From: a virus | DNA length: 64,000 bases | Direction: 5' to 3' (one strand) | Virus record (IMG/VR): IMGVR_UViG_3300033148_006102 | Location: 131,109 to 195,108 of that record | Part shown: piece by piece, positions 1 to 64,000 of the stretch | Layout: each line of letters begins with the position of its first letter | Position numbering within the stretch: the stretch's first letter is position 1 | Translations under genes and position numbers: made by a program | Notes under the pieces: generated by a model | What the model was told of the DNA's origin: nothing | What the model saw: the letters and a program-made list of their open reading frames with translations, nothing else | Database searches by the model: none

Positions 1-6
1 GACGAA

Positions 7-672
7 GTGCAGGCCAACGTACCGCGTATCAACGGTAATCACCCGATGGTAGTTGCGTTGGATGACATCAAGGGCTTGGAGTATGACCGGGATCGTCGGC
101 GTGCGACGTCGAATTGTCACCGGATGTATTCAAATGCGGGTGTGACCGCGTTGTACGATCTGAACGACAACGATAGCGTGCATCGTTTCGTACTTGAGCA
201 GGTCATGCGCTTCCGCGATCGTTTTAAGGATGCTCCGAAGATTGCCATAGATGGTATGGCTGAGGCGCTCAAGAACGCGGCCGAGGATCTCCTATCACAC
301 TTGGATGATGCCCAGGTTGAGAAGGTTGGGCGTTATATGGAAGTCGATGGTCCAGAGTACGGCTTCTTGTACGCCATGATGAAGGTTGCACAGGAAGATC
401 CGGGCTTCGGCCTGAAACTTGGCCTAGCGTTTGATAAGCATGCTCAGCAGGATCTTTCAGCGTTGTTAGGGTCATCCATCGGTAACGAAGGTATTGGCCG
501 GTCGGCTGCGTCTTTAACAGGCGGAACTATGACGTTGAAGGGGCTCATCGACGTAATCTCGAAAGCCTTTACTGATCCTCGCACTGGCGTTCAAAAGGCG
601 CCTTGGAGCTCTGCGGTACTTGGACCAAAGGGCGCAGTTCCTGAATACGTAGCACAGCAATACGGTGAATAA
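7..672 (+). CDS. Hypothetical head-module protein, probably 5'-truncated by the window edge
   Basis: The frame is open back to base 1; the stop overlaps the next start (TAATG); several K-x-A motifs. Confidence 0.7.
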   Translation: MQANVPRINGNHPMVVALDDIKGLEYDRDRRRATSNCHRMYSNAGVTALYDLNDNDSVHRFVLEQVMRFRDRFKDAPKIAIDGMAEALKNAAEDLLSHLDDAQVEKVGRYMEVDGPEYGFLYAMMKVAQEDPGFGLKLGLAFDKHAQQDLSALLGSSIGNEGIGRSAASLTGGTMTLKGLIDVISKAFTDPRTGVQKAPWSSAVLGPKGAVPEYVAQQYGE

Positions 673-1292
673 TGCTGAAGGTTGCAGACCATCATCTGCT
701 GTACGAAGGCGTACCAGAAGAAATGACTGCAGCAGACAGGCAGCAGCTGGCGCGTGTCTGCGGTATTGCCAAACGTGCAGCCAGCCAAGGTGACGATATC
801 GGCATACTTGAGGCCGTTACGGAAGCCATGCAGGGTCTCAGTCACGAGGCTGTCGAGGACGTCAAAGTGGCTGTCGAAGAAGTGCTTCCTTCAATAGATC
901 CTGAGTTTGCCAAGGTTGCATCAAATATTGCTCGAGGACTGGGCCTGCTTTTGGGTACCGGTACGCTGCTTCGTTCGGGCCTAAATAAGGCGCAACGGCA
1001 GGAACGATTTAAGCAATCATTCATGCAAATGTTGCAGCGTAATCCTCATTTGAAAGATCGGCCGAATGAGGTGTCGGAGGCTTTCCAGGTGTTGTCGACG
1101 TACGCGCCATCACTAGCTGTGGATCCGATTGCCAGTGGTCATTTCGTATCAAACGTGATGCGACTGGGTCAAGGTGCGATCAGTCCAGCCATGATCAAAG
1201 AGTTGATTGAGACCGAGTCGGCAAAGAGCGGAGATCCGCAAGCGCAGATGATGGATTTTGCACGTAGTTTGATGAGCATGAGGGATCAATGA
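672..1292 (+). CDS. Hypothetical virion/head-module protein
   Basis: 206-aa ORF translationally coupled to both neighbours; K-x-A motifs (KVA, KRA). Confidence 0.7.
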   Translation: MLKVADHHLLYEGVPEEMTAADRQQLARVCGIAKRAASQGDDIGILEAVTEAMQGLSHEAVEDVKVAVEEVLPSIDPEFAKVASNIARGLGLLLGTGTLLRSGLNKAQRQERFKQSFMQMLQRNPHLKDRPNEVSEAFQVLSTYAPSLAVDPIASGHFVSNVMRLGQGAISPAMIKELIETESAKSGDPQAQMMDFARSLMSMRDQ

Positions 1293-2170
1293 GCGACGCG
1301 GCACTATCAGACTATATGAATACGAAAGTCGATGCTCCGACCGCTTTCGAAATTCCTCGTGAAAACGCACTTGAACGAACCACGATGCCAACCAATCAAC
1401 TGGTTGATGCTTTGCAGCGTAGGAAAGTTGTGAAAAAAGAAGCTGAAGAATTTGTGGGCAAGCTCAAAATTGGTGAGTTCATTGAGTATAATCTGGGATT
1501 ATCCCATAGTCCCACAAAAATAGCGTACATGCCTGCTTTGATGCCGGATATCGGCGGCGCGCTCGGCGGCGCGCTCGGAAAAGCTTGGGGCGGTATTAAA
1601 CGCTTGTTTGTTGAGCCAGGCTCATCTGCACCGTCAGCTTTGACTGGAAAAGGCGTGCAGCGATTAGTTAGTAATCCCGCAACACGACAGATGATACAAG
1701 CCGGCATTCGAAAAGGTACACAACAACATTTTCAGAGCGGGATACAGCAGCAGCAACAAATAACACCACGGCAGCAGCGACAGATTCAGCGCCGCTACCG
1801 TCAGTTAGCTGCTCGTCGGAATGTGCGACCAGGTCAAGGCCAACAGCAACCTCCTGCACAGCAGGCACAGCAGGCACAGCAGCCACCAGCCCAGCAACAA
1901 CCTCCCGCACAGCAACCCCAGCAGGCACAGCAGGCACAGCAAGCACCGACTAACCTTCAGACATTGCTGTCGGATCCGAATATCGGGAATTTTTTGCAGT
2001 CGACATCGGGCATGATTAACCGCCTATTCCCCGCACAGGGAACCGGCTGGAAAGGCATGCTAACACAGGTAGCTACGCCCATATTGATGAATATGTTGAT
2101 GCCGGCAAGAGGTGGCGGCGGTCCGCGGATGCCAGGATATAGTTACGGTGGAATTGGAGGCCGATATTGA
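1289..2170 (+). CDS. Gln/Pro-rich low-complexity protein with Gly-rich amphipathic segments
   Basis: QQPPAQQAQQAQ repeats encoded by cagcaggca tandem repeats at about 1850-1945. Confidence 0.7.
   Translation: MSDAALSDYMNTKVDAPTAFEIPRENALERTTMPTNQLVDALQRRKVVKKEAEEFVGKLKIGEFIEYNLGLSHSPTKIAYMPALMPDIGGALGGALGKAWGGIKRLFVEPGSSAPSALTGKGVQRLVSNPATRQMIQAGIRKGTQQHFQSGIQQQQQITPRQQRQIQRRYRQLAARRNVRPGQGQQQPPAQQAQQAQQPPAQQQPPAQQPQQAQQAQQAPTNLQTLLSDPNIGNFLQSTSGMINRLFPAQGTGWKGMLTQVATPILMNMLMPARGGGGPRMPGYSYGGIGGRY
1493..1515 (-). promoter_or_regulatory. 23-bp quasi-palindrome, copy 1 (intragenic)
   Basis: Minus strand reads GTGGGACTAT GGG ATAATCCCAG. Confidence 0.75.
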
Positions 2171-3711
2171 TCATCAAAACTGACATAGGCGGCTGCTGGG
2201 TAGACGGCGAACCTACCTATCTCGTGCTGGGCACGCGTCAGTTCGAGAAGATCGCGTCGTCGGAAATCTATATTCCAGCACGAATGAAATTAGCGGTTGA
2301 CGCGTATCAGCCAGATGATGATCACGCTGGCGTCATCATTCACGGTTTGGGTAGTTCTGAGTATTGGGGACAGAATCGAAACGGCGACTTGTTCCCGGAG
2401 CAATGGGAAAAGCAGGCCAATCTCATTAATGATGATCCGACGAAGATGTGGGGTTATCACACCTTTGAGAAGAACGCATTCCCATTCCGGAATCACAATA
2501 ACAAGGATCCAAAATTTGCGCTTGGTCCGAAGGTTGTGTGCGCAGCATGGAATCCGAAGATGCATCGTGTCGAGGTCCTCGCGAAGATTGCACGAGCAGT
2601 CGCGCCGGATATTGCAGATAAGATTGATGCTGATGAACCATTGATGTGGTCAATGGGCGCCAAGGTTCCATTCGATGTATGTACAGGTTGTGGTCATCGT
2701 GCGAAGACGGCTATGGAATATTGTGACTGTCTTCGCTTTAAGCGGGGTCAGATCACGCCGAAGGGTATCAAGATCGGCATGGAGAATCCGAAGCCGAATT
2801 TCTTCGATATTTCACAAGTAGGACGCGGCGCAGATATTTCCGCATATTCTTTGGCGAAGGTTGCTGGACTTGCTAACTGGAGTGATGCGACGTGTGATCA
2901 AAAGCCTCAGTTCAACGTGCCAGCAGAAAAAACTTCAGTACTTTTTTCTGACAAAATAGGTCAGCGTGATTCGACTGCTGCAATCGATAAGGAAATTCCG
3001 ATGACTTCCGGAGATGCGACACCAGAGGAGGCGATCGGTCCAGAAGACATCGATGAAGAAACACTCAACCCTTGCCAAGAAGCAGTAGCAAACACAATGC
3101 ATCGGGCGCCGGCGCAGGCCACCATCATGATTCGCATGCGTGGAGAAGGCGCAGAAAAAATTCTTCCGATGCTTGCGCAACTCGGAATTATTCCAACGCC
3201 TGGTGAGGTAAAAGCGGCTGGTTGGTGCGTCAAAGATGTGCCTGAGAAACTTGCATTTACCTCCGGACAGACTACACAGTTATATGACCTCGTAGCACTG
3301 ATTCCGCAAAGATCATTATTCGGACCAGTGTTGGGAGATCGGCTTCTCAAACAGGGATTATATGAGGGGCCGTGGCAGGATGGGAGTGATCCTGTCTACC
3401 GCGCAGTTGTCCAATGCTATATGAAGACGGCTGCGGACCCGAAAGCCCTGGGTGCATGGATCAGCACCATTAATCCCAAAGCGATTATGGCTCATATTGA
3501 CCATGATCGTGGAACGGTCAAGGAGGCAGTTAGCTCGAATACGGCCGTTAAACTGATGTTAGTCCCGATGATCCTTGGTGGGATTTATTCTCACAAGGAA
3601 GCACAGGGTGAAAAGCTTAGCGGTATGGAGAGATTTATTGCTACGAATCCTTTGGCCGCTGGAATGTCGTTGAATTACCTGGCAATGAAATTGTTAGGTA
3701 GGAAAAAGTAG
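2167..3711 (+). CDS. Putative prohead (capsid maturation) protease with Zn-ribbon insertion
   Basis: Position upstream of scaffold-like genes and MCP; motifs NRNGDLF, HNNKD, WSMG, CTGCG...CDC and FFDISQVGRGAD resemble HK97/assemblin-type prohead proteases. Confidence 0.55.
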   Translation: MIIKTDIGGCWVDGEPTYLVLGTRQFEKIASSEIYIPARMKLAVDAYQPDDDHAGVIIHGLGSSEYWGQNRNGDLFPEQWEKQANLINDDPTKMWGYHTFEKNAFPFRNHNNKDPKFALGPKVVCAAWNPKMHRVEVLAKIARAVAPDIADKIDADEPLMWSMGAKVPFDVCTGCGHRAKTAMEYCDCLRFKRGQITPKGIKIGMENPKPNFFDISQVGRGADISAYSLAKVAGLANWSDATCDQKPQFNVPAEKTSVLFSDKIGQRDSTAAIDKEIPMTSGDATPEEAIGPEDIDEETLNPCQEAVANTMHRAPAQATIMIRMRGEGAEKILPMLAQLGIIPTPGEVKAAGWCVKDVPEKLAFTSGQTTQLYDLVALIPQRSLFGPVLGDRLLKQGLYEGPWQDGSDPVYRAVVQCYMKTAADPKALGAWISTINPKAIMAHIDHDRGTVKEAVSSNTAVKLMLVPMILGGIYSHKEAQGEKLSGMERFIATNPLAAGMSLNYLAMKLLGRKK

Positions 3712-3758
3712 CAAGTTATTCGTGCCATGTGGCATAGTTTCAAGGAATCGGAGAAACA

Positions 3759-4262
3759 ATGAATCGAGAAGAGATCATTGCTGCGTTGAAGGACGTCGTG
3801 GATGCCGAAAAGACGGCAGAGGATTCAACGCCCGCGAACGTTGAGCCGGAAAAAACTCCTGACGAGCAAAAAACTGCGGAAGAGCAGAAGACTGCCGAGC
3901 AGGAAAAGATTGCGGCGCAGGCCAAGGTCGCCGGTTATCTGGGTCGTCTTGTTGCCCAGTCTTTCGTCGCAGAGACCATCAAGCTTGCTCAGAAGCTTGG
4001 CGGATCCGGACAGAATGCTGTTGCCACACCAGGTGGTAAGGAGCATGAGGTAAAGGGAACGGGCGGCGCCGGTAGCCAGCTCGCTTCGCAGGCCGATGCT
4101 ATTGGCACGACCAAGAAGACCCCGCCGGATGAGGCCAACTCCAAGCATCTCAAAGAAGATGATGCGATGGCCGGACGCCCTGGCGCTGTCAACAAGTCTC
4201 AGAACACAGATTCTGAGAAGAGCGTTGGCGGTTCCAAGCTGAATCTCGGCTCCGCTGCATAG
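3759..4262 (+). CDS. Acidic scaffold/internal head protein
   Basis: EKTAE/QKTAE repeats; located between the protease and MCP. Confidence 0.55.
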   Translation: MNREEIIAALKDVVDAEKTAEDSTPANVEPEKTPDEQKTAEEQKTAEQEKIAAQAKVAGYLGRLVAQSFVAETIKLAQKLGGSGQNAVATPGGKEHEVKGTGGAGSQLASQADAIGTTKKTPPDEANSKHLKEDDAMAGRPGAVNKSQNTDSEKSVGGSKLNLGSAA

Positions 4263-4326
4263 CTAATCGTTTAACCACGATTACTTGTGCTTGGACAATA
4301 CTTGGCACGTCTACTTAAAAGGACGG

Positions 4327-4743
4327 ATGATGGATATTGCTGCGCTAGCGGAATTAGTCCAAAAGAAGCTTGCCAAAGGACAAGCTGGTGAAGATGTCGT
4401 TTATGAAAACGACACTTCAGTGGACGCTCAGGGAGTAGAGCACGAAGGTACGGTCTACGAAGTCAAGACCGCCCAAGAAAAGGTTCAGTCCACGCCGCTG
4501 AATACGGAACTCATTCAAGAGACCGTGAAGCAGGCTGCCCTGATTGGCGACAATTATATGGGCGAGGACAAGGATCTTTTCAAGGCTGCGGTTGACAGCA
4601 TTCTGATGATGAAATCCGCGGATGTTTCGATCTGTGAAGACAGTGATCTGGATACCGCGGAAGACATTATGAAGGCTGCTGGCTTGCTCGTTGATCGCAT
4701 CAACGCGCGCCGTCCGGTCGCGGAAGCTACTTCCGAGGAATAA
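4327..4743 (+). CDS. Acidic internal head protein (hypothetical)
   Basis: ATG at 4327 after AAAGGA; six K-x-A motifs. Confidence 0.6.
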   Translation: MMDIAALAELVQKKLAKGQAGEDVVYENDTSVDAQGVEHEGTVYEVKTAQEKVQSTPLNTELIQETVKQAALIGDNYMGEDKDLFKAAVDSILMMKSADVSICEDSDLDTAEDIMKAAGLLVDRINARRPVAEATSEE

Positions 4744-4796
4744 CGGGTAGGTCAATACCATAGGCCTACCTCACGAGACCCGTGAGGAGAAACACT

Positions 4797-5120
4797 GTGG
4801 ATAAGGTTGCAGAACAGTTGCAAGGCATGCTGACAGAGGGCGAAGCCATCCTCGAAAAGCAGGCGTTTGAGGCGTCTATCACTGCACTTGAGAATGGCCT
4901 TCCGGAAGATCAGCAAGAAAAGCTTGCGGGTATCTTCAATGAGCTGCACAAGATGTTCGGCGAACAATACAGCCCGAATGCGCTGTTGAAAGTCGCCGAG
5001 GATCTGCTGAATGAACAGCAGGCTCAGGAAGAAGACCCCGAGTTCAAGAAGCAGGCTGAACTGAGCTATCAGCTTGGCGAATTGGCTGCTGAAGCACTCG
5101 TAGAGAAGTTGCGGTCATAA
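4797..5120 (+). CDS. Acidic internal head protein (hypothetical)
   Basis: GTG start after GAGGAG; five K-x-A motifs. Confidence 0.6.
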   Translation: MDKVAEQLQGMLTEGEAILEKQAFEASITALENGLPEDQQEKLAGIFNELHKMFGEQYSPNALLKVAEDLLNEQQAQEEDPEFKKQAELSYQLGELAAEALVEKLRS

Positions 5121-5121
5121 C

Positions 5122-5322
5122 ATGCCGACGATCAACGACCTGGTGAATGATGTCAAGAAGCATGCGCCGTCCGACAAAAAAGAAAAGTCGGCCGAAGCGC
5201 AAGAGGAAGACTTCGAAGCATTAGATAAACACCAGGGCGAGGTGAAGATCGGTCTTTATCGGGTCTTGAAGCTGGCAGAGAGCTTAACGGCCGTTACGCC
5301 ATCGAGCGCCGCCAGCGCATGA
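5122..5322 (+). CDS. Small hypothetical head protein
   Basis: 66 aa, fills the gap in the operon; K-x-A motifs. Confidence 0.6.
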   Translation: MPTINDLVNDVKKHAPSDKKEKSAEAQEEDFEALDKHQGEVKIGLYRVLKLAESLTAVTPSSAASA

Positions 5323-5335
5323 TGAAGGCGGAGTT

Positions 5336-5689
5336 GTGGCTGACCGGGATGAAGTTACGCACCAGCTGAAGATTGCAGCCGAGAGAATCAAAGGCGACGC
5401 ATTAACGATTCAGTCGCTGACGCGATTCAAGGAAGCAGCCGAGCTGGTTTTAGGCTTAATCGCGGAAGGACGGCTAGATCCGTCAGACGGGCGACGAAAA
5501 ATCGCTACACTGATGGAAGCAGAGGATTTCGAGTTGGAGAAACGAGCAATCGAACTTCTTCAACAAAGTACCCAGTCGGAACCGGTGTTCGGTCGGCTGG
5601 AAGAAGCTTCTGAAAAGGTTGCCGTAGAGGAAGCAACCGCGGAGGATGCCCTCATTCATGAGCTTCGGGATATCAATGGGTACATGTAG
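5336..5689 (+). CDS. Hypothetical head/scaffold protein
   Basis: GTG start after GGAG; helical and acidic; five K-x-A motifs. Confidence 0.6.
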   Translation: MADRDEVTHQLKIAAERIKGDALTIQSLTRFKEAAELVLGLIAEGRLDPSDGRRKIATLMEAEDFELEKRAIELLQQSTQSEPVFGRLEEASEKVAVEEATAEDALIHELRDINGYM

Positions 5690-5718
5690 ACCCTTTTCTA
5701 ACTTTAAGGGATAATGAT

Positions 5719-6336
5719 ATGGGACAGATCAACGACACCACTGGCATTCCGAAGACGGAATCCATTGTGCGTATCCAGAAGAACGTTGAAGCTGTAACGT
5801 TCGCAACACTGCGACGCGGATCTGATACTATCATCGAAGGCGGCCTGCTCGTTCGCGGTACGGACAACGTAGCGCGTGCACCAGAACCGCTTGTCGCTGA
5901 TAATACAACTACTCGCGTAGCAGGCGGTAACATCACCGAGCTGAACGCTTTGATCAGCTGGATCCATCCGGATCACACCAGCAGCGTACGCCAGCTTACG
6001 GTTGGCGCCGTTGGCGGCTACGACCCGATCGTAGAGCTCAACGATGCGTTGATGGCGGCTATCGAGGGTGATGGTCTGATCGTCGGCTTGCCGCTGACGG
6101 CACGCTTCTTTAACAATGGCGACCTTGCAACACTGCGTACTGCAGATCCTTGCAACTTGGTCCTCAAGGGCCAGAGCGCAGGTGCTCCAGAACGCGTGGG
6201 TGAAACCGTTATCGGTTTGTCGTCAGCAGGTGCAGGTGGTATTGCGACGGATGAGCGCAAGATCGGCACCAAAGCGTATGTCGACGGCGATGTAATGTAC
6301 TTCCGGTTCAACTCGACGCTCGTTATCGGCGCATAG
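5719..6336 (+). CDS. Putative capsid decoration/minor capsid protein
   Basis: Gly/Val/Thr-rich, beta-type composition; immediately upstream of MCP. Confidence 0.45.
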   Translation: MGQINDTTGIPKTESIVRIQKNVEAVTFATLRRGSDTIIEGGLLVRGTDNVARAPEPLVADNTTTRVAGGNITELNALISWIHPDHTSSVRQLTVGAVGGYDPIVELNDALMAAIEGDGLIVGLPLTARFFNNGDLATLRTADPCNLVLKGQSAGAPERVGETVIGLSSAGAGGIATDERKIGTKAYVDGDVMYFRFNSTLVIGA

Positions 6337-6409
6337 AGTTGGCTTGAAGCGGTTGTGTTGCTTTTTTTGAATTAGTGCCTGCCAGGCACATAAGACAAGG
6401 AAGAAGACC

Positions 6410-7540
6410 ATGGCACTTGATGCTGCTGAATTCAATGGCCTCTTCTTTGGCGCCATGAAGCAAGGTGACGCGGGGATCGAAAAGCTTTCGGCTTCGCTTG
6501 GAACATACATCCAGGAGAAGATTCGTGAGTCTGGTTTTGCCCGCCGCATCCTTGACACTCAGACTGTGACGCCACAAGAGTGCCAGATTAGCCCGGAACA
6601 CAACGGGCTAGAGTTCCTCGTACCGCTCGAGCCACAGACCGTGGCCCAGCGGGTGACTTTCCGTGGTGAACCGGATCACACTTGGATCGAGAAGAAAATC
6701 TTCCCGATTCGGTTTGAGACGATCATGACGGACGAGTTCAACAAGACCGAGGAAGAATTGATGGCTCACCGTGAGCCTGTGCTCAAGATCATTGAGCAAA
6801 ACTCGGTTAAGGACATCCAGGAGCAGGAGGACGTGTCCTTCCTGACCCAGGTGAAGGCTGCTGCTTTCGCGTCCACCTATCGCCTCAACCGCGTCGCGGT
6901 TGGTGCCGGCGGTGTTGTCGGTTTCACGACCGGCGCACAGGTCGATGCGTTCTTCAAGTCTGGCGCGACGCCAGCCAATCCGGAGAACTCCAATATCGTC
7001 CTCTCCGCCAACACTTACTTCCGTCGTGATGTACTGACGGAACTTTCTCAGATTCTGACCATGCGTCAGCTCGAGCTCAAGGTGTTCTTGCTCCACAAGT
7101 ACAACTTTGATGAGACGCTGCGCTGGTTCGCAGATGAAATCGGCCACCAGGTTGCCAACTCCATCACCATTGATGGGTACAAGGAATCAACCGTCGGTGG
7201 TTTCACGTTCATCACCACGATCAAGACGAACCGCGAGCTCGTCCGTGCCGGCCATATCTACGGATTCGCCGACAAGGCCGCTCTCGGCAAGTTCCTGATC
7301 CTGACCGGAACCAAGTTCTGGATCAACAAGCGCCGTAACGTTATCACGATGGCCGGATGGGAAACCATCGGTGCCGGTATTGGTAACATCAACGGCTGCG
7401 CGATCCTGCTGCTTGCCGGTTCCGTTCCGCTGGACGTGAACGTGCCTTCTGATGTGAATGCTGCTGTCGGTGCGCCGACCACCATCCGGATTTATCCGAT
7501 CGGGGTGGCAAGAGCCGGAGGTGCTTTACCGCATCAGTAA
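6410..7540 (+). CDS. Major capsid protein (HK97-fold, inferred)
   Basis: 376 aa; strongly biased C-ending codons; AAGGAAG SD; position between head and neck genes. Confidence 0.7.
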   Translation: MALDAAEFNGLFFGAMKQGDAGIEKLSASLGTYIQEKIRESGFARRILDTQTVTPQECQISPEHNGLEFLVPLEPQTVAQRVTFRGEPDHTWIEKKIFPIRFETIMTDEFNKTEEELMAHREPVLKIIEQNSVKDIQEQEDVSFLTQVKAAAFASTYRLNRVAVGAGGVVGFTTGAQVDAFFKSGATPANPENSNIVLSANTYFRRDVLTELSQILTMRQLELKVFLLHKYNFDETLRWFADEIGHQVANSITIDGYKESTVGGFTFITTIKTNRELVRAGHIYGFADKAALGKFLILTGTKFWINKRRNVITMAGWETIGAGIGNINGCAILLLAGSVPLDVNVPSDVNAAVGAPTTIRIYPIGVARAGGALPHQ

Positions 7541-7567
7541 CAGATGATAAAGGGCCTATCCATTAGG

Positions 7568-7636
7568 ATAGACCTCCATAAAAAATGACAGTGATCGGCA
7601 TAACGCTGATCACTGTCATTTTTTATGGAGGTCTAT
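7568..7636. repeat. Perfect 29-bp inverted repeat (terminator-like; covers the HNH gene SD)
   Basis: ATAGACCTCCATAAAAAATGACAGTGATC (7568-7596) and its exact reverse complement (7608-7636); the right arm contains GGAGG, and the ATG is at 7638. Confidence 0.9.
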
Positions 7637-7637
7637 T

Positions 7638-8363
7638 ATGTGTGAAGAGCTTTGGAAAGTTGTAGCTGGGTTTGAGGGTATGTATGAAGTGTCATCTCAT
7701 GGCCGAATTCGAAGTTTGCAGCAAAAGGATCAAAAAGGAAATCCTATCTTTCGGATAATGAAGTGGCGTTTTAGTCGTGGATACCCACGCGTACATTTCA
7801 CGAAGAAGGGTAAGAGCACGCAACATTGTATACATGTGTTGGTTTTGGAAGCGTTTGTAGGTCCGCGACCAGAAGGCATGCTAGGTTGCCACAATGATGG
7901 TGATAGGGCATATAACCATCCTCATAATCTTCGTTGGGATACTCATGAAGCAAATATGAAAGATTTGCAGAAGCATGGGTCGCTGGCAGGTGATCGTAAT
8001 CCATATTCAAAATTAACGGAAGACAATGTGCATGCGATCAGAAAGATGATTGCGGAAGGCATGGTTTACGGCCAAATAGCTGAAAAGTTTGATGTGTGTC
8101 GTGGAACAATTAAAGATATTGCTCGTAAACGATCTTGGTCACATTTGCCCGATGATAATGACTACGTTGATCGTGTTGAGAATGAACGCAAGAAACGACG
8201 TGGTGCAAATGTGGCGCGGGCCATTCTTACCGAAGAGGATATTCCTGTGATTCGGCAATTGATTGCTGATGGTATGTTGCAAAAGGACGTGGCCAAAAAA
8301 TATGGTGTGTCGCCGATTACAATCTCAGCCATCAACACAGGTCGCTTGTGGTCGCATGTCTAG
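7638..8363 (+). CDS. NUMOD4-HNH homing endonuclease with two C-terminal HTH repeats
   Basis: WKVVAGFEGMYEVSSHGRIRS (NUMOD4); H-N-D-G...N...NLRW (HNH_3); duplicated KLTE..V..IR...G....IA..F.V...TI..I...W.H module; more AT-rich than its flanks. Confidence 0.88.
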   Translation: MCEELWKVVAGFEGMYEVSSHGRIRSLQQKDQKGNPIFRIMKWRFSRGYPRVHFTKKGKSTQHCIHVLVLEAFVGPRPEGMLGCHNDGDRAYNHPHNLRWDTHEANMKDLQKHGSLAGDRNPYSKLTEDNVHAIRKMIAEGMVYGQIAEKFDVCRGTIKDIARKRSWSHLPDDNDYVDRVENERKKRRGANVARAILTEEDIPVIRQLIADGMLQKDVAKKYGVSPITISAINTGRLWSHV

Positions 8364-8432
8364 TTGCGCAAAGCACTTAATGGAGATATAGTCTCTGTCG
8401 TCCATTCTTTGTTTCTATAGTGAGAGGAAATC

Positions 8433-9206
8433 ATGCCAGACTTTGCTGATCGTTCACAACTACTTATCAAGAATGTGAGTGATATCAACGGCCACCCACG
8501 CCCCATTCGATTGCATTTACCAGCGTGTCCAGAATTGCGGCCTGGCGAGCAGGTTATCGCCTTTCGCTATGAGTTGAACATGCATGACATTGAACGCTAT
8601 ATCATGCGCGGAGACGTGCAGGTGGCGCCCACAACAGCGAAGGTTGGACATATTCAGCGCCGTGCCGGCCAATTGACTCCGAATGCACAACAAAGTCCTG
8701 TATTACTTCCGTCGCCGTTCCCATCCTTGGGTGATTACGACGTTAATAAGCCGCGGCCGCATGATGTGGATCCTGCTGATTTGGCGCGTGCTGATATGAT
8801 CACGGAAGAGGATCTGACAGCTGGTGTCGAAGCTTTGGAAGACGAAGCGACGGGTTATGAAACTATCCGCGAAGAATTCGTTAAAAAGTTAGAAGAGGAA
8901 CCGACACCACAAGGTTCATCGTTGGCGGGTGGACTGGACGGCGATATTGTGGTTGATAGCGATGATGACGAGCCAAAAGAGCCTGCGGATGATCTGACAG
9001 AAGACGAGGCAGCTGAAATAACAGATTCACCACCATCAGAGGCTGAGGAAGATCAGGAACTGGAGGAACAGGAACAGGAGCCGGAACCGGAACCGGAGCC
9101 GGAACCGGAGGAAACAAAACCAGAACCGGAGCCCAAGCCTAAGCCAAAACGCGCTACTTCGAAGAAAAAGACTTATTCGAAGCGTCGTATTAAAAGAAAG
9201 AAATAG
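8433..9206 (+). CDS. Hypothetical protein with acidic EP-repeat linker and basic C-terminal tip
   Basis: EPEPEPEP repeats; ends ...SKRRIKRKK. Confidence 0.7.
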   Translation: MPDFADRSQLLIKNVSDINGHPRPIRLHLPACPELRPGEQVIAFRYELNMHDIERYIMRGDVQVAPTTAKVGHIQRRAGQLTPNAQQSPVLLPSPFPSLGDYDVNKPRPHDVDPADLARADMITEEDLTAGVEALEDEATGYETIREEFVKKLEEEPTPQGSSLAGGLDGDIVVDSDDDEPKEPADDLTEDEAAEITDSPPSEAEEDQELEEQEQEPEPEPEPEPEETKPEPEPKPKPKRATSKKKTYSKRRIKRKK

Positions 9207-9209
9207 CCC

Positions 9210-9755
9210 ATGGCCGACGACAGAGCATCACCAAATGTCCCGCACAAAAACGAGGACATTGAAGGTACCCGTGACGGTCGGGGCAGTTTCTGGCCAACGC
9301 CACCGCATGAGTGGATAGAGGCGTTACGTGACTACTTACGCGATTACGCTGAGGACAATGACCTGTTGGACTTTACGCAGGAACACTCCGATGCACAGCT
9401 ACGCAAGGCGTGGGGTAAAGCGCTGGTTGACTGGAATTCGTCCCCGCCGCTCATCCCAGCAGTAAACTTTACAGCGCATCCGGCTCGTTTCTTATTGCTG
9501 CTCAAAGCGTGTGTTGAGGTCTTGCGATCCGTGTCGTTTAAGTTGATGCGGAATGAAGTCAGCTTTAACGCAGGTTCTGTAAGTTACGATATTCGTGTTC
9601 AATGGCAGCGCTATGAACGAGCAATCGGTGCGTTAACCGACGAGTACGAACAGAAGAAAGCCGCTGTGAAGGTAGCGATCAATATGGGTCGCGCATTCGG
9701 CGACAGCTTCTCTGAATTCCATCGAATCGGGATTGGCATAGATCAGGCAACATAA
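9210..9755 (+). CDS. Putative head-tail adaptor/neck protein
   Basis: Helical protein at the start of the post-capsid cluster; call rests on synteny. Confidence 0.45.
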   Translation: MADDRASPNVPHKNEDIEGTRDGRGSFWPTPPHEWIEALRDYLRDYAEDNDLLDFTQEHSDAQLRKAWGKALVDWNSSPPLIPAVNFTAHPARFLLLLKACVEVLRSVSFKLMRNEVSFNAGSVSYDIRVQWQRYERAIGALTDEYEQKKAAVKVAINMGRAFGDSFSEFHRIGIGIDQAT

Positions 9756-10618
9756 TGCATGACCCACTGCAAGTAGCCCGCAACGATACTGCGAGCATTC
9801 CGCAGACAGTAGAAGTGACGCCCGAAGGCACCTTCTTTGAGCCTATCGAAGTCACGGCCGTGAACGCTCGGAATATATTGATTCAATGGTTCTTGCTACC
9901 CACCAATGAAAACACGGCTACGCTCACGTACGAGATCTACCGAGCCTTTTCACGAGTTGGGCCATACACCCAGATCGGGACTGCACCTGGCACGCAATTT
10001 TACTTCTTAGATAATGACGTGCCAGCGGTCAGTAAATGGGATGAAGTTTGGTATCTGGTTGCTGCGATTCTGCCGGATTCAACTTTGCAGTATAGCGACC
10101 CGAATCATATGCGAGGGATCCCACCAGGCCGTATTCTGGCGATCAATGATCAAGCACGTATCGTTTACTGCACGCATAATGGTGTCGGGGTCCTGGTATA
10201 TAAACGACGACGAGAGGGTAATAAATGCGGTCTGTGTTGGGATGCTATTCAAGGCATTTCAACAGATGATGCATGTCCCATATGTTTTGGTACCGGATTG
10301 GTGCAGGGCTACTATCCGCCGGTTCGTACGCGCTGTTTAATCACGCCGACGATGCAAAAGATCGACTACCATTCGCACCAGCATGCGTCGGCGATTGCCC
10401 AAGCTAATATGCTGCGATATCCTCGAGTACAACCAAACGACGTCTTGTATGAAGAAAATAGCTCACGTTGGTGGTATGTGGGGACTGTCGCACCAAACGA
10501 AGATAATCGCATTTTGGTGACGCAAGACGTGACATTAAAGCAGGCCGATCCTCATGACAAGATTGTAGATTTGCTTGCCGCAGATGTTGCCGGAAACCTA
10601 CTTTTACCTGTTGTCTGA
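9755..10618 (+). CDS. Putative neck/head-closure protein with FN3-like N-terminus and CxxC...CxxC Zn finger
   Basis: CGLCWD...CPICFGTG; call also rests on synteny. Confidence 0.5.
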   Translation: MHDPLQVARNDTASIPQTVEVTPEGTFFEPIEVTAVNARNILIQWFLLPTNENTATLTYEIYRAFSRVGPYTQIGTAPGTQFYFLDNDVPAVSKWDEVWYLVAAILPDSTLQYSDPNHMRGIPPGRILAINDQARIVYCTHNGVGVLVYKRRREGNKCGLCWDAIQGISTDDACPICFGTGLVQGYYPPVRTRCLITPTMQKIDYHSHQHASAIAQANMLRYPRVQPNDVLYEENSSRWWYVGTVAPNEDNRILVTQDVTLKQADPHDKIVDLLAADVAGNLLLPVV

Positions 10619-10671
10619 CTACACTGATGGTGTACGTGTTTGCGTCAATTGTTTTGTTTCGGAGATAACAC

Positions 10672-11205
10672 ATGAGCGACCATGATCCTGCCACTGAGGC
10701 ACTGTTAGCTGATTTGCAGCACATCAACGAAACGCCTGCAATCAAGCTGGCTGAAGAAGTTGGTGCGCCTACAATCGGTATGGAGGCAGCCGATTATTTG
10801 GCCAACTCCATTGATGAGGATGCGAACCAAGTCAAGCAGGCAAATGATCTGCGTGAGGGCATCATTGACGACGAAACCCTGAAGCTCGCTGCGGAAAAAG
10901 CAGCTGAGGATAAAGGGGAAGACGATGATGAAGGGGAAGAGAAGGGCAAGAAAGCTCCTCCTTTCGGCAAGCAGCACGGAAAAGGCAAAGGCAAAGGTGA
11001 CTGCAAGATGGCGGAAGAAGAGGATCTTCCGTGGGGCAAAGAAGCGGCCGATTTGCCGCCGGCTCTCGATCTGGAATTCTGGACGCAGACTGGTCCAGAA
11101 GAGGTCACAACCAAGTTTGCCGAGGGCTTCATGGAAGAGCTGCAGTCCCACGGCGATGAGTTCGGCAAGGCCTATGACGATATCCTAGCCGTAGCAGTTC
11201 GGTAA
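10672..11205 (+). CDS. Acidic protein rich in K-x-A motifs (internal/scaffold-like)
   Basis: Eight K-x-A motifs in 177 aa; GGAG SD. Confidence 0.65.
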   Translation: MSDHDPATEALLADLQHINETPAIKLAEEVGAPTIGMEAADYLANSIDEDANQVKQANDLREGIIDDETLKLAAEKAAEDKGEDDDEGEEKGKKAPPFGKQHGKGKGKGDCKMAEEEDLPWGKEAADLPPALDLEFWTQTGPEEVTTKFAEGFMEELQSHGDEFGKAYDDILAVAVR

Positions 11206-11216
11206 ATATCGTCAAT

Positions 11217-11239
11217 CTGGTGTTATGCCATAATCCCAG
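11217..11239 (+). promoter_or_regulatory. 23-bp quasi-palindrome, copy 2 (intergenic)
   Basis: CTGGTGTTAT GCC ATAATCCCAG, ending 8 nt before the ATG at 11248. Confidence 0.8.
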
Positions 11240-11247
11240 GTAAGCTC

Positions 11248-11910
11248 ATGGCTATTCGAGTTTGGAGATATCACGTTGACATCGAGCGCAGGCGTCCTCT
11301 TACACAAGGGGCGCCTGGCTCTGCCAGCGATATGCCTGGCGATCAGGAATTGGAGCTCAAGCTTCAGCAACTCGGGTCGCGGGCAACCGGTTTACTCAAT
11401 TACACAGCTGCGCCTCTCACCACAGAAACTTTCACCATTAATGACGGTGATACTGTTCCGGGCGGTTATACGTTTGAGTACGATACGTCACGTCGTGCCG
11501 AAAATGGTGCATTGCTTTCTAGCGGCAATACTGCCATTGACATCTCTGCAGATCCGACGAATCTTCATTACGCGATGGAGCAAACGGTCAAGGCTATCAA
11601 TGTCTGCCCCGTTAAAGTTTCTGCGAAGATATACACGGAGCAGGACACTTCTGGTGCTGGTGGTGCGCCAAACGGCATTATTCAATTGATCCATCATAAA
11701 CCTGGTGTAATTGGTAATAAGGCGCTTGCCGAGGCCAGTACAGTAATGACAGTTACTGGTATGTCTGATGGCGGTAATGCGCCGACAGCTGTAAACACGC
11801 TTTCTGCACAGTTCCTTGGTACAGAAGGTACCACTTTTGTAATCGTCTGGGATGACGCCGCTGTTGCTAAGCGCGCGCCCGGAGATGAAGCGACGACCTT
11901 CCCACCATAG
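11248..11910 (+). CDS. Virion surface protein sharing a domain with the tail-sheath insertions
   Basis: ATG..T....TINDG...YTFEYD...GN.AIDIS...AIN...G.IGN...T.MSDG pattern matches the sheath insert domains. Confidence 0.55.
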   Translation: MAIRVWRYHVDIERRRPLTQGAPGSASDMPGDQELELKLQQLGSRATGLLNYTAAPLTTETFTINDGDTVPGGYTFEYDTSRRAENGALLSSGNTAIDISADPTNLHYAMEQTVKAINVCPVKVSAKIYTEQDTSGAGGAPNGIIQLIHHKPGVIGNKALAEASTVMTVTGMSDGGNAPTAVNTLSAQFLGTEGTTFVIVWDDAAVAKRAPGDEATTFPP

Positions 11911-11922
11911 TAGAGATGTCCG

Positions 11923-12621
11923 ATGGCCAATGACCCAGTTGCGTACCAAGAGCAGCTCATTGGGCAGGTTGGACTTGATGAGGATCTGCTCAACAATGAG
12001 ATGTTGAGGCCGCTGGCTTTTGCCCGCCGCTTAATTGTCGACGGGATTAAGGGTATGTTTTCCCAAGAATGGTGGGGACCAAATAATACTTGCCGTAATC
12101 CCTTTATCTTCAAATCCAAGGACGGCGATAATGCACCAGATAGCCTGCTACATATTCACGTGGAGCAGGCTGAAGAACAGACGCTCGAAGATGGCCGGTA
12201 TTACATTATCGTGGCAAGCGGACCGACGGCGTTTGAACGTACAGCTATCGGTAATTTCGCTGGTAATATGATCGCAACACCAAGTGATCGTGGCGACTAC
12301 ACCGCTATGGTCAGTTCGTCGGTGAACATCACGTGTAAGGCAAAGAAGTGGCCGAAGGCAGAATTGCTTGCGCAGTACGTGGCGCTATTTCTATTGTTCT
12401 TCCAACCAATTCTTCGTCACCGGAGTGCCGCCTTCTCTGTTGGGAATCCGACGGTTTCTGCTAAACAGATAAGTGACGATACCGGGTCACAGTCACAGCG
12501 AAATGACTATGTTGTTAGCATGCCAGTGTCAATGTCTTTGACGTGGACCCTAGCAGACGAAAACATGGACTTGTTGAGGAAAATCGCTACTCAAGAGGGC
12601 TTTCCTCCAAATTGCGTATAA
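11923..12621 (+). CDS. Putative tail terminator/completion protein
   Basis: Immediately upstream of the sheath; beta-rich; call rests on synteny. Confidence 0.45.
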   Translation: MANDPVAYQEQLIGQVGLDEDLLNNEMLRPLAFARRLIVDGIKGMFSQEWWGPNNTCRNPFIFKSKDGDNAPDSLLHIHVEQAEEQTLEDGRYYIIVASGPTAFERTAIGNFAGNMIATPSDRGDYTAMVSSSVNITCKAKKWPKAELLAQYVALFLLFFQPILRHRSAAFSVGNPTVSAKQISDDTGSQSQRNDYVVSMPVSMSLTWTLADENMDLLRKIATQEGFPPNCV

Positions 12622-12630
12622 GGTGAGAAC

Positions 12631-15462
12631 ATGGCAAATCCCGGAGCTATTCGTCGTCCATTTGTTGACGTGTATCAGATCTACCGGCAGTCGACACCGA
12701 TCCTGCCACGTGTGGATCTGCCTGTTGTTGTGATCGGTTTGTGCCGGCAGGTTGTGTACGAAGAAAGCGCGGGTTCGCATGCGCTGGGTTCGACAACTGT
12801 GCTAAATATTCCAGGCATCACAACCTACAGTGCGTCCATAGTTGACGTGGCCGCGATTGGTGGCGAGTACGTTGCACAGAATTCGGACGGTTCGCGCGAT
12901 AGTGTGTCTTCGCCAGCGCTTCCACAACTGTTCTTTGTCGATCCTACATACGGCCGTTATACACTTCAGAGTACAGACTTTACCGTTAACGCGTCGGCTG
13001 GAACTGTTACGATCGCATCGGGATTGAATCCTGTTTACGATATTTTGACGGGCACACGTGGCGCGTACAGTGCAGAAGGCGTGTCTCCAGCCGTAGGCGC
13101 CCAACGCGTCTTTACGGACACCAATGTTCCGTCCACCTACGGCGATTTTGTTACAGCTGGTGTGGCGGCAGGTGACCAGATCGTCCTGGCTGATGGCAAT
13201 ACTTTTGATGTGGTATCAGTCGTAAATGATTTCACACTGATTGTCACGGATGGCGCTGGTTCTACCTTAACACCGACCAGTACTGGCACGAATCAATCTT
13301 ACACGGTTCGTAAGACCATGACGTCAGGCTCAGGTACGATTCTGATGTCTTACGCCGCGAATCGTAGCGACTACGCGAACCAGTTGCTCGAGCTCACCAA
13401 CCAGAACGAAGTCTTTGATGTGCTGGGACCATCTATTCCGCTGAATCCATTGGCGATGGCGGTAGATTTGGTGATGCGCAATTCACAAACGCGTGTATTC
13501 GCGTTGATGCTATCAAGTGACGATCTTACAGGTCACTTGGCTGCGTTGGATGTGTTAACGAATAGTCGTGATGTTTACGGTCTAGTTCCACTGACTGAGG
13601 ATCAGACTATTTTGGCGGAATACTTGACGCATGTTCTCGCCATGTCGGACCCGATTAAGGCACGTGAACGCGTGTTATGGCGTACCGCATACATGGTTGT
13701 TCAGGCGACACGTGACGCCGCTGAATCTTTCCATTCAGTCGCTGTAACCGGCGTCGACAACGAGACTGTTACATTCTCCGTTACGCCGGGTAATTCGAAC
13801 ATCCAGAATTTCGGCGTTGTTGTGGGCGATGTACTGACAGATAACGAAACTGGTGGTACTGGGCGTATTTTGGCTGTTACGCCAGCGGGCGCAGCAGTCG
13901 ATGATGACTGCGTGCTTACAATAGCAGTACCAAACACCATTCCTGACAATGCTGTTGCCGCGACCGGCGCTTTCACATGCCAAGATGGCGACAAATTTAA
14001 CGATGGTGATTACCTTGAGCTGATCGATGGTGAAGGTACCACAAAGCGTTTTGAGTTCGACAAAACCGGACTTAACACGCCTGGTGCCGGTAACATCGAA
14101 ATCGATATTTCAACGGCGGCTACTTCAGCCGCGGCAAATGACGGCGATTTCACCTGCGACGTGAAAGCAAACTTTGCTAACAATGAATGGGTGCGCATAG
14201 AAGACGTACTGGGTAACCAATCAACGTATGAAGTCAAGAAGGACGGTACGTTTGTACAGAGCGTGTCCGGCAGCATTGTTGTCGATATTTCGGGTGTCGG
14301 CGTTGTGTCCGGTGCAGATGTCGCGGATGAATTCCGTACGGCTATTACCAACGACACCACGATAAATATCACGCCAAGTGGTGCGACAGCTGTTGTGGCG
14401 ATGGCGCAGGATGGCGAAAGCACGGACGGCAATACAACGGTAACGCTCGGTGGCACACCAACCGGTCTATTAGGTAAGACCGATTTTTCGAATGGTGCCG
14501 ACGGTACTGCTGCAGAGATTGTTCCGATCGTGAATGCGGCCATCATCGCGACTGGCATCAAGATCACGACGGACATCACTGGTACGCCGATTAACGCGTT
14601 GACCCAGCAGATCTTGGGCGCGGCTGGTAACACAGCTTCACCGACGTACACACCATTTGCGTCTGGTACTGGTATCACAGCCATCACGACCTTCTCCGGT
14701 GGCACTGGCTCGAACTGGGTTGATTGGATTATCCAGAGTCAGGCGTTGACCACTGATCAACAGGCCATAGCAATTGCGCAGCACACAGATGATATGGACT
14801 GCATGCGCGTGCGGAACCTGTGGCCGGATGACATGGATATGGTCTTCGGTGATACGTCTGCGGGTATTACAGCACAGTCAGGTGCCGGCTTCTGGGGCGG
14901 CGATGATGTTATCTGGCTGAACGCCGGTGGTTATTGGGGTTGCCTGATGGAGGCTGCGAAGCGTGCTCGGATTCGTCCGGGTCTGCCGCTTACCGGTCAG
15001 CCAGGCGCAGGTATCTTCCGTCTCCGCGGCGTTGAAGATAGGTTTACGCGCGACCAGCTTGATCGCATTGTATCTACTGGTACGTACTTGCTTGAGCAGC
15101 CTACGGGCGAAGGTGGCGCAGTATCAGCTGTTATCGCGACTACGTCCGATGACAGTGATTTGAGTGTGGCCTACGAGATGGGTATCTCGCAGGTTGACTT
15201 GTATACCAAACTGTTGCGCCGTACGGTACGGCCGCTGTTTGGACGGCACGCGCTGGACTCCAACTTCTTGGCGGTTCTTGGAGCCAAGGCTGAGGCAGTT
15301 GGTAATCTAATGACGCGTCCGGAAGCACAGAACGCAGAATCAGTCAGCATTCGTTCACTGACACGTGATCCGAACAATCGTGATCAGATCATCATGGATG
15401 TGAACTTTGTGCAGCTATCGGCGGCGAATGGCGGGGTCGTACGGATCTACGTCACAGCATAA
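12631..15462 (+). CDS. Tail sheath protein with large inserted domains
   Basis: 943 aa, Thr/Gly/Val-rich; sheath-like core (NPLAMAV, YGLVPLT, RER; C-terminal FTRDQLD...QVD...FGR); followed by a tube-sized gene. Confidence 0.72.
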   Translation: MANPGAIRRPFVDVYQIYRQSTPILPRVDLPVVVIGLCRQVVYEESAGSHALGSTTVLNIPGITTYSASIVDVAAIGGEYVAQNSDGSRDSVSSPALPQLFFVDPTYGRYTLQSTDFTVNASAGTVTIASGLNPVYDILTGTRGAYSAEGVSPAVGAQRVFTDTNVPSTYGDFVTAGVAAGDQIVLADGNTFDVVSVVNDFTLIVTDGAGSTLTPTSTGTNQSYTVRKTMTSGSGTILMSYAANRSDYANQLLELTNQNEVFDVLGPSIPLNPLAMAVDLVMRNSQTRVFALMLSSDDLTGHLAALDVLTNSRDVYGLVPLTEDQTILAEYLTHVLAMSDPIKARERVLWRTAYMVVQATRDAAESFHSVAVTGVDNETVTFSVTPGNSNIQNFGVVVGDVLTDNETGGTGRILAVTPAGAAVDDDCVLTIAVPNTIPDNAVAATGAFTCQDGDKFNDGDYLELIDGEGTTKRFEFDKTGLNTPGAGNIEIDISTAATSAAANDGDFTCDVKANFANNEWVRIEDVLGNQSTYEVKKDGTFVQSVSGSIVVDISGVGVVSGADVADEFRTAITNDTTINITPSGATAVVAMAQDGESTDGNTTVTLGGTPTGLLGKTDFSNGADGTAAEIVPIVNAAIIATGIKITTDITGTPINALTQQILGAAGNTASPTYTPFASGTGITAITTFSGGTGSNWVDWIIQSQALTTDQQAIAIAQHTDDMDCMRVRNLWPDDMDMVFGDTSAGITAQSGAGFWGGDDVIWLNAGGYWGCLMEAAKRARIRPGLPLTGQPGAGIFRLRGVEDRFTRDQLDRIVSTGTYLLEQPTGEGGAVSAVIATTSDDSDLSVAYEMGISQVDLYTKLLRRTVRPLFGRHALDSNFLAVLGAKAEAVGNLMTRPEAQNAESVSIRSLTRDPNNRDQIIMDVNFVQLSAANGGVVRIYVTA

Positions 15463-15474
15463 CGAGGATTCACA

Positions 15475-16254
15475 ATGGCATGCATTGAAACTTGGAACTG
15501 GGCTAGTCAGCACGTACAGACCGAGATCAAGAACGGACGTTATGTGTCCGCAGAATCTGCTTTGGTTCTCGCAGGACCGCCGCGCATTGACATGCTCGAA
15601 GGTATTGACCCAGGTGTAGAAACACTTGGTGCGTCGTCAGTAGCGTTGGGCCAGGAACGTGAGAATAATGCTGAGTTATTCGGCATAGGACTGATGTCCG
15701 ACTTCAACGTCACACAGAATCACCCGCTACGCCGACTCTTCGAGATTGGTTCGAAGCGTTCGTACTTCATTGTTGGCCGTACATTCACACGGTTCCAGAT
15801 GGGCCGCGTGAAGTTCTATGGTCCGTCGTTACTACGTGTGCTGTACGCTTACTACCCGCTTGATCGTATCCTGCATGATGCTGCTGCCAGTGCATTGTAT
15901 CTGTACTCCCCGCGTGCTGATTGGGGCGAGGACAATCCTGCGCAAATCAAAGCATACGACGCACCAGGTTATGGTGACGATCGTAGCAAGGATGCGACCG
16001 GCAAGTCGAATCGTGATTTCTGGATCAATTTCCAGTCGCAGATCTTCAGTCAGCCGCTGGGAATTTGCGTCCTGCTCAGAACTGCCGATGATTACAACTA
16101 CGGCGCGTTCTACATGCAGAACACATATCTCGAAAATCATACTTTCAATATCAACTCTGATCAGGTTATGATGGCCGAAGCAGTTACAGGCGAGTCAGAC
16201 AACATACGCCCGATTCAGTTGTTGAGTCAGGAAGAGACGCTCGCCGCGGCCTAG
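15475..16254 (+). CDS. Tail tube protein (putative)
   Basis: Directly follows the sheath; GL...Q....LFEIGSKRSY..GR motif is typical of contractile-tail tube proteins. Confidence 0.62.
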   Translation: MACIETWNWASQHVQTEIKNGRYVSAESALVLAGPPRIDMLEGIDPGVETLGASSVALGQERENNAELFGIGLMSDFNVTQNHPLRRLFEIGSKRSYFIVGRTFTRFQMGRVKFYGPSLLRVLYAYYPLDRILHDAAASALYLYSPRADWGEDNPAQIKAYDAPGYGDDRSKDATGKSNRDFWINFQSQIFSQPLGICVLLRTADDYNYGAFYMQNTYLENHTFNINSDQVMMAEAVTGESDNIRPIQLLSQEETLAAA

Positions 16255-16269
16255 TAGCCTGAGGCAAAT

Positions 16270-16815
16270 ATGAGTGATAAGCCGCCGATCGATGTCTTCG
16301 GCGAAGAGGACATTGATCCAAACGACAGCTCGATAAAAGAGTTGTTCCCCACCTTTGAGGTGCCGGTAGACAGCGCTTTCGCCATAAACCAGGCGGAAGG
16401 CCAGCTGGATACCTATGGTAAAATTTCTAAGAAATATCTTCGGCTAGCCGTCGTCCAGGTCGACATGGGGGCAACAAATCCCCATGGCGTACCTGGTGGT
16501 GAAATGGGCTGCGCTACGATCCATTACGTACCTTATATGGTGATGGAGAAACAGGCTGCTTCGACGATGGGGCCGATGCCTAGTCATGAATATGTTCCAC
16601 TGGGTGGCAAACAAACAATGACGCTGCCGTATTTTGCGTTCGACGAACACGCCGCCGGTAAGTGGGAGAATGTATCCCTCAAACAGATAGACAGCTGGTT
16701 TACGGAGTTGATAGCCAGTGCAGAGGTATTGCCACGCGTTCCGCTGCCGAAGCAGTTGTTGGCAATGGGTGACATGTTGCCGAAGATCCTGAAGGATCGT
16801 ATGCCGGAGAGCTGA
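16270..16815 (+). CDS. Hypothetical protein
   Basis: 181-aa ORF with GAGG SD. Confidence 0.7.
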   Translation: MSDKPPIDVFGEEDIDPNDSSIKELFPTFEVPVDSAFAINQAEGQLDTYGKISKKYLRLAVVQVDMGATNPHGVPGGEMGCATIHYVPYMVMEKQAASTMGPMPSHEYVPLGGKQTMTLPYFAFDEHAAGKWENVSLKQIDSWFTELIASAEVLPRVPLPKQLLAMGDMLPKILKDRMPES

Positions 16816-16816
16816 T

Positions 16817-17017
16817 ATGGAAAAGTACGGCGTTGTAGACAAGTGTCCAGTGTGCCATAAACCGATCAATGTTGAACGGGTTAAAGTGGCGAACAAATTC
16901 GAGCATTACGAAGAAACCCAGAGGAGTTGTACACGATGTGGATACCGGGATGTGGTGGACCATCAGAAAATGGCCCCGTTGCGAGAAACCGACGATACCG
17001 GCATAGGCGGGGTCTAG
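16817..17017 (+). CDS. Small Zn-ribbon protein
   Basis: CPVC...CTRC; GGAG SD. Confidence 0.65.
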   Translation: MEKYGVVDKCPVCHKPINVERVKVANKFEHYEETQRSCTRCGYRDVVDHQKMAPLRETDDTGIGGV

Positions 17018-17034
17018 GTAACGTAACGTGTACT

Positions 17035-17511
17035 ATGACGCCGAAAGTAGCCGCTCGGTTGTACGACGCGGCTAGCATGTACAAAGATGTATCTCAAGCG
17101 CGTATCGTGCGCTGGCTGCTGTACGACTACATCAGAGATCCATTTCCTTTAAAGGTTGATCGATCCATTGAGCGTAGAGAGCTCACCTTTTTACTAGAAG
17201 CCGAACCATATCATAAGCTGCGCCAGATGAAGGCGGAGCACGGGAGCCTGCGGCATGTATATGGAGCTATCGTAGAAGCAGCGTACGATTGGCTATACGA
17301 TGTCGCTTGGATGGAACATGAAGATTATGTGACGCTGTGTAGGTTGAAGACTTATGACGATCCAGGATCTTTCACCGAGGGAACAGCAGATTTTCGCCGA
17401 AACACTGAAAGGGGCACGCTTCAAGTTCCCGGAAAGCGGCGAATTCAACTCGCATATTGGCCGTTTTCATTACGTCACCAACAAGGCCGAACAGCTACAG
17501 TTGTTTGGTAA
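17035..17511 (+). CDS. Putative tandem ribbon-helix-helix DNA-binding protein
   Basis: Two short strand-helix-helix-like segments; the start was chosen by eye. Confidence 0.35.
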   Translation: MTPKVAARLYDAASMYKDVSQARIVRWLLYDYIRDPFPLKVDRSIERRELTFLLEAEPYHKLRQMKAEHGSLRHVYGAIVEAAYDWLYDVAWMEHEDYVTLCRLKTYDDPGSFTEGTADFRRNTERGTLQVPGKRRIQLAYWPFSLRHQQGRTATVVW

Positions 17512-17800
17512 TAGCAACGCTTCGGATAAAACGGAGAAGTCAGAAACCTGGCGAATTCGTATCAGCGTGAATTATACGAAGCCAGCTTATTTCGAAGCCT
17601 TCCAACGTTGGGTCGTCGAATTTGTGCAAAAGCATTTTGACAAGATGCAGATCATTGGTAGGATCGTACACGAGACCGGAGAAGATCTCGGGATCAAACC
17701 GCAGGCGGATTTGCTTCTGGAGATGATTCCACCTCGTCAGGTCGATCTGGTCCGGGAAACATTGTTGCAAGGTATAATGGAGCATTTTGGAAAAGAATGA
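17354..17800 (+). CDS. Hypothetical protein (overlaps the previous ORF by about 158 nt)
   Basis: 148 aa; coupled to the sigma gene via ATGA. Confidence 0.6.
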   Translation: MTIQDLSPREQQIFAETLKGARFKFPESGEFNSHIGRFHYVTNKAEQLQLFGNSNASDKTEKSETWRIRISVNYTKPAYFEAFQRWVVEFVQKHFDKMQIIGRIVHETGEDLGIKPQADLLLEMIPPRQVDLVRETLLQGIMEHFGKE

Positions 17801-18573
17801 TTCAACCGGCTAGGCTGGAGCCTGACTCCCCACTAGCCCAATTCTTCAGGGATACGTCTGGCAGTGTAGTCCTGAATAAGACCGACGAGCGACATCTACT
17901 CTACTTAGCTCAAATCGGAGAATCCAAAGCTGCGCAAAAGCTGGCGTTTGCGAATTTGCGTCTGGTCATTACGATCGTTTCCGCGTTCTTCAAGAAGTAT
18001 CAGCCTCATCGTTCCAAGCCCGAATCACTGTTCCTTGACTGCGTAATGGCAGGTGTTGAGGGCGTTTACAAGGCCGCGGGTAAATTTGACATTACCAAGG
18101 GTACAAAGTTTTCTACCTACGTGGTATGGTGGATAAAACATTATGTGCGCAGTGAACTGGTGTTTGACCGCAATGCCACGCAGCCAATCCGGGTTTTGAC
18201 AGACATGTCAAAAATCCAGACAGCTATCGTGGACCACGATTCAGTACCAGATTTGGCGGATACCTACGTTGCGCGGGATTTGCCGGCGGAAGATGTCGAT
18301 TACGACACACCGAAGATAACTTGGGAAATGGTGGAATTACTCGAGACCTGTGAAGAGTTGAGCAGTAAGCACCGCAAGATCTTGACAGAACATTACGGCC
18401 TCTACAATGTGAATCCCAAGACCTACAAGGCATTAGCACAGGAAATGGGCCTCACTACCGAGCGCGTTCGTCAGCTCGAAAATGAGGCCCTTCGTATCCT
18501 GTACTTAAAGATGTCAAAGCCTGCGTTCAACCGGCTAGAGGACACGTTCGAAGAGCATGGGTGTCTGGTCTAG
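17797..18573 (+). CDS. Phage sigma70-family RNA polymerase sigma factor
   Basis: Region 2 (NLRLV...G..KA..KFD..KG.KFSTY..WWI) and region 4 HTH (TYKALAQEMGLTTERVRQLE..AL). Confidence 0.9.
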   Translation: MIQPARLEPDSPLAQFFRDTSGSVVLNKTDERHLLYLAQIGESKAAQKLAFANLRLVITIVSAFFKKYQPHRSKPESLFLDCVMAGVEGVYKAAGKFDITKGTKFSTYVVWWIKHYVRSELVFDRNATQPIRVLTDMSKIQTAIVDHDSVPDLADTYVARDLPAEDVDYDTPKITWEMVELLETCEELSSKHRKILTEHYGLYNVNPKTYKALAQEMGLTTERVRQLENEALRILYLKMSKPAFNRLEDTFEEHGCLV

Positions 18574-20297
18574 TCGTCATCAAAGAACGTGCTCAAGGCC
18601 ATGTTATGCGCGTAAGCGCCTTTACCTTCGACCTCTTTCAGCTTTTCAGTCAGTTCCGAACGAAGCGCTGTATCGCCGTCGTCGATCACTTCCTTTAGCT
18701 GAGACATCATATCATCGCTGTCCGCGTGTAACCTGTTGAGCTCGTCTTGGAGGATCTCAGGTAACTGTTCGACGCCTGCGTCACCGATCAATTCCTTACG
18801 GACAGTGGCCGGCAACTTCAACTCGTCATCCAGTTTGCGGATCTGATCAGCCATTTTCTTGAAAGTACGGCTTTGTTTGTCGTCTGGGACATCTTCGCCG
18901 CCTATGGCTTCACTCGGCTTTACTCGACCGTCATCACTTTTCTTGGCCTTGGCCTTGGATTTGGTCTTGGTCTTTTTGGCAACAGGCTTCTTCGGTTCGT
19001 CGTTCTGGGATTCTTCTATAGTCCCAGCTTTCGGATCCTTCGGATGTGTGATCAGGTTCTTACGATCGCCGAAGTACGCCTCCCACAGTGGAGAGAAGTC
19101 AACAGCTAATTCGTCCAGATCTTTTTGTGCACACTTTGCGAACTTGGCCGCGACCTTCTTATCCTGTGCGCAGATCATGCCTCCGCCCTTGATCTTGAAG
19201 ACCTTGACGCCCAAGGCTTGCTTCTCAGCTTCCTGTGCGTTCAGATCGTCAATTACGAGGACCTTGACCTGATGCCCCTTCTCAAACGCGTCGATGCCAA
19301 GCTTGAGGCTCGTGATCTTGGCGTCGCCTGGCGTACCGACACTGTAGGCGCTACCGTAGCGATAAAGCAGGTTTTCAAGACACGACTGTTTGTCATGCCA
19401 CTGCTGTAGTACGACGCCGGTCTTCACGATAGAGTTAAAGAGATCGGCTGCAGTCTTGTTCAGCTTGAACTTGAAATCGACTTCGAGCTCGTCTTCGTCG
19501 GTACCCTTCTTGCTGTCCTTTTCCGCCTTGCCTTTTTGCTCATTACGCAATTCGTCGATTATTTGATCATAGGCGAGTGGTTTGGTGTTCTCCGGATTCA
19601 GATGCGGTAGCAGCTTATCAGTGAACTCGGTACCATTCATGATGCCGTCTTGCTGTGTCTGTGTCTTCAAAAGGCGCACAGCGGAGAGAAGACGATTGAC
19701 AGCAGCGCCGGACAATAACGACAAGTCAACTTTGGATTCGATGAGCGTGCTTACACATCCCACGTAAAGCTTGAATACGCGGATTTTGTAATTGAGCTCA
19801 TTGATGACCATGTTTTCAGTCCATGGCTCTTCCTGGCCGGCGGAATAGTGCGCAATATGGTCCGGCATGGTGCGGGAGAGCTGAAAGGCACGAATCATGG
19901 TTTCCAAGCTGACGCTGTCGCGTTGCTTGAGCAAGGTTTCACTGCGCTGACGTAACCGAGCGGGAGTCAGATTCAGTCGGGTACCCTGGAAAGGCTCTTT
20001 ATCACCAAAGAGTTTGAGCAGGTCGATTTCGTGCTCAGGTATGACGGTTGCCGCAGCCTTAATAGCTTTGGAACCTGCTTTGCTTTTGTACTGTTTCTTG
20101 CCCGTTTTGATGTCGATGATGTTACTGGGCTGACCATTGTCGGAAGCTTTGGTGCGCTTGACAACTTTCTTGCTTGTTTTCTTACTGGCCTTTTTACCAG
20201 TTTTCTTCGACGTCTTCTTTGCTGTTTTCTTAGCTGTTTTCTTCGACGTCTTCCTCTTCGACGTTTTCTTCGACGTCTTCTTCACGGTACGTGCCAT
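18570..20297 (-). CDS. Large protein with a histone H1-like Lys-rich N-terminus
   Basis: KKTS/KKTA repeats over the first ~45 aa; the body was not recognised. Confidence 0.75.
   Translation of the reverse strand: MARTVKKTSKKTSKRKTSKKTAKKTAKKTSKKTGKKASKKTSKKVVKRTKASDNGQPSNIIDIKTGKKQYKSKAGSKAIKAAATVIPEHEIDLLKLFGDKEPFQGTRLNLTPARLRQRSETLLKQRDSVSLETMIRAFQLSRTMPDHIAHYSAGQEEPWTENMVINELNYKIRVFKLYVGCVSTLIESKVDLSLLSGAAVNRLLSAVRLLKTQTQQDGIMNGTEFTDKLLPHLNPENTKPLAYDQIIDELRNEQKGKAEKDSKKGTDEDELEVDFKFKLNKTAADLFNSIVKTGVVLQQWHDKQSCLENLLYRYGSAYSVGTPGDAKITSLKLGIDAFEKGHQVKVLVIDDLNAQEAEKQALGVKVFKIKGGGMICAQDKKVAAKFAKCAQKDLDELAVDFSPLWEAYFGDRKNLITHPKDPKAGTIEESQNDEPKKPVAKKTKTKSKAKAKKSDDGRVKPSEAIGGEDVPDDKQSRTFKKMADQIRKLDDELKLPATVRKELIGDAGVEQLPEILQDELNRLHADSDDMMSQLKEVIDDGDTALRSELTEKLKEVEGKGAYAHNMALSTFFDDD
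19005..19027 (-). promoter_or_regulatory. 23-bp quasi-palindrome, copy 3 (intragenic)
   Basis: Minus strand reads CTGGGACTAT AGA AGAATCCCAG. Confidence 0.7.
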
Positions 20298-20300
20298 CAA

Positions 20301-21206
20301 TTACTCCTTTTCCACACGTTTGACGCGAGACTTGTTGATGGAAAAACATTGGTCGACATGGATGCACGTTTTCGCGAGCATCGATGTTTGACTAGTACAA
20401 GCCTTCGATAACGGCTTGATCGAATTATTCTTGGCCGCAGTTTCCACAGCTGCCAAGCTTTGATATACCCAAGTCCATACATTGGGATCATACGGAACTA
20501 GGAATCCGCCGCCAGCGATTTTTGCTTGTTCTGGGTCGGCATAACACACGATAGCCTGCTTAATTCCGAGCAAGTGCATGTAGATGTTTACTTGAATGTA
20601 GTGAGGTCGAGCGACGTTGCGGATGCTTTCGAAGTTGAAGTTTCCCTTGCTCTTAACTTCAATTACGTACCACTCACCTTGATAGAAGAATACACCGTCG
20701 ACAGAGCCGACAAGGATACCAGTGATATCTGGGAACGAGTAGTGAACCTTGAGTTCGATATACTCGTAATGCTTGTTACCGCATACGCATTTGCCTGGAA
20801 AGGCGCTGAAGCGGTAAATACGGTTGCAGTGTTTGCAGCGCCAATCTCCGAAAAAAGCTCCAGAATAGCCCAGCCATTTTTGGATCATGGCATGGACCGT
20901 GTGACCACGATCGAAGAGACGCTGCGCTGCAGCCGGTACAGGCACAGGCATTTTACGTATGCCCTTTTTGATAGCCTGCAGGTCGTAGAAGCGACGCATA
21001 GGACACCAGTACGCCATTTCTGTGACGTGCAGCTCACTGTGATCCCCGCGGTCAGAGCCTACCTCTCGGTTACGTGTTTGGATGCATTTGTTAAGGACTT
21101 TATTCATGTCAAACGGCAAGGTGCGTCGTTTGACATCAGGGAGTCCACGATCCAGTGACACGTTTTTGAGGGCGCCTACCGCGTCGGCTACTGTCAGTAT
21201 GCTCAT
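20301..21206 (-). CDS. Cas4-like PD-(D/E)xK exonuclease with a Cys cluster
   Basis: CP...; RGHTVH; GSVDG; IEVKS; QVNIYM; C-terminal C......C..C. Confidence 0.8.
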   Translation of the reverse strand: MSILTVADAVGALKNVSLDRGLPDVKRRTLPFDMNKVLNKCIQTRNREVGSDRGDHSELHVTEMAYWCPMRRFYDLQAIKKGIRKMPVPVPAAAQRLFDRGHTVHAMIQKWLGYSGAFFGDWRCKHCNRIYRFSAFPGKCVCGNKHYEYIELKVHYSFPDITGILVGSVDGVFFYQGEWYVIEVKSKGNFNFESIRNVARPHYIQVNIYMHLLGIKQAIVCYADPEQAKIAGGGFLVPYDPNVWTWVYQSLAAVETAAKNNSIKPLSKACTSQTSMLAKTCIHVDQCFSINKSRVKRVEKE

Positions 21207-21207
21207 G

Positions 21208-21705
21208 TTAAATCCATCCAGCAGCTTCCATGAGGCGAAGTAGTGTGCGTTCCGGCAGAACGAAGAACGTGTTGTCCTTCAGCACGGTAGCCGGAATGTT
21301 GTACTTCAACGCAAAGATCATGTCTGCTGACTGGTGCGTTTGGAAGGCCTGGTTTTGGGCCTTGTGTAACTTTTGAATGCTCAGCGAGAAACTGAGCGTC
21401 TTGTTTTCAATAAGTTTGGTTTCAACCAATATGTTATCTAGTAACTTTCCGTCGCCCTTCGCCACGCCGGCGCCGCTTCCAGGTATGGATGCAGCATGTA
21501 GAAGATCGTTGATTTGATCTTCTGTTTTACGGCTACGTTTCAATCGACGTTTACGCTCTGCTTTGGTGGTTTTGGCTGCTGTTTCTTGCGCAGCACGGCG
21601 TCGGCGGTTAAACCGCTCAGCCGAGCCTGGCTTGATGCTATCCAAGACCTGATCAAAGAGGCTTTCGTCGTTCGAGCTCGGCGGATTTGAGGACGACGAC
21701 ACCAT
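21208..21705 (-). CDS. Holliday-junction-resolvase-like PD-(D/E)xK nuclease
   Basis: SGAG..KGD and LVETK motifs. Confidence 0.65.
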   Translation of the reverse strand: MVSSSSNPPSSNDESLFDQVLDSIKPGSAERFNRRRRAAQETAAKTTKAERKRRLKRSRKTEDQINDLLHAASIPGSGAGVAKGDGKLLDNILVETKLIENKTLSFSLSIQKLHKAQNQAFQTHQSADMIFALKYNIPATVLKDNTFFVLPERTLLRLMEAAGWI

Positions 21706-23023
21706 CGGTCCTTTCGTGTTCGATGTTCAGTTTGTAGAACGGGTTATAGTCAAAACGATCTGCGATGTGATAATCCAGTGCAGTCGTACTGAGTTTCATA
21801 GGGAAGATTATCGCACGCATGGCAAGCTGCAGGTCCTGACCGTGCAGCGCGTCTTTGACCGCTCCCTTATTCGGGAATGTACGGCCGAAGAACGTGTAGT
21901 TCTTACCCTTGGATACTATGAGTTCAAGTGCGTTGGCGATGTTGTAGAGTATTTCGTTCTCATTGCACTCGCCAGGTGCATACCCTGCATAGTTATCGAG
22001 ATACAGGCGCCAACTAGCCTTGCCACCTGCAGCACCGAAAGTATTACGACGGACATTGACATCGATTACTTTGCGGACATTGTGCTCGACATCTTTCTTT
22101 TCTATGCCGTCGTTTACCTTGCCGGACATGAAACGCACGTCAGTACATATCACATGCGTTAGGTTTTTTCCACCAGTGGTTGTAGCAGGATCTTTCCTTG
22201 TTGACCCGACCAGCATGCGCAGCTGGTTGGTGTATAAGGTGGTCACGTGCATAGGCACAGAGCCGTATAGATCAACTAGATCGGGGTCGACTTCGGTAAC
22301 CATGTTGAAGCCGTGCTTATGATTTGCGGCCAGAATAAAGGCGTTCAGCTTTTGCACGCCTACAGCGTGACGCGCTTGTTGACCCGAATCAGTAAGCGTG
22401 ACTTCTGACTGTAGCTGTGCGACAGGGTCTACAGCAATGCAGTCGATGTACCCATTTGAAATAAAATTGTGTAGCGGACTACCGACTTGTTCAAAAGAGA
22501 AGGCTTCGCCGCGACGGAAGCATTCAGGATCCAGAATGACACCGTTACGCTCCGCCCAAGCAGAATCGTATCGACCCTCTGGTGAGAGCAAGATAACGCG
22601 CCTACGGATGTTGGCACCGCATTTACAGGTGGTCTGCACTTCACCAGTCTCGAAATCACGGAATTCGATGATTGGGGTATAGCAACGGCGGCAGGTTCGT
22701 TGAATGGAACCAATCGTCGCGTAAAGTGTGCTTGTTTTGCCACCTTCTGCGATTCCCCAGTACTGGGTGAAATGACCATCGAGAATGCCGCCACCAAGGG
22801 CGATATCAAAGCGAATGCGCCAGGTAGGAATGCGTGGTACAAAGATGCGGTTGTATTTTTCTTCGTCTTTGCTGATCCACGAATGCCCGTCGGCCTCCTT
22901 AGTGAAGGCTTTGGTGCGTGCCGCGTTTTGAGCCGTTAGATCTTTTTTGGCAGCATTGGTAGTCTGGGCAGGCCTACGCTTGATCGTGCGGCTAGCTTTC
23001 TTGCTCGATTTCTTTTTAGCCAT
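21653..23023 (-). CDS. recA: RecA/UvsX-like recombinase with a Zn-ribbon insertion
   Basis: Walker A GIAEGGKTS; PEGRYD..WA...GV; IAVDPV; YTNQLR; TTGGK.L. Confidence 0.8.
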   Translation of the reverse strand: MAKKKSSKKASRTIKRRPAQTTNAAKKDLTAQNAARTKAFTKEADGHSWISKDEEKYNRIFVPRIPTWRIRFDIALGGGILDGHFTQYWGIAEGGKTSTLYATIGSIQRTCRRCYTPIIEFRDFETGEVQTTCKCGANIRRRVILLSPEGRYDSAWAERNGVILDPECFRRGEAFSFEQVGSPLHNFISNGYIDCIAVDPVAQLQSEVTLTDSGQQARHAVGVQKLNAFILAANHKHGFNMVTEVDPDLVDLYGSVPMHVTTLYTNQLRMLVGSTRKDPATTTGGKNLTHVICTDVRFMSGKVNDGIEKKDVEHNVRKVIDVNVRRNTFGAAGGKASWRLYLDNYAGYAPGECNENEILYNIANALELIVSKGKNYTFFGRTFPNKGAVKDALHGQDLQLAMRAIIFPMKLSTTALDYHIADRFDYNPFYKLNIEHERTDGVVVLKSAELERRKPL

Positions 23024-23672
23024 TGAACAGTTCTTCCGGAGTCACACCTGTGTCTACGCCAAATTCTTTTGCGACGATCAGTTGTGCACTCAATAGGTGG
23101 TTAGCAAGGATGCTGTTTGCGTGTTCATGTAAACGCAATGCATCGTCAATTGTCGCGTCTTCGACATCAAATGTCAGATATAGCGCAATATAGAGAGAAC
23201 CATACTTTGGCTGAATTGTAGGCAGCTTGAGACCTAGTTCAGCTGATACCTTTCGTAATGCGTGTTTTGGTAAATCTGCTGGCGCAGGCGTCTCTATACG
23301 TGGTTCCGGTTGTGATGTGGCCGGTTTTGGCTGCTTGGGAGCATCCACTACTTCGACTTTATCTACGGTGACACGGCTGGAGACCTTCTTCTTTTTGCGC
23401 ATTGGCGCCTTTGTCTTGATCTTTTTCTTCGTCGCGTGCGAAGGGCCTTTCTTTTTCTTCATCAGCGTTTCTTTCTCCGAGACCGTAAGCGGTCGCGTGT
23501 GTTCGTGAATAACGTCAGGACGCTGTTCGTGCTCCTGACGAGTAATTCGATACAAGATCGTGCCGGACTTGACTACGCACATAGCTTGAGTCCAGTCTTG
23601 TCTACTATGCGCGCACCGATCTGTCGGTACTTGCGTATACGAGCTCGAGCGCGCGTAACCAGTGCTGGACAA
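23016..23672 (-). CDS. Hypothetical protein with a Lys-rich segment (true start uncertain, perhaps 23462)
   Basis: Fills the gap between the helicase and RecA genes. Confidence 0.55.
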   Translation of the reverse strand: MSSTGYARSSSYTQVPTDRCAHSRQDWTQAMCVVKSGTILYRITRQEHEQRPDVIHEHTRPLTVSEKETLMKKKKGPSHATKKKIKTKAPMRKKKKVSSRVTVDKVEVVDAPKQPKPATSQPEPRIETPAPADLPKHALRKVSAELGLKLPTIQPKYGSLYIALYLTFDVEDATIDDALRLHEHANSILANHLLSAQLIVAKEFGVDTGVTPEELFNG

Positions 23673-25030
23673 TTCACGTCGACGATGTCCAGTACAATGG
23701 GATCTAGTTTTCCGGGTAAACTACGTTGAATCCGTCCTATTGGTTGCCGGGGATCCGTGTCCGGAAGAAGCTGAATCATACAATCAAGATGGGTGATGTT
23801 AAGCCCCCTTTTGTTTTTACCAATGGTGCCGAGGACAAGCTGCGCATCACGGCCGGCAGTCTTCAGTTCAGCGGCACTGGACTTGCCATGTCGAAGAGCT
23901 GTGATCACGTCGTAACCGCGTTCGTCCCACATTTCCTTCAACATTTCGATGTGATCTGACCAGTGGGATAGAGCGAGTACCTTCCGTCCTTCTGAAATAG
24001 CCCACTCAATTTTGCGCAGTAGAAACAGATTGCGCTCGTCCATTTGTTGGATGAACTGTGTGAGCCGCTTTGAATCAACTGAAATGTCCCAGTTACCCGC
24101 TTCGTCGCGTTCCATGATGAAGTCGCGTTCTTCGTCTGTGAGCGTGTATGGGAGCATATAGATGGTCGGTCGCATATTATCTGTCGGCATTGAAACGAAG
24201 TTGTCGCCAATGATGCCGTAGATGAGCTCTTCCAGACCATCATTTCGATCGACTGTGGCCGTGAGTCCGAGCGCCTTGGTCCAGCGCACGCCCATGATAG
24301 CCTCTGAGAATTTGTCAGCCGCGTACACATCCACTTCATCGAAGATCGCCAGATCTGTTTTGATGACTGGTCCTTCGGGCGCCGTATTACGCATGAGCGT
24401 CTGCACGGTGGTGACGAGGACATCCCACTTATGTGGGTTGCGACTGTATGTATGGAATGAGCGCGTTACCTTCAGTTTGGGAAGGAAGCGCTTTATTTCT
24501 TCCGGCCATTGCTTGGTGAGGTCAGAGGTGTTGACCACAACCAGCGTAGTTCGCGGCCGTAGTTGGGATATCATCCAGATACCACCGACGGTTTTGCCAC
24601 TACCACAAGGCGCAGAACCTACAACGTAGCCATCTTTCAACATAGGTGGCAACAGCGTATCCTGCCATCCAAGTTGATGCTTACGCAATGGTAGCGCCAG
24701 TTCGAAATCCTTTTCCGGCCGTTCTGATTCTGAAAACGGCGCGAAGAGTATGCGTTCTTTGGCTTCAGGCTTGAGATGGTTGTTTGCCCAATCTCGTGCC
24801 CAGCGCGGAACAATCAAACCGGTTTTGGTGATTGCGTATGCGTAGATTCGATGATCTACTTTGACTCGTCGATTCTTTTTAGCATCCCATTTATGTTCGA
24901 TGGGCGCCCGTCGGTGAAACCTGGAGATAAACACTAGCCGTCGCTTCGTCTCTTCAATGGCGTCTTCAGATTTGAAGGCGTCGTATGGGACGGCGACAGG
25001 GCCATTTACGATAATTGGTAATTTGCTCAT
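23573..25030 (-). CDS. Superfamily 2 DNA helicase (UvsW-like)
   Basis: APCGSGKT, FDEVD, LTAT and GRIQR motifs. Confidence 0.88.
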   Translation of the reverse strand: MSKLPIIVNGPVAVPYDAFKSEDAIEETKRRLVFISRFHRRAPIEHKWDAKKNRRVKVDHRIYAYAITKTGLIVPRWARDWANNHLKPEAKERILFAPFSESERPEKDFELALPLRKHQLGWQDTLLPPMLKDGYVVGSAPCGSGKTVGGIWMISQLRPRTTLVVVNTSDLTKQWPEEIKRFLPKLKVTRSFHTYSRNPHKWDVLVTTVQTLMRNTAPEGPVIKTDLAIFDEVDVYAADKFSEAIMGVRWTKALGLTATVDRNDGLEELIYGIIGDNFVSMPTDNMRPTIYMLPYTLTDEERDFIMERDEAGNWDISVDSKRLTQFIQQMDERNLFLLRKIEWAISEGRKVLALSHWSDHIEMLKEMWDERGYDVITALRHGKSSAAELKTAGRDAQLVLGTIGKNKRGLNITHLDCMIQLLPDTDPRQPIGRIQRSLPGKLDPIVLDIVDVNCPALVTRARARIRKYRQIGARIVDKTGLKLCA

Positions 25031-27651
25031 GCGCGTAACTCAGCGAATATCTGCTTTCCGTATTCGGTCAATCCGCCAGGCGTACCACCATCCGGTGACT
25101 CCCATGTAAAGAAGGATTCACCAGTGAATGGCATACGCTTAGCGACCCACTCTTTCCACTCAGGTGTCCACTCAATGTCATCAATGTTTTTGTCTTTTGA
25201 AATTCCCCAGCAGTTACCGTATTTGACGCCAGCTTCGACTGGAAGCGGCAAGTCCCAGAAAGGATATTCCATGAAAGCTTTAACGAGATATGCAAGTTCT
25301 GGTGCGAGTTCCTCATCACATTCGATAACGATTTCGTCGTGAATCTGCATCAGAATTTCTGCGCGGCCGCGGTATCGTTCGTGTTGCAGAATGTAATGAT
25401 CAAAGAAGAAGATCATGACTTTCAGCAGGTCTGCTCCGCTACCTTGTACGTATGTGTTTACGAGATTGCCTGGTGATACCTGCGATTGCTTGTCCCAAAA
25501 GCGTATGCGTCCGGAAAGTGGTAATTCGTATATGCGGCAGCCTTGTTTCCACATGGCGTGCAGACCGTAGCCGTAGTCTTTGATTTCGCCATATGCTTCG
25601 TTGAATCGTTTGTGTACTTCTTTTGCGACTTTTTCGTCAACACCTGTTGAGATCCGGAATCGTTCGGCGCCACCCATGTAAACCATCAGGAAGTTCGCAG
25701 ACTTAGCGATTTTGTCCCGGTCCATGTCAATTTCTGTGGCCGTACGAGTATGCAGGTCTGCTGTGTAACGACGTAGTCCATTGGGCAGGGTCTCGTATTT
25801 ATTGTATTCGTCGATCATGGCTTTTACGCCGCAGATGGATGCGACAAGGCGAAGCTCGATCTGGCTGTAGTCAGCGACGACCATTGCTTTGCCACGGCGG
25901 GCGACGAATCCATGTCGCATACGTTTGCCGATTTTGGACCGACTAGGAATGTTCTGCAGGTTTGGGTTCTTGGAGCTCATGCGGCCGGTATCAGTACCGG
26001 TCGTATTGATAACTCCGTGCAGGATGTTGCCCTTTTTGCCACCCAATTTAACAGCGAATGTGGTGAAGAGCAGCTTCTTGGATCTGTAATCTTTGATTTT
26101 ATCAATAATCGGGTGGTCCACGAAGCGGAGCACATCCTTACCTGTCTTGTACTGTGGGACGTGCACAGGCTTTTCAGGTTCTTGTGGCTTTTCGGGTTTA
26201 ACTGGTGGCTTTGGTGGCTCCGTGTAGTCGATCTGTCGGTCATTACTGTCTGCGCCTACGCCAGTAGCTGATGTGATGGCACCCTCGTCGTTTTCAGCCA
26301 TGACGGCTTCATACTCTTCGAGCGCCTCTTTGTACTGTGCGTATTCTTCCGCGTAGGCAGTTAACGCACCTTCGTATTCTTTCAGTAGCACTGGGTATAT
26401 TTCGAGATCCTGTTCGTATTTGGTCTCTAGCTTTTCTTTGCGTGTCTTGGACGGTTCGGTCTCTTCAAGTTCACCTGTATTTGGCTTCAAACGCAGGTGA
26501 ATGAAGAGCATGTCTGATACGTCTGCTGGACTGTTCAGAGAGAAGTAGGTGCCTTCCAGATACGGACATCGTTTCCACAAGATCTCGTGAATTTCGTTGT
26601 ACAGAGTTTCAATGGTCGGAGCGATATCGTTTTCGGCGATATCTTGGAATATGCTGCGATCTAGTTTGATACCGCGAATATGTGCCCACACAAAAATTTC
26701 ACGAATACGGCGTTCGATGACAGCCCAGTTGGCGAGCGAGCCACGATATTCTTGCTCGTCAACTATTCTGTTTCTGAGTTTGTTGTAGAGCCTGTATGTG
26801 TACTTCGCGTCGTCTTTGGCATAGCTGATGCATTCATCCTCCCACAAGGCATGCCGCTTGCGTACTTCCTCACGCCAGGCTTGCAGCTGAAGGCGAATAT
26901 ACTCCCAGAAAGTATCCACATCTACGTGGTAGTCACGGTAGGCCGCGTTCAGTTCTTTCTTTTTGGCAGCACGTGCTTTTTTGCGGGCGAGATACTCTTT
27001 TTTATCCAGTTCGCCGCTTTCCATGCGTGCCTTTTCGCCGGCCTCCTCTTCGTTCCATTTGGCTTTCTGTACGTTGTTGCGCTCACGCATACGGCGACGG
27101 CGCTCATTGTCAATTTTGTTGTAGTATGTCTTGAGTTTTTTGGGATCCTGCCAAGTGGCTGCACGTTTACGCAGATCCATGATGCGCATAATATGCGGGT
27201 GCTCAATATACGTTTCCTTGTAGGAACGCATCTTCACACCCAGATCCTTTTTGACACGTTCTTTCAGGCCGTGAACGGCACCGCCGCGTACAGCCGACCC
27301 GGCTCCACGATTGTCGTCTAACCAGCTGAGTACCATGCCGTCGCATACTATGACACGCCATTTCTGGAACGGGAGAACCGTTCGGTGAAGCAGCGTACAG
27401 TCATAGTATGCGTTCCACATGATGCAACGAATGTCGCGCATCTTCAGAAGATCTACCACCAACAGTAGATTCTCCTGTGTTGGTAATACGGCGATAGTAC
27501 GACGGCCGGTGTGCATGGTTATCAGCTCAAGTTCAGCGGTCCATGCATTCTTGCTGGATGCCTCTGTATCGAGTGAGAACACACCATTCTTGACGACTTC
27601 GGAAACGAAGCCTTGTATGTCATATGCGCTAGCGGTGCTCGAATAGGCCAT
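25027..27651 (-). CDS. polA: Family A DNA polymerase with 3'-5' exonuclease domain
   Basis: LDTE (ExoI), YAKDD (ExoIII), TGRMSS.NPNLQNIP, DYSQIELR, AKSANF...Y, QGSGAD, QIHDE. Confidence 0.95.
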   Translation of the reverse strand: MAYSSTASAYDIQGFVSEVVKNGVFSLDTEASSKNAWTAELELITMHTGRRTIAVLPTQENLLLVVDLLKMRDIRCIMWNAYYDCTLLHRTVLPFQKWRVIVCDGMVLSWLDDNRGAGSAVRGGAVHGLKERVKKDLGVKMRSYKETYIEHPHIMRIMDLRKRAATWQDPKKLKTYYNKIDNERRRRMRERNNVQKAKWNEEEAGEKARMESGELDKKEYLARKKARAAKKKELNAAYRDYHVDVDTFWEYIRLQLQAWREEVRKRHALWEDECISYAKDDAKYTYRLYNKLRNRIVDEQEYRGSLANWAVIERRIREIFVWAHIRGIKLDRSIFQDIAENDIAPTIETLYNEIHEILWKRCPYLEGTYFSLNSPADVSDMLFIHLRLKPNTGELEETEPSKTRKEKLETKYEQDLEIYPVLLKEYEGALTAYAEEYAQYKEALEEYEAVMAENDEGAITSATGVGADSNDRQIDYTEPPKPPVKPEKPQEPEKPVHVPQYKTGKDVLRFVDHPIIDKIKDYRSKKLLFTTFAVKLGGKKGNILHGVINTTGTDTGRMSSKNPNLQNIPSRSKIGKRMRHGFVARRGKAMVVADYSQIELRLVASICGVKAMIDEYNKYETLPNGLRRYTADLHTRTATEIDMDRDKIAKSANFLMVYMGGAERFRISTGVDEKVAKEVHKRFNEAYGEIKDYGYGLHAMWKQGCRIYELPLSGRIRFWDKQSQVSPGNLVNTYVQGSGADLLKVMIFFFDHYILQHERYRGRAEILMQIHDEIVIECDEELAPELAYLVKAFMEYPFWDLPLPVEAGVKYGNCWGISKDKNIDDIEWTPEWKEWVAKRMPFTGESFFTWESPDGGTPGGLTEYGKQIFAELRA

Positions 27652-27664
27652 GATAAGCGATCAA

Positions 27665-29215
27665 TTACTTGGAGGTTGCGCCCTTACGTCTACGACGCTT
27701 GATTTTGCGCTTGGGTTTTTCGGCTTCTGGTTCCGGTTCGGGTTCCGGGTCAGCCTTCTTGTTCTTGCCGCGTGAGGCTTTGTTCTTCAATGCCTGCTTT
27801 GCTTCCTCACTAGCTTCGAACGCCTTTTCATCGTCGAGTGCTTCGTTGTCTGCACCGGCATCGTCTTCTGTGGCGCCTTCATCTTCACCTGGCTCGTCGA
27901 TTTCAGGCTCTTCGGCATCATTGCCATTTTCGAGCTGATCATAGAGTTCTTCGAGGTCTTCGACATCGAGTGTGAGAGGAGAGCCGTTTTCTTCGAAGCG
28001 AATCATTTCGCCTTCGTCGTTTTCGACCCATGCTTCGCCATCACGAGTAACCCATGCGTCATCAATCCATAGGCAGGCGTTACCTTCTTCATCCATCCAA
28101 TATTCAAAGGACTCACCGTTATACTCAACGGTGTTGCCCGTTTTATCTTCGTCGTCGGCGACATCGTCCTCATCATCATCATCATCATCTGGCGCATCGT
28201 CAGATGCTTTGTTGGCGAATTCTTGTGCGAATTCACTGCCGTCAGCATCAGCATCATCTGATACGTCATTCTCAGTATCAGGCTGCTCGAATTCCGTGTC
28301 GGCCGAGCTGAAGAAGTCTTCGTTGCTCGTGTCGTTGTCACCGCCATCGAAAATCTGCTCGCCATCTTTGATCGCCCAACCTGTAGGACCAAGGTTGTGG
28401 TCTTTGCGCATCTTCAGATGGAAGTCCAGTACTTCTTGTTTCTGTTCGTCGTCGAGGAAGGGGTAGACCTTCTTCATGTCTGCGGCTGTCTGTGCCTTGA
28501 ACTGACGACGATTAGGACTGTGCTCACGACGAATTTCGTTGAGCTGCTTGATCATGCCCTGAAGCTTTGCTTCCGTGTACAACGGCACAACCTGGTTGGT
28601 AGCGGGATCTTCCATCCCGGTCACACAGAGCCAGTTTTCACCGATACTGACACGGGAATCATTTGCCCAACGTTTGACCTGGAACGTGGTACCCAGCGCT
28701 GAGCCGTGTTGTACGAATGTTGGGTCAAGGGTGTCGGTGAAGATGTTCCAGTGATTGGAACCAATGCGAATCTCAACCAAGGCTAGTTGTGCGTCGGTTT
28801 CCTTGGTCTCTTTGCCCTTCTGGTACTTGTACGGGTGTACGATGACCCAGAAAGCCATGATAGCCTGAATCGCGCCTGTCAGATCTGAGTCGGCGAGCAA
28901 GCACGATTTGCCTGTGTCAATTTGCTCTTCGATATCATCGCTGAAACGACGCGCGTCTGTGCGGTGATAGGCCATTTCCGGAAACGAGTTACCAGCCGCG
29001 GTTACCCAGCCCACGACAGTGGGAACAACATGTAGAAAGACCGGATCGGATGCGATCGTGACTTTCCGCGTACCACCAGATGGCAGCTTGAACATCTGCC
29101 AAAACTTGCGGTAGTCCGCTCCGGGGTAGTTAAACCGGTCTCCACCGGTTTTTGCGTCCTGTTCGGCGCCGCTGATACCTTTGCGCCCTTTGAACGACTT
29201 ATAACGTGAATTCAT
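27665..29215 (-). CDS. Putative single-stranded DNA-binding protein with a very long acidic tail
   Basis: Position between primase and polymerase; about 230 aa D/E-rich C-terminal region. Confidence 0.5.
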   Translation of the reverse strand: MNSRYKSFKGRKGISGAEQDAKTGGDRFNYPGADYRKFWQMFKLPSGGTRKVTIASDPVFLHVVPTVVGWVTAAGNSFPEMAYHRTDARRFSDDIEEQIDTGKSCLLADSDLTGAIQAIMAFWVIVHPYKYQKGKETKETDAQLALVEIRIGSNHWNIFTDTLDPTFVQHGSALGTTFQVKRWANDSRVSIGENWLCVTGMEDPATNQVVPLYTEAKLQGMIKQLNEIRREHSPNRRQFKAQTAADMKKVYPFLDDEQKQEVLDFHLKMRKDHNLGPTGWAIKDGEQIFDGGDNDTSNEDFFSSADTEFEQPDTENDVSDDADADGSEFAQEFANKASDDAPDDDDDDEDDVADDEDKTGNTVEYNGESFEYWMDEEGNACLWIDDAWVTRDGEAWVENDEGEMIRFEENGSPLTLDVEDLEELYDQLENGNDAEEPEIDEPGEDEGATEDDAGADNEALDDEKAFEASEEAKQALKNKASRGKNKKADPEPEPEPEAEKPKRKIKRRRRKGATSK

Positions 29216-29223
29216 CTCTTCTC

Positions 29224-30282
29224 CTATTCCTTGTACAGCTCACGGTTGAAGTCACGTAGATGCTTCAGGTTGTGCTGTACAGACTGAATGCCCCGTTTGG
29301 GTGCTGTGTGCATCAATGTCAGCAGCTCGTCTAGAGTCATTGTTTTTGGATCCTTTGGCGCCACGGTTGAACGCACGTCGGGATGTGAGTAGTCCAGACG
29401 GCGTTTGGTCTTTGCAGCACCAATCCAACCGGGTGAATCGTTGTCTCCAAGAATGTAGATCGTCGGCGGCTGCGTATGCAGAATCTTGTTAATGTGAAAT
29501 ACACTGGACAGGTTCGATCTTTGCACGGCTGCCAAATTGTAGCCCTCCTTGATTAGACCAACGGTGGCTGCGTGCAGGACATCCAGCATGCCCTCAAAAA
29601 TCACCATCGGTAAGCCCGTGGCCCAGCGCGTTTCCCCATAGACGAATTTGTCGGCCTCGAATTTGAAGACCGCAAAATATTTTGAGCGCTGGTTGGGTAA
29701 AGGGATTGGTCGCCGTGCCCATGCACCGACGACAGCAGTATCTTCTGAACCTGGGATTATGCCATAAACCGGGAAAACGACGATTCCGTCGCTTCCTCCG
29801 CATAGGCCCCATTCTTTTGCTACTTCAGCCGAACATCCTTTTTCCTGCAACCACACCAGCTGGTCATCATCCAACGCATGTGCGGTTAGCATGAGACGAT
29901 CGGTATAATCAACAGCGTTTATGATCTCTTGCTGTCGTTTGAAATGTACACGAGGTATGTAATCGCGGCCAGTATTACAGTTGGCTGTGGCGTCACGCTG
30001 TACTTCCGCGAGTAGTTGTGGCGAGATTTGGCCGTATTCGTCTAGCAGTCGGGCAAGCATTAGCAGTGAACCCCGAAAACCACAGGCGAAACAGATGCAG
30101 CCATGACCAGCTTGAAGGCGTACAGATAATGCAGGCGTTTCATCATATTGGTGCTTATGCCGGCCAGGTATAGCGGCAAGCGGGCAGTTCGTTGTGAGAA
30201 ATGCTCCGTCGGTGGGTTCACGCAATTGGAAGTCACGGGACCCCAATTGCCTGAATAGGCGTCGTAATTCGTACTCTGTCAT
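29224..30282 (-). CDS. dnaG: DNA primase (Zn finger + TOPRIM)
   Basis: CP...H...CFACG; IFEGMLD; GDNDSPG. Confidence 0.85.
   Translation of the reverse strand: MTEYELRRLFRQLGSRDFQLREPTDGAFLTTNCPLAAIPGRHKHQYDETPALSVRLQAGHGCICFACGFRGSLLMLARLLDEYGQISPQLLAEVQRDATANCNTGRDYIPRVHFKRQQEIINAVDYTDRLMLTAHALDDDQLVWLQEKGCSAEVAKEWGLCGGSDGIVVFPVYGIIPGSEDTAVVGAWARRPIPLPNQRSKYFAVFKFEADKFVYGETRWATGLPMVIFEGMLDVLHAATVGLIKEGYNLAAVQRSNLSSVFHINKILHTQPPTIYILGDNDSPGWIGAAKTKRRLDYSHPDVRSTVAPKDPKTMTLDELLTLMHTAPKRGIQSVQHNLKHLRDFNRELYKE
29751..29773 (-). promoter_or_regulatory. 23-bp quasi-palindrome, copy 4 (intragenic; left half degenerate)
   Basis: Minus strand reads CCCGGTTTAT GGC ATAATCCCAG. Confidence 0.65.
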
Positions 30283-31676
30283 ACCAGTGGCTTAGCTTCT
30301 TTTTTCCGGCTTTTGGTGCCTCTTTTTAGTGTTCGTGATTTGAGTCCTGCTGTTCCGTCTAAATGGTATCTGTGTTTTCGAACATCAAAAAAGTATCGAT
30401 ATTGTATGTCTAGTTCTGCTTCTCTGCTTTTGAATGGGCTTATTATTATATGTGTGTCTTCATATTTTCGTACGTTCCACATGAACGAGGTTGTTTCGCT
30501 GAAGGCATCACCTTGGGCGACACCTTTCATGCCTTTGCCTCCGTACCGATTCTGGTGGTGGGCAAAGACCACGGGAACTTCAAGGGTCGTGGACAGCGTC
30601 TTAGTCTGAGACATGAGGCTACGAATCATGTCTGCGTTCGTGCCTCGAATATCAGGTTTTAGTTCTGCGATGCTGTCAATTACCACCATATTCGCTTGTA
30701 GTTCCATGGCCAAGCGCTGAAGCATAGGAATATCGCTGATAGCGTTGGGTGGAGCTATCCAAACTCGTTCTGCAGCCTCGTCCTCCTGTAGTTCTCGCAG
30801 ACCATCTAGATACCTCTTCTCTTCAACGTCGTCAAGACTGGCGTGAATTATTTCGTCGAAATTTACTTCCAACGCCATTGAGGCCAGCCGACGACAGGTA
30901 TCAACAGTGAGCATTTCTGGCGAGTAAAAAAGAACCGTGTGGCCGTCGCGGGCTGCTCGAAGACACAATCGTAGCAGAATCCATGTCTTCTTGGCACCGG
31001 GGCGTGCGAAGAAGCCATACAAGTGACCGTTTTGCATGCCGCGGATTTCTTCATTGATTTCGTCAAAGGCCATAGCAATACCATTGTTATTGCCTGACTT
31101 TGCGTCGTGATAATCCGCGGACAGCGCTGTTGTATTTGAAAGTTGCATCACGGTATCGCCACTTGTACCGGAGAAGGTGCGGCGTCGCGCAATGCATTCG
31201 TTCATCAACTCCCAGACATGTCTTGGTTGTAGGATCTCACCGGTCGTAGGATCTGCAGACCGGCCGATCTCGTTACCCATGTCGATAATTTCGTTGATGG
31301 TTGCAGTGAGTTCGAGGTTTTCCCGCGCCTCTTTGTAATCTTCCCATACCAGAGACGCAGGCCGCTCAGTCTCGCTGTATATGATATCCTCAAACTTACC
31401 GGAAAGGCGGCGAGCTGAGGGAACGATTTGGTGCTGGTCGTAGAACTCTCGGATCCAAGAAAATATTTTAGCTATAGCTGGATCAGCGAGCGCAGCAATG
31501 GAGAATCCGCATTTCATGAGTTCTCCATACGCTTTTTGCTTTACGGCCAGGTAGAGCAACTGTGCGTGCAGCTCATCGAGCACTGACTCATCGATAATGT
31601 CTTCCTCGACATCATCAAGTTCATCAGCGGCGTCTATTTCGTCGGCAGGAATACTGCCGTTGTCTTCATCGGACAT
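30279..31676 (-). CDS. dnaB: DnaB-like replicative helicase
   Basis: ARPGAKKT (variant Walker A), FYSPEM, VVIDS, HQNR. Confidence 0.85.
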   Translation of the reverse strand: MSDEDNGSIPADEIDAADELDDVEEDIIDESVLDELHAQLLYLAVKQKAYGELMKCGFSIAALADPAIAKIFSWIREFYDQHQIVPSARRLSGKFEDIIYSETERPASLVWEDYKEARENLELTATINEIIDMGNEIGRSADPTTGEILQPRHVWELMNECIARRRTFSGTSGDTVMQLSNTTALSADYHDAKSGNNNGIAMAFDEINEEIRGMQNGHLYGFFARPGAKKTWILLRLCLRAARDGHTVLFYSPEMLTVDTCRRLASMALEVNFDEIIHASLDDVEEKRYLDGLRELQEDEAAERVWIAPPNAISDIPMLQRLAMELQANMVVIDSIAELKPDIRGTNADMIRSLMSQTKTLSTTLEVPVVFAHHQNRYGGKGMKGVAQGDAFSETTSFMWNVRKYEDTHIIISPFKSREAELDIQYRYFFDVRKHRYHLDGTAGLKSRTLKRGTKSRKKEAKPLV

Positions 31677-31696
31677 CGGTGTTCCGTAAAAATGTT

Positions 31697-31761
31697 GGGT
31701 TGACCCACTACCGTATGAGTCGGACGAAACAGGGTAGCTTCCCGTGAACGGAAGTCAACCC
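31697..31761. ncRNA. Structured intergenic element (predicted three-way junction) in the DnaB leader
   Basis: GGGTTGAC/GTCAACCC closing stem, a CTACC/GGTAG stem and a TTCC(C)G-TGAA-CGGAA stem. Confidence 0.4.
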
Positions 31762-31778
31762 TGTGTCGACCACTTTTC

Positions 31779-32246
31779 TTATGTTGCTGTGAAATTTGCC
31801 AAATATTGCACCCAGAGGGCCTTTTGGTCGATTACAGCTTTGTGAAAACGTTTCACACATATCTCTTTATTTTCTTTGTAGAGATATGCGATCAGTGCAC
31901 GTATCGTTTGCAACTGTGCAAGCGGCGGAGCTGATGGATTAACAAGCTCCATGTGTTCGCGAAAGTCACTAACTACGCGCACTAGATAGGGCCAGGACGC
32001 CGTGGTGCCGCCATGTTCCCGAAGGTAATATGCGACACCACGTGCCCAATCCTGTATAGTCATGTTTTCAAGCATCGCAGCTGTAGGCACATCGAAGTCG
32101 ATATCCTTATAGACTGCGCGTTTGCGACGCCGTTTGCCACGCGCTTTCACACGTTCCTTTGATTTCTCGCCGGCGCGATCAAGCGCATGCATCATGGCGT
32201 CCATGCTGGGCTTATTCTCTGGTTTGTCTTTCAAGATGATTGCCAA
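31779..32246 (-). CDS. Hypothetical protein
   Basis: Part of the contiguous minus-strand gene array. Confidence 0.7.
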   Translation of the reverse strand: MAIILKDKPENKPSMDAMMHALDRAGEKSKERVKARGKRRRKRAVYKDIDFDVPTAAMLENMTIQDWARGVAYYLREHGGTTASWPYLVRVVSDFREHMELVNPSAPPLAQLQTIRALIAYLYKENKEICVKRFHKAVIDQKALWVQYLANFTAT

Positions 32247-32895
32247 TCTGAATGATTTCGTGCATGCAGACTTCGAGATACTTTATGTACTCGTCATCCA
32301 CAGCAATCTGCGGTAATGCGGTACCGCGATAGCTCGTCATACTGATAGGCACACGAGCTCCCATCTCCAACATAGCGTGTTTCACTTGTGCCAGGTGTGC
32401 GGCTAGTAGTAAACACGCCATTTGCGCTTTGTCAACTCTTTCGAAGAAGATCCGCTTGCGATCCATGATTTTATGTGGAACGCCAGGATCAGGAGTCACC
32501 TTAAAACGCGCCATGATTTTACGGTACATGCGGCCGATTACTCCAGACAGCGTACGCGGTTTTGGTCGTCGTGTCTGCGGTAATAGGCTAGGCGAAAGCT
32601 CGATACCGTCCTTGGTAACATACACGCCATCGGCGGTAAAGCTGACATCTTCCAGATCGTTGTAGCTCTGTGAGCTCTTTCCGTTAGGAATCAGTTTGCC
32701 GCCACGGGTATACAGCAATGCCTCTGCGTATTCAGCCTCAAATTCATCTAGATATTTGTGTAGATACTTCCGTACCCAACTGTGATTGTCAGGATACTTC
32801 TTGTTCTCACGCACTGCTTTGAGAATGGGCTGAATTCGTGCGAGGTCAAAGAACACCAATTCATGATTGGTTTTGAATAGCAGCATCGAGCTCAC
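32212..32895 (-). CDS. Hypothetical protein
   Basis: Contiguous array. Confidence 0.7.
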   Translation of the reverse strand: MSSMLLFKTNHELVFFDLARIQPILKAVRENKKYPDNHSWVRKYLHKYLDEFEAEYAEALLYTRGGKLIPNGKSSQSYNDLEDVSFTADGVYVTKDGIELSPSLLPQTRRPKPRTLSGVIGRMYRKIMARFKVTPDPGVPHKIMDRKRIFFERVDKAQMACLLLAAHLAQVKHAMLEMGARVPISMTSYRGTALPQIAVDDEYIKYLEVCMHEIIQIGNHLERQTRE

Positions 32896-33436
32896 GATCC
32901 GTAATGCCTATTTCCATGATGCCGGCGAGAGTGCCGCGAATTAACTTCCGGACCCATGGCGGTGCGTCTTTGCGTTTGTATGCTTTGCGAAGAGGTATGC
33001 AGAGTGCGAGTAATTGCGTATCTGACACGTGATGCACAGCGACATTGGCTAGTTTGCCACCTTTATCGAAGTTGTGCATCCATACTGCTCCGTCTTCGCC
33101 GCGTGCATGAATGGCACCACCTGGTTTAACGAAGGGAGCGATAGCGGGAAACAGATATTCTTCATCATCGCCGAGTTTCTCACCGGTGTAATACAGAATA
33201 CTGATATCACCCGTTTCCGCATCTACTGTGGTTTCCCAACGCCATTCACGAAGTGCTTCTTGCAAAGATGGGAAGCCGCCAGGCGGTGGGTTGTTGACCC
33301 ACGAATAATGATGACCAGAACCGTCGTGAATGGCCATATCACTTTCGTGAAGCTTGTTAATGGCTTTGAGGCAGTCAAGAACATGCCTAGCTGGAATTAC
33401 GACGTCGTCAACTTCGTAGCTTACGTAATAACCCAT
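32861..33436 (-). CDS. Hypothetical phage protein
   Basis: Contiguous array; TAATG coupling. Confidence 0.7.
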   Translation of the reverse strand: MGYYVSYEVDDVVIPARHVLDCLKAINKLHESDMAIHDGSGHHYSWVNNPPPGGFPSLQEALREWRWETTVDAETGDISILYYTGEKLGDDEEYLFPAIAPFVKPGGAIHARGEDGAVWMHNFDKGGKLANVAVHHVSDTQLLALCIPLRKAYKRKDAPPWVRKLIRGTLAGIMEIGITDRELDAAIQNQS

Positions 33437-33741
33437 TATGCGTATGTCTCCTGCGCTGCCTCCAGCGCGTATTCAAAGATTGTGTCTTCATGTTGTTGAA
33501 TCCATTCGTCGCTCATCCAGAATTTGGATCCGTCTTCACGCACTGTGTAGGCTTCGAGATCCTCGAGCTCGCCGCCTTCTGGAGCTGTACATAATTCGGC
33601 AGGACCGTGACTACGGCCAGGAAATTCTGGTATGAGCTTTCCTGTGACAATGACTTCGTTATCGAAGCCCTGACGACGTGTATCGCCAAAGAACACGTCG
33701 TCATAGATTGTTATTTCGAAGTTATAAGGTTTTTCTTGCAT
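33436..33741 (-). CDS. Hypothetical protein
   Basis: Contiguous array; acidic. Confidence 0.65.
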   Translation of the reverse strand: MQEKPYNFEITIYDDVFFGDTRRQGFDNEVIVTGKLIPEFPGRSHGPAELCTAPEGGELEDLEAYTVREDGSKFWMSDEWIQQHEDTIFEYALEAAQETYA

Positions 33742-34508
33742 TCACCTTCCCGATGTTGAAACTTTCGGGATAGTGCTGGTATGTCCATCGGCGGTTGAAT
33801 GCCATGGCAGTCCTGGAAACACCAACGGCATTGTGAGCAAGTTGGTTTCTTCATAAGACCGTTCTTCGCCAGACCATTCTCTGTTGGACATACAGGACTA
33901 TCACCGAACAAAACCTTGATGCGTTTCCGAAGACCTGTGCGCAGAACTATATCTGCTTCGACATCTTCAGTTGCGTCATCTGTACTCATGTACGCTGTGC
34001 GAAAATCGACGAATCCTCGGTTATGCGGGTGATCCATCGTTTCATCGTAGCTAAGAATGATCTGGGCATTTGGTAAGTCATTGAGTTTGCGAATCCAGCG
34101 CTTGAAGCGTCGGCGCGTAGCCCGATTCTTGTTATTCCAACTGCGCGTATACGTCCACATCGTGATATCTGACCTGATACTCAGAATGTTGTACCACATG
34201 CGTACGTACTTTGGGGAATAGAAATCGCCACCGACATGTAATCGCAGCAGGCCGGAGACAAGCGAGTCGATCATGTCCTGTTCAAACTCTGGTTGTTTGG
34301 TTGCCCAGAGATTGTGGTAGGCTAGGATCGACAGATGGTTTCTGAAATCCTCAAGGTTGCGCATATAGCAGTGGTAGGCACAGAGCTCGGTTTTCCCTGG
34401 ACAAGTCACCCCGCTTGGGAGCGAGAAAGTCTGGACCTGTGGGCCGAGTTTGGTGTTACCGCCACCGATATACATACGCAACTGTTGAGATGAGAAAGCT
34501 TTGGTCAT
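33711..34508 (-). CDS. GP88-like Cys-cluster protein
   Basis: FSLPSG.TCPG....C...CY, RLHVGGDF, WTYTR, C-terminal C..C..C. Confidence 0.65.
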   Translation of the reverse strand: MTKAFSSQQLRMYIGGGNTKLGPQVQTFSLPSGVTCPGKTELCAYHCYMRNLEDFRNHLSILAYHNLWATKQPEFEQDMIDSLVSGLLRLHVGGDFYSPKYVRMWYNILSIRSDITMWTYTRSWNNKNRATRRRFKRWIRKLNDLPNAQIILSYDETMDHPHNRGFVDFRTAYMSTDDATEDVEADIVLRTGLRKRIKVLFGDSPVCPTENGLAKNGLMKKPTCSQCRWCFQDCHGIQPPMDIPALSRKFQHREGECKKNLITSK

Positions 34509-34723
34509 GATCTCCCTTGTGGGTGATATTTGTCTACTGCTTCGTCGGCGAGGTTTTGGAAGTCAAGATCAGGGTCGCCGTTAACAGTATACTCGTAAGG
34601 ATCGTCGCCGACTTCGATGTTGTCCAGGTCAAGTATCAGCACGTCGACATCGACACTTGCCTTGATCTCCTGCACAACGCCGCCGCCGACTTCGATCATT
34701 ATTTTTGGGTTACTTTGGCTCAA
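34505..34723 (-). CDS. Small hypothetical protein
   Basis: IEV.GGVVQ...D.D pattern common in phage small proteins. Confidence 0.65.
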   Translation of the reverse strand: MSQSNPKIMIEVGGGVVQEIKASVDVDVLILDLDNIEVGDDPYEYTVNGDPDLDFQNLADEAVDKYHPQGRS

Positions 34724-35012
34724 TGGGCTCCAACCTTATGTCAAAGAATTGTGATTTTTCGAAGTTGTCATCGCCTTGCTCATCGACCAAAAATTGCACA
34801 GGCTCTTCGCAATCCTGCATATGTATTACATGCGGACCTCGGAGATCCTGATCGATTATGTGATGGAAATTGAGCAGCTTTTCTGATTTTTCTATGGCGT
34901 CGGTCATGCTGTCCGCTTCGATAAAAGTCGTGCGTATGCCGACAACCCGATAATGCATTACGCTGTATCTAGGCATCACCAAATTCCGCCGCGATCTCTT
35001 CCGCGTAAGCAT
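34710..35012 (-). CDS. Small hypothetical protein (start probably 34976-34979)
   Basis: Contiguous array. Confidence 0.6.
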   Translation of the reverse strand: MLTRKRSRRNLVMPRYSVMHYRVVGIRTTFIEADSMTDAIEKSEKLLNFHHIIDQDLRGPHVIHMQDCEEPVQFLVDEQGDDNFEKSQFFDIRLEPIEPK

Positions 35013-35466
35013 CAGAGCTGTCAGTAGTGCTGTGAAGTTTGCCGTTCTTGAAGACGTAAGCGCCTTGAAAGACCATACCAGGTTCTTCGAAGTGTAGCGT
35101 GAATGTAAGTTCGGGAAATTTACTGGCTACGGTCTTCATGAGCTCGTGTGGTGGATTCCATGCTGTATCGAAACGATACGTAAGTGGATCTTCGCATAGG
35201 ATTTCTGCGGCGCATGAACCCCATTTACAACCCCAGTGATCAACTTCCCGGTGATAACCGACTTCGTGGTATGGTTTGCAGAGTACATCTGCAGGCACTG
35301 GATCCAAGCGATGGAAGCTGAGTACGCTGGACCGCGTTTTCTTGTTGTCATCGCCGTGGGGCTGGTTCGTATAATTATGCTCCTCGCCGGCGGCGAGATC
35401 GCGAAAGGCCTGAACCTGTTCGGTTGGCCCTGTTACTACTAGTTCATTCATGCACCAATTCGGCAT
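34969..35466 (-). CDS. DUF1281/YubB ferredoxin-like domain protein
   Basis: MPNWC.N.L, WG.KW, F.TAW.PP, F.EPG..F.G motifs. Confidence 0.75.
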   Translation of the reverse strand: MPNWCMNELVVTGPTEQVQAFRDLAAGEEHNYTNQPHGDDNKKTRSSVLSFHRLDPVPADVLCKPYHEVGYHREVDHWGCKWGSCAAEILCEDPLTYRFDTAWNPPHELMKTVASKFPELTFTLHFEEPGMVFQGAYVFKNGKLHSTTDSSDAYAEEIAAEFGDA

Positions 35467-35641
35467 CAGTTTCCTCTTCTTCCTTGTAGCCAACCCAAAG
35501 CCAACCTTGGACCCAAACACCATCGTCTACGCGACTGAATTTTGCATCGTGATCAACCATGATGTCATCATGACCGTAGTCGTTTCGGGCGGCTTCGATT
35601 GCTTCTTCGTTCGTCAGGACTTTGAACTTAGGTTCCTTCAT
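35444..35641 (-). CDS. Small hypothetical protein
   Basis: AAGGAAG SD; contiguous array. Confidence 0.6.
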   Translation of the reverse strand: MKEPKFKVLTNEEAIEAARNDYGHDDIMVDHDAKFSRVDDGVWVQGWLWVGYKEEEETDAELVHE

Positions 35642-35924
35642 CGCCAAATACTTCCTTATCGCCAATAACTTCAGCTGCCCGATCTTGAATGTGATCAAGC
35701 AGCTGAATGATACCGGACAAGTCATCAAGTTGTTGTTTGCGGCGCGCTATGGTCTTACGCACGCCAATCAGCGTTTTCTTTTGTCTACGTAGCGCTGCCC
35801 AGTCGATTGTGCTAAGCAACGTATCCGCAAACATCGCACGTTTTGTGGTCAACTCAACGGCATATCCCATTGGGTTTTTGAGCGGATCAATCACGTTGAA
35901 ACTCCAATCGGACTTCTTCCACAT
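35628..35924 (-). CDS. Small hypothetical protein
   Basis: Contiguous array. Confidence 0.6.
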   Translation of the reverse strand: MWKKSDWSFNVIDPLKNPMGYAVELTTKRAMFADTLLSTIDWAALRRQKKTLIGVRKTIARRKQQLDDLSGIIQLLDHIQDRAAEVIGDKEVFGDEGT

Positions 35925-36423
35925 CTTCCCGGCAGATTATCTGACTTACAAAAGGTGAGTCATGGAGTAGCTGCTCCGTCGTCAGATTACCGACTTGTCG
36001 CGCAATTACCTCTTGTGGTACGCCATGCGTGTTACGTTCGTGAAATAAACCGATACGCGGTATATGGGTTGGATGCAGTAAAATAGCATGTAACTCGTAA
36101 CAGCAGCGTTCTGCGATCACTTCGTACGGCTCGATTTCTTTTCGTGTGGTCGTTGTGTTCGACACGATGACCAGATCTTTATTCGTACGACAGCTATCAT
36201 ATGCGTCCAGTTGACACGTGAGATGTGCTTGGCCCTGTCGGGCAGCTTGAAATACGTACTCAGTACCACGTGTATGAAAGTTGTCCGCCTCGCATAAACG
36301 GACACTGCGACCTTGTTTCGTGGCCGCGTCAGCGAGTTTTTTCGCTAGTGTTGTTTTACCCGACCCGGAAACGCCGCGTATGAGTAGCAGCGTTCCGAGT
36401 GGGTATTCGATCTGTAATTCCAT
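35887..36423 (-). CDS. P-loop kinase (AAA_33/polynucleotide-kinase-like)
   Basis: LIRGVSGSGKTT, EADNF, VIVSNT, RN.HGVP. Confidence 0.8.
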   Translation of the reverse strand: MELQIEYPLGTLLLIRGVSGSGKTTLAKKLADAATKQGRSVRLCEADNFHTRGTEYVFQAARQGQAHLTCQLDAYDSCRTNKDLVIVSNTTTTRKEIEPYEVIAERCCYELHAILLHPTHIPRIGLFHERNTHGVPQEVIARQVGNLTTEQLLHDSPFVSQIICREDVEEVRLEFQRD

Positions 36424-36425
36424 TC

Positions 36426-37475
36426 TTAGAAAGGCACTCCTTCGTCTTCGTAACAAAAGTCGTCTTCGCCGAAGCAACGTTCGTCAGGCTTTACGTCGCT
36501 CATGACTTCTGTTACACCGGCGAAACGATAATCAAGTGTCTGGTGGCCGTCGTTGGTTAACCAGCAGTTGTTTAACTTGTCGAGGCGGATAGGTGCGCCG
36601 CCATAGAAGTACCAACGGCCATCATTATCTTGTGCAAGGCGATCGGCCCATTTTGGTCGTACGCGCCACATATCATGCAATGTAACCTGTGTTGGATACA
36701 GAGAATCAATGATGGTTGGCCGCGTGCTCATTACGTGCTTCAGGCCTTCGACGGTCAGCGTATGCATAAGCAGGACGGGCTCATCTTTACATGAAAGCAG
36801 ATCCTTCGTTTCTTCATCGCTTTCCCATTCTGTGAGACCACCTGATGGTTCTAGGATAGGTGGCGCAATATGCAGTCTTATCGTGCCGTTAGGATCAACT
36901 GTGGCAAAGCTGAAACGACGATACCTGCCTATGGTGTACTCTGGAGAATTCCAATCTATGAGGTCTGCTAGTCGATTGTTAACCGCATCAATGGATTGAA
37001 AAACGGGTGCGCCCGTGAAAGTACCTTCCTTAGTCGTTTTCTTGCGTGCTTTCTTTTTGGCAACCGGTTTCTTCTTGGCCACAGGTCTTGTTACGTGGTC
37101 GGAAACATCAACACACTTGTCGATGAATTTGCGGTAGAATTTGCGGTCGGCTTCGATAGCCTTGTCGCGTTCTTCCTTCATCGAATCAATGATGCTCTTG
37201 AAATTACGGTAACCAGGTATTGGCTCAACCTGTATACCAAGACTTCGGAAGTTTGAAAATTTGCTTCCTATCAGTAATGCCATAGGAATGTTCGCGCTGT
37301 TATTGAAAGTGTGTACGAGTTTGCCTGTTTTTGGGTCAATGAGTTCGGCGAGTATCTTGTTTTCGCCGTTATTGACCAAGACCACGCGTTCGCGAAGGAT
37401 GCCACGCGGCACAAAGATATTCCAGCCAGCGTGCTGGAAGACGTCATAATGTGCTTCAGGTTTGTATTCGATCAT
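36426..37475 (-). CDS. Hypothetical protein with an internal Lys-rich linker
   Basis: 349 aa; AGGA SD. Confidence 0.72.
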   Translation of the reverse strand: MIEYKPEAHYDVFQHAGWNIFVPRGILRERVVLVNNGENKILAELIDPKTGKLVHTFNNSANIPMALLIGSKFSNFRSLGIQVEPIPGYRNFKSIIDSMKEERDKAIEADRKFYRKFIDKCVDVSDHVTRPVAKKKPVAKKKARKKTTKEGTFTGAPVFQSIDAVNNRLADLIDWNSPEYTIGRYRRFSFATVDPNGTIRLHIAPPILEPSGGLTEWESDEETKDLLSCKDEPVLLMHTLTVEGLKHVMSTRPTIIDSLYPTQVTLHDMWRVRPKWADRLAQDNDGRWYFYGGAPIRLDKLNNCWLTNDGHQTLDYRFAGVTEVMSDVKPDERCFGEDDFCYEDEGVPF

Positions 37476-37481
37476 GGTTTC

Positions 37482-37697
37482 CTATTCCGTGAAATCGCGG
37501 ACAGTCGCCGCGTGTTCGCAGTCGTCACAAATACATGCGTTGTCTTTGTCCCACTCAACATTAGCGGGACTGGCAAGATCAGCGCCATCATCTGTTGCGT
37601 CGACCCATACAGTAGCGGCGATTCGAAAACCGCCATAGCTACCGCACTTGGGACAACGCATGCCTACGAGGCAGTTTGAATTTGGATTTTTAGACAT
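37482..37697 (-). CDS. Small Zn-ribbon-like protein
   Basis: CPKCG...C.DC. Confidence 0.65.
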   Translation of the reverse strand: MSKNPNSNCLVGMRCPKCGSYGGFRIAATVWVDATDDGADLASPANVEWDKDNACICDDCEHAATVRDFTE

Positions 37698-37989
37698 AGT
37701 TAAAGCAGATGTTTTCTTCGTCAACCAAGCGCGTAACGTGCGAGGCTAACTGGACTGTATCTTGGTTACGTAAATCGAATGAACCACGTAGCTCCATTTC
37801 ATGCCATGTGCGGAAGAAGCCGTTAATAAGCAACCGCATAATGTTCTGTTGGAGCGTGCGATGCATACGATAGAGACGATCGCGAATTAGATCTTTTGCA
37901 AAATCGTGACCCATGATATTGGAGGCCTTCTCGAGCGCATCCATTGCGATTTCAATTTGATTCGCGATTTCTTGGTTAGCTGTTGTCAT
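37690..37989 (-). CDS. Hypothetical protein
   Basis: AAGGTGG SD. Confidence 0.65.
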   Translation of the reverse strand: MTTANQEIANQIEIAMDALEKASNIMGHDFAKDLIRDRLYRMHRTLQQNIMRLLINGFFRTWHEMELRGSFDLRNQDTVQLASHVTRLVDEENICFNYV

Positions 37990-38401
37990 TGTCCACCTTG
38001 TAGTGGTCAAGATTACGAATAATCGCATCCGTGGTTGGCCAAGTATTCGGACCACCAGTCAAATCATGCGGTCCATTACAGGTACGCACAAGTAAGGTAT
38101 ATTGATCGGGACCGGGGGAACAAGGTTCGCCAGCTTGAAACATCCAGTGATCGGTTTGTAGGATGGTTTCGCCAAGTACGGCGACTCCGCCACGACAAAT
38201 ATGAATCACATAGTCTTTGGGCACAAGACCCAGCTGTACCGCAAGTTCTTGCAAGAAATTTTTGGCGGCCTTATGGAATTGGTTTTTGAGTTCTTCCTCG
38301 TAAGGCTGCCATTTGTTGTATGCTTTGTTAAGCCGTGTGGCTAGTGTTTTCAGCTTTTTAATGTTCAGGTCAGTGCTCCTGGGAATGTGGTAAATTACCA
38401 C
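37976..38401 (-). CDS. Hypothetical protein (start uncertain, possibly non-AUG)
   Basis: AGGAG lies upstream of in-frame CTG/ATT; no ATG in the 5' part. Confidence 0.55.
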   Translation of the reverse strand: MVIYHIPRSTDLNIKKLKTLATRLNKAYNKWQPYEEELKNQFHKAAKNFLQELAVQLGLVPKDYVIHICRGGVAVLGETILQTDHWMFQAGEPCSPGPDQYTLLVRTCNGPHDLTGGPNTWPTTDAIIRNLDHYKVDNDNS

Positions 38402-38702
38402 GTAGATATTTGTTCAAGTACGTCAGAAACTTTTCTACCTCGTGGTAGGTCTTTTCTACGCTATTGCTCATGCTAGCTGGCAGGAAGACGTCCCAGCCCG
38501 TGCAGGTATCGCCTTCCATATAGGATAGGATCAAAATCACTGCGCCTTGGACAACCCAGTGTTCAACGATTTGATCGCGTGGATTGTCGTAAGCTTTTTC
38601 CGGGCCGTGTTTGTACGAGTAGGTTGTTCGTACGGGTCGGCCGCCAGCAGCATGTAGTAGCTTGAATATTTCGTTACGTTGTTCGGAACGATCAATTTTC
38701 AT
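38370..38702 (-). CDS. Hypothetical protein
   Basis: TGATG coupling. Confidence 0.65.
   Translation of the reverse strand: MKIDRSEQRNEIFKLLHAAGGRPVRTTYSYKHGPEKAYDNPRDQIVEHWVVQGAVILILSYMEGDTCTGWDVFLPASMSNSVEKTYHEVEKFLTYLNKYLRGNLPHSQEH
38379..38401 (-). promoter_or_regulatory. 23-bp quasi-palindrome, copy 5 (degenerate)
   Basis: Minus strand reads GTGGTAATTT ACC ACATTCCCAG, running directly into AGGAG. Confidence 0.4.
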
Positions 38703-38953
38703 CAGAATTTCCGCAAGTTGTTGACTTCTCTGGTGAAGGCCCTGCGTTTGCTTGGGCCAGGCAGGTACTGCGTGGTTTCGAAATGTAGTAAAGCTGTGAC
38801 TATTGCTTTTGCGTACCAGTACGAACCATGGCCTGGCTTGTCTGTGAAATCTATGGCACCGGATTGTATTAAATGACCGGCACGTTCAAGCATGGCGTGG
38901 CTGGATTGTAGTATCAGATATGCGATCTTTTCACGTAGTTCGCTGTCTGTCAT
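38702..38953 (-). CDS. Hypothetical protein
   Basis: GAGGA SD. Confidence 0.65.
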   Translation of the reverse strand: MTDSELREKIAYLILQSSHAMLERAGHLIQSGAIDFTDKPGHGSYWYAKAIVTALLHFETTQYLPGPSKRRAFTREVNNLRKF

Positions 38954-39089
38954 TTTTCCTCACTGCTATAGACCGCGCCAAGATGTCGTAAGCCTTGTCA
39001 AGAAATTGATTCTTGCCCTGAACAGTACGATCGTCCTTGGCGTGGCAGACTAGTGCGTAAACCGTTTCAAGCACGTCAATGGTGCTCAT
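38931..39089 (-). CDS. Small hypothetical protein
   Basis: Contiguous array. Confidence 0.5.
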   Translation of the reverse strand: MSTIDVLETVYALVCHAKDDRTVQGKNQFLDKAYDILARSIAVRKNDRQRTT

Positions 39090-39457
39090 ATTTTCGATGG
39101 TTTGTGGTTGTTCCATTGTTTAATTGCTTCTTCTGCTTGTTCCAAATTTTGAAATTCCACTGTCTTGCTTACACGTTCAACGCGCCCGTCTTCAAAAGCA
39201 CGGAAGACGGTATAACCAGAACGACGATTATCGGGATACGGAATCCAGGCCATACCATCTTTGCCTTCAGCAATTGGGATTCTTATGTGCAGGTATGAAG
39301 GTGTTTCGCTTGCTACGAAAAATCCGCCTTCGTAAACTTTTTGGAGTAGCTCTGTGCCGTAAGTAAGCATCCAGCTGACATGAAACCAGCACTCGCCGAT
39401 TTTCTTGTTCTTACGCACAATCTCTTTGATTGTGGTTGATGTCGCTACATATTCCAT
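39086..39457 (-). CDS. Hypothetical protein
   Basis: Contiguous array. Confidence 0.6.
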   Translation of the reverse strand: MEYVATSTTIKEIVRKNKKIGECWFHVSWMLTYGTELLQKVYEGGFFVASETPSYLHIRIPIAEGKDGMAWIPYPDNRRSGYTVFRAFEDGRVERVSKTVEFQNLEQAEEAIKQWNNHKPSKI

Positions 39458-40269
39458 TTCTTGGCGTCCTCCTTCAGTTGTTCCATATCGACGCCGGCAC
39501 CTTCATCAAGCATACGCTTGATTTCAGCGATTTTGAACTTGTGCCGGAAGTCATGGCCTACTTCTTCCTCAAGGGCCACGTATTCGTCGAGCAGCCTGGG
39601 ATTGTGTTTACCGGCGATCAGCAGCGCATCCTTTGGTGCAAATACGCAAAAGACACAGCTGAGGCGCGGCATACCGTAATCGTAGGCATAGTGATATGGG
39701 ACATTAGTCGAATGGATTTTTGCCCATACTTCTTCAACTGTCCAATCGAAGATAGGAAATCAATCATCAACTTGTTTGCGCGTACCTTTACCCGTACAGG
39801 CTTTGTTGACCTGAAATGGTATTTTCTTCGATCGAGCAGGCGATTCTTGTTTACGGATTCCCATACAATTGAGGAGGCGAATCGGGCGATCGACACCTGC
39901 TTCTCGACTTTCCGTGGCGAGTGCGGTCAGGACACGCTGCATCGGACCTCGTTTGAAGTCACTGGTGCACCATCGTCGTGCGGCATCTGGCCATTTTTGT
40001 CGGTGGCGTACGTAGTCTATGAGGGTATCATGCGTGCGATTCGAAGACGTGATGAAGCGCAGGCCATAATACATTGCTTGGACTTCTGCGAGGACGCGGG
40101 TGCCGTCCCACTCCGCTCGCTTCAGGTCCGCATGGGCTACGATTAGTCGATCGCGCGAAACGCCAAGCTTATCAGCAAGCTCCACAAGATATATGAGCAT
40201 CGCTTGAGAATCCTTACCCGCTGAACTGTTGATCATTATCCAGTCATAGTCGCGAATATCGGGATTCAT
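39445..40269 (-). pseudogene. PAPS-reductase-family protein 1, interrupted by one in-frame TGA (39760-39762)
   Basis: SSAGKDS PP-loop, RWCTSDFKR and MGIRKQES..R upstream; the same frame continues *FPIFDWTVEEVW...PRLSCVFC to 39445. Confidence 0.8.
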
Positions 40270-40829
40270 TTAGCTTTTGGTACCGGTACAACTGGTGCCA
40301 ATGACGCTAGCGCCGTCATGGCGGCAAGCGTCTTTTGAGCATCAGCCTGGGTAGGTTCTTTTATCTGTGGATAGTCTGGAAGCACGCGCCCGTTGAGATG
40401 ATCAAGTTCATGTTGAATACAGCGAGCCTGTAATTCACTGAAGCAACGCGTAATCGTGTTGCCGTGTGTCGTTACATATTCAACATCGATATGCTTATAG
40501 CGTTCGGTGTACCGGCGCAAACCTGGAAAGCTGAGGCAGCTTTCGTAGTTTTTACTGGTTTCATCCGAATGCTTCACGATCTTTGGATTGATCATCGCGA
40601 TACGCTCGCCAAGATGAATGACTACGACACGAAGACCAACACCAACTTGCGGCGCGGCTAGACCGATACCACGATGTTGGGCCTGTAACCAGAACATATC
40701 GTTAACAAGTTGCGGCAAGTCTGGATACTCGAGGATGTTCTGCACATCAATCGGTTCCGCGGCCTGGCGCAGCACAGGAGCATCTGCAGGCACCAACTTC
40801 TTCCACTTTTTAGCCTTCTTCGGTTTCAT
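40266..40829 (-). CDS. def: Peptide deformylase
   Basis: GIGLAAPQVG, ESCLS and QHELDHLNG motifs. Confidence 0.92.
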   Translation of the reverse strand: MKPKKAKKWKKLVPADAPVLRQAAEPIDVQNILEYPDLPQLVNDMFWLQAQHRGIGLAAPQVGVGLRVVVIHLGERIAMINPKIVKHSDETSKNYESCLSFPGLRRYTERYKHIDVEYVTTHGNTITRCFSELQARCIQHELDHLNGRVLPDYPQIKEPTQADAQKTLAAMTALASLAPVVPVPKAK

Positions 40830-41188
40830 TCGATGGGATTCCTTTCAAAAACGAGTTCGAGTTCTGCTTCCGGGATGTCTGTGATGATTTCTCCATTATC
40901 AAGACATTCGATCTCGTAGAAAGATGCGGTATCTGGATAGAGATTGAGTAGATACAGGATTACCCCTTCTCGACCACGGTAGCGTACATGATACCCAACG
41001 CAGTACTTGTGTAAGTAACCTTCTTTTGGTTCGTCTACCAATTTGGGTTCTTTACTGCTGGTACGTTGTAGGCAAGCGGATAGATTACCTGCGGATGCAG
41101 GCGTTCTTTCGCGAGCAGATTTGCTGCTTCTGTGATTGTTTGCTTGTATTTCGCAGCGCATACCATCCAGTGTGGCGCGTCTGCCCAT
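40826..41188 (-). CDS. Small hypothetical protein (real start probably near 41041)
   Basis: The C-terminal ~70 aa look globular; start uncertain. Confidence 0.45.
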   Translation of the reverse strand: MGRRATLDGMRCEIQANNHRSSKSARERTPASAGNLSACLQRTSSKEPKLVDEPKEGYLHKYCVGYHVRYRGREGVILYLLNLYPDTASFYEIECLDNGEIITDIPEAELELVFERNPIE

Positions 41189-41796
41189 AGCTCATAGTCG
41201 GTGACAACGTAAGGATCGCCAATAATCGCGGTCCTACCACGTGTAATTACCACAGCCCGGATATGGGTGGTAAAGCCCAGCTTGTCGAGCGTAGCTTTCA
41301 GAGGTAGCAACGCACCTTTGGCATATGTATGCGCACCATAACCTTGACTGGAAAATGTGCTTGAGCAGCTTACTTTGACGCGATTCATCACGCACGGATC
41401 GCGTATGAATAGCACGGTATGTGCCAGCTTATCAAGTTGTTCATTTAGCAGCTCTTTATACAACTCGAATTGTTTGTAGAGCGCCATGAAAGGTTCACGA
41501 TGTTTTTCGTAAATCTCGTTGTGAACATCTTCTGGTAATGGCTTGAACCGCTTCTTAGCACGAGGTTGTCTGCGCTTCTGTTCGGCCAAGAACGCTTCGT
41601 CCAGTGCATCTTGCGCTTCACGCATAAACGTGAATTGTTCAGAGCGTGTGACCTGGCGCCGTTCCCACGCACCCCGAAAAGTACGTGGGAGGCTGTTAGT
41701 GATTATGCTTAGTTTCTTTATCCATTTGTGCTCTACGGGATGTCTGGTTCGTCCACCAGATTCGCACGTACGAGTACTTTCGCCATTTTCGGACAT
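41035..41796 (-). CDS. Hypothetical protein (real start probably downstream of 41700)
   Basis: Long ORF in the array. Confidence 0.55.
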   Translation of the reverse strand: MSENGESTRTCESGGRTRHPVEHKWIKKLSIITNSLPRTFRGAWERRQVTRSEQFTFMREAQDALDEAFLAEQKRRQPRAKKRFKPLPEDVHNEIYEKHREPFMALYKQFELYKELLNEQLDKLAHTVLFIRDPCVMNRVKVSCSSTFSSQGYGAHTYAKGALLPLKATLDKLGFTTHIRAVVITRGRTAIIGDPYVVTDYELWADAPHWMVCAAKYKQTITEAANLLAKERLHPQVIYPLAYNVPAVKNPNW

Positions 41797-43370
41797 ACTG
41801 AATTTCCTATTTTGGCTATCTGGTTTTGTATGGAACCAGTAAGAATATATTCATCTGGGAAACCTTGCGCTCGCGCTAATTCACGAGGTTGGAACATCCG
41901 CAGACCAATATCAGTGATTTGGTAATCACTACCATTGATCGTAACAACACCCATACGGGCTTTGGTGGTAATTGTGTGAAGTGGTTCCTTCACGGACTGC
42001 CCGACAGCTGTGCCGTAGTACTTGATCAGGAAGGCACGAACGAGCTCTGTGTTATCACGCGCACCGTTGACCTCAGCTTGGACTGTAGCGAGTTTATTCA
42101 TACCCATCACAGTTGGTGCTGGGTCATCAGGTTTGCGGCCAACGCTTTGCCCATTGTACTGGCTGAGGAAAGCCGCTACTTGTGCGAACTTATTACCTTG
42201 AGCTGTAACGGTGCGAATAGGATCTTTCATGTCAGAACCTACACCGGTGCCATAATAGTGCGTTAGGAAGGCTGCGACGAGTGCGTTGTGATCCCGCGCC
42301 GTAACAGTAGGTAGTGGCTCGTCTGGACTCTTACCGACACGTCCACCATAGTACTGACTGATATGCGGTACCACAATCGCTTTCTCTGGGCGATGCGCCA
42401 CAATGGTCTTCATAGGTTGTTCCAGATCTTGACCATGGAAGCGCCCGTCTTTGGAATAATGTGCTATGTCGACACCATAAGGTACAACCAGTGCTTTGTC
42501 GTTGCCTTGGGCGCACACTGTACCTAGTGGTTGCTCAATGCTCTGTCCACGGAAATAAACAGGATCACCTTTACGGTAATGGCCTGTGCGCACGATGAAT
42601 GGTTCGGGATCGTCGAAGACGAATTTCTGTAATCCCTTCGCAATTCGTTTCAGCGTGTTTTCGGCTAATGGTCGTTTACGGTTGAAGATCGAATTAGTCG
42701 GAATGGACCAATCAATACATTCTGCCGCTGTTCGATAAGGCTCCAGTCCTTCACCGTGTGTTGGTTTTGGCCATACGATAGGTGCGCCATCGCAACGGGC
42801 GATGATGAATAACCTTTTACGCGTAGTAGGTACGCCATAATCTGCGGCGCTAAGTATACGCCACTCAATGCTATAGCCTTCAGCACGTAGACCATTAACC
42901 CAGCTTTGAAATGTTTCGCCCAATCGCTTCTTGTCTGGGCGGTCATTGACGAGCGGTCCCCAATCTTGGAATTCTTCAACGTTTTCCAGCATGATTACAC
43001 GTGGCCGGACCAGCTTGGCCCATTTGACTACGATCCATGCCAGAGCACGTATACGACGCTCCAGTGGACGTCCACCTTTTGCTTTGCTGAAGTGTTTGCA
43101 ATCTGGACTGAACCACGCTAGGCCAATTGGTTGTGTTCCGCAAGCACGTATCGGGTCAACTTCCCAGAGATCTTCGCAAAGATGCAGTGTACGCATGTGA
43201 TTGAGTTTGTGCATCTCGAGCGCGGAGAAGTCATGATTTATGGCGAGATCCGGATCCCGGCCGAGTGCTGTGGTGATGCCATGAGAAGCACCACCACCGC
43301 CGGCGAAGTTGTCTACTATTAGTTCAGTGTCGAGTATGGGTTTGCATCGTGAGACAATTTTGGTTGTCAT
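41733..43370 (-). CDS. dcm: DNA (cytosine-5)-methyltransferase with a repeated TRD region
   Basis: DNFAGGGG (motif I), SPDCKHFS (IV), ENV (VI), R.RLF (VIII), QGFP..Y and IGNSV (IX-X); six S..EP..T[IV]-type repeats. Confidence 0.92.
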   Translation of the reverse strand: MTTKIVSRCKPILDTELIVDNFAGGGGASHGITTALGRDPDLAINHDFSALEMHKLNHMRTLHLCEDLWEVDPIRACGTQPIGLAWFSPDCKHFSKAKGGRPLERRIRALAWIVVKWAKLVRPRVIMLENVEEFQDWGPLVNDRPDKKRLGETFQSWVNGLRAEGYSIEWRILSAADYGVPTTRKRLFIIARCDGAPIVWPKPTHGEGLEPYRTAAECIDWSIPTNSIFNRKRPLAENTLKRIAKGLQKFVFDDPEPFIVRTGHYRKGDPVYFRGQSIEQPLGTVCAQGNDKALVVPYGVDIAHYSKDGRFHGQDLEQPMKTIVAHRPEKAIVVPHISQYYGGRVGKSPDEPLPTVTARDHNALVAAFLTHYYGTGVGSDMKDPIRTVTAQGNKFAQVAAFLSQYNGQSVGRKPDDPAPTVMGMNKLATVQAEVNGARDNTELVRAFLIKYYGTAVGQSVKEPLHTITTKARMGVVTINGSDYQITDIGLRMFQPRELARAQGFPDEYILTGSIQNQIAKIGNSVCPKMAKVLVRANLVDEPDIP

Positions 43371-43583
43371 CTACTTCAGCTTCTCCACATCGAACTCATT
43401 TTTGATGAATTTGGCCAGGAAGCTCCCGGCTGACGGTGCGGTCAACAACTTCTGATGCGTCTCTTCCGGGACACTCGCGTACTTGTAGTAACCGCCGTTC
43501 TTGAATCGAACAAAGAGGTCTTGTGTCTCTGGATCATAGCCGACTTCGGCGATGTTCGAGGACACAACTGGTACCATGTCCAT
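43371..43583 (-). CDS. KTSC domain protein
   Basis: V.SSNI..VGYD......L.V.F.NG..Y.Y..VP......L..A.S.G.F. Confidence 0.9.
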   Translation of the reverse strand: MDMVPVVSSNIAEVGYDPETQDLFVRFKNGGYYKYASVPEETHQKLLTAPSAGSFLAKFIKNEFDVEKLK

Positions 43584-43595
43584 GAATTTCCTTTC

Positions 43596-43618
43596 TTGGT
43601 ACTATGGGATAATCCCAG
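43596..43618 (+). promoter_or_regulatory. 23-bp quasi-palindrome, copy 6 (intergenic)
   Basis: TTGGTACTAT GGG ATAATCCCAG, abutting the SD of the KTSC gene. Confidence 0.8.
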
Positions 43619-43626
43619 GTCGCGAT

Positions 43627-43902
43627 CTATGGTGCGTGTTCGAGCATGGATGGTGGTACGCGCCACTCATGGTAGTCGTCGGTGCGTACCAGTATGTTCT
43701 TCTTCAGCTTCTTGACGACGGTGCCACGAATTACGCTACCCGAACGCCGTGTGAACTGTACTTCGTCGCCAGGCTTGAAGTTTGTGCTGGCGACTGCGTT
43801 GTTGATTTCTAGCAGTTGCTTGTGACGTGCACGTGCGGCAGCGCTGATCTGTTTTACTTCGTTAAGGTCTGCCTTTGAGATGGCATCGATGATGTCTTGC
43901 AT
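43627..43902 (-). CDS. Small hypothetical protein (SH3/KOW-like)
   Basis: F.PGD.V.F...G.V...K.N motif. Confidence 0.6.
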   Translation of the reverse strand: MQDIIDAISKADLNEVKQISAAARARHKQLLEINNAVASTNFKPGDEVQFTRRSGSVIRGTVVKKLKKNILVRTDDYHEWRVPPSMLEHAP

Positions 43903-45077
43903 ACTTTCTTAGCCTTTCGTTTTTGTCGGGATTCTCGGACAGCTTCAGCTTCTTCACCGTCTACTACGCGAATGTTGCCATCAGAATTGAGGACAACCTC
44001 AATACCTTCAAGCTGTACTTCGCCCGCTTTCTTTTCTGCCTGCGATAGCCGACGTGGGTTGCGCCCCTCACAATTAGCGCGAAGGATTTCCAATACCGTT
44101 GTCGGTAACTCCCAACCTTGATTTATTGTCCAATCTATGAGCGAGCGATGCCCTTTCTTACCCCGCCGGTAGATCCCTATTTCTTCCGGTTTGCGGATAT
44201 TGGGCAGCGCTAACGCTTCAATCACTAGGCAGAGTTCGAAGTGACGAGGATATACCTCGTGCATTGTGATCCATTCCTCGTCTTATGCATTCGGACAGAA
44301 TACGCAAGCGGACTTCTTTGGGACAAACCCGAAGACAAATTTACAGATTGCTGCGCAGTCTTTGCGATAGAAGCCCCACTCTCGGAGCGGGTAATGCGGT
44401 TCATATAACGCTTGCTCCTTCACATCACCGAAGCATGGTTTTGCGCGTTTGTCCTCACTAGCGTCATAGCCGATGTATTTGACGATTCGCTTAAACCCGT
44501 CATATGGATGGGTTTCGCGGAATTTACGCAGAATTTCTGCATATTTTGGATCAGACGGATCAAGATGCGCCAGATCTCCGTTGTTTGACGCCGCCCAGCC
44601 TCTGAGTTCATCCTCATCAGGTACTATCCAGTCAGGCATCTGATCGTAATAGTGCGGTGTCTTCCACACTTGTTGTGCCCATACTTGTTTCTTCAACCAA
44701 GCATTGATCACATCTGCTTTATGTTTCAGCGTATATTTGCTCCACCCATACGCTGCACTTGGTAGCGTATGAGAGCGAAGACATTCTTCACCTAAGTCTT
44801 CAATTCGTTGGACATTGATTTCTTTGTGTCGGTGAACGCGTACTGGTCGCACAAACCCTTCCTGTTCTAGGAAGTCACTAATGCGATCAACTGCATAGTA
44901 TGTGTCAGGCCATTCGTGTCCGGTTTCTGCAAAGATGATGGAATCAGGACGAAAGCCTGATAACACCATCTGTGCTAATATGGCGGAGCTATCAAGCCCG
45001 CCGCCCCAGCTGACGCTATGGCCCGCGCAGTCTTCAAACTGGCGGGGGAGCAACTTTGGAAACGATTTCGTCGCCAT
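43854..45077 (-). pseudogene. PAPS-reductase-family protein 2, interrupted by one in-frame TAA (44283-44285)
   Basis: SWGGGLDS, FAETG.E.P.TY, GYDASE..R, YPL.EWG and SACVFCPNA*DEEW; the frame continues into ORF 43854-44264. Confidence 0.78.
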
Positions 45078-45489
45078 GATCTGGTTCCTCTTTTTTCTTG
45101 ATACGCTCCAATATTTCCTCGGTGCGCTTACGGCGGAATATGTGCCAAGCACGCGTACATTCATTCGCATCCATCTTTTCGAAGGACGCATACTTCCTAC
45201 GCACGAAGGGCATGGCTTTCGCATCGCCGCGAGAGCGAGCCAACATGGCTCGGTTCTTTTCTGCTTGGTTTTCTTGTTTGATCTGCTCGTTGACGAGTTG
45301 TAATAGTTTCCGTTGAATAGCTAACGGATCTACTGTGCCAAAATCATCTTTGATTACCTCCTGGTCTCTCGAATAGAACGCATAAGATGCGATCTGTGAG
45401 AGACCAGGTTGTACACAAGAGCAGTTGATATTACCGTCAGCTTCGATCCAGTAATGTACGTGTGGAAATCGTTCAGACGCTGTTTGCAT
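45034..45489 (-). CDS. Hypothetical protein
   Basis: AAGG SD. Confidence 0.6.
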   Translation of the reverse strand: MQTASERFPHVHYWIEADGNINCSCVQPGLSQIASYAFYSRDQEVIKDDFGTVDPLAIQRKLLQLVNEQIKQENQAEKNRAMLARSRGDAKAMPFVRRKYASFEKMDANECTRAWHIFRRKRTEEILERIKKKEEPDHGDEIVSKVAPPPV

Positions 45490-45946
45490 CGACCTTTTCT
45501 TTGTATCGAGGATGCAGACCACGCAGTTCGCCATCGTTAAAGCAGTACACGGTGTCTGCAGTACACAGATGTACACCACTAACCGCATATCCCGCATCAG
45601 ATTCACGCGCTGCACATACTAGTGCCTGAATTAACGGAGCGCGTATAACGTCTCGCTTAGTACACGAGGAATGTGATGGAGTGGCGTTGTAGAAAATAGT
45701 CAATTCGTATTCTTCGAAGTCATCGTCATTAGGGTCGTATACCACGATAGGCTTTGAGCAATACGGGCAATTGACTATGTGGTTGACTTGATCAAGGTAC
45801 GAGGAATCTAGCCCCAGTGATCCATTGCAAAAAGGACATTCGAACACTTCGATATCTACCTCACGGTATCCTTCTCCTGCCCCTTTTGCGGCCGGCACAT
45901 GGACATGCACCTCGGTTGTGTCAGAGTATTCGATAAGATTTTTCAT
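45473..45946 (-). CDS. Zn-ribbon hypothetical protein
   Basis: CPFC...CPYC. Confidence 0.65.
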   Translation of the reverse strand: MKNLIEYSDTTEVHVHVPAAKGAGEGYREVDIEVFECPFCNGSLGLDSSYLDQVNHIVNCPYCSKPIVVYDPNDDDFEEYELTIFYNATPSHSSCTKRDVIRAPLIQALVCAARESDAGYAVSGVHLCTADTVYCFNDGELRGLHPRYKEKVDANSV

Positions 45947-46170
45947 CTGTTCTTTCCGAAATCGATTACGCAAAGTAACCGGCCGTCTTCTGTCTTTTCG
46001 TAACGTACGGGAAATCTGCCGTCGCCGCCGAAGTCTTTGAGAACTACGTAGGCGCCGCGGACAACCCCGCGTCTAAGGTTGTCGTGAATTTCTTCGTCTA
46101 AGTAGCAGGGATCAATGATTACCATTTCTCCGCTGTCAACGGTAACACAACCAAGTGTCCGTTCGTTCAT
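45943..46170 (-). CDS. Small hypothetical protein
   Basis: VDSG...IIDPCY...GGDG.FPV, a pattern recurrent in phage small proteins. Confidence 0.65.
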   Translation of the reverse strand: MNERTLGCVTVDSGEMVIIDPCYLDEEIHDNLRRGVVRGAYVVLKDFGGDGRFPVRYEKTEDGRLLCVIDFGKNR

Positions 46171-46451
46171 TCTTCCAACGCTTCCTTCATGGCTAGTAGG
46201 AACGCGCGAATCAAGTCTTTACTTGACTCTATAGCGCCCATGTCTGTTCTGATTTCAGCTATTGTGACTATCCAATCACCACCACATATACGCATGGTGA
46301 CATCGAAGCCACGTTTGTTGAGTTCTTGGGCCAAAGGAAGAATGTCGACATCGCGTACCATGTCATAGCGACACGGCTTGCAACCTATCAATCCCCAATC
46401 GTCCATTTTACGATGGCCCCATCGGCGTAATTTGAGTGTTGCGATAGCCAT
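46167..46451 (-). CDS. Small hypothetical protein
   Basis: Coupled stop/start junctions. Confidence 0.6.
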   Translation of the reverse strand: MAIATLKLRRWGHRKMDDWGLIGCKPCRYDMVRDVDILPLAQELNKRGFDVTMRICGGDWIVTIAEIRTDMGAIESSKDLIRAFLLAMKEALEE

Positions 46452-46768
46452 TAGCTACTTGCCCACCCAAAGAAATACCAGTCGTTATCGTTATCTGTAT
46501 CTACGACACGGATGGCACCGGCTGGACCCCATTTATCGTCGATGCGAGGATCACAATCACGCATAAGTTTTTCTGCGGTATTTTGCGCATCTTCCCATGA
46601 CATAGGTTCACCAATAATGACATGTGAATCTTTCTCGGCCATTGTACCGGTGTAACCAGCATGGCCGTAATCCCACGCGGCCTCTTCGGTAGCGAGCTCG
46701 CGGGCCTTATTGACATCACCGCCTGATTTTTCATCACTGATAAAGTGATCGAATTGCTCTGCTCCCAT
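46451..46768 (-). CDS. Conserved-looking phage hypothetical protein
   Basis: YGH.GYTGT.AEK and DKWGPA. Confidence 0.7.
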   Translation of the reverse strand: MGAEQFDHFISDEKSGGDVNKARELATEEAAWDYGHAGYTGTMAEKDSHVIIGEPMSWEDAQNTAEKLMRDCDPRIDDKWGPAGAIRVVDTDNDNDWYFFGWASS

Positions 46769-47004
46769 TAAAGAATTCCTTTCTGTTCGCAATAGTGGTG
46801 ATGCCGTGCTGAGTTAAGCACAGCATCGATATTGATGCCGTGTTTTGTACAGTAATGGAAGATATCCGCCATCAGATCTTTTACACCTGTAGCTGGATCT
46901 TCCTCCGGCGTCATTACGTCTTCGTAGTAATCGAGAAGAATAGCCCGGATCTTCTCCGGGCTTTCTTCCACGTGTTTCAGTATTTCAGGATCAGGTTCTG
47001 TCAT
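46768..47004 (-). CDS. Small hypothetical protein
   Basis: DL.ADI.HYC...G. Confidence 0.65.
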   Translation of the reverse strand: MTEPDPEILKHVEESPEKIRAILLDYYEDVMTPEEDPATGVKDLMADIFHYCTKHGINIDAVLNSARHHHYCEQKGIL

Positions 47005-47336
47005 TAACGTTTTGCTTTCCATTCATAAACCACAGCACCATCATCGGCGCCCCAAGCTCGGTTTGGTGAAACAATTTCGTTGAGTGGATACCAAACAACT
47101 TGGATGTGGAAATATGGGCTCATAAGCCTGTTCTTTTCTTTACAGGCGAAGTCTAACGCAACATCCAGATCAATCGCAATCATGATAATATCGGATTCTT
47201 CGTAGCCATTTACGATTACGGCGAATGCGGTGTATGGTCGTTTACGTAATTTGCGTGTTTTGGCGGTAGGTAGAAGAAATGTGTATCCTTCCGGTTCTAC
47301 CGTACGCGCTTCTTTACGTTCACGTTTACGTGTCAT
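47004..47336 (-). CDS. Hypothetical protein
   Basis: Contiguous array. Confidence 0.55.
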   Translation of the reverse strand: MTRKRERKEARTVEPEGYTFLLPTAKTRKLRKRPYTAFAVIVNGYEESDIIMIAIDLDVALDFACKEKNRLMSPYFHIQVVWYPLNEIVSPNRAWGADDGAVVYEWKAKR

Positions 47337-47698
47337 GCCGTATGTGCCGGCCGTATGTAGTACCACTCAGCCCACATGGGCGAATCGTGGTGTGCGTTGT
47401 TGATGGCGATACAGTCATCGCGCTTGTAGATCTTGAAGTGGCATTCGGTGTCGGGCAGGATTATAGCCAGCATGTCACGACCATTGTCGCAATGGAACAC
47501 ATCCTTGTAGCCGTCAATTCCTTGCCAGCCGAAGTTCTTCATTTCCGCGGTCCAATCAAAATCTGGATTGAGTTCTTCCATGAGGCCTGTTAGATCCTCG
47601 CAGACGTACTCCCACGGATCTTCGTGTGTATCTTCCGGATCCACGTCGTCAGGTGGCCACGTGATCCATGGTTGTTCTTGTTCTTTGGTTTGGTTCAT
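47333..47698 (-). CDS. Hypothetical protein
   Basis: GGAG SD; ATGA coupling. Confidence 0.68.
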   Translation of the reverse strand: MNQTKEQEQPWITWPPDDVDPEDTHEDPWEYVCEDLTGLMEELNPDFDWTAEMKNFGWQGIDGYKDVFHCDNGRDMLAIILPDTECHFKIYKRDDCIAINNAHHDSPMWAEWYYIRPAHTA

Positions 47699-48105
47699 AC
47701 TGTCTCCGCAACAATGTCATCCCATTCACGGCAAGCGCGATCGATTATTTCATACACACGCTCAATCTCCAAATCCATGGACAAGGCCAAGAGCTTGATG
47801 ATCTCTTCTGTAAAGCCACCGGCCATCTGCAGCTCGGCGATCAACCGTGGGAATTGAATGGAATTGTCGTTCCAGTTGATTTCTGCGTTACGGGCTTTCG
47901 CTTCGAGTTGTGCCTCTTTTTGAGTGACGAAGAGGTTGTCTTCGTGTTGACCACAACGTACTTCGCCTTCAAGCTTTGAAAGCTCATAGGTTTTGTAGCC
48001 GAGAGGCGCCTCGACTGTGCGCTGCTCGTCTACATGCCATACTTGTGGTCGAAACGTTTCGTATATCGGCCATACCTTGTCACCGGCCTTGAATTTGTAT
48101 GTCAT
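47695..48105 (-). CDS. Hypothetical protein
   Basis: ATGA coupling. Confidence 0.68.
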   Translation of the reverse strand: MTYKFKAGDKVWPIYETFRPQVWHVDEQRTVEAPLGYKTYELSKLEGEVRCGQHEDNLFVTQKEAQLEAKARNAEINWNDNSIQFPRLIAELQMAGGFTEEIIKLLALSMDLEIERVYEIIDRACREWDDIVAETV

Positions 48106-48311
48106 AGTAGTTCAGCTAGATCCGGTGCTTCGGCCTCAAGCGCCTCACGCACTGCGTCCTTTGGTGTGTATCCATCATCAAACCAATCCCTGAATGGCAT
48201 ATCGGGGAGATCGTGGATGGATAGGCCTATCTTTGTTCGACAGAGCGCATCAACGCACCGCATCCAGTTTTTGTAGTCCATATCCGCTATTTTGTTATCT
48301 AGGCTTTTCAT
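48102..48311 (-). CDS. Small hypothetical protein
   Basis: DLPD..FRDWFDDG.TP..A. Confidence 0.65.
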   Translation of the reverse strand: MKSLDNKIADMDYKNWMRCVDALCRTKIGLSIHDLPDMPFRDWFDDGYTPKDAVREALEAEAPDLAELL

Positions 48312-49543
48312 CAGCTACGTACTGCCTTTGCAACCGGGAAACGCGGCGTACCGTCTTCGAAAGTTTCGAAGTACTCAACCGTGAGTAGGTGACCAACAAA
48401 GTCCTCCGGATTTGCTTGGAAGTCTTCCCACATCTGCGCACGTTCTTTCATGCTACCTTTCGGCATGGCACTGAAGGTGCTGCCCCAGTCGGTTTCACAG
48501 ACGAAGACACACGTGCCAGGCATCTTCTCATTTTCATTGGCGCCGATGATCTTGAATTCTGCGTCCATAAATTCCTTCCACTTGAGAAGGTGTTCGGACC
48601 GCGCCTGGAAACGATATATACCTCGAGGATCGCGAAGGATGGATCCTTCAAAGCCTTCTTCACGGAATCGCTTGTGATAGCTTTCGGCACGCATCATGTC
48701 TTTGACCAGCTTGGTCTCAACATTGACTACCGCACATTCATCAGCAGTAGATTGTGTTGTACCGTCCTTGATACCGCATGCCTGCGCACAACTGATACGC
48801 TTGTTGATGCGTTCTTCCTCTGGTACATCCAGCATGGCGATATCGTACCACCAGAATTGGGCCTGCTTCTTGAGCTGATGCAGTTCACCGTTCTTGCGCA
48901 GTATTTTCTCGCGTTGCTTGATCGTGCCTTCTGGTGTTTTACGGATGCGTTTCAAAGCACCGTTGAGATCCTTGAACGGCATCGCCCATGTGAAGAGTTC
49001 GCCATCGAAGATGATCTCACGCAACTTCGGATTGATTGAGAAGAAGTAGTTGGCCATTTCGACCAGCTTCTCTTCGATATGCCCAAGATCCTTGAAGAAG
49101 TTGCCTGAACGTGACCACATTTCAACATAGCGGTTTACACGATCTTTCGTGACTTTCGCCAAACACCGGTTCCCATCCATTTTTGGTTGGATGAACATAG
49201 GGAATCTGTGCTTCTTCGGTGCATATTTCTTTGCAAGCATGGGTGCTGGATACTCTACGTTTTCGGTCTCTTCCAGCGCGGAATAGTCTTCGACGTATTT
49301 GTCTTTCTTAATTTTCAGCTCGTGTTTGCTCTGGGCCTCAGAACAGGCTTGTTCGTATGGTGTGCGGCCACCTTTACCTTCAGTGAAGATATTTTCCTTG
49401 GCGATTAGGCGGCCGCCTTCGATACCGGTTTCAACTGTCCAAAGTGCAGCTTGGTCTTCTTCAAACCACTCGACTTTCGAGTGACGGACCCGGACCTTGC
49501 CTTTTGAATCTTTGCGATAAAGTGTTGGTAACACAAATGCCAT
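48311..49543 (-). CDS. lig: ATP-dependent DNA ligase with a WGR-like N-terminus
   Basis: QPKMDG.R (motif I), DGEL, EGSILR, KWK.F.D.E, G..RFP. Confidence 0.92.
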   Translation of the reverse strand: MAFVLPTLYRKDSKGKVRVRHSKVEWFEEDQAALWTVETGIEGGRLIAKENIFTEGKGGRTPYEQACSEAQSKHELKIKKDKYVEDYSALEETENVEYPAPMLAKKYAPKKHRFPMFIQPKMDGNRCLAKVTKDRVNRYVEMWSRSGNFFKDLGHIEEKLVEMANYFFSINPKLREIIFDGELFTWAMPFKDLNGALKRIRKTPEGTIKQREKILRKNGELHQLKKQAQFWWYDIAMLDVPEEERINKRISCAQACGIKDGTTQSTADECAVVNVETKLVKDMMRAESYHKRFREEGFEGSILRDPRGIYRFQARSEHLLKWKEFMDAEFKIIGANENEKMPGTCVFVCETDWGSTFSAMPKGSMKERAQMWEDFQANPEDFVGHLLTVEYFETFEDGTPRFPVAKAVRS

Positions 49544-50280
49544 TACTTCGGTGTCCTTTCCTCGTACAAATATTCCAGGTACAACAGAAAATAGTCTGTG
49601 AGCATGTCCCACGTGAAGCCAAGGGCGTCCAACTGGTCATCCATGGTGCGCATGGCCGCTTCGTTTTGTTCGACTTCGTACCTTGCGCGTCTGCGTAGGA
49701 TGTCTTTGACCTTGCCGGGAGCTTCGATTCTGTCCCGTGTTTCCAGCTTCATGAAACGACGTACCTTTCCGATGTACGTAAGTGCTTTGGAATCCCAAAT
49801 TACAATGTGTGGTTTGTCTTTTACAAAGAATCCACTACGACCTGTAACAGAAACTACATTCTTTATGAATTCAGCACGGCGATGTTCGTAGCATTCACGC
49901 CATATGCGTATGCATTGTTCGATCGCGTTTTCTTCTTTTATGGTGTAATCGTAGATTGCGCGAATGGCCAGATCGATATCGGTGTTCCAATTTTCGAGAA
50001 TGCTGGGATCAGTCATGGCAATCAGCTGTGTGATGTGATCAAGCTCCAATGATTCGTTCCGGTGATACAGGAAATCGAATGTGGAGACTTCATAGGCCAG
50101 AATACAGCCGGTTGGTTTTCTGGTTTCTACATCGTACGTATAGTTCCGGGCTTCTTCTGGATCCAGTGTTAGATAGAACCCAGGGCCTTCGCCAACGTAG
50201 TTGGTTGTGCGGCTGTTGATTAGCTCCGGATCAAACTCAGTGAACCCCTCAGGGTTAGGTGTACCGTGGTACGCCTTCAT
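49543..50280 (-). CDS. ADP-ribosyltransferase-like protein, apparently with a C-terminal extra domain
   Basis: YHGT...F..F......GPGFYLT....A..Y N-terminus. Confidence 0.5.
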   Translation of the reverse strand: MKAYHGTPNPEGFTEFDPELINSRTTNYVGEGPGFYLTLDPEEARNYTYDVETRKPTGCILAYEVSTFDFLYHRNESLELDHITQLIAMTDPSILENWNTDIDLAIRAIYDYTIKEENAIEQCIRIWRECYEHRRAEFIKNVVSVTGRSGFFVKDKPHIVIWDSKALTYIGKVRRFMKLETRDRIEAPGKVKDILRRRARYEVEQNEAAMRTMDDQLDALGFTWDMLTDYFLLYLEYLYEERTPK

Positions 50281-50744
50281 CAAGCAAAAATCTCCTCTGG
50301 GTCGGACCATGGCGCGAAATCATCATCCGGCACGCCCATCTTTTCGCATGCAGTATGAAAGACCTGCCAGTATTTACGGGCCGCATCCAGCATTTCTTCG
50401 TCAACATCACCAGAAGGCGTAACATGGATAGCTGGTTGACCTTCTTGGTAGAATTGAATTGTCGGGCATTCCTCGAGTGATTCGCCATCGTACGCGAAGA
50501 CATGAGGGTCATAATCGCAGCCTTCAGAATGACGACCAACGAAGATGACACCTGCGTTGGTGAGGTTGTTTATGACATCGCCTGATCCGTTAACTTCGGC
50601 GAAGCCCAAACTGATATACTGTAATTCGTGTTTTGCGACCTTGACTAATTCGTGTTCTTCGTCGAAATCGCCAAACACGATATTTTCTACGATTTTGCGT
50701 TGTGCTCTAGGACATGTAATCCAGATATAGCAGCGATCACCCAT
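50280..50744 (-). CDS. Hypothetical protein
   Basis: TAATG and TGATG couplings. Confidence 0.68.
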   Translation of the reverse strand: MGDRCYIWITCPRAQRKIVENIVFGDFDEEHELVKVAKHELQYISLGFAEVNGSGDVINNLTNAGVIFVGRHSEGCDYDPHVFAYDGESLEECPTIQFYQEGQPAIHVTPSGDVDEEMLDAARKYWQVFHTACEKMGVPDDDFAPWSDPEEIFA

Positions 50745-51175
50745 TATTCGGCTTTCCAGACCTTTCCGTTGAGTTCCATTGTGTTCGCCGCGCTGGCTGG
50801 ATCAATGTGCTCATGATGTGCGACACTGCATATGCCTGGCTTGTCATCCTTTGGAGCGCACCAGCCTTCAACAGCGCAGTCATATTTGTCTTCCAGCATG
50901 CGCGCAACTTTCTTGAAGTCCTCTACGTCCGTGTAATACAGACAGGACACGGCCGCATACTTTTCTTTGAGTAGTTCGCCAAGATATGGAAGACCTTCTT
51001 CGTCGTCTTTCAGCTCAACGAGTTCATATTCATCGCCGATAGACGGCGAGCCATTGATTGATGTGTTTAAAGTACGCACTATGCCTTCTTTAACGTATTC
51101 GACCCAACCGGTCTCGTTCGGACCGTAGTAAACACGCAGGTGTTCACCGGGTTGATACTTTTCGCCTATTTGCAT
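50744..51175 (-). CDS. Hypothetical protein
   Basis: AAGGA SD. Confidence 0.68.
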   Translation of the reverse strand: MQIGEKYQPGEHLRVYYGPNETGWVEYVKEGIVRTLNTSINGSPSIGDEYELVELKDDEEGLPYLGELLKEKYAAVSCLYYTDVEDFKKVARMLEDKYDCAVEGWCAPKDDKPGICSVAHHEHIDPASAANTMELNGKVWKAE

Positions 51176-51184
51176 GTTTTCCTT

Positions 51185-51207
51185 CTGGGATTATGTCAAA
51201 GTACCAG
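51185..51207 (-). promoter_or_regulatory. 23-bp quasi-palindrome, copy 7 (intergenic)
   Basis: Minus strand reads CTGGTACTTT GAC ATAATCCCAG, followed directly by AAGGAAAACATG. Confidence 0.82.
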
Positions 51208-51474
51208 TTAGACAACTTTCATATTGTCTATAGTGTTGCGGATCCAGTTACTAAGTATGCTGAGCTGCGAAGCCAGGTCGCGAGCATCTTCTGAATCCAA
51301 GTAGATATTGGGTTTCTCTTCTTCGAAATCATCGGCGAGCGAGATTTTCAGCGTATAGTCGTCTTGACCTTCCGCGTCACGTTCTTCGCGTTTTCGATGC
51401 GCTGTGAACACGAACGATCGTTTGAACATGACGGCTTGTGCAGAATGTTCGACGTACTTTTCAACAAGTGCCAT
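51208..51474 (-). CDS. Small hypothetical protein
   Basis: GGAG SD; TAATG coupling. Confidence 0.62.
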   Translation of the reverse strand: MALVEKYVEHSAQAVMFKRSFVFTAHRKREERDAEGQDDYTLKISLADDFEEEKPNIYLDSEDARDLASQLSILSNWIRNTIDNMKVV

Positions 51475-52064
51475 TATTTTCTCCCGAAATCTGCTGGGCA
51501 TTCGCAGCAGAATTGATCTTTGTTCCAATAGCGGATGCGGATTTTCTTTCGCTTGTTACGAAGCGCTTTGATCCTTTTGAGCGCCCACGCGCTCGCTTCG
51601 TAGCTCTTACTTGTTGGGCTTAATTCGATGACACCTGTTGCGGCCTGTACTGCTACGATATTGTCACAATAAAGGATGTGACCTAGCGTCGGCTGTTGTA
51701 CTAACAGTTCAACGCCGCGCAGCATGCCGTAGAGTTCGGCGGATGTTGTAGATACAGGTCCTAGCTTGCGTCGCCATTTCGCGTCTGAACGCAGCTTGTT
51801 ACCCAATAGATCGGTGACGCGTACTATCACGCCGTATTTTTGTGTGATGGAGGCATCAGTGCAGATCCCTGAAGTCGGTGGACCGAGTACGGGATCTGGT
51901 AATGCGCGAAGCCGATCCTTGAGTTTCTTTTCGTCCATGTGCCGCGGTAGTTGCAGGTCACCTTTCGCCACATATACGCGACGAGTGGTGTAATACCAGT
52001 TGATGCAGATACCTGGCGCGAAGAATTGTTTGAACTGTGGAAACTTATGAACCTGGTATTTCAT
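51474..52064 (-). CDS. RNase H-like protein
   Basis: ICTDAS, AELYG, YCDN and terminal PADFGRK give a D-E-D acidic triad. Confidence 0.7.
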   Translation of the reverse strand: MKYQVHKFPQFKQFFAPGICINWYYTTRRVYVAKGDLQLPRHMDEKKLKDRLRALPDPVLGPPTSGICTDASITQKYGVIVRVTDLLGNKLRSDAKWRRKLGPVSTTSAELYGMLRGVELLVQQPTLGHILYCDNIVAVQAATGVIELSPTSKSYEASAWALKRIKALRNKRKKIRIRYWNKDQFCCECPADFGRK

Positions 52065-53269
52065 GGAGAGCGGATGAGCATAATCTCATGCTCTTCTCTT
52101 TCTGGATTAAGTATATGGCGCCACATATGTTCCCGCACGTCCGTATATTGAATCGACGTGTAGATTGTACGTGCATCAGAATCCGAGCGCCGATCATTGA
52201 TGAAGTCGCCAATTACTTGTGCTGGTACAGCCGTATCCATGTCGATGATCAAGTACCGGGATTCGAGAACTGCTTCTTCGTAATACAATGCTTCTGTACC
52301 AGGACGACCATCGAGCATATGCAACACCAGGGTAGGCGGTTGGTTGTCTGGTGCTTGCTTGGCCGCGTAGAGCGAACTAGCCCTAACAGTCATGCAACTT
52401 GCGTACGGCTTTTCCGTCGTAGGTCTTGTATGGAAATACATGCGGTCTCGCACGTTTTCAGGTGTGTCGTCTTTACGAACACGTTCACAGGCCCATGAGA
52501 AGTTGGATGCGAAATTGAGGATTTCGCCGGGACTCCACGGCCCAACCAGTACAACATCGGTTCGTTCTTTTGCCGCAATGGTCGCCCAATCGTCATGGAT
52601 TGCGTGTGGCAAAGTGTTTGTCCAGTGGATCGCACAAGGCGCCGGATGTTGACGTTTCAATCTACGATCATTGTCGGACCATTCTTCCGACCCCTGGCAA
52701 ACACTGATCATACGACTGATGTCGCGTTCTATTTCAGGTGTTTCACCTTGCATGTTGGTGGTGACCAGCAGCGTAATATCGAAATCGCGAATTGTATCTA
52801 AGATAGCCGGCCAAACTTCAATCGAAAACTCAGATTGCTTGGACGCACCGTAGTCGTCAATAAGTAATACACCTTTGCGTAGTGGTAGCCCCAAGTAACC
52901 TTGTAAAGCGGTGATCAGACCTAGCTGTGGGCCGGTTTTGTCGTAGCATATCTGTCGTAGTTTATTTAACAGACCTCCAGCTGTGATTGCCATCACCGGT
53001 TGGCCGGCTAACGCACAAGCACGAAGGTATGCTTGTAAGGCAAATGTTTTACCTACACCAACAGGACCGTTTACGTGTAGACCTTTGCCCGCCACGAAAC
53101 GTTCAAAAACCGTATCACGACGTTTACTCGGGTAGATATCTTCAAAGGTCGCTGAGAGATTGTATATTTTGCAAAGGTTAATTCGTCGTAGCTGCTCAAC
53201 TAACGGCAGGTCTTTGAGCACTTTCTGCTCTCTGCTAGTTAGCTGATAATACTTTTCGTGTTCGTTCAC
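52061..53269 (-). CDS. DnaC/IstB-like AAA+ ATPase (helicase loader) with a second degenerate domain
   Basis: GPVGVGKT, LLIDDYG, TTN, R..S. Confidence 0.78.
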   Translation of the reverse strand: MNEHEKYYQLTSREQKVLKDLPLVEQLRRINLCKIYNLSATFEDIYPSKRRDTVFERFVAGKGLHVNGPVGVGKTFALQAYLRACALAGQPVMAITAGGLLNKLRQICYDKTGPQLGLITALQGYLGLPLRKGVLLIDDYGASKQSEFSIEVWPAILDTIRDFDITLLVTTNMQGETPEIERDISRMISVCQGSEEWSDNDRRLKRQHPAPCAIHWTNTLPHAIHDDWATIAAKERTDVVLVGPWSPGEILNFASNFSWACERVRKDDTPENVRDRMYFHTRPTTEKPYASCMTVRASSLYAAKQAPDNQPPTLVLHMLDGRPGTEALYYEEAVLESRYLIIDMDTAVPAQVIGDFINDRRSDSDARTIYTSIQYTDVREHMWRHILNPEREEHEIMLIRSP

Positions 53270-54576
53270 ACCAACCCTCGTTCATTTAATCCTTTCAAAA
53301 TGGTGTCGTAGGGCAAACCATAACGCGTGCCCTCTTCAACCCAGCCTGGCTCTTCGGCGTCGTTTGCTCCGATGCCTATGTATTGTTTCAGCGTGTTCGG
53401 GATTTGCCCGTTCATCGCACGAATAATTTCATCTGGTGCTACGCGCACGTCAATGATCACGGCTTGATCATCGCCGATATCCCATTTGACTTCAAACTCA
53501 TTTCGTACATCAGCGACGTTTCGGTTATCGTCGTTATTAGTACGTGAGATCTGTACCGCGTTGGAGAATGTCTTGTCAGATGTGAATGGCGCAATCCATT
53601 CAGCTTTTCGACGAAGGTGGTAGTCCTTCTCAATCCAACTGAGCAACGATCCCGGTATATAGTTTGTGAACTTCGGATTATCGATAAACGGCGTGACAGC
53701 CTTCACGTACTCACGAAGCTTTTCTGCAAGTCGCCCGTTGGGTAATACACGCAATGCTTCTCTAAGTAACTCCTTCAACTTTGGAGTAACTTTTGACGCT
53801 TTCGGGTATGTTGCAACGAGGTACCGCACAACTTCAATGAATGCCGCAGTATCTTCAATACCGCGCTTAACACGAGTTGATTCACCGCCTGCGAGTGTCT
53901 TGTCCATATTTCGACGGCGTTTAAGTCGTCTTTTGGGTGTACTTGGGTGTGCCGCGTTAGCGGAACCTTCATCTACTTCCGTACTGGATATACTTCTCTC
54001 TTTATCTACTTTGTCGGAAGTATCCTTCCGGTCCAGAGCGGAAGTATCCTGCCGGTCATGATCGGAAGTATTCTTCCGGTCTGTATAGGAAGTATTCTTC
54101 CGGTCCATAGTTTCGTCGTAAGTATCGTCATCATCAGTACTTGTAGCCGATTTTATTGCTTTTTTGTTGGTACCGTTTTTACGTCGTTTCATCTCCAGCT
54201 TGACGGTATCTTCAACAGCTTCTTCAAGGATCATGAATCGATCCGGGATACGCAGAATCACGTATTTGTTGGTCATGTTCATGCCGCGACGCTCGACGGC
54301 CACAAGTTCAAGATCTTTGAGCTCTTTAGTATAAGTTCGTATTTGGCGTTCGCTGATACCCATGTAGGCGGCTAACCGAAATTGGCCTGGCCAGCATCCG
54401 CGTCGCTTGCTCCACGCGAAGCTCAACAGCATACCGTATAGAATCTTGGCGCCGTGTGAGATATTTGGGTTACGCATTACGGAGATTGGATAACGGATGA
54501 AGGGTTCATCCCCAGAGAAGGATGCTTGAACATCGTCAGCGAATGCAACATTCACTTCGTCTGAGTGTTTACTCAT
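53266..54576 (-). CDS. Phage replication initiator (N-terminal winged HTH)
   Basis: ISHGAKILY..L...CWPGQ..LA..MG.SER.I....KEL....LV; lies upstream of the DnaC-like gene; contains iterons. Confidence 0.75.
   Translation of the reverse strand: MSKHSDEVNVAFADDVQASFSGDEPFIRYPISVMRNPNISHGAKILYGMLLSFAWSKRRGCWPGQFRLAAYMGISERQIRTYTKELKDLELVAVERRGMNMTNKYVILRIPDRFMILEEAVEDTVKLEMKRRKNGTNKKAIKSATSTDDDDTYDETMDRKNTSYTDRKNTSDHDRQDTSALDRKDTSDKVDKERSISSTEVDEGSANAAHPSTPKRRLKRRRNMDKTLAGGESTRVKRGIEDTAAFIEVVRYLVATYPKASKVTPKLKELLREALRVLPNGRLAEKLREYVKAVTPFIDNPKFTNYIPGSLLSWIEKDYHLRRKAEWIAPFTSDKTFSNAVQISRTNNDDNRNVADVRNEFEVKWDIGDDQAVIIDVRVAPDEIIRAMNGQIPNTLKQYIGIGANDAEEPGWVEEGTRYGLPYDTILKGLNERGLV
54015..54105. repeat. 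Four 19-bp direct repeats at 24-bp period (iteron-like origin)
   Basis: CGGAAGTATCCTTCCGGTC (54015), CGGAAGTATCCTGCCGGTC (54039), CGGAAGTATTCTTCCGGTC (54063), AGGAAGTATTCTTCCGGTC (54087). Confidence 0.85.
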
Positions 54577-54590
54577 GATAGTCCTTGTGT

Positions 54591-54676
54591 TGGGGCTGCA
54601 ATGGGAGTCGAACCCATGTCTCCGAGAATCGTACGCGTCCGATAGTTCGGTATCCTAGTCGCTAGACGATACAGCC
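54591..54676 (-). tRNA. tRNA-like RNA with an elongated anticodon arm; isotype undetermined
   Basis: Acceptor GGCTGTA/TGCAGCC, D arm GTCT-AGCGACT-AGGAT, T arm ATGGG-TTCGACT-CCCAT; the anticodon arm is 29 nt instead of 17. Confidence 0.65.
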
Positions 54677-54700
54677 ATAAAGCCCACTACCTGATATGAG

Positions 54701-54738
54701 GCGGGGCACGAGTATATGCCCCGCCCACAGCAAGTCAA
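54701..54738 (-). promoter_or_regulatory. Sigma70-like promoter with the -10 box inside an 8-bp inverted repeat
   Basis: TTGACT (54738-54733), 16-nt spacer, TATACT (54716-54711); GCGGGGCA/TGCCCCGC arms at 54701-54708 and 54717-54724. Confidence 0.6.
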
Positions 54739-54747
54739 TAGATGAAT

Positions 54748-54770
54748 CTGGGATTATGCCGTAGTACCAG
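54748..54770 (-). promoter_or_regulatory. 23-bp quasi-palindrome, copy 8
   Basis: Minus strand reads CTGGTACTAC GGC ATAATCCCAG; overlaps a stop codon and lies 9 nt upstream of the -35 box. Confidence 0.82.
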
Positions 54771-55149
54771 AACGAGGCATCCAGCGTTCGCCGGTCTCGA
54801 GCACGTGCATCACACCGCCGCAGCGCAAGTCATTTATGATGTTGTAGGCATCAGATGGAGAATCTCCCCAGCTCAGGCCGCCGGCAAGAATAATCCATTC
54901 ACCCTTATGTAAGATGTAGCCAACATCGCGACGATCTAGGTAGCCATCTTCAAGTTCGTCGAGGCGTTCCCGCATATGATCACGGAATTCTTCGAGATCG
55001 TTAAAGATACGTTGTTCATCGTCCTCGAGTGTGAGCTCGTCTTCAATGAACTTCTTGGCTGCGTCCCAGTGTAGTGGTTCAAGACTGGGAGTGTGTTTGT
55101 CTTCTATTGCGGGAACGACAAATACGTCGTAGATAAAATCAGACCCCAC
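54754..55149 (-). CDS. Hypothetical protein
   Basis: AAGG SD. Confidence 0.68.
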   Translation of the reverse strand: MGSDFIYDVFVVPAIEDKHTPSLEPLHWDAAKKFIEDELTLEDDEQRIFNDLEEFRDHMRERLDELEDGYLDRRDVGYILHKGEWIILAGGLSWGDSPSDAYNIINDLRCGGVMHVLETGERWMPRSGTTA

Positions 55150-55441
55150 AAAGGACCTTTACTTCATGTTCTTTGTTGCAGCAGATAGCGCCGCTATCTT
55201 TTAGATCACCTTTGTCGTTTACTGTAGCCCAGCTGAAGCAACCATACGTATTGGCTTCGCTGTCTGCTCGGCACCAGATCATGGTGCCATCGGTGAATTC
55301 GATGATGACGGGCCAGCCCAGGTAGAAATCCTCTTCCCAGCCCAATTCTTTTGGGTGTAGTGAGAAGACGTCTTTAACTGTCTTACCTACCAGATCGAGC
55401 GGCACGTCACGCGAGCGCCGCTTGAGTTTGCGCTTGGCCAT
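55139..55441 (-). CDS. Hypothetical protein with a basic N-terminus
   Basis: MAKRKLKRR; GGAGG SD; the D.EGN..G-like motif is shared with the 56981-57235 ORF. Confidence 0.68.
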   Translation of the reverse strand: MAKRKLKRRSRDVPLDLVGKTVKDVFSLHPKELGWEEDFYLGWPVIIEFTDGTMIWCRADSEANTYGCFSWATVNDKGDLKDSGAICCNKEHEVKVLCGV

Positions 55442-56043
55442 TAGTCCTCCTTGGATTGAATGAGTTGTTTGATTGGATCATCGCCCACGAACGCAGCCCA
55501 ATCAGTGCCACGATGTTTGAAATAATCTGTTACGTATGCTTTGAAGTACTGAACCGTATGCGGATCGAGTTTCCAGTCAGGCTCGTAGCCCATTAGATCC
55601 AGGCCGCATGCTATTCCCTTTTCCGGATCCATCCCAAGTGATGGATTCATGAAAGTGGAAAGGTAGTAACGGTTCACGAATTGACCCAGCTCATCGAAGG
55701 CTGGTTTGCCGCGGAACGTCGAGTCATAGAATTCCACATACGGTTCTTTGCCGTCATGTGTGAGTGCATGACATTGTCCGTACTTATCGCCGATGAATAC
55801 CAAGCGTAGCGTAAAGAGTCGGCCGTCTTGGTTAATCATGTGGAAGTGTGGTAGACTCGTATCCTGTCGCATCTTCAAGTACTGGCGAACTGCAGCCAGG
55901 TTATATTTGTGTTGAAGGTGTCGGGTTTCGTGCTTGACCGGGCCTTCAAGCGAGCGTGGGACCACGTTTTCAATTATGTCCCAGAATGCTTTTTCAGCTT
56001 GTTGAATCAGGCTCATCAGGCTCCTTCCAGATACAGTGCGCAT
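55441..56043 (-). CDS. Hypothetical protein
   Basis: VEFYD...GQFV.RYYLSTF pattern. Confidence 0.68.
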   Translation of the reverse strand: MRTVSGRSLMSLIQQAEKAFWDIIENVVPRSLEGPVKHETRHLQHKYNLAAVRQYLKMRQDTSLPHFHMINQDGRLFTLRLVFIGDKYGQCHALTHDGKEPYVEFYDSTFRGKPAFDELGQFVNRYYLSTFMNPSLGMDPEKGIACGLDLMGYEPDWKLDPHTVQYFKAYVTDYFKHRGTDWAAFVGDDPIKQLIQSKED

Positions 56044-56320
56044 CGAAGGCTTCGAGCGTTTTGAAAGTTCGAATTTTCACGTATTGCCAGGAAAAGCCAT
56101 GAAGCGCAACCATTGGACTCTTGTCGTCATATGGTGCATCGTATTCGCGACCATCAGTTGTTGTTTTGGGCGTATACATGCGATGGCCTAATCTAAAATC
56201 ACCTATTGCGTGATTTTCCCAGACAACGACTCCGCGGCCTTCTTTGATCCATTGTCGAAACTTTTCGAAGTCTGGCTTGTAGACTTCGATTTCGTAATGT
56301 TCAGGCTTTGTTTGATGCAT
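55994..56320 (-). CDS. Hypothetical protein
   Basis: Contiguous array. Confidence 0.62.
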   Translation of the reverse strand: MHQTKPEHYEIEVYKPDFEKFRQWIKEGRGVVVWENHAIGDFRLGHRMYTPKTTTDGREYDAPYDDKSPMVALHGFSWQYVKIRTFKTLEAFDAHCIWKEPDEPDSTS

Positions 56321-56984
56321 GTGCTTTCTTCATGGATAACAGTTCACGGAAAACTTCTATAGCCTGTGAGCGCGTGCCGCCATAAGGACGCTCGCTTTCA
56401 AGGATGAAGCGCATCTTTAGTTGTGAATCGTCCTTTTGTATGAGCTGATCCCGTTTGGCGTCGTAAATAACGCGCACAGCTTCGTTGAGATCTGCTTCAG
56501 TATGCTTACTCCGTTTGAACCAGCGCATCATTTGATCGATATTTGGACACTTTTTGATATGAAGTGCCTTTGTGAGTGGTGTGCGGCCGATTACACATTC
56601 CAAGCCACGATCGCCTTTGCTCCAGCGACCGGTCACATAGTTCACTTCTACTTCCCACGGGCAATCAGCGTTATCTTCTATGACCCACAAGCGGTAGTAC
56701 CATTCGATATCACCATGTAGTTCATGGCCTTCTTCCGGTTCAAAGCCTGAAGGATCAGCACCACAGAGATAACCTGCAGCGTGGCCGGCGCGGCCTAATC
56801 GAAATAGGTTGTGTTTGGTGTATTCAATACCATGAGCAACAGCCTTTTCGCGTGCGATACGCCGCGCCTTTTCAAATAGTTCGAGCATGTTGGAAGGGTA
56901 TCCATCGAAGTGATGGTACAGCGTAACTTTTTGTTCCCAATCATGCCCTTCTTGTATTACTTGTACTTGGCAACGAGTACTCAA
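56301..56984 (-). CDS. Phage hypothetical protein of the MSTR...Y.H.DGYP type
   Basis: MSTRC...LYHHFDGYPS...HGDIEWYY. Confidence 0.7.
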   Translation of the reverse strand: MSTRCQVQVIQEGHDWEQKVTLYHHFDGYPSNMLELFEKARRIAREKAVAHGIEYTKHNLFRLGRAGHAAGYLCGADPSGFEPEEGHELHGDIEWYYRLWVIEDNADCPWEVEVNYVTGRWSKGDRGLECVIGRTPLTKALHIKKCPNIDQMMRWFKRSKHTEADLNEAVRVIYDAKRDQLIQKDDSQLKMRFILESERPYGGTRSQAIEVFRELLSMKKAHASNKA

Positions 56985-57235
56985 GAGTCAGCACCTTCTT
57001 GTTGGTAACGAGCTAGCTCAGCCTTGGTGAGCACGTTTATTCCTTCGCCTTCTTTGTTTTTGGCGAAGAGCCAGCCATGGTCGTTACCCTCGGGATCCCG
57101 CGACGGATATATGGTGGTACCGTCATCTAGGTCGATGACTATTGGCGCACCATGTCTGCCAAAATCCCAGTATTCTTCAGATGCTTCCTCTTCAGTCATT
57201 CGTCGTACGCATTTGATTTTGCGTCCTTCAAACAT
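56981..57235 (-). CDS. Small hypothetical protein
   Basis: PSRD.EGN..G.LF. Confidence 0.68.
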   Translation of the reverse strand: MFEGRKIKCVRRMTEEEASEEYWDFGRHGAPIVIDLDDGTTIYPSRDPEGNDHGWLFAKNKEGEGINVLTKAELARYQQEGADS

Positions 57236-57620
57236 CTGAAATTTCCTCTTCTATTGGTTGTGGATATCGAATTTCGAGATCCTTGTCTTCGTTTGCGATG
57301 TTGTACATGGCCATGGCGAGCTTGCCCGCCATCTTAGTATCGTTATCGTTCCAATTGGCCGCGAGGTCCATAATGGTTCCCCAGACGGCATAACTTTCTG
57401 TTGGCGTGATCAGTTGTTCATTCCAAGCTTTCCAGAAGAACATAGCGAGGTCCGCCGGAACGTTGTAGTCGCTCCAGTTGAATTTACCGCCACATCCTTC
57501 TAGTAAGCCAATATACACACCGAGTTCGGCGCCGAGTCGTTTGAGGAAACGGCGGAAGTCTTCAGTAGTCCATTTCAGCTCTTCCTTGATACGGAAGAGC
57601 CGGTGTTTGATTCCGCTCAT
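57228..57620 (-). CDS. Hypothetical protein
   Basis: Contiguous array. Confidence 0.65.
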   Translation of the reverse strand: MSGIKHRLFRIKEELKWTTEDFRRFLKRLGAELGVYIGLLEGCGGKFNWSDYNVPADLAMFFWKAWNEQLITPTESYAVWGTIMDLAANWNDNDTKMAGKLAMAMYNIANEDKDLEIRYPQPIEEEISDV

Positions 57621-58081
57621 ATTTTCTCGATTTCATGTGGTTCTACTGCATAGCAGAAGTGGTCACATTCTGGACAGATGCCATGTGGAACGGTGGCGCC
57701 TGGTTCCAACCGAGTCAGTATTTTGCTGGCGGATGGTGCTTCGTGGATGCTTTCAATGGCGGCGGAACGCCACACCTTTTCGCAGTTCCAGCATTGAACC
57801 ATTTCGTCGTCTGCATAGAGGTCTGCATTAAGACGTGGGTCGTCCAGTTTGTAGCGGATTGTATCCGCGATTTCGATCCAGTGGTTGCTGTCGAATACTT
57901 CAATCAGGCAAACAACACTACCTAGTTCTTCGAAGTGCTTCGTTACCACGCTTTCAGCATCACGTGCGTCTTCGGCATAAACGACCAGATGTGATAGTTC
58001 ACCTGGTTCCACTGGGTGATCTAGGTGGTACGCGACCACAAACTTTTCCATACTCACTTCTCCAGTTTGATTACTTTGCAC
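57617..58081 (-). CDS. Hypothetical Zn-ribbon protein
   Basis: CWNC...CPEC; GGAG SD near 58060. Confidence 0.65.
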   Translation of the reverse strand: MQSNQTGEVSMEKFVVAYHLDHPVEPGELSHLVVYAEDARDAESVVTKHFEELGSVVCLIEVFDSNHWIEIADTIRYKLDDPRLNADLYADDEMVQCWNCEKVWRSAAIESIHEAPSASKILTRLEPGATVPHGICPECDHFCYAVEPHEIEKI

Positions 58082-58248
58082 GCAATATCGCCGAACAGAT
58101 CTTTGACGTCTTGTTTGGCACGCACCACGTGGTTTTGTTCAAATGTTGTGATGATTTTGCGGCCCTGTGATACGGTAATAACGCATCGTCCGTCTGTATG
58201 CTCGTGAATCAGAGCCTTGACCGGATGATAAGGATCCTTCTTAGTCAT
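58054..58248 (-). CDS. Small hypothetical protein
   Basis: Contiguous array. Confidence 0.55.
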   Translation of the reverse strand: MTKKDPYHPVKALIHEHTDGRCVITVSQGRKIITTFEQNHVVRAKQDVKDLFGDIACKVIKLEK

Positions 58249-58468
58249 CAGTGAACACTCCGCCGACGAATGAGTCTATTTCAGGTGGAGCCGTACGGTC
58301 GTCTGTGGTAGTCCAGTAGAGACCATCTTCTAAGCCACCCTGTATGTCGCGTTTACGTTGTGCGGCCGCGACTAGCGCAGTCCATGTTTTGAATGGACCG
58401 AGCCATGGTTGCGGTTCGACGTCGCCGGCAATATGCAACAGCCAGTAATAGCCTTCGAACTCAGCCAT
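58241..58468 (-). CDS. Small hypothetical protein
   Basis: AAGGAG SD. Confidence 0.62.
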   Translation of the reverse strand: MAEFEGYYWLLHIAGDVEPQPWLGPFKTWTALVAAAQRKRDIQGGLEDGLYWTTTDDRTAPPEIDSFVGGVFTDD

Positions 58469-58568
58469 TCATTATCTCCTTGTAATCTTCTTCATTTAAG
58501 ACGTAGCTTTTATACGGAAGCTCTTCCATGTAAGTACATTCGACGGTGACATCACAGTATTCGCCATT

Positions 58569-58603
58569 AAAAAGAAGAGGGCCTCAACTCACGTCGAGGC
58601 CCT
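58569..58603 (-). terminator. Intrinsic terminator after the DUF932-like gene
   Basis: AGGGCCTC/GAGGCCCT stem followed by CTTCTTTTT on the minus strand. Confidence 0.7.
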
Positions 58604-58626
58604 TGGTGCCGAAATAGGGATCCCGG

Positions 58627-59724
58627 CTAGTTGACCGAAGGCTCAAGGTTTAGCCACTTGTAGTTCTTCATGGCTACCATTCGGCCACCAACGTCTTGAA
58701 GTCTGACACGACGATCAAGCGGTAGGTTGTCGCCATTACTGGCGCGGGTCGCCGCATTGATGATGTCGTATACACGCTCACCCGGTTCGATGCGGAACGC
58801 CTCGTTGATGCGTTCGTTATCATCGCCGGTGAGACGGAATCGATCAGTTACGTTACGGATGGCTTCGCGTGGTTTTACTTCGAGCGGGACATTCGGAGTT
58901 CGTTGAAACGCCTTCAATGTGGTTTCAGCAGAGTCCAGCACAGCTGGTATTGTAGTTTGCAGAATGCCGCGGAAGTCGAAGTCGTTTCTGCCTAGATGGA
59001 TCTCTTTACAGCCTGCGCCACGCGAGGTAGTAATCAATCCATTTAAGCACGCAAGCCTGTATATCAACGATGCAACATTCAACGCACCGGCGCCAATCTC
59101 GCTGTTGGAGATGTACAGGCCAACTTTGGATATATCGCCGAGTTTGCGCAGCGCGGACGGCGGCGTTACATCACGTTTGCTTGAGACAGCTTGGATGTGT
59201 AGCCGTTCATCAGTAATGCAGTAGCGCACGTCGGCCTGCGCGTTAATGGTTTTCGCCAACGCTTGAACGAGTGGCAGATTATCCATTACACGATAGCGTT
59301 CGGATAGTACTGCCCGTACTCGATTGTTGTTGCAGCGCAGCATGATGCCTTTGTCGCCGTTCTGTTTGAGCCAGTAGTTGACCTGTTTAGCCCGCATGTC
59401 CGGTGGGCATGAGAGTAGGTACTGTGCTGGCAAGCGACAACCGTCACGTGTGCGTACACGGCCGCACAAGTCACCAAAGGCTCGAGGACCCATGGTTACT
59501 TGTTTTGCACCATTATTGAGCACCAAATCTGTGCATGGTGACTCAGCCAGATGCAGCTTTCGTGTTTCGGTGGTGAAGTCATGTAGGTTGCGGCTTTCGC
59601 GTTCTACAATATCGACGACTTCACCGAGCTTATGATTGGCTTTGCCGCGCAGTACGCCGAAGGTTTCAAGTTCGGCGGCTGCGGCGGAGCCTGTAGGTGG
59701 GTTTTGTAGTTGTTGTAGTACCAT
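58627..59724 (-). CDS. DUF932/DUF945-family protein
   Basis: VRAVLSERY..MDN, ISNSEIG......IYRL.C.NG, V.D.INA.T motifs. Confidence 0.75.
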   Translation of the reverse strand: MVLQQLQNPPTGSAAAAELETFGVLRGKANHKLGEVVDIVERESRNLHDFTTETRKLHLAESPCTDLVLNNGAKQVTMGPRAFGDLCGRVRTRDGCRLPAQYLLSCPPDMRAKQVNYWLKQNGDKGIMLRCNNNRVRAVLSERYRVMDNLPLVQALAKTINAQADVRYCITDERLHIQAVSSKRDVTPPSALRKLGDISKVGLYISNSEIGAGALNVASLIYRLACLNGLITTSRGAGCKEIHLGRNDFDFRGILQTTIPAVLDSAETTLKAFQRTPNVPLEVKPREAIRNVTDRFRLTGDDNERINEAFRIEPGERVYDIINAATRASNGDNLPLDRRVRLQDVGGRMVAMKNYKWLNLEPSVN

Positions 59725-60473
59725 TATTTACGAATATCGGCCTTCTCGCCGATGGTCAGTTCGTTCTTGTTGTTGTATTTCAGTTCGACATGACCTTCGA
59801 GCCGCTCGGGCAGATCATCGTCGATAACTGGACGGCCGGTCTCTTCCGCTTCCTTGTGGAGCTTCAGTAGATCGGTAATGCGTTTGGCTTGTAGGTTGAC
59901 GCTGACTTTGACGAATGCGTCGCGATCACCGCGGGTGAGTTGCAAGAATGCCTCTTGATAGCGATCGTCGGCATCTGGGAATTCTTCTCGCATGCGATCT
60001 GCTGCAGCCTTGAGCTCATCGGCGCCGAGCGCTGGCATGGAAACTTTGTCTTTATCTGCCAGCAGGCTGGCGATTTTGGATGTGGTTGCTTTGACGGTAA
60101 TCTTGGTGTTGCCGTCAGTAGTTGTATATGTCTGGGATTCAATACCTTCTGCTCGTTGCTTTTCGCACAGCAGAATTTCGAGGCCTTCGCGTAACGCTTT
60201 TGCAGCTTTGACGCGCGCCGCCAGTTTGGCAAGGGCTGCTTCGTCTGCTGACAGGGTTGGTGTGAGTGCAGACACAAGATTGGCGACCTGCTCACCAGCC
60301 TTTTCGCGAGGCAGTGCGTCGATGGATTCAATCAATTTCTTGAGGTCATCAGTGTCCATCTGGATCAGGCTTTCAGGTTCAGCCTTGATCAGGGACTTAC
60401 GCCGGCGCAGCTTCTTTTTGGGCGCGGCATTCTTGGATACGGTCTTCTTCTTTTTACTAGCTGCTGTGGTCAT
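59724..60473 (-). CDS. Hypothetical coiled-coil protein with a basic N-terminus
   Basis: MTTAASKKKK...PKKKLRRRK; GGAGG SD. Confidence 0.72.
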   Translation of the reverse strand: MTTAASKKKKTVSKNAAPKKKLRRRKSLIKAEPESLIQMDTDDLKKLIESIDALPREKAGEQVANLVSALTPTLSADEAALAKLAARVKAAKALREGLEILLCEKQRAEGIESQTYTTTDGNTKITVKATTSKIASLLADKDKVSMPALGADELKAAADRMREEFPDADDRYQEAFLQLTRGDRDAFVKVSVNLQAKRITDLLKLHKEAEETGRPVIDDDLPERLEGHVELKYNNKNELTIGEKADIRK

Positions 60474-61170
60474 ATTTCCTCCAAAGCCACATGGTCATGA
60501 AATCGTCAGTAATAACCAGCGCACCAGTTCCATACATTGTGAACTTGATGTCCTGGTTAGGTTGTAGTAAAGGACTGAATTCCCGCACTAGCTTAGCGGG
60601 AACACCAGGTGTTTCATCATCGACATAATCCATTAGGTCGAGCTGGTGCGTATCAACATCTACACCGATCAAGCGTGTGTCTTTTTCGCCTAGCGTGGCG
60701 TGATAGCCGAGCAGCCGATACAGCGTAGTTCGATTGACCGCAGTAGATTCAGCATGTTCTTTTTGCCAGTTAACGAAATCGTCGTCGTGTTCAGGGTGAA
60801 TGTCGGTCAGGTCGCCCGCTTTGGTACGTTTGAAGCCATTATTGTTTTCCATGACTTCGGTAGTCCAGTGCACGAATATCTGGAAAGTAACGCCACAGAA
60901 GGGGTAGGCAAACCGGTGACCATATTCTTTACCTTGACGAATAGGTTTTGTGCCATGTCCAGTTAGCATAGCGCGCTGTTCGTAGTTCTTCCGATCGTAC
61001 TCCCACGTGACGACAACGGTATCACCTGGCATAGCAAACATGGCCGTCATCATATTCTTCGTGTGCGTAATGAGCTGTTGGTGGATGAATTTCTTTTGAC
61101 TGGGGCTTAGTTCACCTAGTGTGCGCCCGTTGTGTTCAACGAACGGTTGAATTTCTTGATCTTTGAACAT
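60457..61170 (-). CDS. Hypothetical protein
   Basis: AGGA SD. Confidence 0.7.
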   Translation of the reverse strand: MFKDQEIQPFVEHNGRTLGELSPSQKKFIHQQLITHTKNMMTAMFAMPGDTVVVTWEYDRKNYEQRAMLTGHGTKPIRQGKEYGHRFAYPFCGVTFQIFVHWTTEVMENNNGFKRTKAGDLTDIHPEHDDDFVNWQKEHAESTAVNRTTLYRLLGYHATLGEKDTRLIGVDVDTHQLDLMDYVDDETPGVPAKLVREFSPLLQPNQDIKFTMYGTGALVITDDFMTMWLWRKYDHSS

Positions 61171-61184
61171 GGTAGTCCTATTAG

Positions 61185-61223
61185 TAAAAGAATATCGGGG
61201 GCAGGTTAGTACCTACCCCCGAT
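61185..61223 (-). terminator. Intrinsic terminator
   Basis: 13-bp stem ATCGGGGGTAGGT/ACCTGCCCCCGAT (one G-U) then ATTCTTTT on the minus strand. Confidence 0.72.
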
Positions 61224-61230
61224 TATTCGA

Positions 61231-62163
61231 CTAGTCAAGCACCCCGTGGGACGGGATGTTGAAGATGTGCGTATGATCCTTCATGGCTGTATATGCCAGG
61301 ACCAAGCCGAATTGTTCGACGTCGCCACGTTCGAGCTCGGCGATGAAACGTTCGCCGCCAGTGGCAAGCGGTTCAGTCTTTAGGCCCGCAGCCTTGAGAC
61401 CATAAACCAATCGCCGTAGCGGACGAACGTCGATTTCACTGCCGCCCTCAGTCAGGACCTTGCCAGCGGGCGTAGCCATTAGGCGTTCGATAGCCATGCC
61501 TTTGATGCGCCAGTCCAGCGGCGGTAGTGGGAAGATGGGCTTCTCACTGAGTTTGACGATTATATTACCGTTATCGTCTGCGCCCAATTTTTCCGCGACA
61601 GTGATTGTTACATCGGCCAGTCCAAGGGCATGCAGGAGCATCAGCCCAGAGATTTTACGGCCGTTCCCAGGTGTACGCGACGCCGAATAGATGTCAGCGT
61701 CGACACGCCTTCTTACCATCCAGAATGGATTCACCAAGCAGGCGGCGAAGGTTTGCAGAGCCTTGCGGGTATCAGGATCGACAACGATTCGCCGATCTGG
61801 AGCAGGCTTCAGAATTTCAGTCGCCTTGTCTGCTGCTTGTGTGGCCAGCAGAACGTTACCGTCTTCATCCATCGGAATGGAAACGCCCTCGTCGGATGTC
61901 GAGCCCAAGAACGCATAGATACTGTCAGCATACGCCTTGAAGTGGAAATCCGTCCGAAGGTCAGCTTCCTGATATATGCGTGGTTCACGTCTCATTGAGT
62001 CGTTGTGCTCAGTCTTGCGGTGTGAACGTCTGTTGCGACGAGACTTCGACTTGTTTTGTTTCCGACCGAAGTCACGTTGTTGCGCTGCTTCTGATACCGC
62101 GGTTGTTGTCAGCGCTTCGCCTTGTTCGTTTGCAAACTGTGCTTGCTTTTCAGACTCTGTCAT
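61231..62163 (-). CDS. Hypothetical protein with a basic disordered N-terminus
   Basis: 310-aa ORF. Confidence 0.72.
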   Translation of the reverse strand: MTESEKQAQFANEQGEALTTTAVSEAAQQRDFGRKQNKSKSRRNRRSHRKTEHNDSMRREPRIYQEADLRTDFHFKAYADSIYAFLGSTSDEGVSIPMDEDGNVLLATQAADKATEILKPAPDRRIVVDPDTRKALQTFAACLVNPFWMVRRRVDADIYSASRTPGNGRKISGLMLLHALGLADVTITVAEKLGADDNGNIIVKLSEKPIFPLPPLDWRIKGMAIERLMATPAGKVLTEGGSEIDVRPLRRLVYGLKAAGLKTEPLATGGERFIAELERGDVEQFGLVLAYTAMKDHTHIFNIPSHGVLD

Positions 62164-62217
62164 TTTCAGGGATCCCTTTCCTGATAGGTACTCCGTAGGG
62201 TTAGTGTGTCAGCGTAT

Positions 62218-62541
62218 CTACGAGCCAGTCTTGGCTGTGCATGCTGCACTCCGGAGCTTCAGTGCTTCTTTAATCGCTTTTGCGTCCGCCACCATGGCAG
62301 ACAGTATTTGACCGCCGAATGCCAGGCGCATCGCGGTGTACTTCTTCGTACGTGGGATGTCTTTCAGGAAGTAGTGCGCGAGTCGCAGGGACATTCGTTT
62401 GCGTAAGACTTCGTCCTTACGCCGAGTGTAATCTAACACGTCTTCGAGCAGTTCCGTTCTGGCGCCACGCCATTGAAAGTGCTGGATGACGGACTTGGCA
62501 TGTCGGGCTTTGGCGGACCCGATGTTTGCCGTTCCTGCCAT
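62218..62541 (-). CDS. Basic hypothetical protein
   Basis: AAAGGAG SD before the ATG at 62541. Confidence 0.65.
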   Translation of the reverse strand: MAGTANIGSAKARHAKSVIQHFQWRGARTELLEDVLDYTRRKDEVLRKRMSLRLAHYFLKDIPRTKKYTAMRLAFGGQILSAMVADAKAIKEALKLRSAACTAKTGS

Positions 62542-62559
62542 AGATCTCCTTTCTAATAC

Positions 62560-62596
62560 AAAAAACCGCAAGGCACATAAAATCCCTGCGGTTTTT
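62560..62596 (-). terminator. Intrinsic (possibly bidirectional) terminator
   Basis: AAAAACCGCA...TGCGGTTTTT. Confidence 0.7.
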
Positions 62597-62622
62597 GGTA
62601 AGTTATTCAAATGGAAGCGCTG

Positions 62623-62826
62623 TCAGGCTGCCATCTGTTTGTCGATTGTCATGTTACTCTTCGCAAGCTCGATCTCTCTGAGCACATCGCCCATCTCATT
62701 CATCAATCTCGTCATTTCTTGGACCTTTACTGGGTCCGTTTCGACGAAATCCTTGAATGCGATCTCGATTTGCGCGTCAAGGAGATCGTGTCTTGCCTCG
62801 AGTGTTTGAAGTGTACTGTTCGACAT
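62623..62826 (-). CDS. Small coiled-coil protein
   Basis: AGGAGGT SD before the ATG at 62826. Confidence 0.7.
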   Translation of the reverse strand: MSNSTLQTLEARHDLLDAQIEIAFKDFVETDPVKVQEMTRLMNEMGDVLREIELAKSNMTIDKQMAA

Positions 62827-62962
62827 GGTACACCTCCTTCCTCTGTACATATGATACCCCTAAATGGGGATAAATTGCACAAGTTTTTGCCTACCTTTAC
62901 AGGTAGAACGTTCCTCTTACAGTCTTATGCCATAAATTCCGAGGATTTTGGCAGGTGCTAAT

Positions 62963-62985
62963 CTGGGACTATCGTATAATCCCAG
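62963..62985 (+). promoter_or_regulatory. 23-bp quasi-palindrome, copy 9 (intergenic; near-perfect palindrome)
   Basis: CTGGGACTAT CGT ATAATCCCAG. Confidence 0.82.
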
Positions 62986-63273
62986 CTACGCAAATGGCCG
63001 ACGCGCCCCACTTATTGGAAATGTCTTCAGGATCTGCCAGCAGCCATATTTTCCGTAAACGGCTTTATTGACCATGGCTTCGACCTTACCTGCAAATCCC
63101 GGCCGAGGGTTATCTGACCACTTTCGGACGACCGCAACACTAGCGGGTGGAATTGGCATGGATTGCACGGTATCATTCTGCACCAAGCAGTAATGCAACG
63201 CGAGTGAAGTGCCCACATTTAGACTGTTAATGTGGCCATTGCGTATAAGTAGTAGATCTACAACAGTCAGCAT
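62986..63273 (-). CDS. Hypothetical protein
   Basis: 95 aa; AGGTG SD; divergent from the 63294 gene. Confidence 0.5.
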   Translation of the reverse strand: MLTVVDLLLIRNGHINSLNVGTSLALHYCLVQNDTVQSMPIPPASVAVVRKWSDNPRPGFAGKVEAMVNKAVYGKYGCWQILKTFPISGARRPFA

Positions 63274-63293
63274 GGTTCACCTAAGGAGTTGGG

Positions 63294-63992
63294 ATGAGTA
63301 CCGGACAACCACAGCGTAAGGGATCCTTTGTTTCTCCGAGCACACTTTTGGCAGATCAGGTTGAGCAAGAAGCTGAACGCATTGCTGCCGAAGACCAAGA
63401 AAATAATGATGGTGCAGAGAATACTGGCGAAGACGGAGATGCGCTAGAGAAAATTCAGATTGGCAAGCTTGAATTAACGGCAGATGAGGTCGTTGCAGCG
63501 TACCCGGCGATTTGGCAGCAGGTTCAACAGAAAGTGTACCTGTTACGCGGCTATGTGACAGCTACGATTACTATTGCAGACAAGCTGGAACTGCGTGTGC
63601 GCACGTTAACCAAGGGAATGCGGCGCTTTTTGATGCGCGTAGTTGATAAGACTGAGGAATCGCGCACAGCAGTAGAGTCAGGTATGTTAACACGGGAAGC
63701 TGATTTACAGACGCTTTGTATGCTGGACGGAGTAGGCAAAGAGGATTTTGAGGATTTGACATCGTTTGTGGCGACACTTAACGAAAAGATCGATCGCGCA
63801 CCGGACGCGACAGTTGTACGAAATGCGTACCACGCGTTTTTGGATCATGCTGCTGTTAAGGCGAGACAGGTTGCTTTGGATGGGTTGAGTGAAGCTGCAG
63901 GTAATATACTGATGGTCGCGACGTTTTCTTTGCAGCGGATCTTGGAAGTGTGCATGTTGAAGGACGTGGAAAACCCTTTCGAAATCCGCTAG
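63294..63992 (+). CDS. Hypothetical protein, possibly a tail assembly chaperone starting a second structural operon
   Basis: AAGGAG SD; acidic N-terminus and RTLT motif; the function is a guess. Confidence 0.45.
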   Translation: MSTGQPQRKGSFVSPSTLLADQVEQEAERIAAEDQENNDGAENTGEDGDALEKIQIGKLELTADEVVAAYPAIWQQVQQKVYLLRGYVTATITIADKLELRVRTLTKGMRRFLMRVVDKTEESRTAVESGMLTREADLQTLCMLDGVGKEDFEDLTSFVATLNEKIDRAPDATVVRNAYHAFLDHAAVKARQVALDGLSEAAGNILMVATFSLQRILEVCMLKDVENPFEIR

Positions 63993-64000
63993 CGTGGCAT

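Follow-up and report, generated by a model that had tools for sequence, protein, structure and literature searches.

Why a phage should carry tens of copies of one short palindrome across its whole genome, between its genes as well as inside them, is the question raised by the window analysed here, namely the last 64 kb (G000:131109-195108) of the 195,108-bp record of an uncultured phage (G000). An earlier note on this DNA had listed nine copies, seven of them with an exact half-site; all nine are indeed present in the window, the half-site ATAATCCCAG is exact in seven, and the array proves larger than noted, comprising genome-wide 23-24 strong and 3 borderline copies, or about one per 8 kb. 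With up to one mismatch, ATAATCCCAG has 16 matches against 2.6 in dinucleotide shuffles, and with up to three mismatches the 23-mer is found at 7 places against 0 in shuffles. The description of the element as a quasi-palindrome with a partial inverted half was right about the dyad but not about its extent, the element being a true odd-length 23-bp palindrome, CTGGGAYTATGSCATARTCCCAG, with a conserved central G/C and with weak A/T flanks at ±1-2 outside the palindrome that bring the total length to 23-27 bp. The statement that copies occur in both orientations relative to transcription thereby loses its force, as orientation has little meaning for an odd-length palindrome; a hand count gives 14 of 22 sites whose central base matches gene direction, that is, no orientation bias.

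Sites were scored by PWM, the top score in shuffled genomes being about 16. Inside coding sequences lie the window copies at 1493..1515 (PWM 33.8; within CDS 1289-2170 on the plus strand, in frame 0, reading LGLSHSPT), at 19005..19027 (29.0; within the minus-strand CDS 18570-20300 of the 576-aa "H1-like" protein, where it encodes GTIEESQ) and at 29751..29773 (26.3; weak left arm; within the minus-strand CDS 29224-30282 of a DnaG-type primase). The copy at 11217..11239 (33.4) is intergenic, 11 nt past the stop of 10672-11205 (+), with the ATG at 11248 following after 8 nt; that at 43596..43618 (30.8) fills the gap between 43371-43583 (-) and 43627-43902 (-); that at 51185..51207 (31.0) abuts the stop of 51208-51474 (-) and is followed by the SD sequence and start of 50744-51175 (-); and that at 38379..38401, already called degenerate, sits where CDSs 37976-38401 and 38370-38702 (-) meet and has a score of 17-20, near the best shuffled value and hence borderline. 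Finally, the copy at 54748..54770 (32.6) overlaps the stop of 54754-55149 (-), the copy at 62963..62985 (34.0), an exact match to the pattern first proposed, abuts the stop of 62986-63273 (-), and each of the two ends 9 nt ahead of a -35 hexamer. Over the whole of G000, 17 of 23 sites lie between genes or at the end of one, in a genome whose non-coding share is only about 8%; many copies stand directly 3' of stop codons, and at several the next start codon is only 1-8 nt away.

Palindromes located mostly between genes might act as RNA hairpins (terminators, RNase processing or stabilising elements) or as DNA hairpins or cruciforms (priming, N4-type hairpin promoters). Ten-base arms around a 3-nt spacer are foldable, and the most stable window copy reaches -13 kcal/mol (z = -4.4); the behaviour of the arms, however, speaks against such a role. 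Across 253 arm pairs over 23 sites, 67 changes affect one arm only and 2 are compensatory double changes, and because the arms deviate independently the palindrome is not a conserved stem. Nor is stability kept, the predicted RNA hairpin energies of six window copies ranging from -13 to -2 kcal/mol, with two no better than shuffles. The dyad symmetry includes the centre (G-S-C), that is, the supposed loop is itself symmetric and conserved; the asymmetry between G-U and C-A at position 7/17 is independent of the transcribed strand (hand count); the sites lack a trailing U-run, which sets them apart from intrinsic terminators, and the actual terminators in the relative G001 are GC hairpins with T-runs; and between 6 and 9 copies of G000 lie deep within genes. 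We regard a structural role as very improbable. The intragenic copies occupy all three reading frames, their enrichment survives a codon-aware background (7 fully coding matches against 0.44 expected from 200 synonymous-codon shuffles), and the sole stretch common to two unrelated proteins, the one encoded at G000 18608-20695 and the "H1-like" one, is the site-encoded heptapeptide GTIEESQ. To judge from these comparisons of sequence, selection acts on the DNA of the sites.

The spacing of the copies is far more even than chance. In G000 the gaps between 23 sites measure 3.6-13.8 kb with a CV of 0.34, as opposed to 0.94 for random placement and 0.98 for sites sampled from gene junctions (P<5e-5 in either case). 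Even spacing is found in three genomes (CV 0.34, 0.46 and 0.49 versus about 0.95; P<=1e-4), also under the gene-junction null.

Relatives in four lineages carry sister palindromes, spelled otherwise but in one frame, xTGG-N15-CCAx, which keeps the length of 23 bp and the invariant T2G3G4/C20C21A22. The sister words are TTGGTTGCATCSGATGCAACCAA in G001 (23 copies), RTGGCTGCAGASTCTGCAGCCAY in G002 and G005 (7 copies in 76 kb and 3 in 35 kb, respectively), GTGGCTCCGGTSACCGGAGCCAC in G003 (about 27 copies in 134 kb) and TTGGACCSG-N5-CSGGTCCAA in G007 (about 9 copies in 125 kb), and four spellings retain the G/C at the centre of the dyad. In G002 and G005, whose DNA is 76-80% identical, all three sites of the overlap region stand at orthologous places and keep about 21-22 of 23 bases (alignments read by eye) amid diverged flanks, a sign of purifying selection on the sites. 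Places can be kept under different spellings as well, G001 and G002 having three in common (P about 0.005), namely one inside g161 and one each behind the homologues of g137 and g183, and G003 and G007 having two. The expectation that a genuine motif should persist at orthologous positions in relatives is thereby borne out for G002 and G005, with the word respelled elsewhere; four relatives, G004, G006, G008 and G018, showed no array in our screens. Probably, the array is an ancestral trait of this phage clade, in which the word and the specificity of the protein would have drifted together. As far as database searches can tell, the word is phage-specific: among 185,579 bacterial and archaeal genomes (596 Gb) it has 24 single matches, for which our own arithmetic gives a chance expectation of about 35, and is repeated in no bacterial genome, while IMG/VR yields one unrelated contig. 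A megablast-level search with a 20-kb stretch matched no deposited phage genome.

Copies that follow straight after stop codons, as if inserted, and that are respelled in concert between lineages could also be targets of a site-specific nuclease or nickase (T5-like nicks, or breaks starting recombination-dependent replication) or footprints of a selfish mini-element spreading between genes. G000 does encode at least three HNH endonucleases, a PD-(D/E)XK nuclease and two Holliday-junction resolvases, and the conserved central G/C would suit chemistry at the centre. The HNH genes, however, resemble free-standing homing endonucleases and are not conserved in the clade; the sites show neither target-site duplications nor conserved flanks past 2 nt; searches for a Y1 transposase, an integrase or a resolvase came back empty, and the absence of matches to PF01797 (Y1, IS200-like transposase) in five genomes sets the array apart from REP/RAYT systems; the sites persist at orthologous places under selection; and even spacing is unexpected for a selfish element. 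Taken together, we consider this origin quite improbable.

Some of the palindromes overlap or adjoin promoters. Beside the copy at 54748..54770 lies a predicted sigma-70-like promoter, TTGACT-16-TATACT (54711..54738, minus strand; a consensus match only), whose -35 starts 9 nt after the palindrome and which precedes a tRNA-shaped leader and initiator operon; beside the copy at 62963..62985 lies a predicted phage promoter of the class TGCCAA-N17-GCATAAG(ACT) (62925..62953, minus strand), which is one of six perfect genome copies of its word pair and heads a long minus-strand gene block. At G000 43267 and 65266 the palindrome itself supplies the -35 of a predicted promoter, and at G001 41963 and 162020 it ends 4 nt before a predicted promoter word. 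Predicted promoters stand within 100 nt of a palindrome in 3 of 9 cases in G000 (P<0.001) and in 4 of 26 in G001 (P=0.002), where the 26 promoter words and 23 palindromes are mostly apart. That the sites should themselves be promoters for a phage sigma factor, an alternative raised at the outset, or for the phage RNA polymerase, TG-N-CATAAT serving as the extended -10, is scarcely credible. It is true that TGGCATAAT in the palindrome resembles the G000 promoter word TGGCATAAG(ACT) and that most of the clade retains a phage sigma factor; but this likeness is not repeated in the relatives, whose promoter words (GGCCTAAGA in G001, GGCATAAGA in G003) are unrelated to their palindromes, no conserved element lies 17 bp upstream of the -10-like CATAAT, that is, there is no -35 at the distance proper to a sigma-70-type promoter, the closeness of several sites to the next start codon tells against it, and a palindromic promoter would be bidirectional, in a genome where a single gene direction holds over 150 kb.

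A different transcriptional account deserves more weight, even if we think it unlikely. The stoperators of Cluster A phages (L5, Bxb1) are 13-bp asymmetric, transcription-oriented sites read by a monomeric immunity repressor in temperate phages; they number 20-30 per genome, some of them are promoter operators, and their word co-varies with the binding protein (PMC6550527, PMC9283540). In a purely transcriptional system of this kind, one repressor would shut early promoters and block elongating RNA polymerase elsewhere, and even spacing would be a by-product of having one site per transcription unit. The copy number of the palindrome (24-27) matches that of stoperators, a subset of sites lies at predicted promoters, as operators would, and most do not, as in the Cluster A system, the preference for gene boundaries is strong, and the words differ among related phages, as they do in Cluster A together with the repressor. 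Unlike stoperators, however, the sites are palindromic, centre included, and unoriented; the promoter words and palindromes of G001 are mostly separate; and the spacing is evener than gene junctions give by chance. Moreover, no integrase, serine recombinase or recognisable repressor was found (PF00589 and PF00239, the tyrosine and serine recombinases, had 0 matches in G000, G001, G003 and G007), so that there is no sign of lysogeny to maintain. The lack of matches to either recombinase family also speaks against recombination sites of the dif, lox or res kind.

The reading that we favour, with moderate confidence, is that the copies are docking sites for a dimeric, probably phage-encoded protein, serving as operators at a few places and as a genome-wide anchor elsewhere. 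A sequence-specific protein of two-fold symmetry, either a dimer or a tetramer, would bind the 23-bp palindromes with high affinity; at a minority of sites the bound protein would govern the initiation of transcription, as at an operator, these being the sites that overlap the -35 or spacer of a phage promoter or that stop 9 nt short of a -35 hexamer on its upstream side. Most sites lie away from promoters, in an arrangement that keeps every part of the genome within about 7 kb of a site, and would give the protein points of anchorage, nucleation or roadblock from which to act on the chromosome as a whole, a role suggested by the even spacing. The original inference of a dimeric protein on a dispersed array, distinct from an ordinary operator regulon, fits all the tests run, given the independent arms, the dyad that includes its centre, the even spacing, the purifying selection and the co-evolving sister words; what found no support are the binders that had been named for it. 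As to the geometry of the site, its 23-27 bp are long for a plain dimer and its best-conserved outer blocks are 16 bp apart, which places them on opposite faces of the helix; both features count against such a binder.

The RHH-like candidate (17035-17511) is an ORF without RHH signal; the sigma candidate (17797-18573) is a real sigma factor, but G008, a relative in which no array was detected, has it too, and palindromes are not read by sigma factors; the "H1-like" protein has no family match and a single weak relative (24% identity, in G004); and the HTH initiator has no homologue in the array-bearing G001. In a Pfam scan of 201 proteins (45-320 aa), the only ones with DNA-binding domains were two sigma factors and homing endonucleases, and six-frame family searches gave no match conserved across the clade. 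ParB_N, RHH_1, tyrosine integrase, resolvase and Y1 transposase had 0 matches in any genome searched; the ParB N-terminal (CTPase) domain PF02195 in particular had 0 six-frame matches in G000-G004, the control genomes being positive. HTH_3 and HTH_17 gave weak sub-threshold matches in G000 alone, inside homing-endonuclease ORFs, and no protein family is restricted to the array-bearing genomes. That these searches yielded no binder weighs against the reading that we favour. It is conceivable, and we put it forward only tentatively, that the clade keeps an undescribed chromosome-marking system whose binder, of no family recognisable by sequence (be it ParB, HTH, RHH or recombinase), would load at the 23-bp dyads and cover, loop or insulate the genome, with spacing rather than position under selection and with word and specificity co-evolving in place.

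Of the published systems, the nearest is the 17-bp dyad repeat found in Corndog and its relatives, the Cluster O mycobacteriophages, a repeat that is itself unexplained. That repeat (TGTTCGGNNNCCGAACA, TGTTCGG-N3-CCGAACA) has about 34 copies per genome, of which some 40% are intergenic and some 30% clearly intragenic, is absent from the host genome and has few copies near promoters, and its authors infer a dimeric binding protein and deem a transcriptional role unlikely (PMC4351075). Both are short dispersed palindromes with a 3-bp centre of no meaningful orientation that are not repeated in cellular genomes; they differ in word, in length (23-27 versus 17 bp), in density (one per 8 kb versus about one per 2 kb) and in phage group and host, so that neither sequence nor kinship assigns our array to Cluster O, for which even spacing and lineage-specific respelling are not reported, its five genomes being too close. 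The array also resembles the KorB-OB sites of plasmid RK2, dispersed palindromes of which some lie beside promoters and some far from any, where the KorB dimer loads, slides up to 1.5 kb and silences. In ParB-parS, Noc-NBS, MatP-matS and SlmA-SBS, likewise, a dimeric protein loads at dispersed palindromes and acts at a distance. Our sites are longer than those of these systems (23-27 versus 12-16 bp), the ParB N-terminal domain is absent in G000-G004, and a KorA- or ParA-like partner was not seen. Dispersed phage palindromes have been on record, without explanation, since at least 2015, and this clade offers clean handles on them: a long and specific word, even spacing, five spellings in a fixed TGG/CCA-ended frame, and places kept despite respelling. 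Should the binder represent a new family, it would be a phage counterpart to ParB/KorB, Noc, MatP and SlmA, and might furnish orthogonal protein-site pairs.

The 23-bp palindrome is dispersed over the whole 195,108-bp IMG/VR phage record (G000, to which positions refer unless marked as window positions), and we consider it moderately probable that its copies form an array at which a dimeric protein docks, probably one that the phage encodes; the protein would act as an operator at the few copies near promoters and would use the remaining ones as anchor, nucleation or roadblock points across the genome. All nine copies that the earlier note had listed in the window, which spans bases 131,109-195,108 of G000, are present where it placed them. 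There, ATAATCCCAG occurs exactly seven times and, at one mismatch, gives 16 matches where dinucleotide shuffles give 2.6, while the 23-mer, at three mismatches or fewer, occupies seven places in the window and none in shuffles. Pooling both strands of all copies yields the consensus CTGGGAYTATGSCATARTCCCAG, a true odd-length palindrome with a conserved G/C at its centre (a symmetric G-S-C) and a weak A/T preference two bases outside. A weight-matrix scan of G000, third-order Markov shuffles of which reach about 16, returns 24 copies scoring at least 20 and three borderline ones, window 38379 among these, below which it is empty down to about 11 bits. The total is thus 27 copies, nine of them in the window, and since they are found all over G000, whose ends carry a 114-bp terminal repeat, the proposed lattice is genome-wide.

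The spacing of these copies is strikingly regular. Gaps between the 23 sites scoring at least 24 measure 3.6-13.8 kb, with a spacing CV of 0.34 against 0.94 for random placement (0 of 20,000 simulations were equally even), and the result stands against a null in which 17 sites could fall only on the 254 gene junctions (CV 0.98, P<5e-5); such evenness suggests a limited domain of action for every site. The plus strand carries the genes over 150 kb, the minus strand those of the last 45 kb. Of the 23 sites, 17 fall between genes or at their ends, compared with only about 8% of G000 DNA being non-coding; many start 0-4 nt past a stop codon and occupy the entire gap up to the next gene. Six to nine sites lie deep within genes, with all three frames represented, and the site-encoded heptapeptide GTIEESQ is the sole similarity between two unrelated proteins, one of 695 aa (18608-20695) and the other, termed 'H1-like', of 576 aa (window 18570-20300). 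Fully coding matches number seven against 0.44 under synonymous-codon shuffling, and the enrichment therefore survives the codon-aware model under which the earlier note had allowed that it might vanish.

Inverted arms may also fold, and nucleic-acid structures are accordingly a rival reading, albeit one that we find very improbable. For six window copies, RNA hairpins are predicted at between -13 and -2 kcal/mol, two of the six being no better than shuffles; among 253 arm pairs, a change in one arm only is found in 67 and a compensatory change in both arms in 2; no T-run is seen 3' of the sites; and, in a hand count over the G000 site list, neither the Y7/R17 asymmetry nor the central base agrees with the transcribed strand. 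The absence of compensation, the uneven hairpin stability and the lack of a T-run or strand link indicate that the arms are read independently as sequence, which is the behavior of a two-fold-symmetric protein and not of a functional stem.

A further proposal was that the palindromes are themselves promoters of the extended -10 type. While TGGCATAAT within the palindrome does resemble the G000 promoter word, this likeness is missing from the palindromes of the relatives G001 and G003, so that the proposal fails, and we regard promoters as a barely credible explanation of the array. The G000 promoter class itself, TGCCAA-N17-GCATAAG(ACT RTGA), has six perfect copies, at 40905(-), 43280(-), 65275(+), 78731(+), 111614(-) and 194061(-), the last being window 62925-62953(-); the corresponding words are GGCCTAAGA in G001 (26 copies, 23 on one strand) and GGCATAAGA in G003 (10 copies). 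Conservation of this class extends about 17 nt beyond the -10, exceeding the usual sigma-70 -10 region. G001 also holds many terminator-promoter cassettes in which a GC-rich hairpin and T-run are followed within about 15 nt by GGCCTAAGA, for example at 61521, 64836, 79258, 88746, 90609, 91179 and 93242.

A minority of palindromes adjoin such promoters. The copies at 43267 and 65266 are the source of the -35 hexamer of predicted promoters of the G000 class; the copy at window 62963-62985 ends 9 nt 5' of the -35 of a predicted TGCCAA-17-GCATAAG promoter heading the minus-strand block, and that at window 54748-54770 ends 9 nt 5' of the -35 of a predicted TTGACT-16-TATACT promoter before the initiator operon. 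The 9-nt spacing at these last two copies is identical despite the different promoter types (n=2). Two G001 copies stop 4 nt short of the promoter word. A palindrome lies within 100 nt of 3 of the 9 promoters in G000 (P<0.001) and of 4 of the 26 in G001 (P=0.002); about 85% of palindromes are far from any promoter word. We hold a purely transcriptional, stoperator-like system to be an unlikely account of the array.

Comparison with relatives bears on the age of the array. A 20-kb stretch of G000 had no megablast match among deposited phage genomes, and the DNA polymerase as probe found only distant bacterial Pol I (about 30%); the major capsid protein recovers the clade in IMG/VR. The G000 spelling is absent from the five nearest relatives at up to three mismatches and occurs in IMG/VR in one unrelated contig without similarity to G000. 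Relatives instead carry sister words, that is, differently spelled palindromes in the same 23-bp frame: TTGGTTGCATCSGATGCAACCAA in G001 (194 kb, capsid 63% identical; 23 copies, CV 0.46), RTGGCTGCAGASTCTGCAGCCAY in G002 and G005 (seven copies in 76 kb and three in 35 kb), GTGGCTCCGGTSACCGGAGCCAC in G003 (about 27 copies in 134 kb, CV 0.49) and TTGGACCSG-N5-CSGGTCCAA in G007 (about nine copies in 125 kb). All five spellings have T2-G3-G4 and its mirror without variation, and four keep the central S; gene boundaries account for 55-85% of the copies in every array genome. The dyad-axis base pair is always G/C in the four fully spelled motifs (G000, G001, G002/G005 and G003), whatever surrounds it. 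The core TGG-N4-AT-N3-AT-N4-CCA was found in G001 only across 22 relatives, and no array was detected in G004, G006, G008 or G018, the loosest screen being too noisy to recover the positive control, G007.

The places of the sites are partly shared. In the overlap of G002 and G005, whose DNA is 76-80% identical, all three sites are orthologous, with about 21-22 of 23 bases kept (alignments read by eye) and diverged flanks; G001 and G002 have three places in common despite their different spelling (P about 0.005), G003 and G007 have two, and G000 has none in common with its relatives. These orthologous sites and places common across spellings imply that the array is old. Density is kept, places turn over slowly and the spelling changes in place, as would be expected if the sites and their binding protein co-evolve. 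At G002 34918 (G005 25285) and at G005 19892, the sister word starts with ATGG or ends with CCAT+G; its ATG is apparently where the next gene (a homologue of gene g171) starts, the site encoding the first residues of the protein.

The word turns up 24 times in 185,579 bacterial and archaeal genomes, never more than once in any of them, chance predicting roughly 35 by our own arithmetic. No host regulon uses the palindrome word, and because the cellular occurrences are single and about the chance number, a phage-encoded binder would be the simpler reading. Among 201 proteins of 45-320 aa, Pfam matches to DNA-binding domains are confined to homing endonucleases and a pair of sigma factors (window 17797-18573, regions 2 and 4; 12361-13047, region 3), and these were again the sole matches when about 220 proteins were searched with Pfam and PHROGs. 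That the sites are targets of a nuclease or of nicking, or else a selfish mini-element, we judge distinctly unlikely; G000 does encode homing endonucleases, and six-frame searches for integrase, resolvase and Y1 transposase, as for ParB_N and RHH_1, returned nothing in any genome searched. The six-frame search for HTH_7 gave no candidate binder, HTH_3 and HTH_17 gave weak sub-threshold matches in G000 alone, within homing-endonuclease ORFs, and the ORF formerly called RHH-like has no RHH signal; no support emerged for any of the binders that the earlier note had put forward. A tblastn phylogenetic profile singled out genes g001, g183 and g190, of which g183 encodes a PD-(D/E)XK nuclease and g190 encodes a DnaG primase. 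Profile HMMs revealed no family restricted to array-bearing genomes, the genes 3' of the G000 and G001 promoters under putative palindrome control show no similarity between them, and PDB sequence searches with three conserved proteins without assignment found nothing; none of these approaches yielded the binder.

Several neighboring genes were seen on the way. A free-standing HNH homing endonuclease (window 7638-8363, plus strand; NUMOD4, HNH_3 and two HTH domains) is inserted right 3' of the major capsid gene and is missing from that place in G001; despite its HTH domains it was discarded as the binder, since the gene is mobile and G001-G003 lack it. Another homing endonuclease is probably encoded at 78818-79399 (plus strand), where an ORF of 193 aa, absent from the gene calls and located just upstream of a 531-aa gene, combines an HNH motif with a C-terminal HTH. 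A recombination module on the minus strand (window 20301-21206, 21208-21705 and 21653-23023) encodes a PD-(D/E)XK (Cas4/RecB-like) nuclease, a Holliday-junction resolvase (phrog_2002) and a RecA-like protein; a RusA-family resolvase is also present in the first 78 kb of G000, where genes of up to 320 aa further include two Tad2-like (Thoeris anti-defence) domains, a Dam-type methyltransferase, a dCMP deaminase, ThyX, MazG and a PAPS-reductase-like protein.

Our literature search found no paper on such arrays in large phages; known systems nevertheless offer partial parallels. KorB-OB and ParB-like systems resemble the G000 array in principle, with scattered palindromes that exert their effect from afar, although G000, unlike them, lacks a ParB domain. 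Stoperators resemble it in copy number, in mixing promoter and non-promoter sites and in co-varying with their binder, but they are asymmetric, oriented and tied to lysogeny (PMC6550527, PMC9283540); no integrase or recombinase was found in G000. Of published cases, the nearest is a 17-bp dyad repeat in Cluster O mycobacteriophages, with 34 copies, no orientation and no host copies, for which a dimeric binder was inferred and a transcriptional role thought unlikely (PMC4351075), and whose split between intergenic and intragenic copies is similar to that of the G000 array.

Follow-up and report, generated by a model that had tools for sequence, protein, structure and literature searches.

A tRNA-Glu-like element, apparently unable to decode and with a hairpin in place of its anticodon, precedes the replication-initiator gene of a large phage

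The window analysed here comprises the last 64 kb of a complete virus record of 195,108 bp with direct terminal repeats. On its minus strand lies a replication-initiator gene, which is followed by a gene for a DnaC-like loader and preceded, within 14 nt of its start codon, by a tRNA-shaped element (Table 1). Inside the initiator gene, at 54014-54107, Tandem Repeats Finder detected 3.9 copies of a 24-bp unit (TCGGAAGTATCCTTCCGGTCCAGA, plus strand) with the inner palindrome CGGAAG-N4-CTTCCG, presumably an iteron origin; the pattern CGGAA-N7-TTCCG was absent from the initiator gene. Upstream of the element we found a sigma-70-like promoter with a predicted transcription start near 54704. A perfect 9-bp G+C-rich inverted repeat, of which 0.02 would be expected by chance, surrounds the -10 hexamer; it is not followed by a U tract and could be an operator or a 3'-protective hairpin of read-through transcripts cut at the element. 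Farther upstream, a palindromic site of about 23 bp lies over the stop codon of the upstream ORF, 9 nt 5' of the -35 hexamer. When the 195-kb genome was scanned on both strands with the half-site 13-mer CATAATCCCAGAT, allowing at most two mismatches, 28 matches were obtained, several of which were weak and had no convincing partner half-site. Within the window the site was seen near 1503, 11227, 29761, 43608, 51195, 54758 and 62973, in genes as well as between them. It may be bound by a dimeric DNA-binding protein or, as RNA, form a hairpin. Both the promoter-like site and this palindrome had been pointed out in an earlier note made from the sequence, and both are indeed there.

Table 1. Coordinates of the features at the initiator locus (positions in the window).
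Feature	Position	Strand	Evidence and details
Replication-initiator gene	53266..54576	-	HTH_36; PHROG replication-initiation families
CCA and 14-nt spacer with SD AAGGA	54577..54593	-	CCA 54593-54591, AAGGA 54586-54582; ATG at 54576
tRNA-Glu-type cloverleaf without anticodon	54594..54676	-	Sequence, Rfam, RNAfold, comparison with phage tRNAs
16-nt hairpin ATCG-GACGCGTA-CGAT	54628..54643	-	Stands at positions 34-37; sequence, RNAfold
Perfect 9-bp G+C-rich inverted repeat GGCGGGGCA-N8-TGCCCCGCC	54700..54725	.	0.02 expected by chance
Sigma-70-like promoter TTGACT-16 nt-TATACT	54711..54738	-	10/12 matches, consensus match only
Palindromic ~23-bp site, consensus CTGGGAyTAtgGCATAaTCCCAG	54748..54770	.	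Half-site scan

ARAGORN placed all of the phage's 28 tRNA genes on the plus strand, within 66.8-85 kb of the 195-kb record. The record also encodes a tmRNA (69 bits) and a TROVE/Ro60-like gene. The host is considered bacterial because the promoters are sigma-70-like and the SD sequences clear, and the phage tmRNA marks a bacterial host as well. The hexamers CCCGGG, CCTAGG, CTTAAG and GGGCCC do not occur at all in the 195-kb genome (5-10 expected for each), which suggests restriction-site avoidance, and GAGCTC and CTCGAG are over-represented across it. No relative of the initiator protein was found among 5.8 billion proteins, and queries with the DnaC-like loader and an upstream 200-aa gene yielded no relatives of the locus. 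An exact 30-mer of the element had no match in the collections searched, a degenerate pattern of it returned only the contig of one look-alike (L019, see below) from metagenome contigs, and blastn against isolated phages gave matches at the level of the T arm only. A search of sequencing runs with the element listed no RNA run and one DNA run with a small share of its words.

Read on the minus strand from G1 (54676) to the last acceptor base (54594), the element agrees letter for letter with the earlier note. In its cloverleaf the acceptor stem has 7 bp, the D arm is of the Glu type, the anticodon arm spans 29 nt (54622-54650), the variable loop is AGAC (4 nt) and the T arm is canonical. The Rfam tRNA model (RF00005) scored it at 39.7 bits over model positions 1-71, above the gathering score of 29, with an E-value of 7e-7 in a local search and of 5e-8 in a whole-genome search; the alignment placed 17 nt in the anticodon loop, compared with 5 in the model. 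ARAGORN did not call the element with the intron option on or off, and a window-wide Rfam run with default filters missed it. RNAfold gave the acceptor stem and the T arm. It folded the anticodon arm into two 4-bp helices separated by a 3x2 internal loop, with an 8-nt loop at the tip, i.e. the same two-step arm that had been drawn before. The structure was the same for the element alone and inside the whole predicted leader, in the fold of which the SD of the initiator is unpaired. In neither case was the fold energy better than that of shuffled sequences (z = -1.0 for the element), which is usual and uninformative for tRNAs. All 24 base pairs are intact, eight of them in the new arm. The element is a genuine tRNA homologue.

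The element departs from a decoding tRNA at several places. The canonical anticodon loop of 7 nt is absent, and 19 nt lie between the 4-bp outer stem strands. C32 and U33 are kept, and positions 31 and 39 form an A.C mismatch. On the cleanest reading, positions 34-37 are replaced by the 16-nt hairpin. Read as DNA, this insert is palindromic around ACGCGT, with no spacer and one mismatch, and the loop of the RNA holds ACGCGU. The D loop (AGCGACUA) has one G at the expected place and has lost G19, while both tRNA-Glu genes of the phage have GG; the previous claim that GG is lacking thus holds for the second G and fails for the other one, which is still there. At the 3' end CCA follows directly after pair 1-72, as had been described, and the discriminator base is missing; an alternative reading is C73 followed by CAA. 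Because N73-CCA is encoded in all 28 ARAGORN tRNAs of the phage, the CCA without a discriminator is a true departure. The contention that this is not a decoding tRNA stands, given the lack of a 7-nt anticodon loop, the loss of G19 and the missing discriminator.

When the anticodon arm is set aside, the genome's closest match to the element is the phage's own tRNA-Glu(CUC), with 75% identity. Both have the Glu-type D arm (U11-A24, U13-G22), the AGAC variable loop and most of the acceptor stem in common. Between them there are eight stem substitutions, and pairing is kept in all: from tRNA-Glu(CUC) to the element, the changes at 4-69 (C-G to U-A), 49-65 (G-C to A-U) and 50-64 (A-U to U-A) are double compensatory, and those at 6-67 (C-G to U-G) and 1-72 (G-U to G-C) also leave a pair. 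In random sets of eight such substitutions, all pairs survived only about once in 10,000. This shows that the cloverleaf was under selection at some time; it does not follow that selection continued after the anticodon was lost, and the compensatory changes may be older than this loss. The element, which is solitary, on the minus strand and about 100 kb from the tRNA island, is best explained as a paralogue of the phage's tRNA-Glu that lost decoding.

The position of the element was compared with that of the true tRNAs. An SD and the start codon of an ORF (at least 60 codons) lie 14-26 nt after the CCA in 11 of the 28, and 'tRNA, short spacer with SD, ORF' is therefore a standard module in this phage. 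The distance from CCA to start codon is, for example, 14 nt for Arg(CCG), Val(GAC) and Gln(UUG), 15 nt for Arg(ACG), 17 nt for Trp, 18 nt for Glu(UUC) and 19 nt for Ser(GCU). Since the element and the initiator gene show the same layout with a spacer of 14 nt, they can be read as a displaced copy of the module with a non-decoding tRNA. The spacer of the element shares the 8-mer CACAAGGA with the spacer after the phage tRNA-Glu(UUC). Spacers resembling TTGAAAGGA are frequent after the phage tRNAs that precede an SD and a start codon. Maturation of the tRNAs probably creates the 5' ends of many phage mRNAs.

The best-supported role, in our judgement an evenly balanced proposition, is that the element acts in cis as an RNase P and 3'-end processing or stabilising leader of the initiator operon. 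It would then form the first ~110 nt of the operon transcript, which would start at the promoter or arrive by read-through from upstream. The features that tRNA-processing enzymes recognise are all kept: the acceptor stem (7 bp) is stacked on the T stem (5 bp), the T loop is canonical, and U stands at -1, G at +1 and CCA at the 3' end. A cut by RNase P at G1 would remove the 5' leader, and in read-through transcripts the same cut would leave the upstream mRNA with a G+C-rich hairpin at its end. Thereafter, 3' processing at or after the CCA could yield an initiator mRNA with a ~14-nt leader carrying the SD, or the compact tRNA-like fold could remain as a protective 5' domain. We infer that the element is transcribed and cut, as we do any influence on the expression of the initiator. 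The idea of a processing signal, which the earlier note had already offered, is supported indirectly by the layout, with SD and start codon 14-26 nt after true tRNAs and likewise after the element, and the cleavage itself is a prediction. The weak point of the processing model is that any ordinary tRNA would serve, so that the exchange of the anticodon for a structured, near-palindromic hairpin goes unexplained. Moreover, the loss of G19 may weaken the elbow read by RNase P, and the misplaced CCA may disturb the RCCA contact with the enzyme. A further counterargument to a leader role comes from three look-alikes in other phages (L014, L016 and L017), which sit in tRNA arrays and not 5' of ORFs.

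The proposed arrangement has several parallels. tRNA genes directly 5' of ORFs in one transcript, with tRNA maturation making the 5' end of the mRNA, are found in the thrU-tyrU-glyT-thrT-tufB operon of E. coli and in the tRNA region of T4. These co-transcripts, and those of the phage's own tRNA island, resemble the element in layout; however, their tRNAs decode and the element does not. RNase P substrates also include tRNA-like elements such as t-elements and MALAT1/mascRNA, and polycistronic mRNAs (review PMC4919922). With mitochondrial tRNA punctuation, plant mitochondrial t-elements and MALAT1/mascRNA the element shares a non-decoding tRNA-shaped fold beside an mRNA or long RNA, whose ends are set there by RNase P and 3' processing (PMC4919922). 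An acceptor and T-arm mimic adjoining an mRNA end, as in t-elements and mascRNA, was found at our locus in the form of a 12-bp acceptor/T stack with a canonical T loop, 14 nt from the initiator start codon and with a promoter-like site on its 5' side. Those systems are organellar or nuclear, whereas the element belongs to a phage, stands at the 5' end of a replication operon, has its cleavage predicted, and keeps the full Glu-type cloverleaf with a rebuilt anticodon arm. For phage leader RNAs, the same review relates that RNase P cuts the C4 precursor of P1/P7 (Hartmann et al. 1995, via PMC4919922). C4 is likewise a structured leader RNA of a phage operon, released by RNase P from the transcript of the downstream genes; in contrast to the element it has no cloverleaf fold and works as an antisense RNA that base-pairs to downstream mRNA. 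Complementarity of this kind between the element and its downstream mRNA was not found.

The design itself is identical to the tRNA scaffold of Ponchon and Dardel, in which the acceptor, D and T arms are kept and a hairpin insert takes the place of the anticodon stem-loop (PMC3753655). Such engineered scaffolds gave precise processing and stability in E. coli (PMC3753655). The scaffold is an artificial construct whose cargo RNA the experimenter selects, while the 16-nt cargo of the element is natural. YrlA-type Y RNA and tmRNA are also non-decoding tRNA mimics, and both kinds are encoded by the same phage. YrlA is circularly permuted with a Ro60-binding stem, and tmRNA, which carries a reading frame, has neither a D arm nor an anticodon arm; the element fits neither RNA, with no match to the YrlA model (RF02553) and with 15 bits for the tmRNA model, below the family cut-off of 47. 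If the processing model is true, the phage uses tRNA folds as general mRNA punctuation and has recycled one of them, devoid of decoding, to head its initiator operon, which would give mitochondrial tRNA punctuation a counterpart in a bacterial virus and the engineered tRNA scaffold a natural version. Most likely the element is a modest variation on known tRNA-like processing elements.

Look-alikes were sought in viral contigs by scanning for a Glu-type D arm and a T loop 30-46 nt apart. The scan produced 16 loci from about 11 unrelated lineages, in most of which the anticodon arm is a longer hairpin without a recognisable anticodon loop. L019 has the outer stem CCGA/UCGG and the AGAC variable loop of the element. 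L014, L016 and L017 lie inside tRNA arrays beside a normal tRNA-Glu, and L015 (27 nt), L021 (4 nt, helicase), L013 (21 nt, large terminase) and L020 stand just 5' of an ORF, as the element does. ARAGORN gave no call for at least five of the phage look-alikes, and three others were mis-called, implausibly as tRNA-Pro(AGG) of 92 nt. No kinship was found between the contigs of these phages and the phage studied here. Perfect zero-spacer palindromes of 8-10 bp form the tips in 6 of ~18 independent families (GCTGCAGC, CTCGCGCGAG, CCTCGAGG, GATGCATC, GGTGGCCACC and CGCAATTGCG), for which the nominal binomial P of ~6e-4 is post hoc; the element and L014/L017 have 6-nt palindromes inside loops of 7-8 nt, and 6-mers alone are expected in about one third of inserts by chance. 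A template-switch origin, a DNA site and loop-loop dimerisation are possible readings of the palindromic tips. Retroviral dimerisation hairpins are known to pair tip to tip through palindromic loops.

The same scan of prokaryote genomes returned mostly archaeal intron-containing tRNAs, together with an actinomycete family from Streptomyces, Saccharothrix and Microtetraspora. Its members have a 5-bp anticodon stem, C32 and U33, a hairpin capped by UUCG, CUCG or GCAA in place of positions 34-37 and a single loop base on the 3' side (A38). In an alignment of eight members (A1) the new arm is paired in 98.6% of cells, with three pairs changed on both sides, and the observed covariation was reached by no shuffle. 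These genes resemble the element in the Glu D arm, the stem with C32 and U33, the capped hairpin, the one 3' loop base and the 4-nt variable loop. They differ from it in the length of the hairpin (11-13 nt) and its cap, in the lack of an encoded CCA, in a weaker acceptor top and in having no conserved downstream gene. Neither a conserved downstream or neighbouring gene nor an integrase was found at the actinomycete loci (L028, L039, L042, L043, L071, L079, L100, L107, L116, L124, L126, L128-L130 and L138). Rfam scores these Glu-type genes as weak tRNAs only, and our search found no publications describing them. Glu bodies with a hairpin for the anticodon in many unrelated phages and in actinomycetes are possibly an unrecognised class of tRNA mimics, which may matter more than the element itself; the wider class is the more interesting lead.

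The element could instead be a mimic of tRNA-Glu acting in trans, where a released RNA of ~85 nt titrates a host factor that reads the tRNA body and not the anticodon, the position in the operon giving only the timing. Candidate partners are defence nucleases or toxins that target tRNAs, GluRS, toxins directed against GluRS, modification enzymes and the phage's own Ro60. Retention of the Glu-type 'augmented D helix' (U11-A24, U13-G22, 4-nt variable loop) with the decoding parts gone is in line with such a role, as are the occurrence of hairpin-for-anticodon Glu scaffolds in about 11 unrelated phage lineages, some of them in arrays beside normal tRNA-Glu, and the covariation in the new arm of the actinomycete family of the same design. 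With genes for a TROVE/Ro60-like protein and a tmRNA, the phage invests in tRNA-like RNA biology, which also speaks for a mimic. GluRS identity, on the other hand, leans heavily on the anticodon, and the known anticodon nucleases read the anticodon loop, which is gone from the element. Phage tRNAs have been proposed as a counter to tRNA-targeting defences (PMC10264068), a further point on the side of the mimic. Against it, no partner was identified, the look-alikes are analogous with inserts that have no common sequence and no demonstrable homology, and the loss of the discriminator and G19 suggests a relaxed constraint on tRNA-like function. On balance we consider a trans-acting mimic unlikely. 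Equally tentative is the broader form of this idea, according to which anticodon-less Glu scaffolds would make up a class of small RNAs that recurs and is under selection in large phages and actinomycetes, processed like tRNAs and acting in trans as decoys or sponges for readers of the tRNA-Glu body, perhaps with tip-to-tip pairing, and the element would be a member co-expressed with replication genes.

A functionless relic is likewise improbable; on this view, a small palindromic insertion or a template-switch mutation in the anticodon loop inactivated a duplicated tRNA-Glu gene, and its position in the 5' leader allowed it to persist. The element is a singleton without conserved relatives, it departs from the canon in three independent ways (anticodon arm, G19 and discriminator), its fold energy does not exceed that of shuffles, and odd inserts and duplications are common in the tRNA genes of viral contigs (e.g. 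L014:5119-5229), all as expected of a relic. Yet 24 of 24 base pairs are intact, including those of the new arm, the insert lengthens the helix instead of breaking it, and in this tightly packed genome a promoter and an SD frame the element like a working tRNA-ORF module. The symmetry of the insert raises the very doubtful alternative that a dimeric regulator, which may be the HTH initiator itself, uses the 16 bp as an operator, located ~60 bp downstream of the transcription start and merely carried by the tRNA-like gene. A zero-spacer palindrome with one mismatch fits a DNA-level site, and perfect zero-spacer tips in 6 of ~18 look-alike families are odd for RNA hairpins. An operator role is, however, unsupported beyond the symmetry, because the 16-bp near-palindrome has no second copy within the 64-kb window and ACGCGT is ordinary in the genome (60 copies, near expectation). 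Also, the iterons in the initiator gene differ in sequence from it, and look-alikes of other phages occupy tRNA arrays, where an operator makes little sense. On the copy number of ACGCGT a restriction-site reading was rejected as well, and a similarity between the arm and the iterons, with ~8/11 matches by eye, was no better than chance. The earlier suggestion of a removable insert fared worst, and we disfavour as extremely improbable that the element is a real tRNA from which 12 nt are removed, e.g. to give the loop CUAUCGU (anticodon AUC, Asp) and supply a missing isotype. ARAGORN indeed found no Asp tRNA among the phage's 28, and removal of 12 nt would leave a 17-nt arm with C32 and U33 in place. 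When the 12-nt deletions were enumerated by hand, none produced a Glu anticodon, and the best of them (AUC) had a poor loop; with A34 on a Glu body, the A31.C39 mismatch and no discriminator, the resulting tRNA would be a poor one. The arm has no bulge-helix-bulge motif, in which a 4-bp helix carries a 3-nt bulge at each end, the two bulges on opposite strands; here the unpaired ACU and UC share one end of the 4-bp helix, which the 8-nt loop closes at the other. In the phage genome there was no match to the splicing endonuclease (PF01974) or RtcB (PF01139) families, for which controls matched, and no CCA-adding enzyme. Splicing of the insert is unlikely since the bulge-helix-bulge geometry does not fit and the phage has none of these enzymes. 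The host is bacterial (tmRNA, SD, sigma-70-like promoter), and in bacterial tRNA genes only group I introns are known, which are far larger than the insert.

A second scan with a different D arm detected more than 120 viral tRNA genes with 10-28 extra nt; some had intron-like inserts or extra variable arms, and others were further hairpins that lack an anticodon. Unusual derivatives of tRNA are therefore widespread among uncultivated viruses, and the Glu scaffold does not stand alone. A 111-nt tRNA-Leu-like gene (L014:5119-5229) contains a ~30-nt tandem duplication from the D arm to the anticodon region and illustrates how long, unusual tRNA genes come about in phage arrays. The tRNA-Arg(CCU)-like genes of two viral contigs (L235 and L239) have a hairpin inserted 5' of an intact anticodon, with compensatory stems (UCCGG/CCGGA versus GAGGG/CCCUC) and a conserved UCGAAA loop; this structured insert may need removal or may be tolerated. 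A virus record unrelated to the phage studied here (G001, behind L009; 195,095 bases, ~53% complete) gave 42 matches to the tRNA model, four of which were 108-121 nt long. Finally, the 310-kb contig of a jumbo phage (L011) carries at least three anticodon-less tRNA-like genes, at 2587-2655, 3172-3245 and 7032-7113: one with a 3-nt loop on the anticodon stem, one with a GUAA-capped extension and one Glu-type look-alike.
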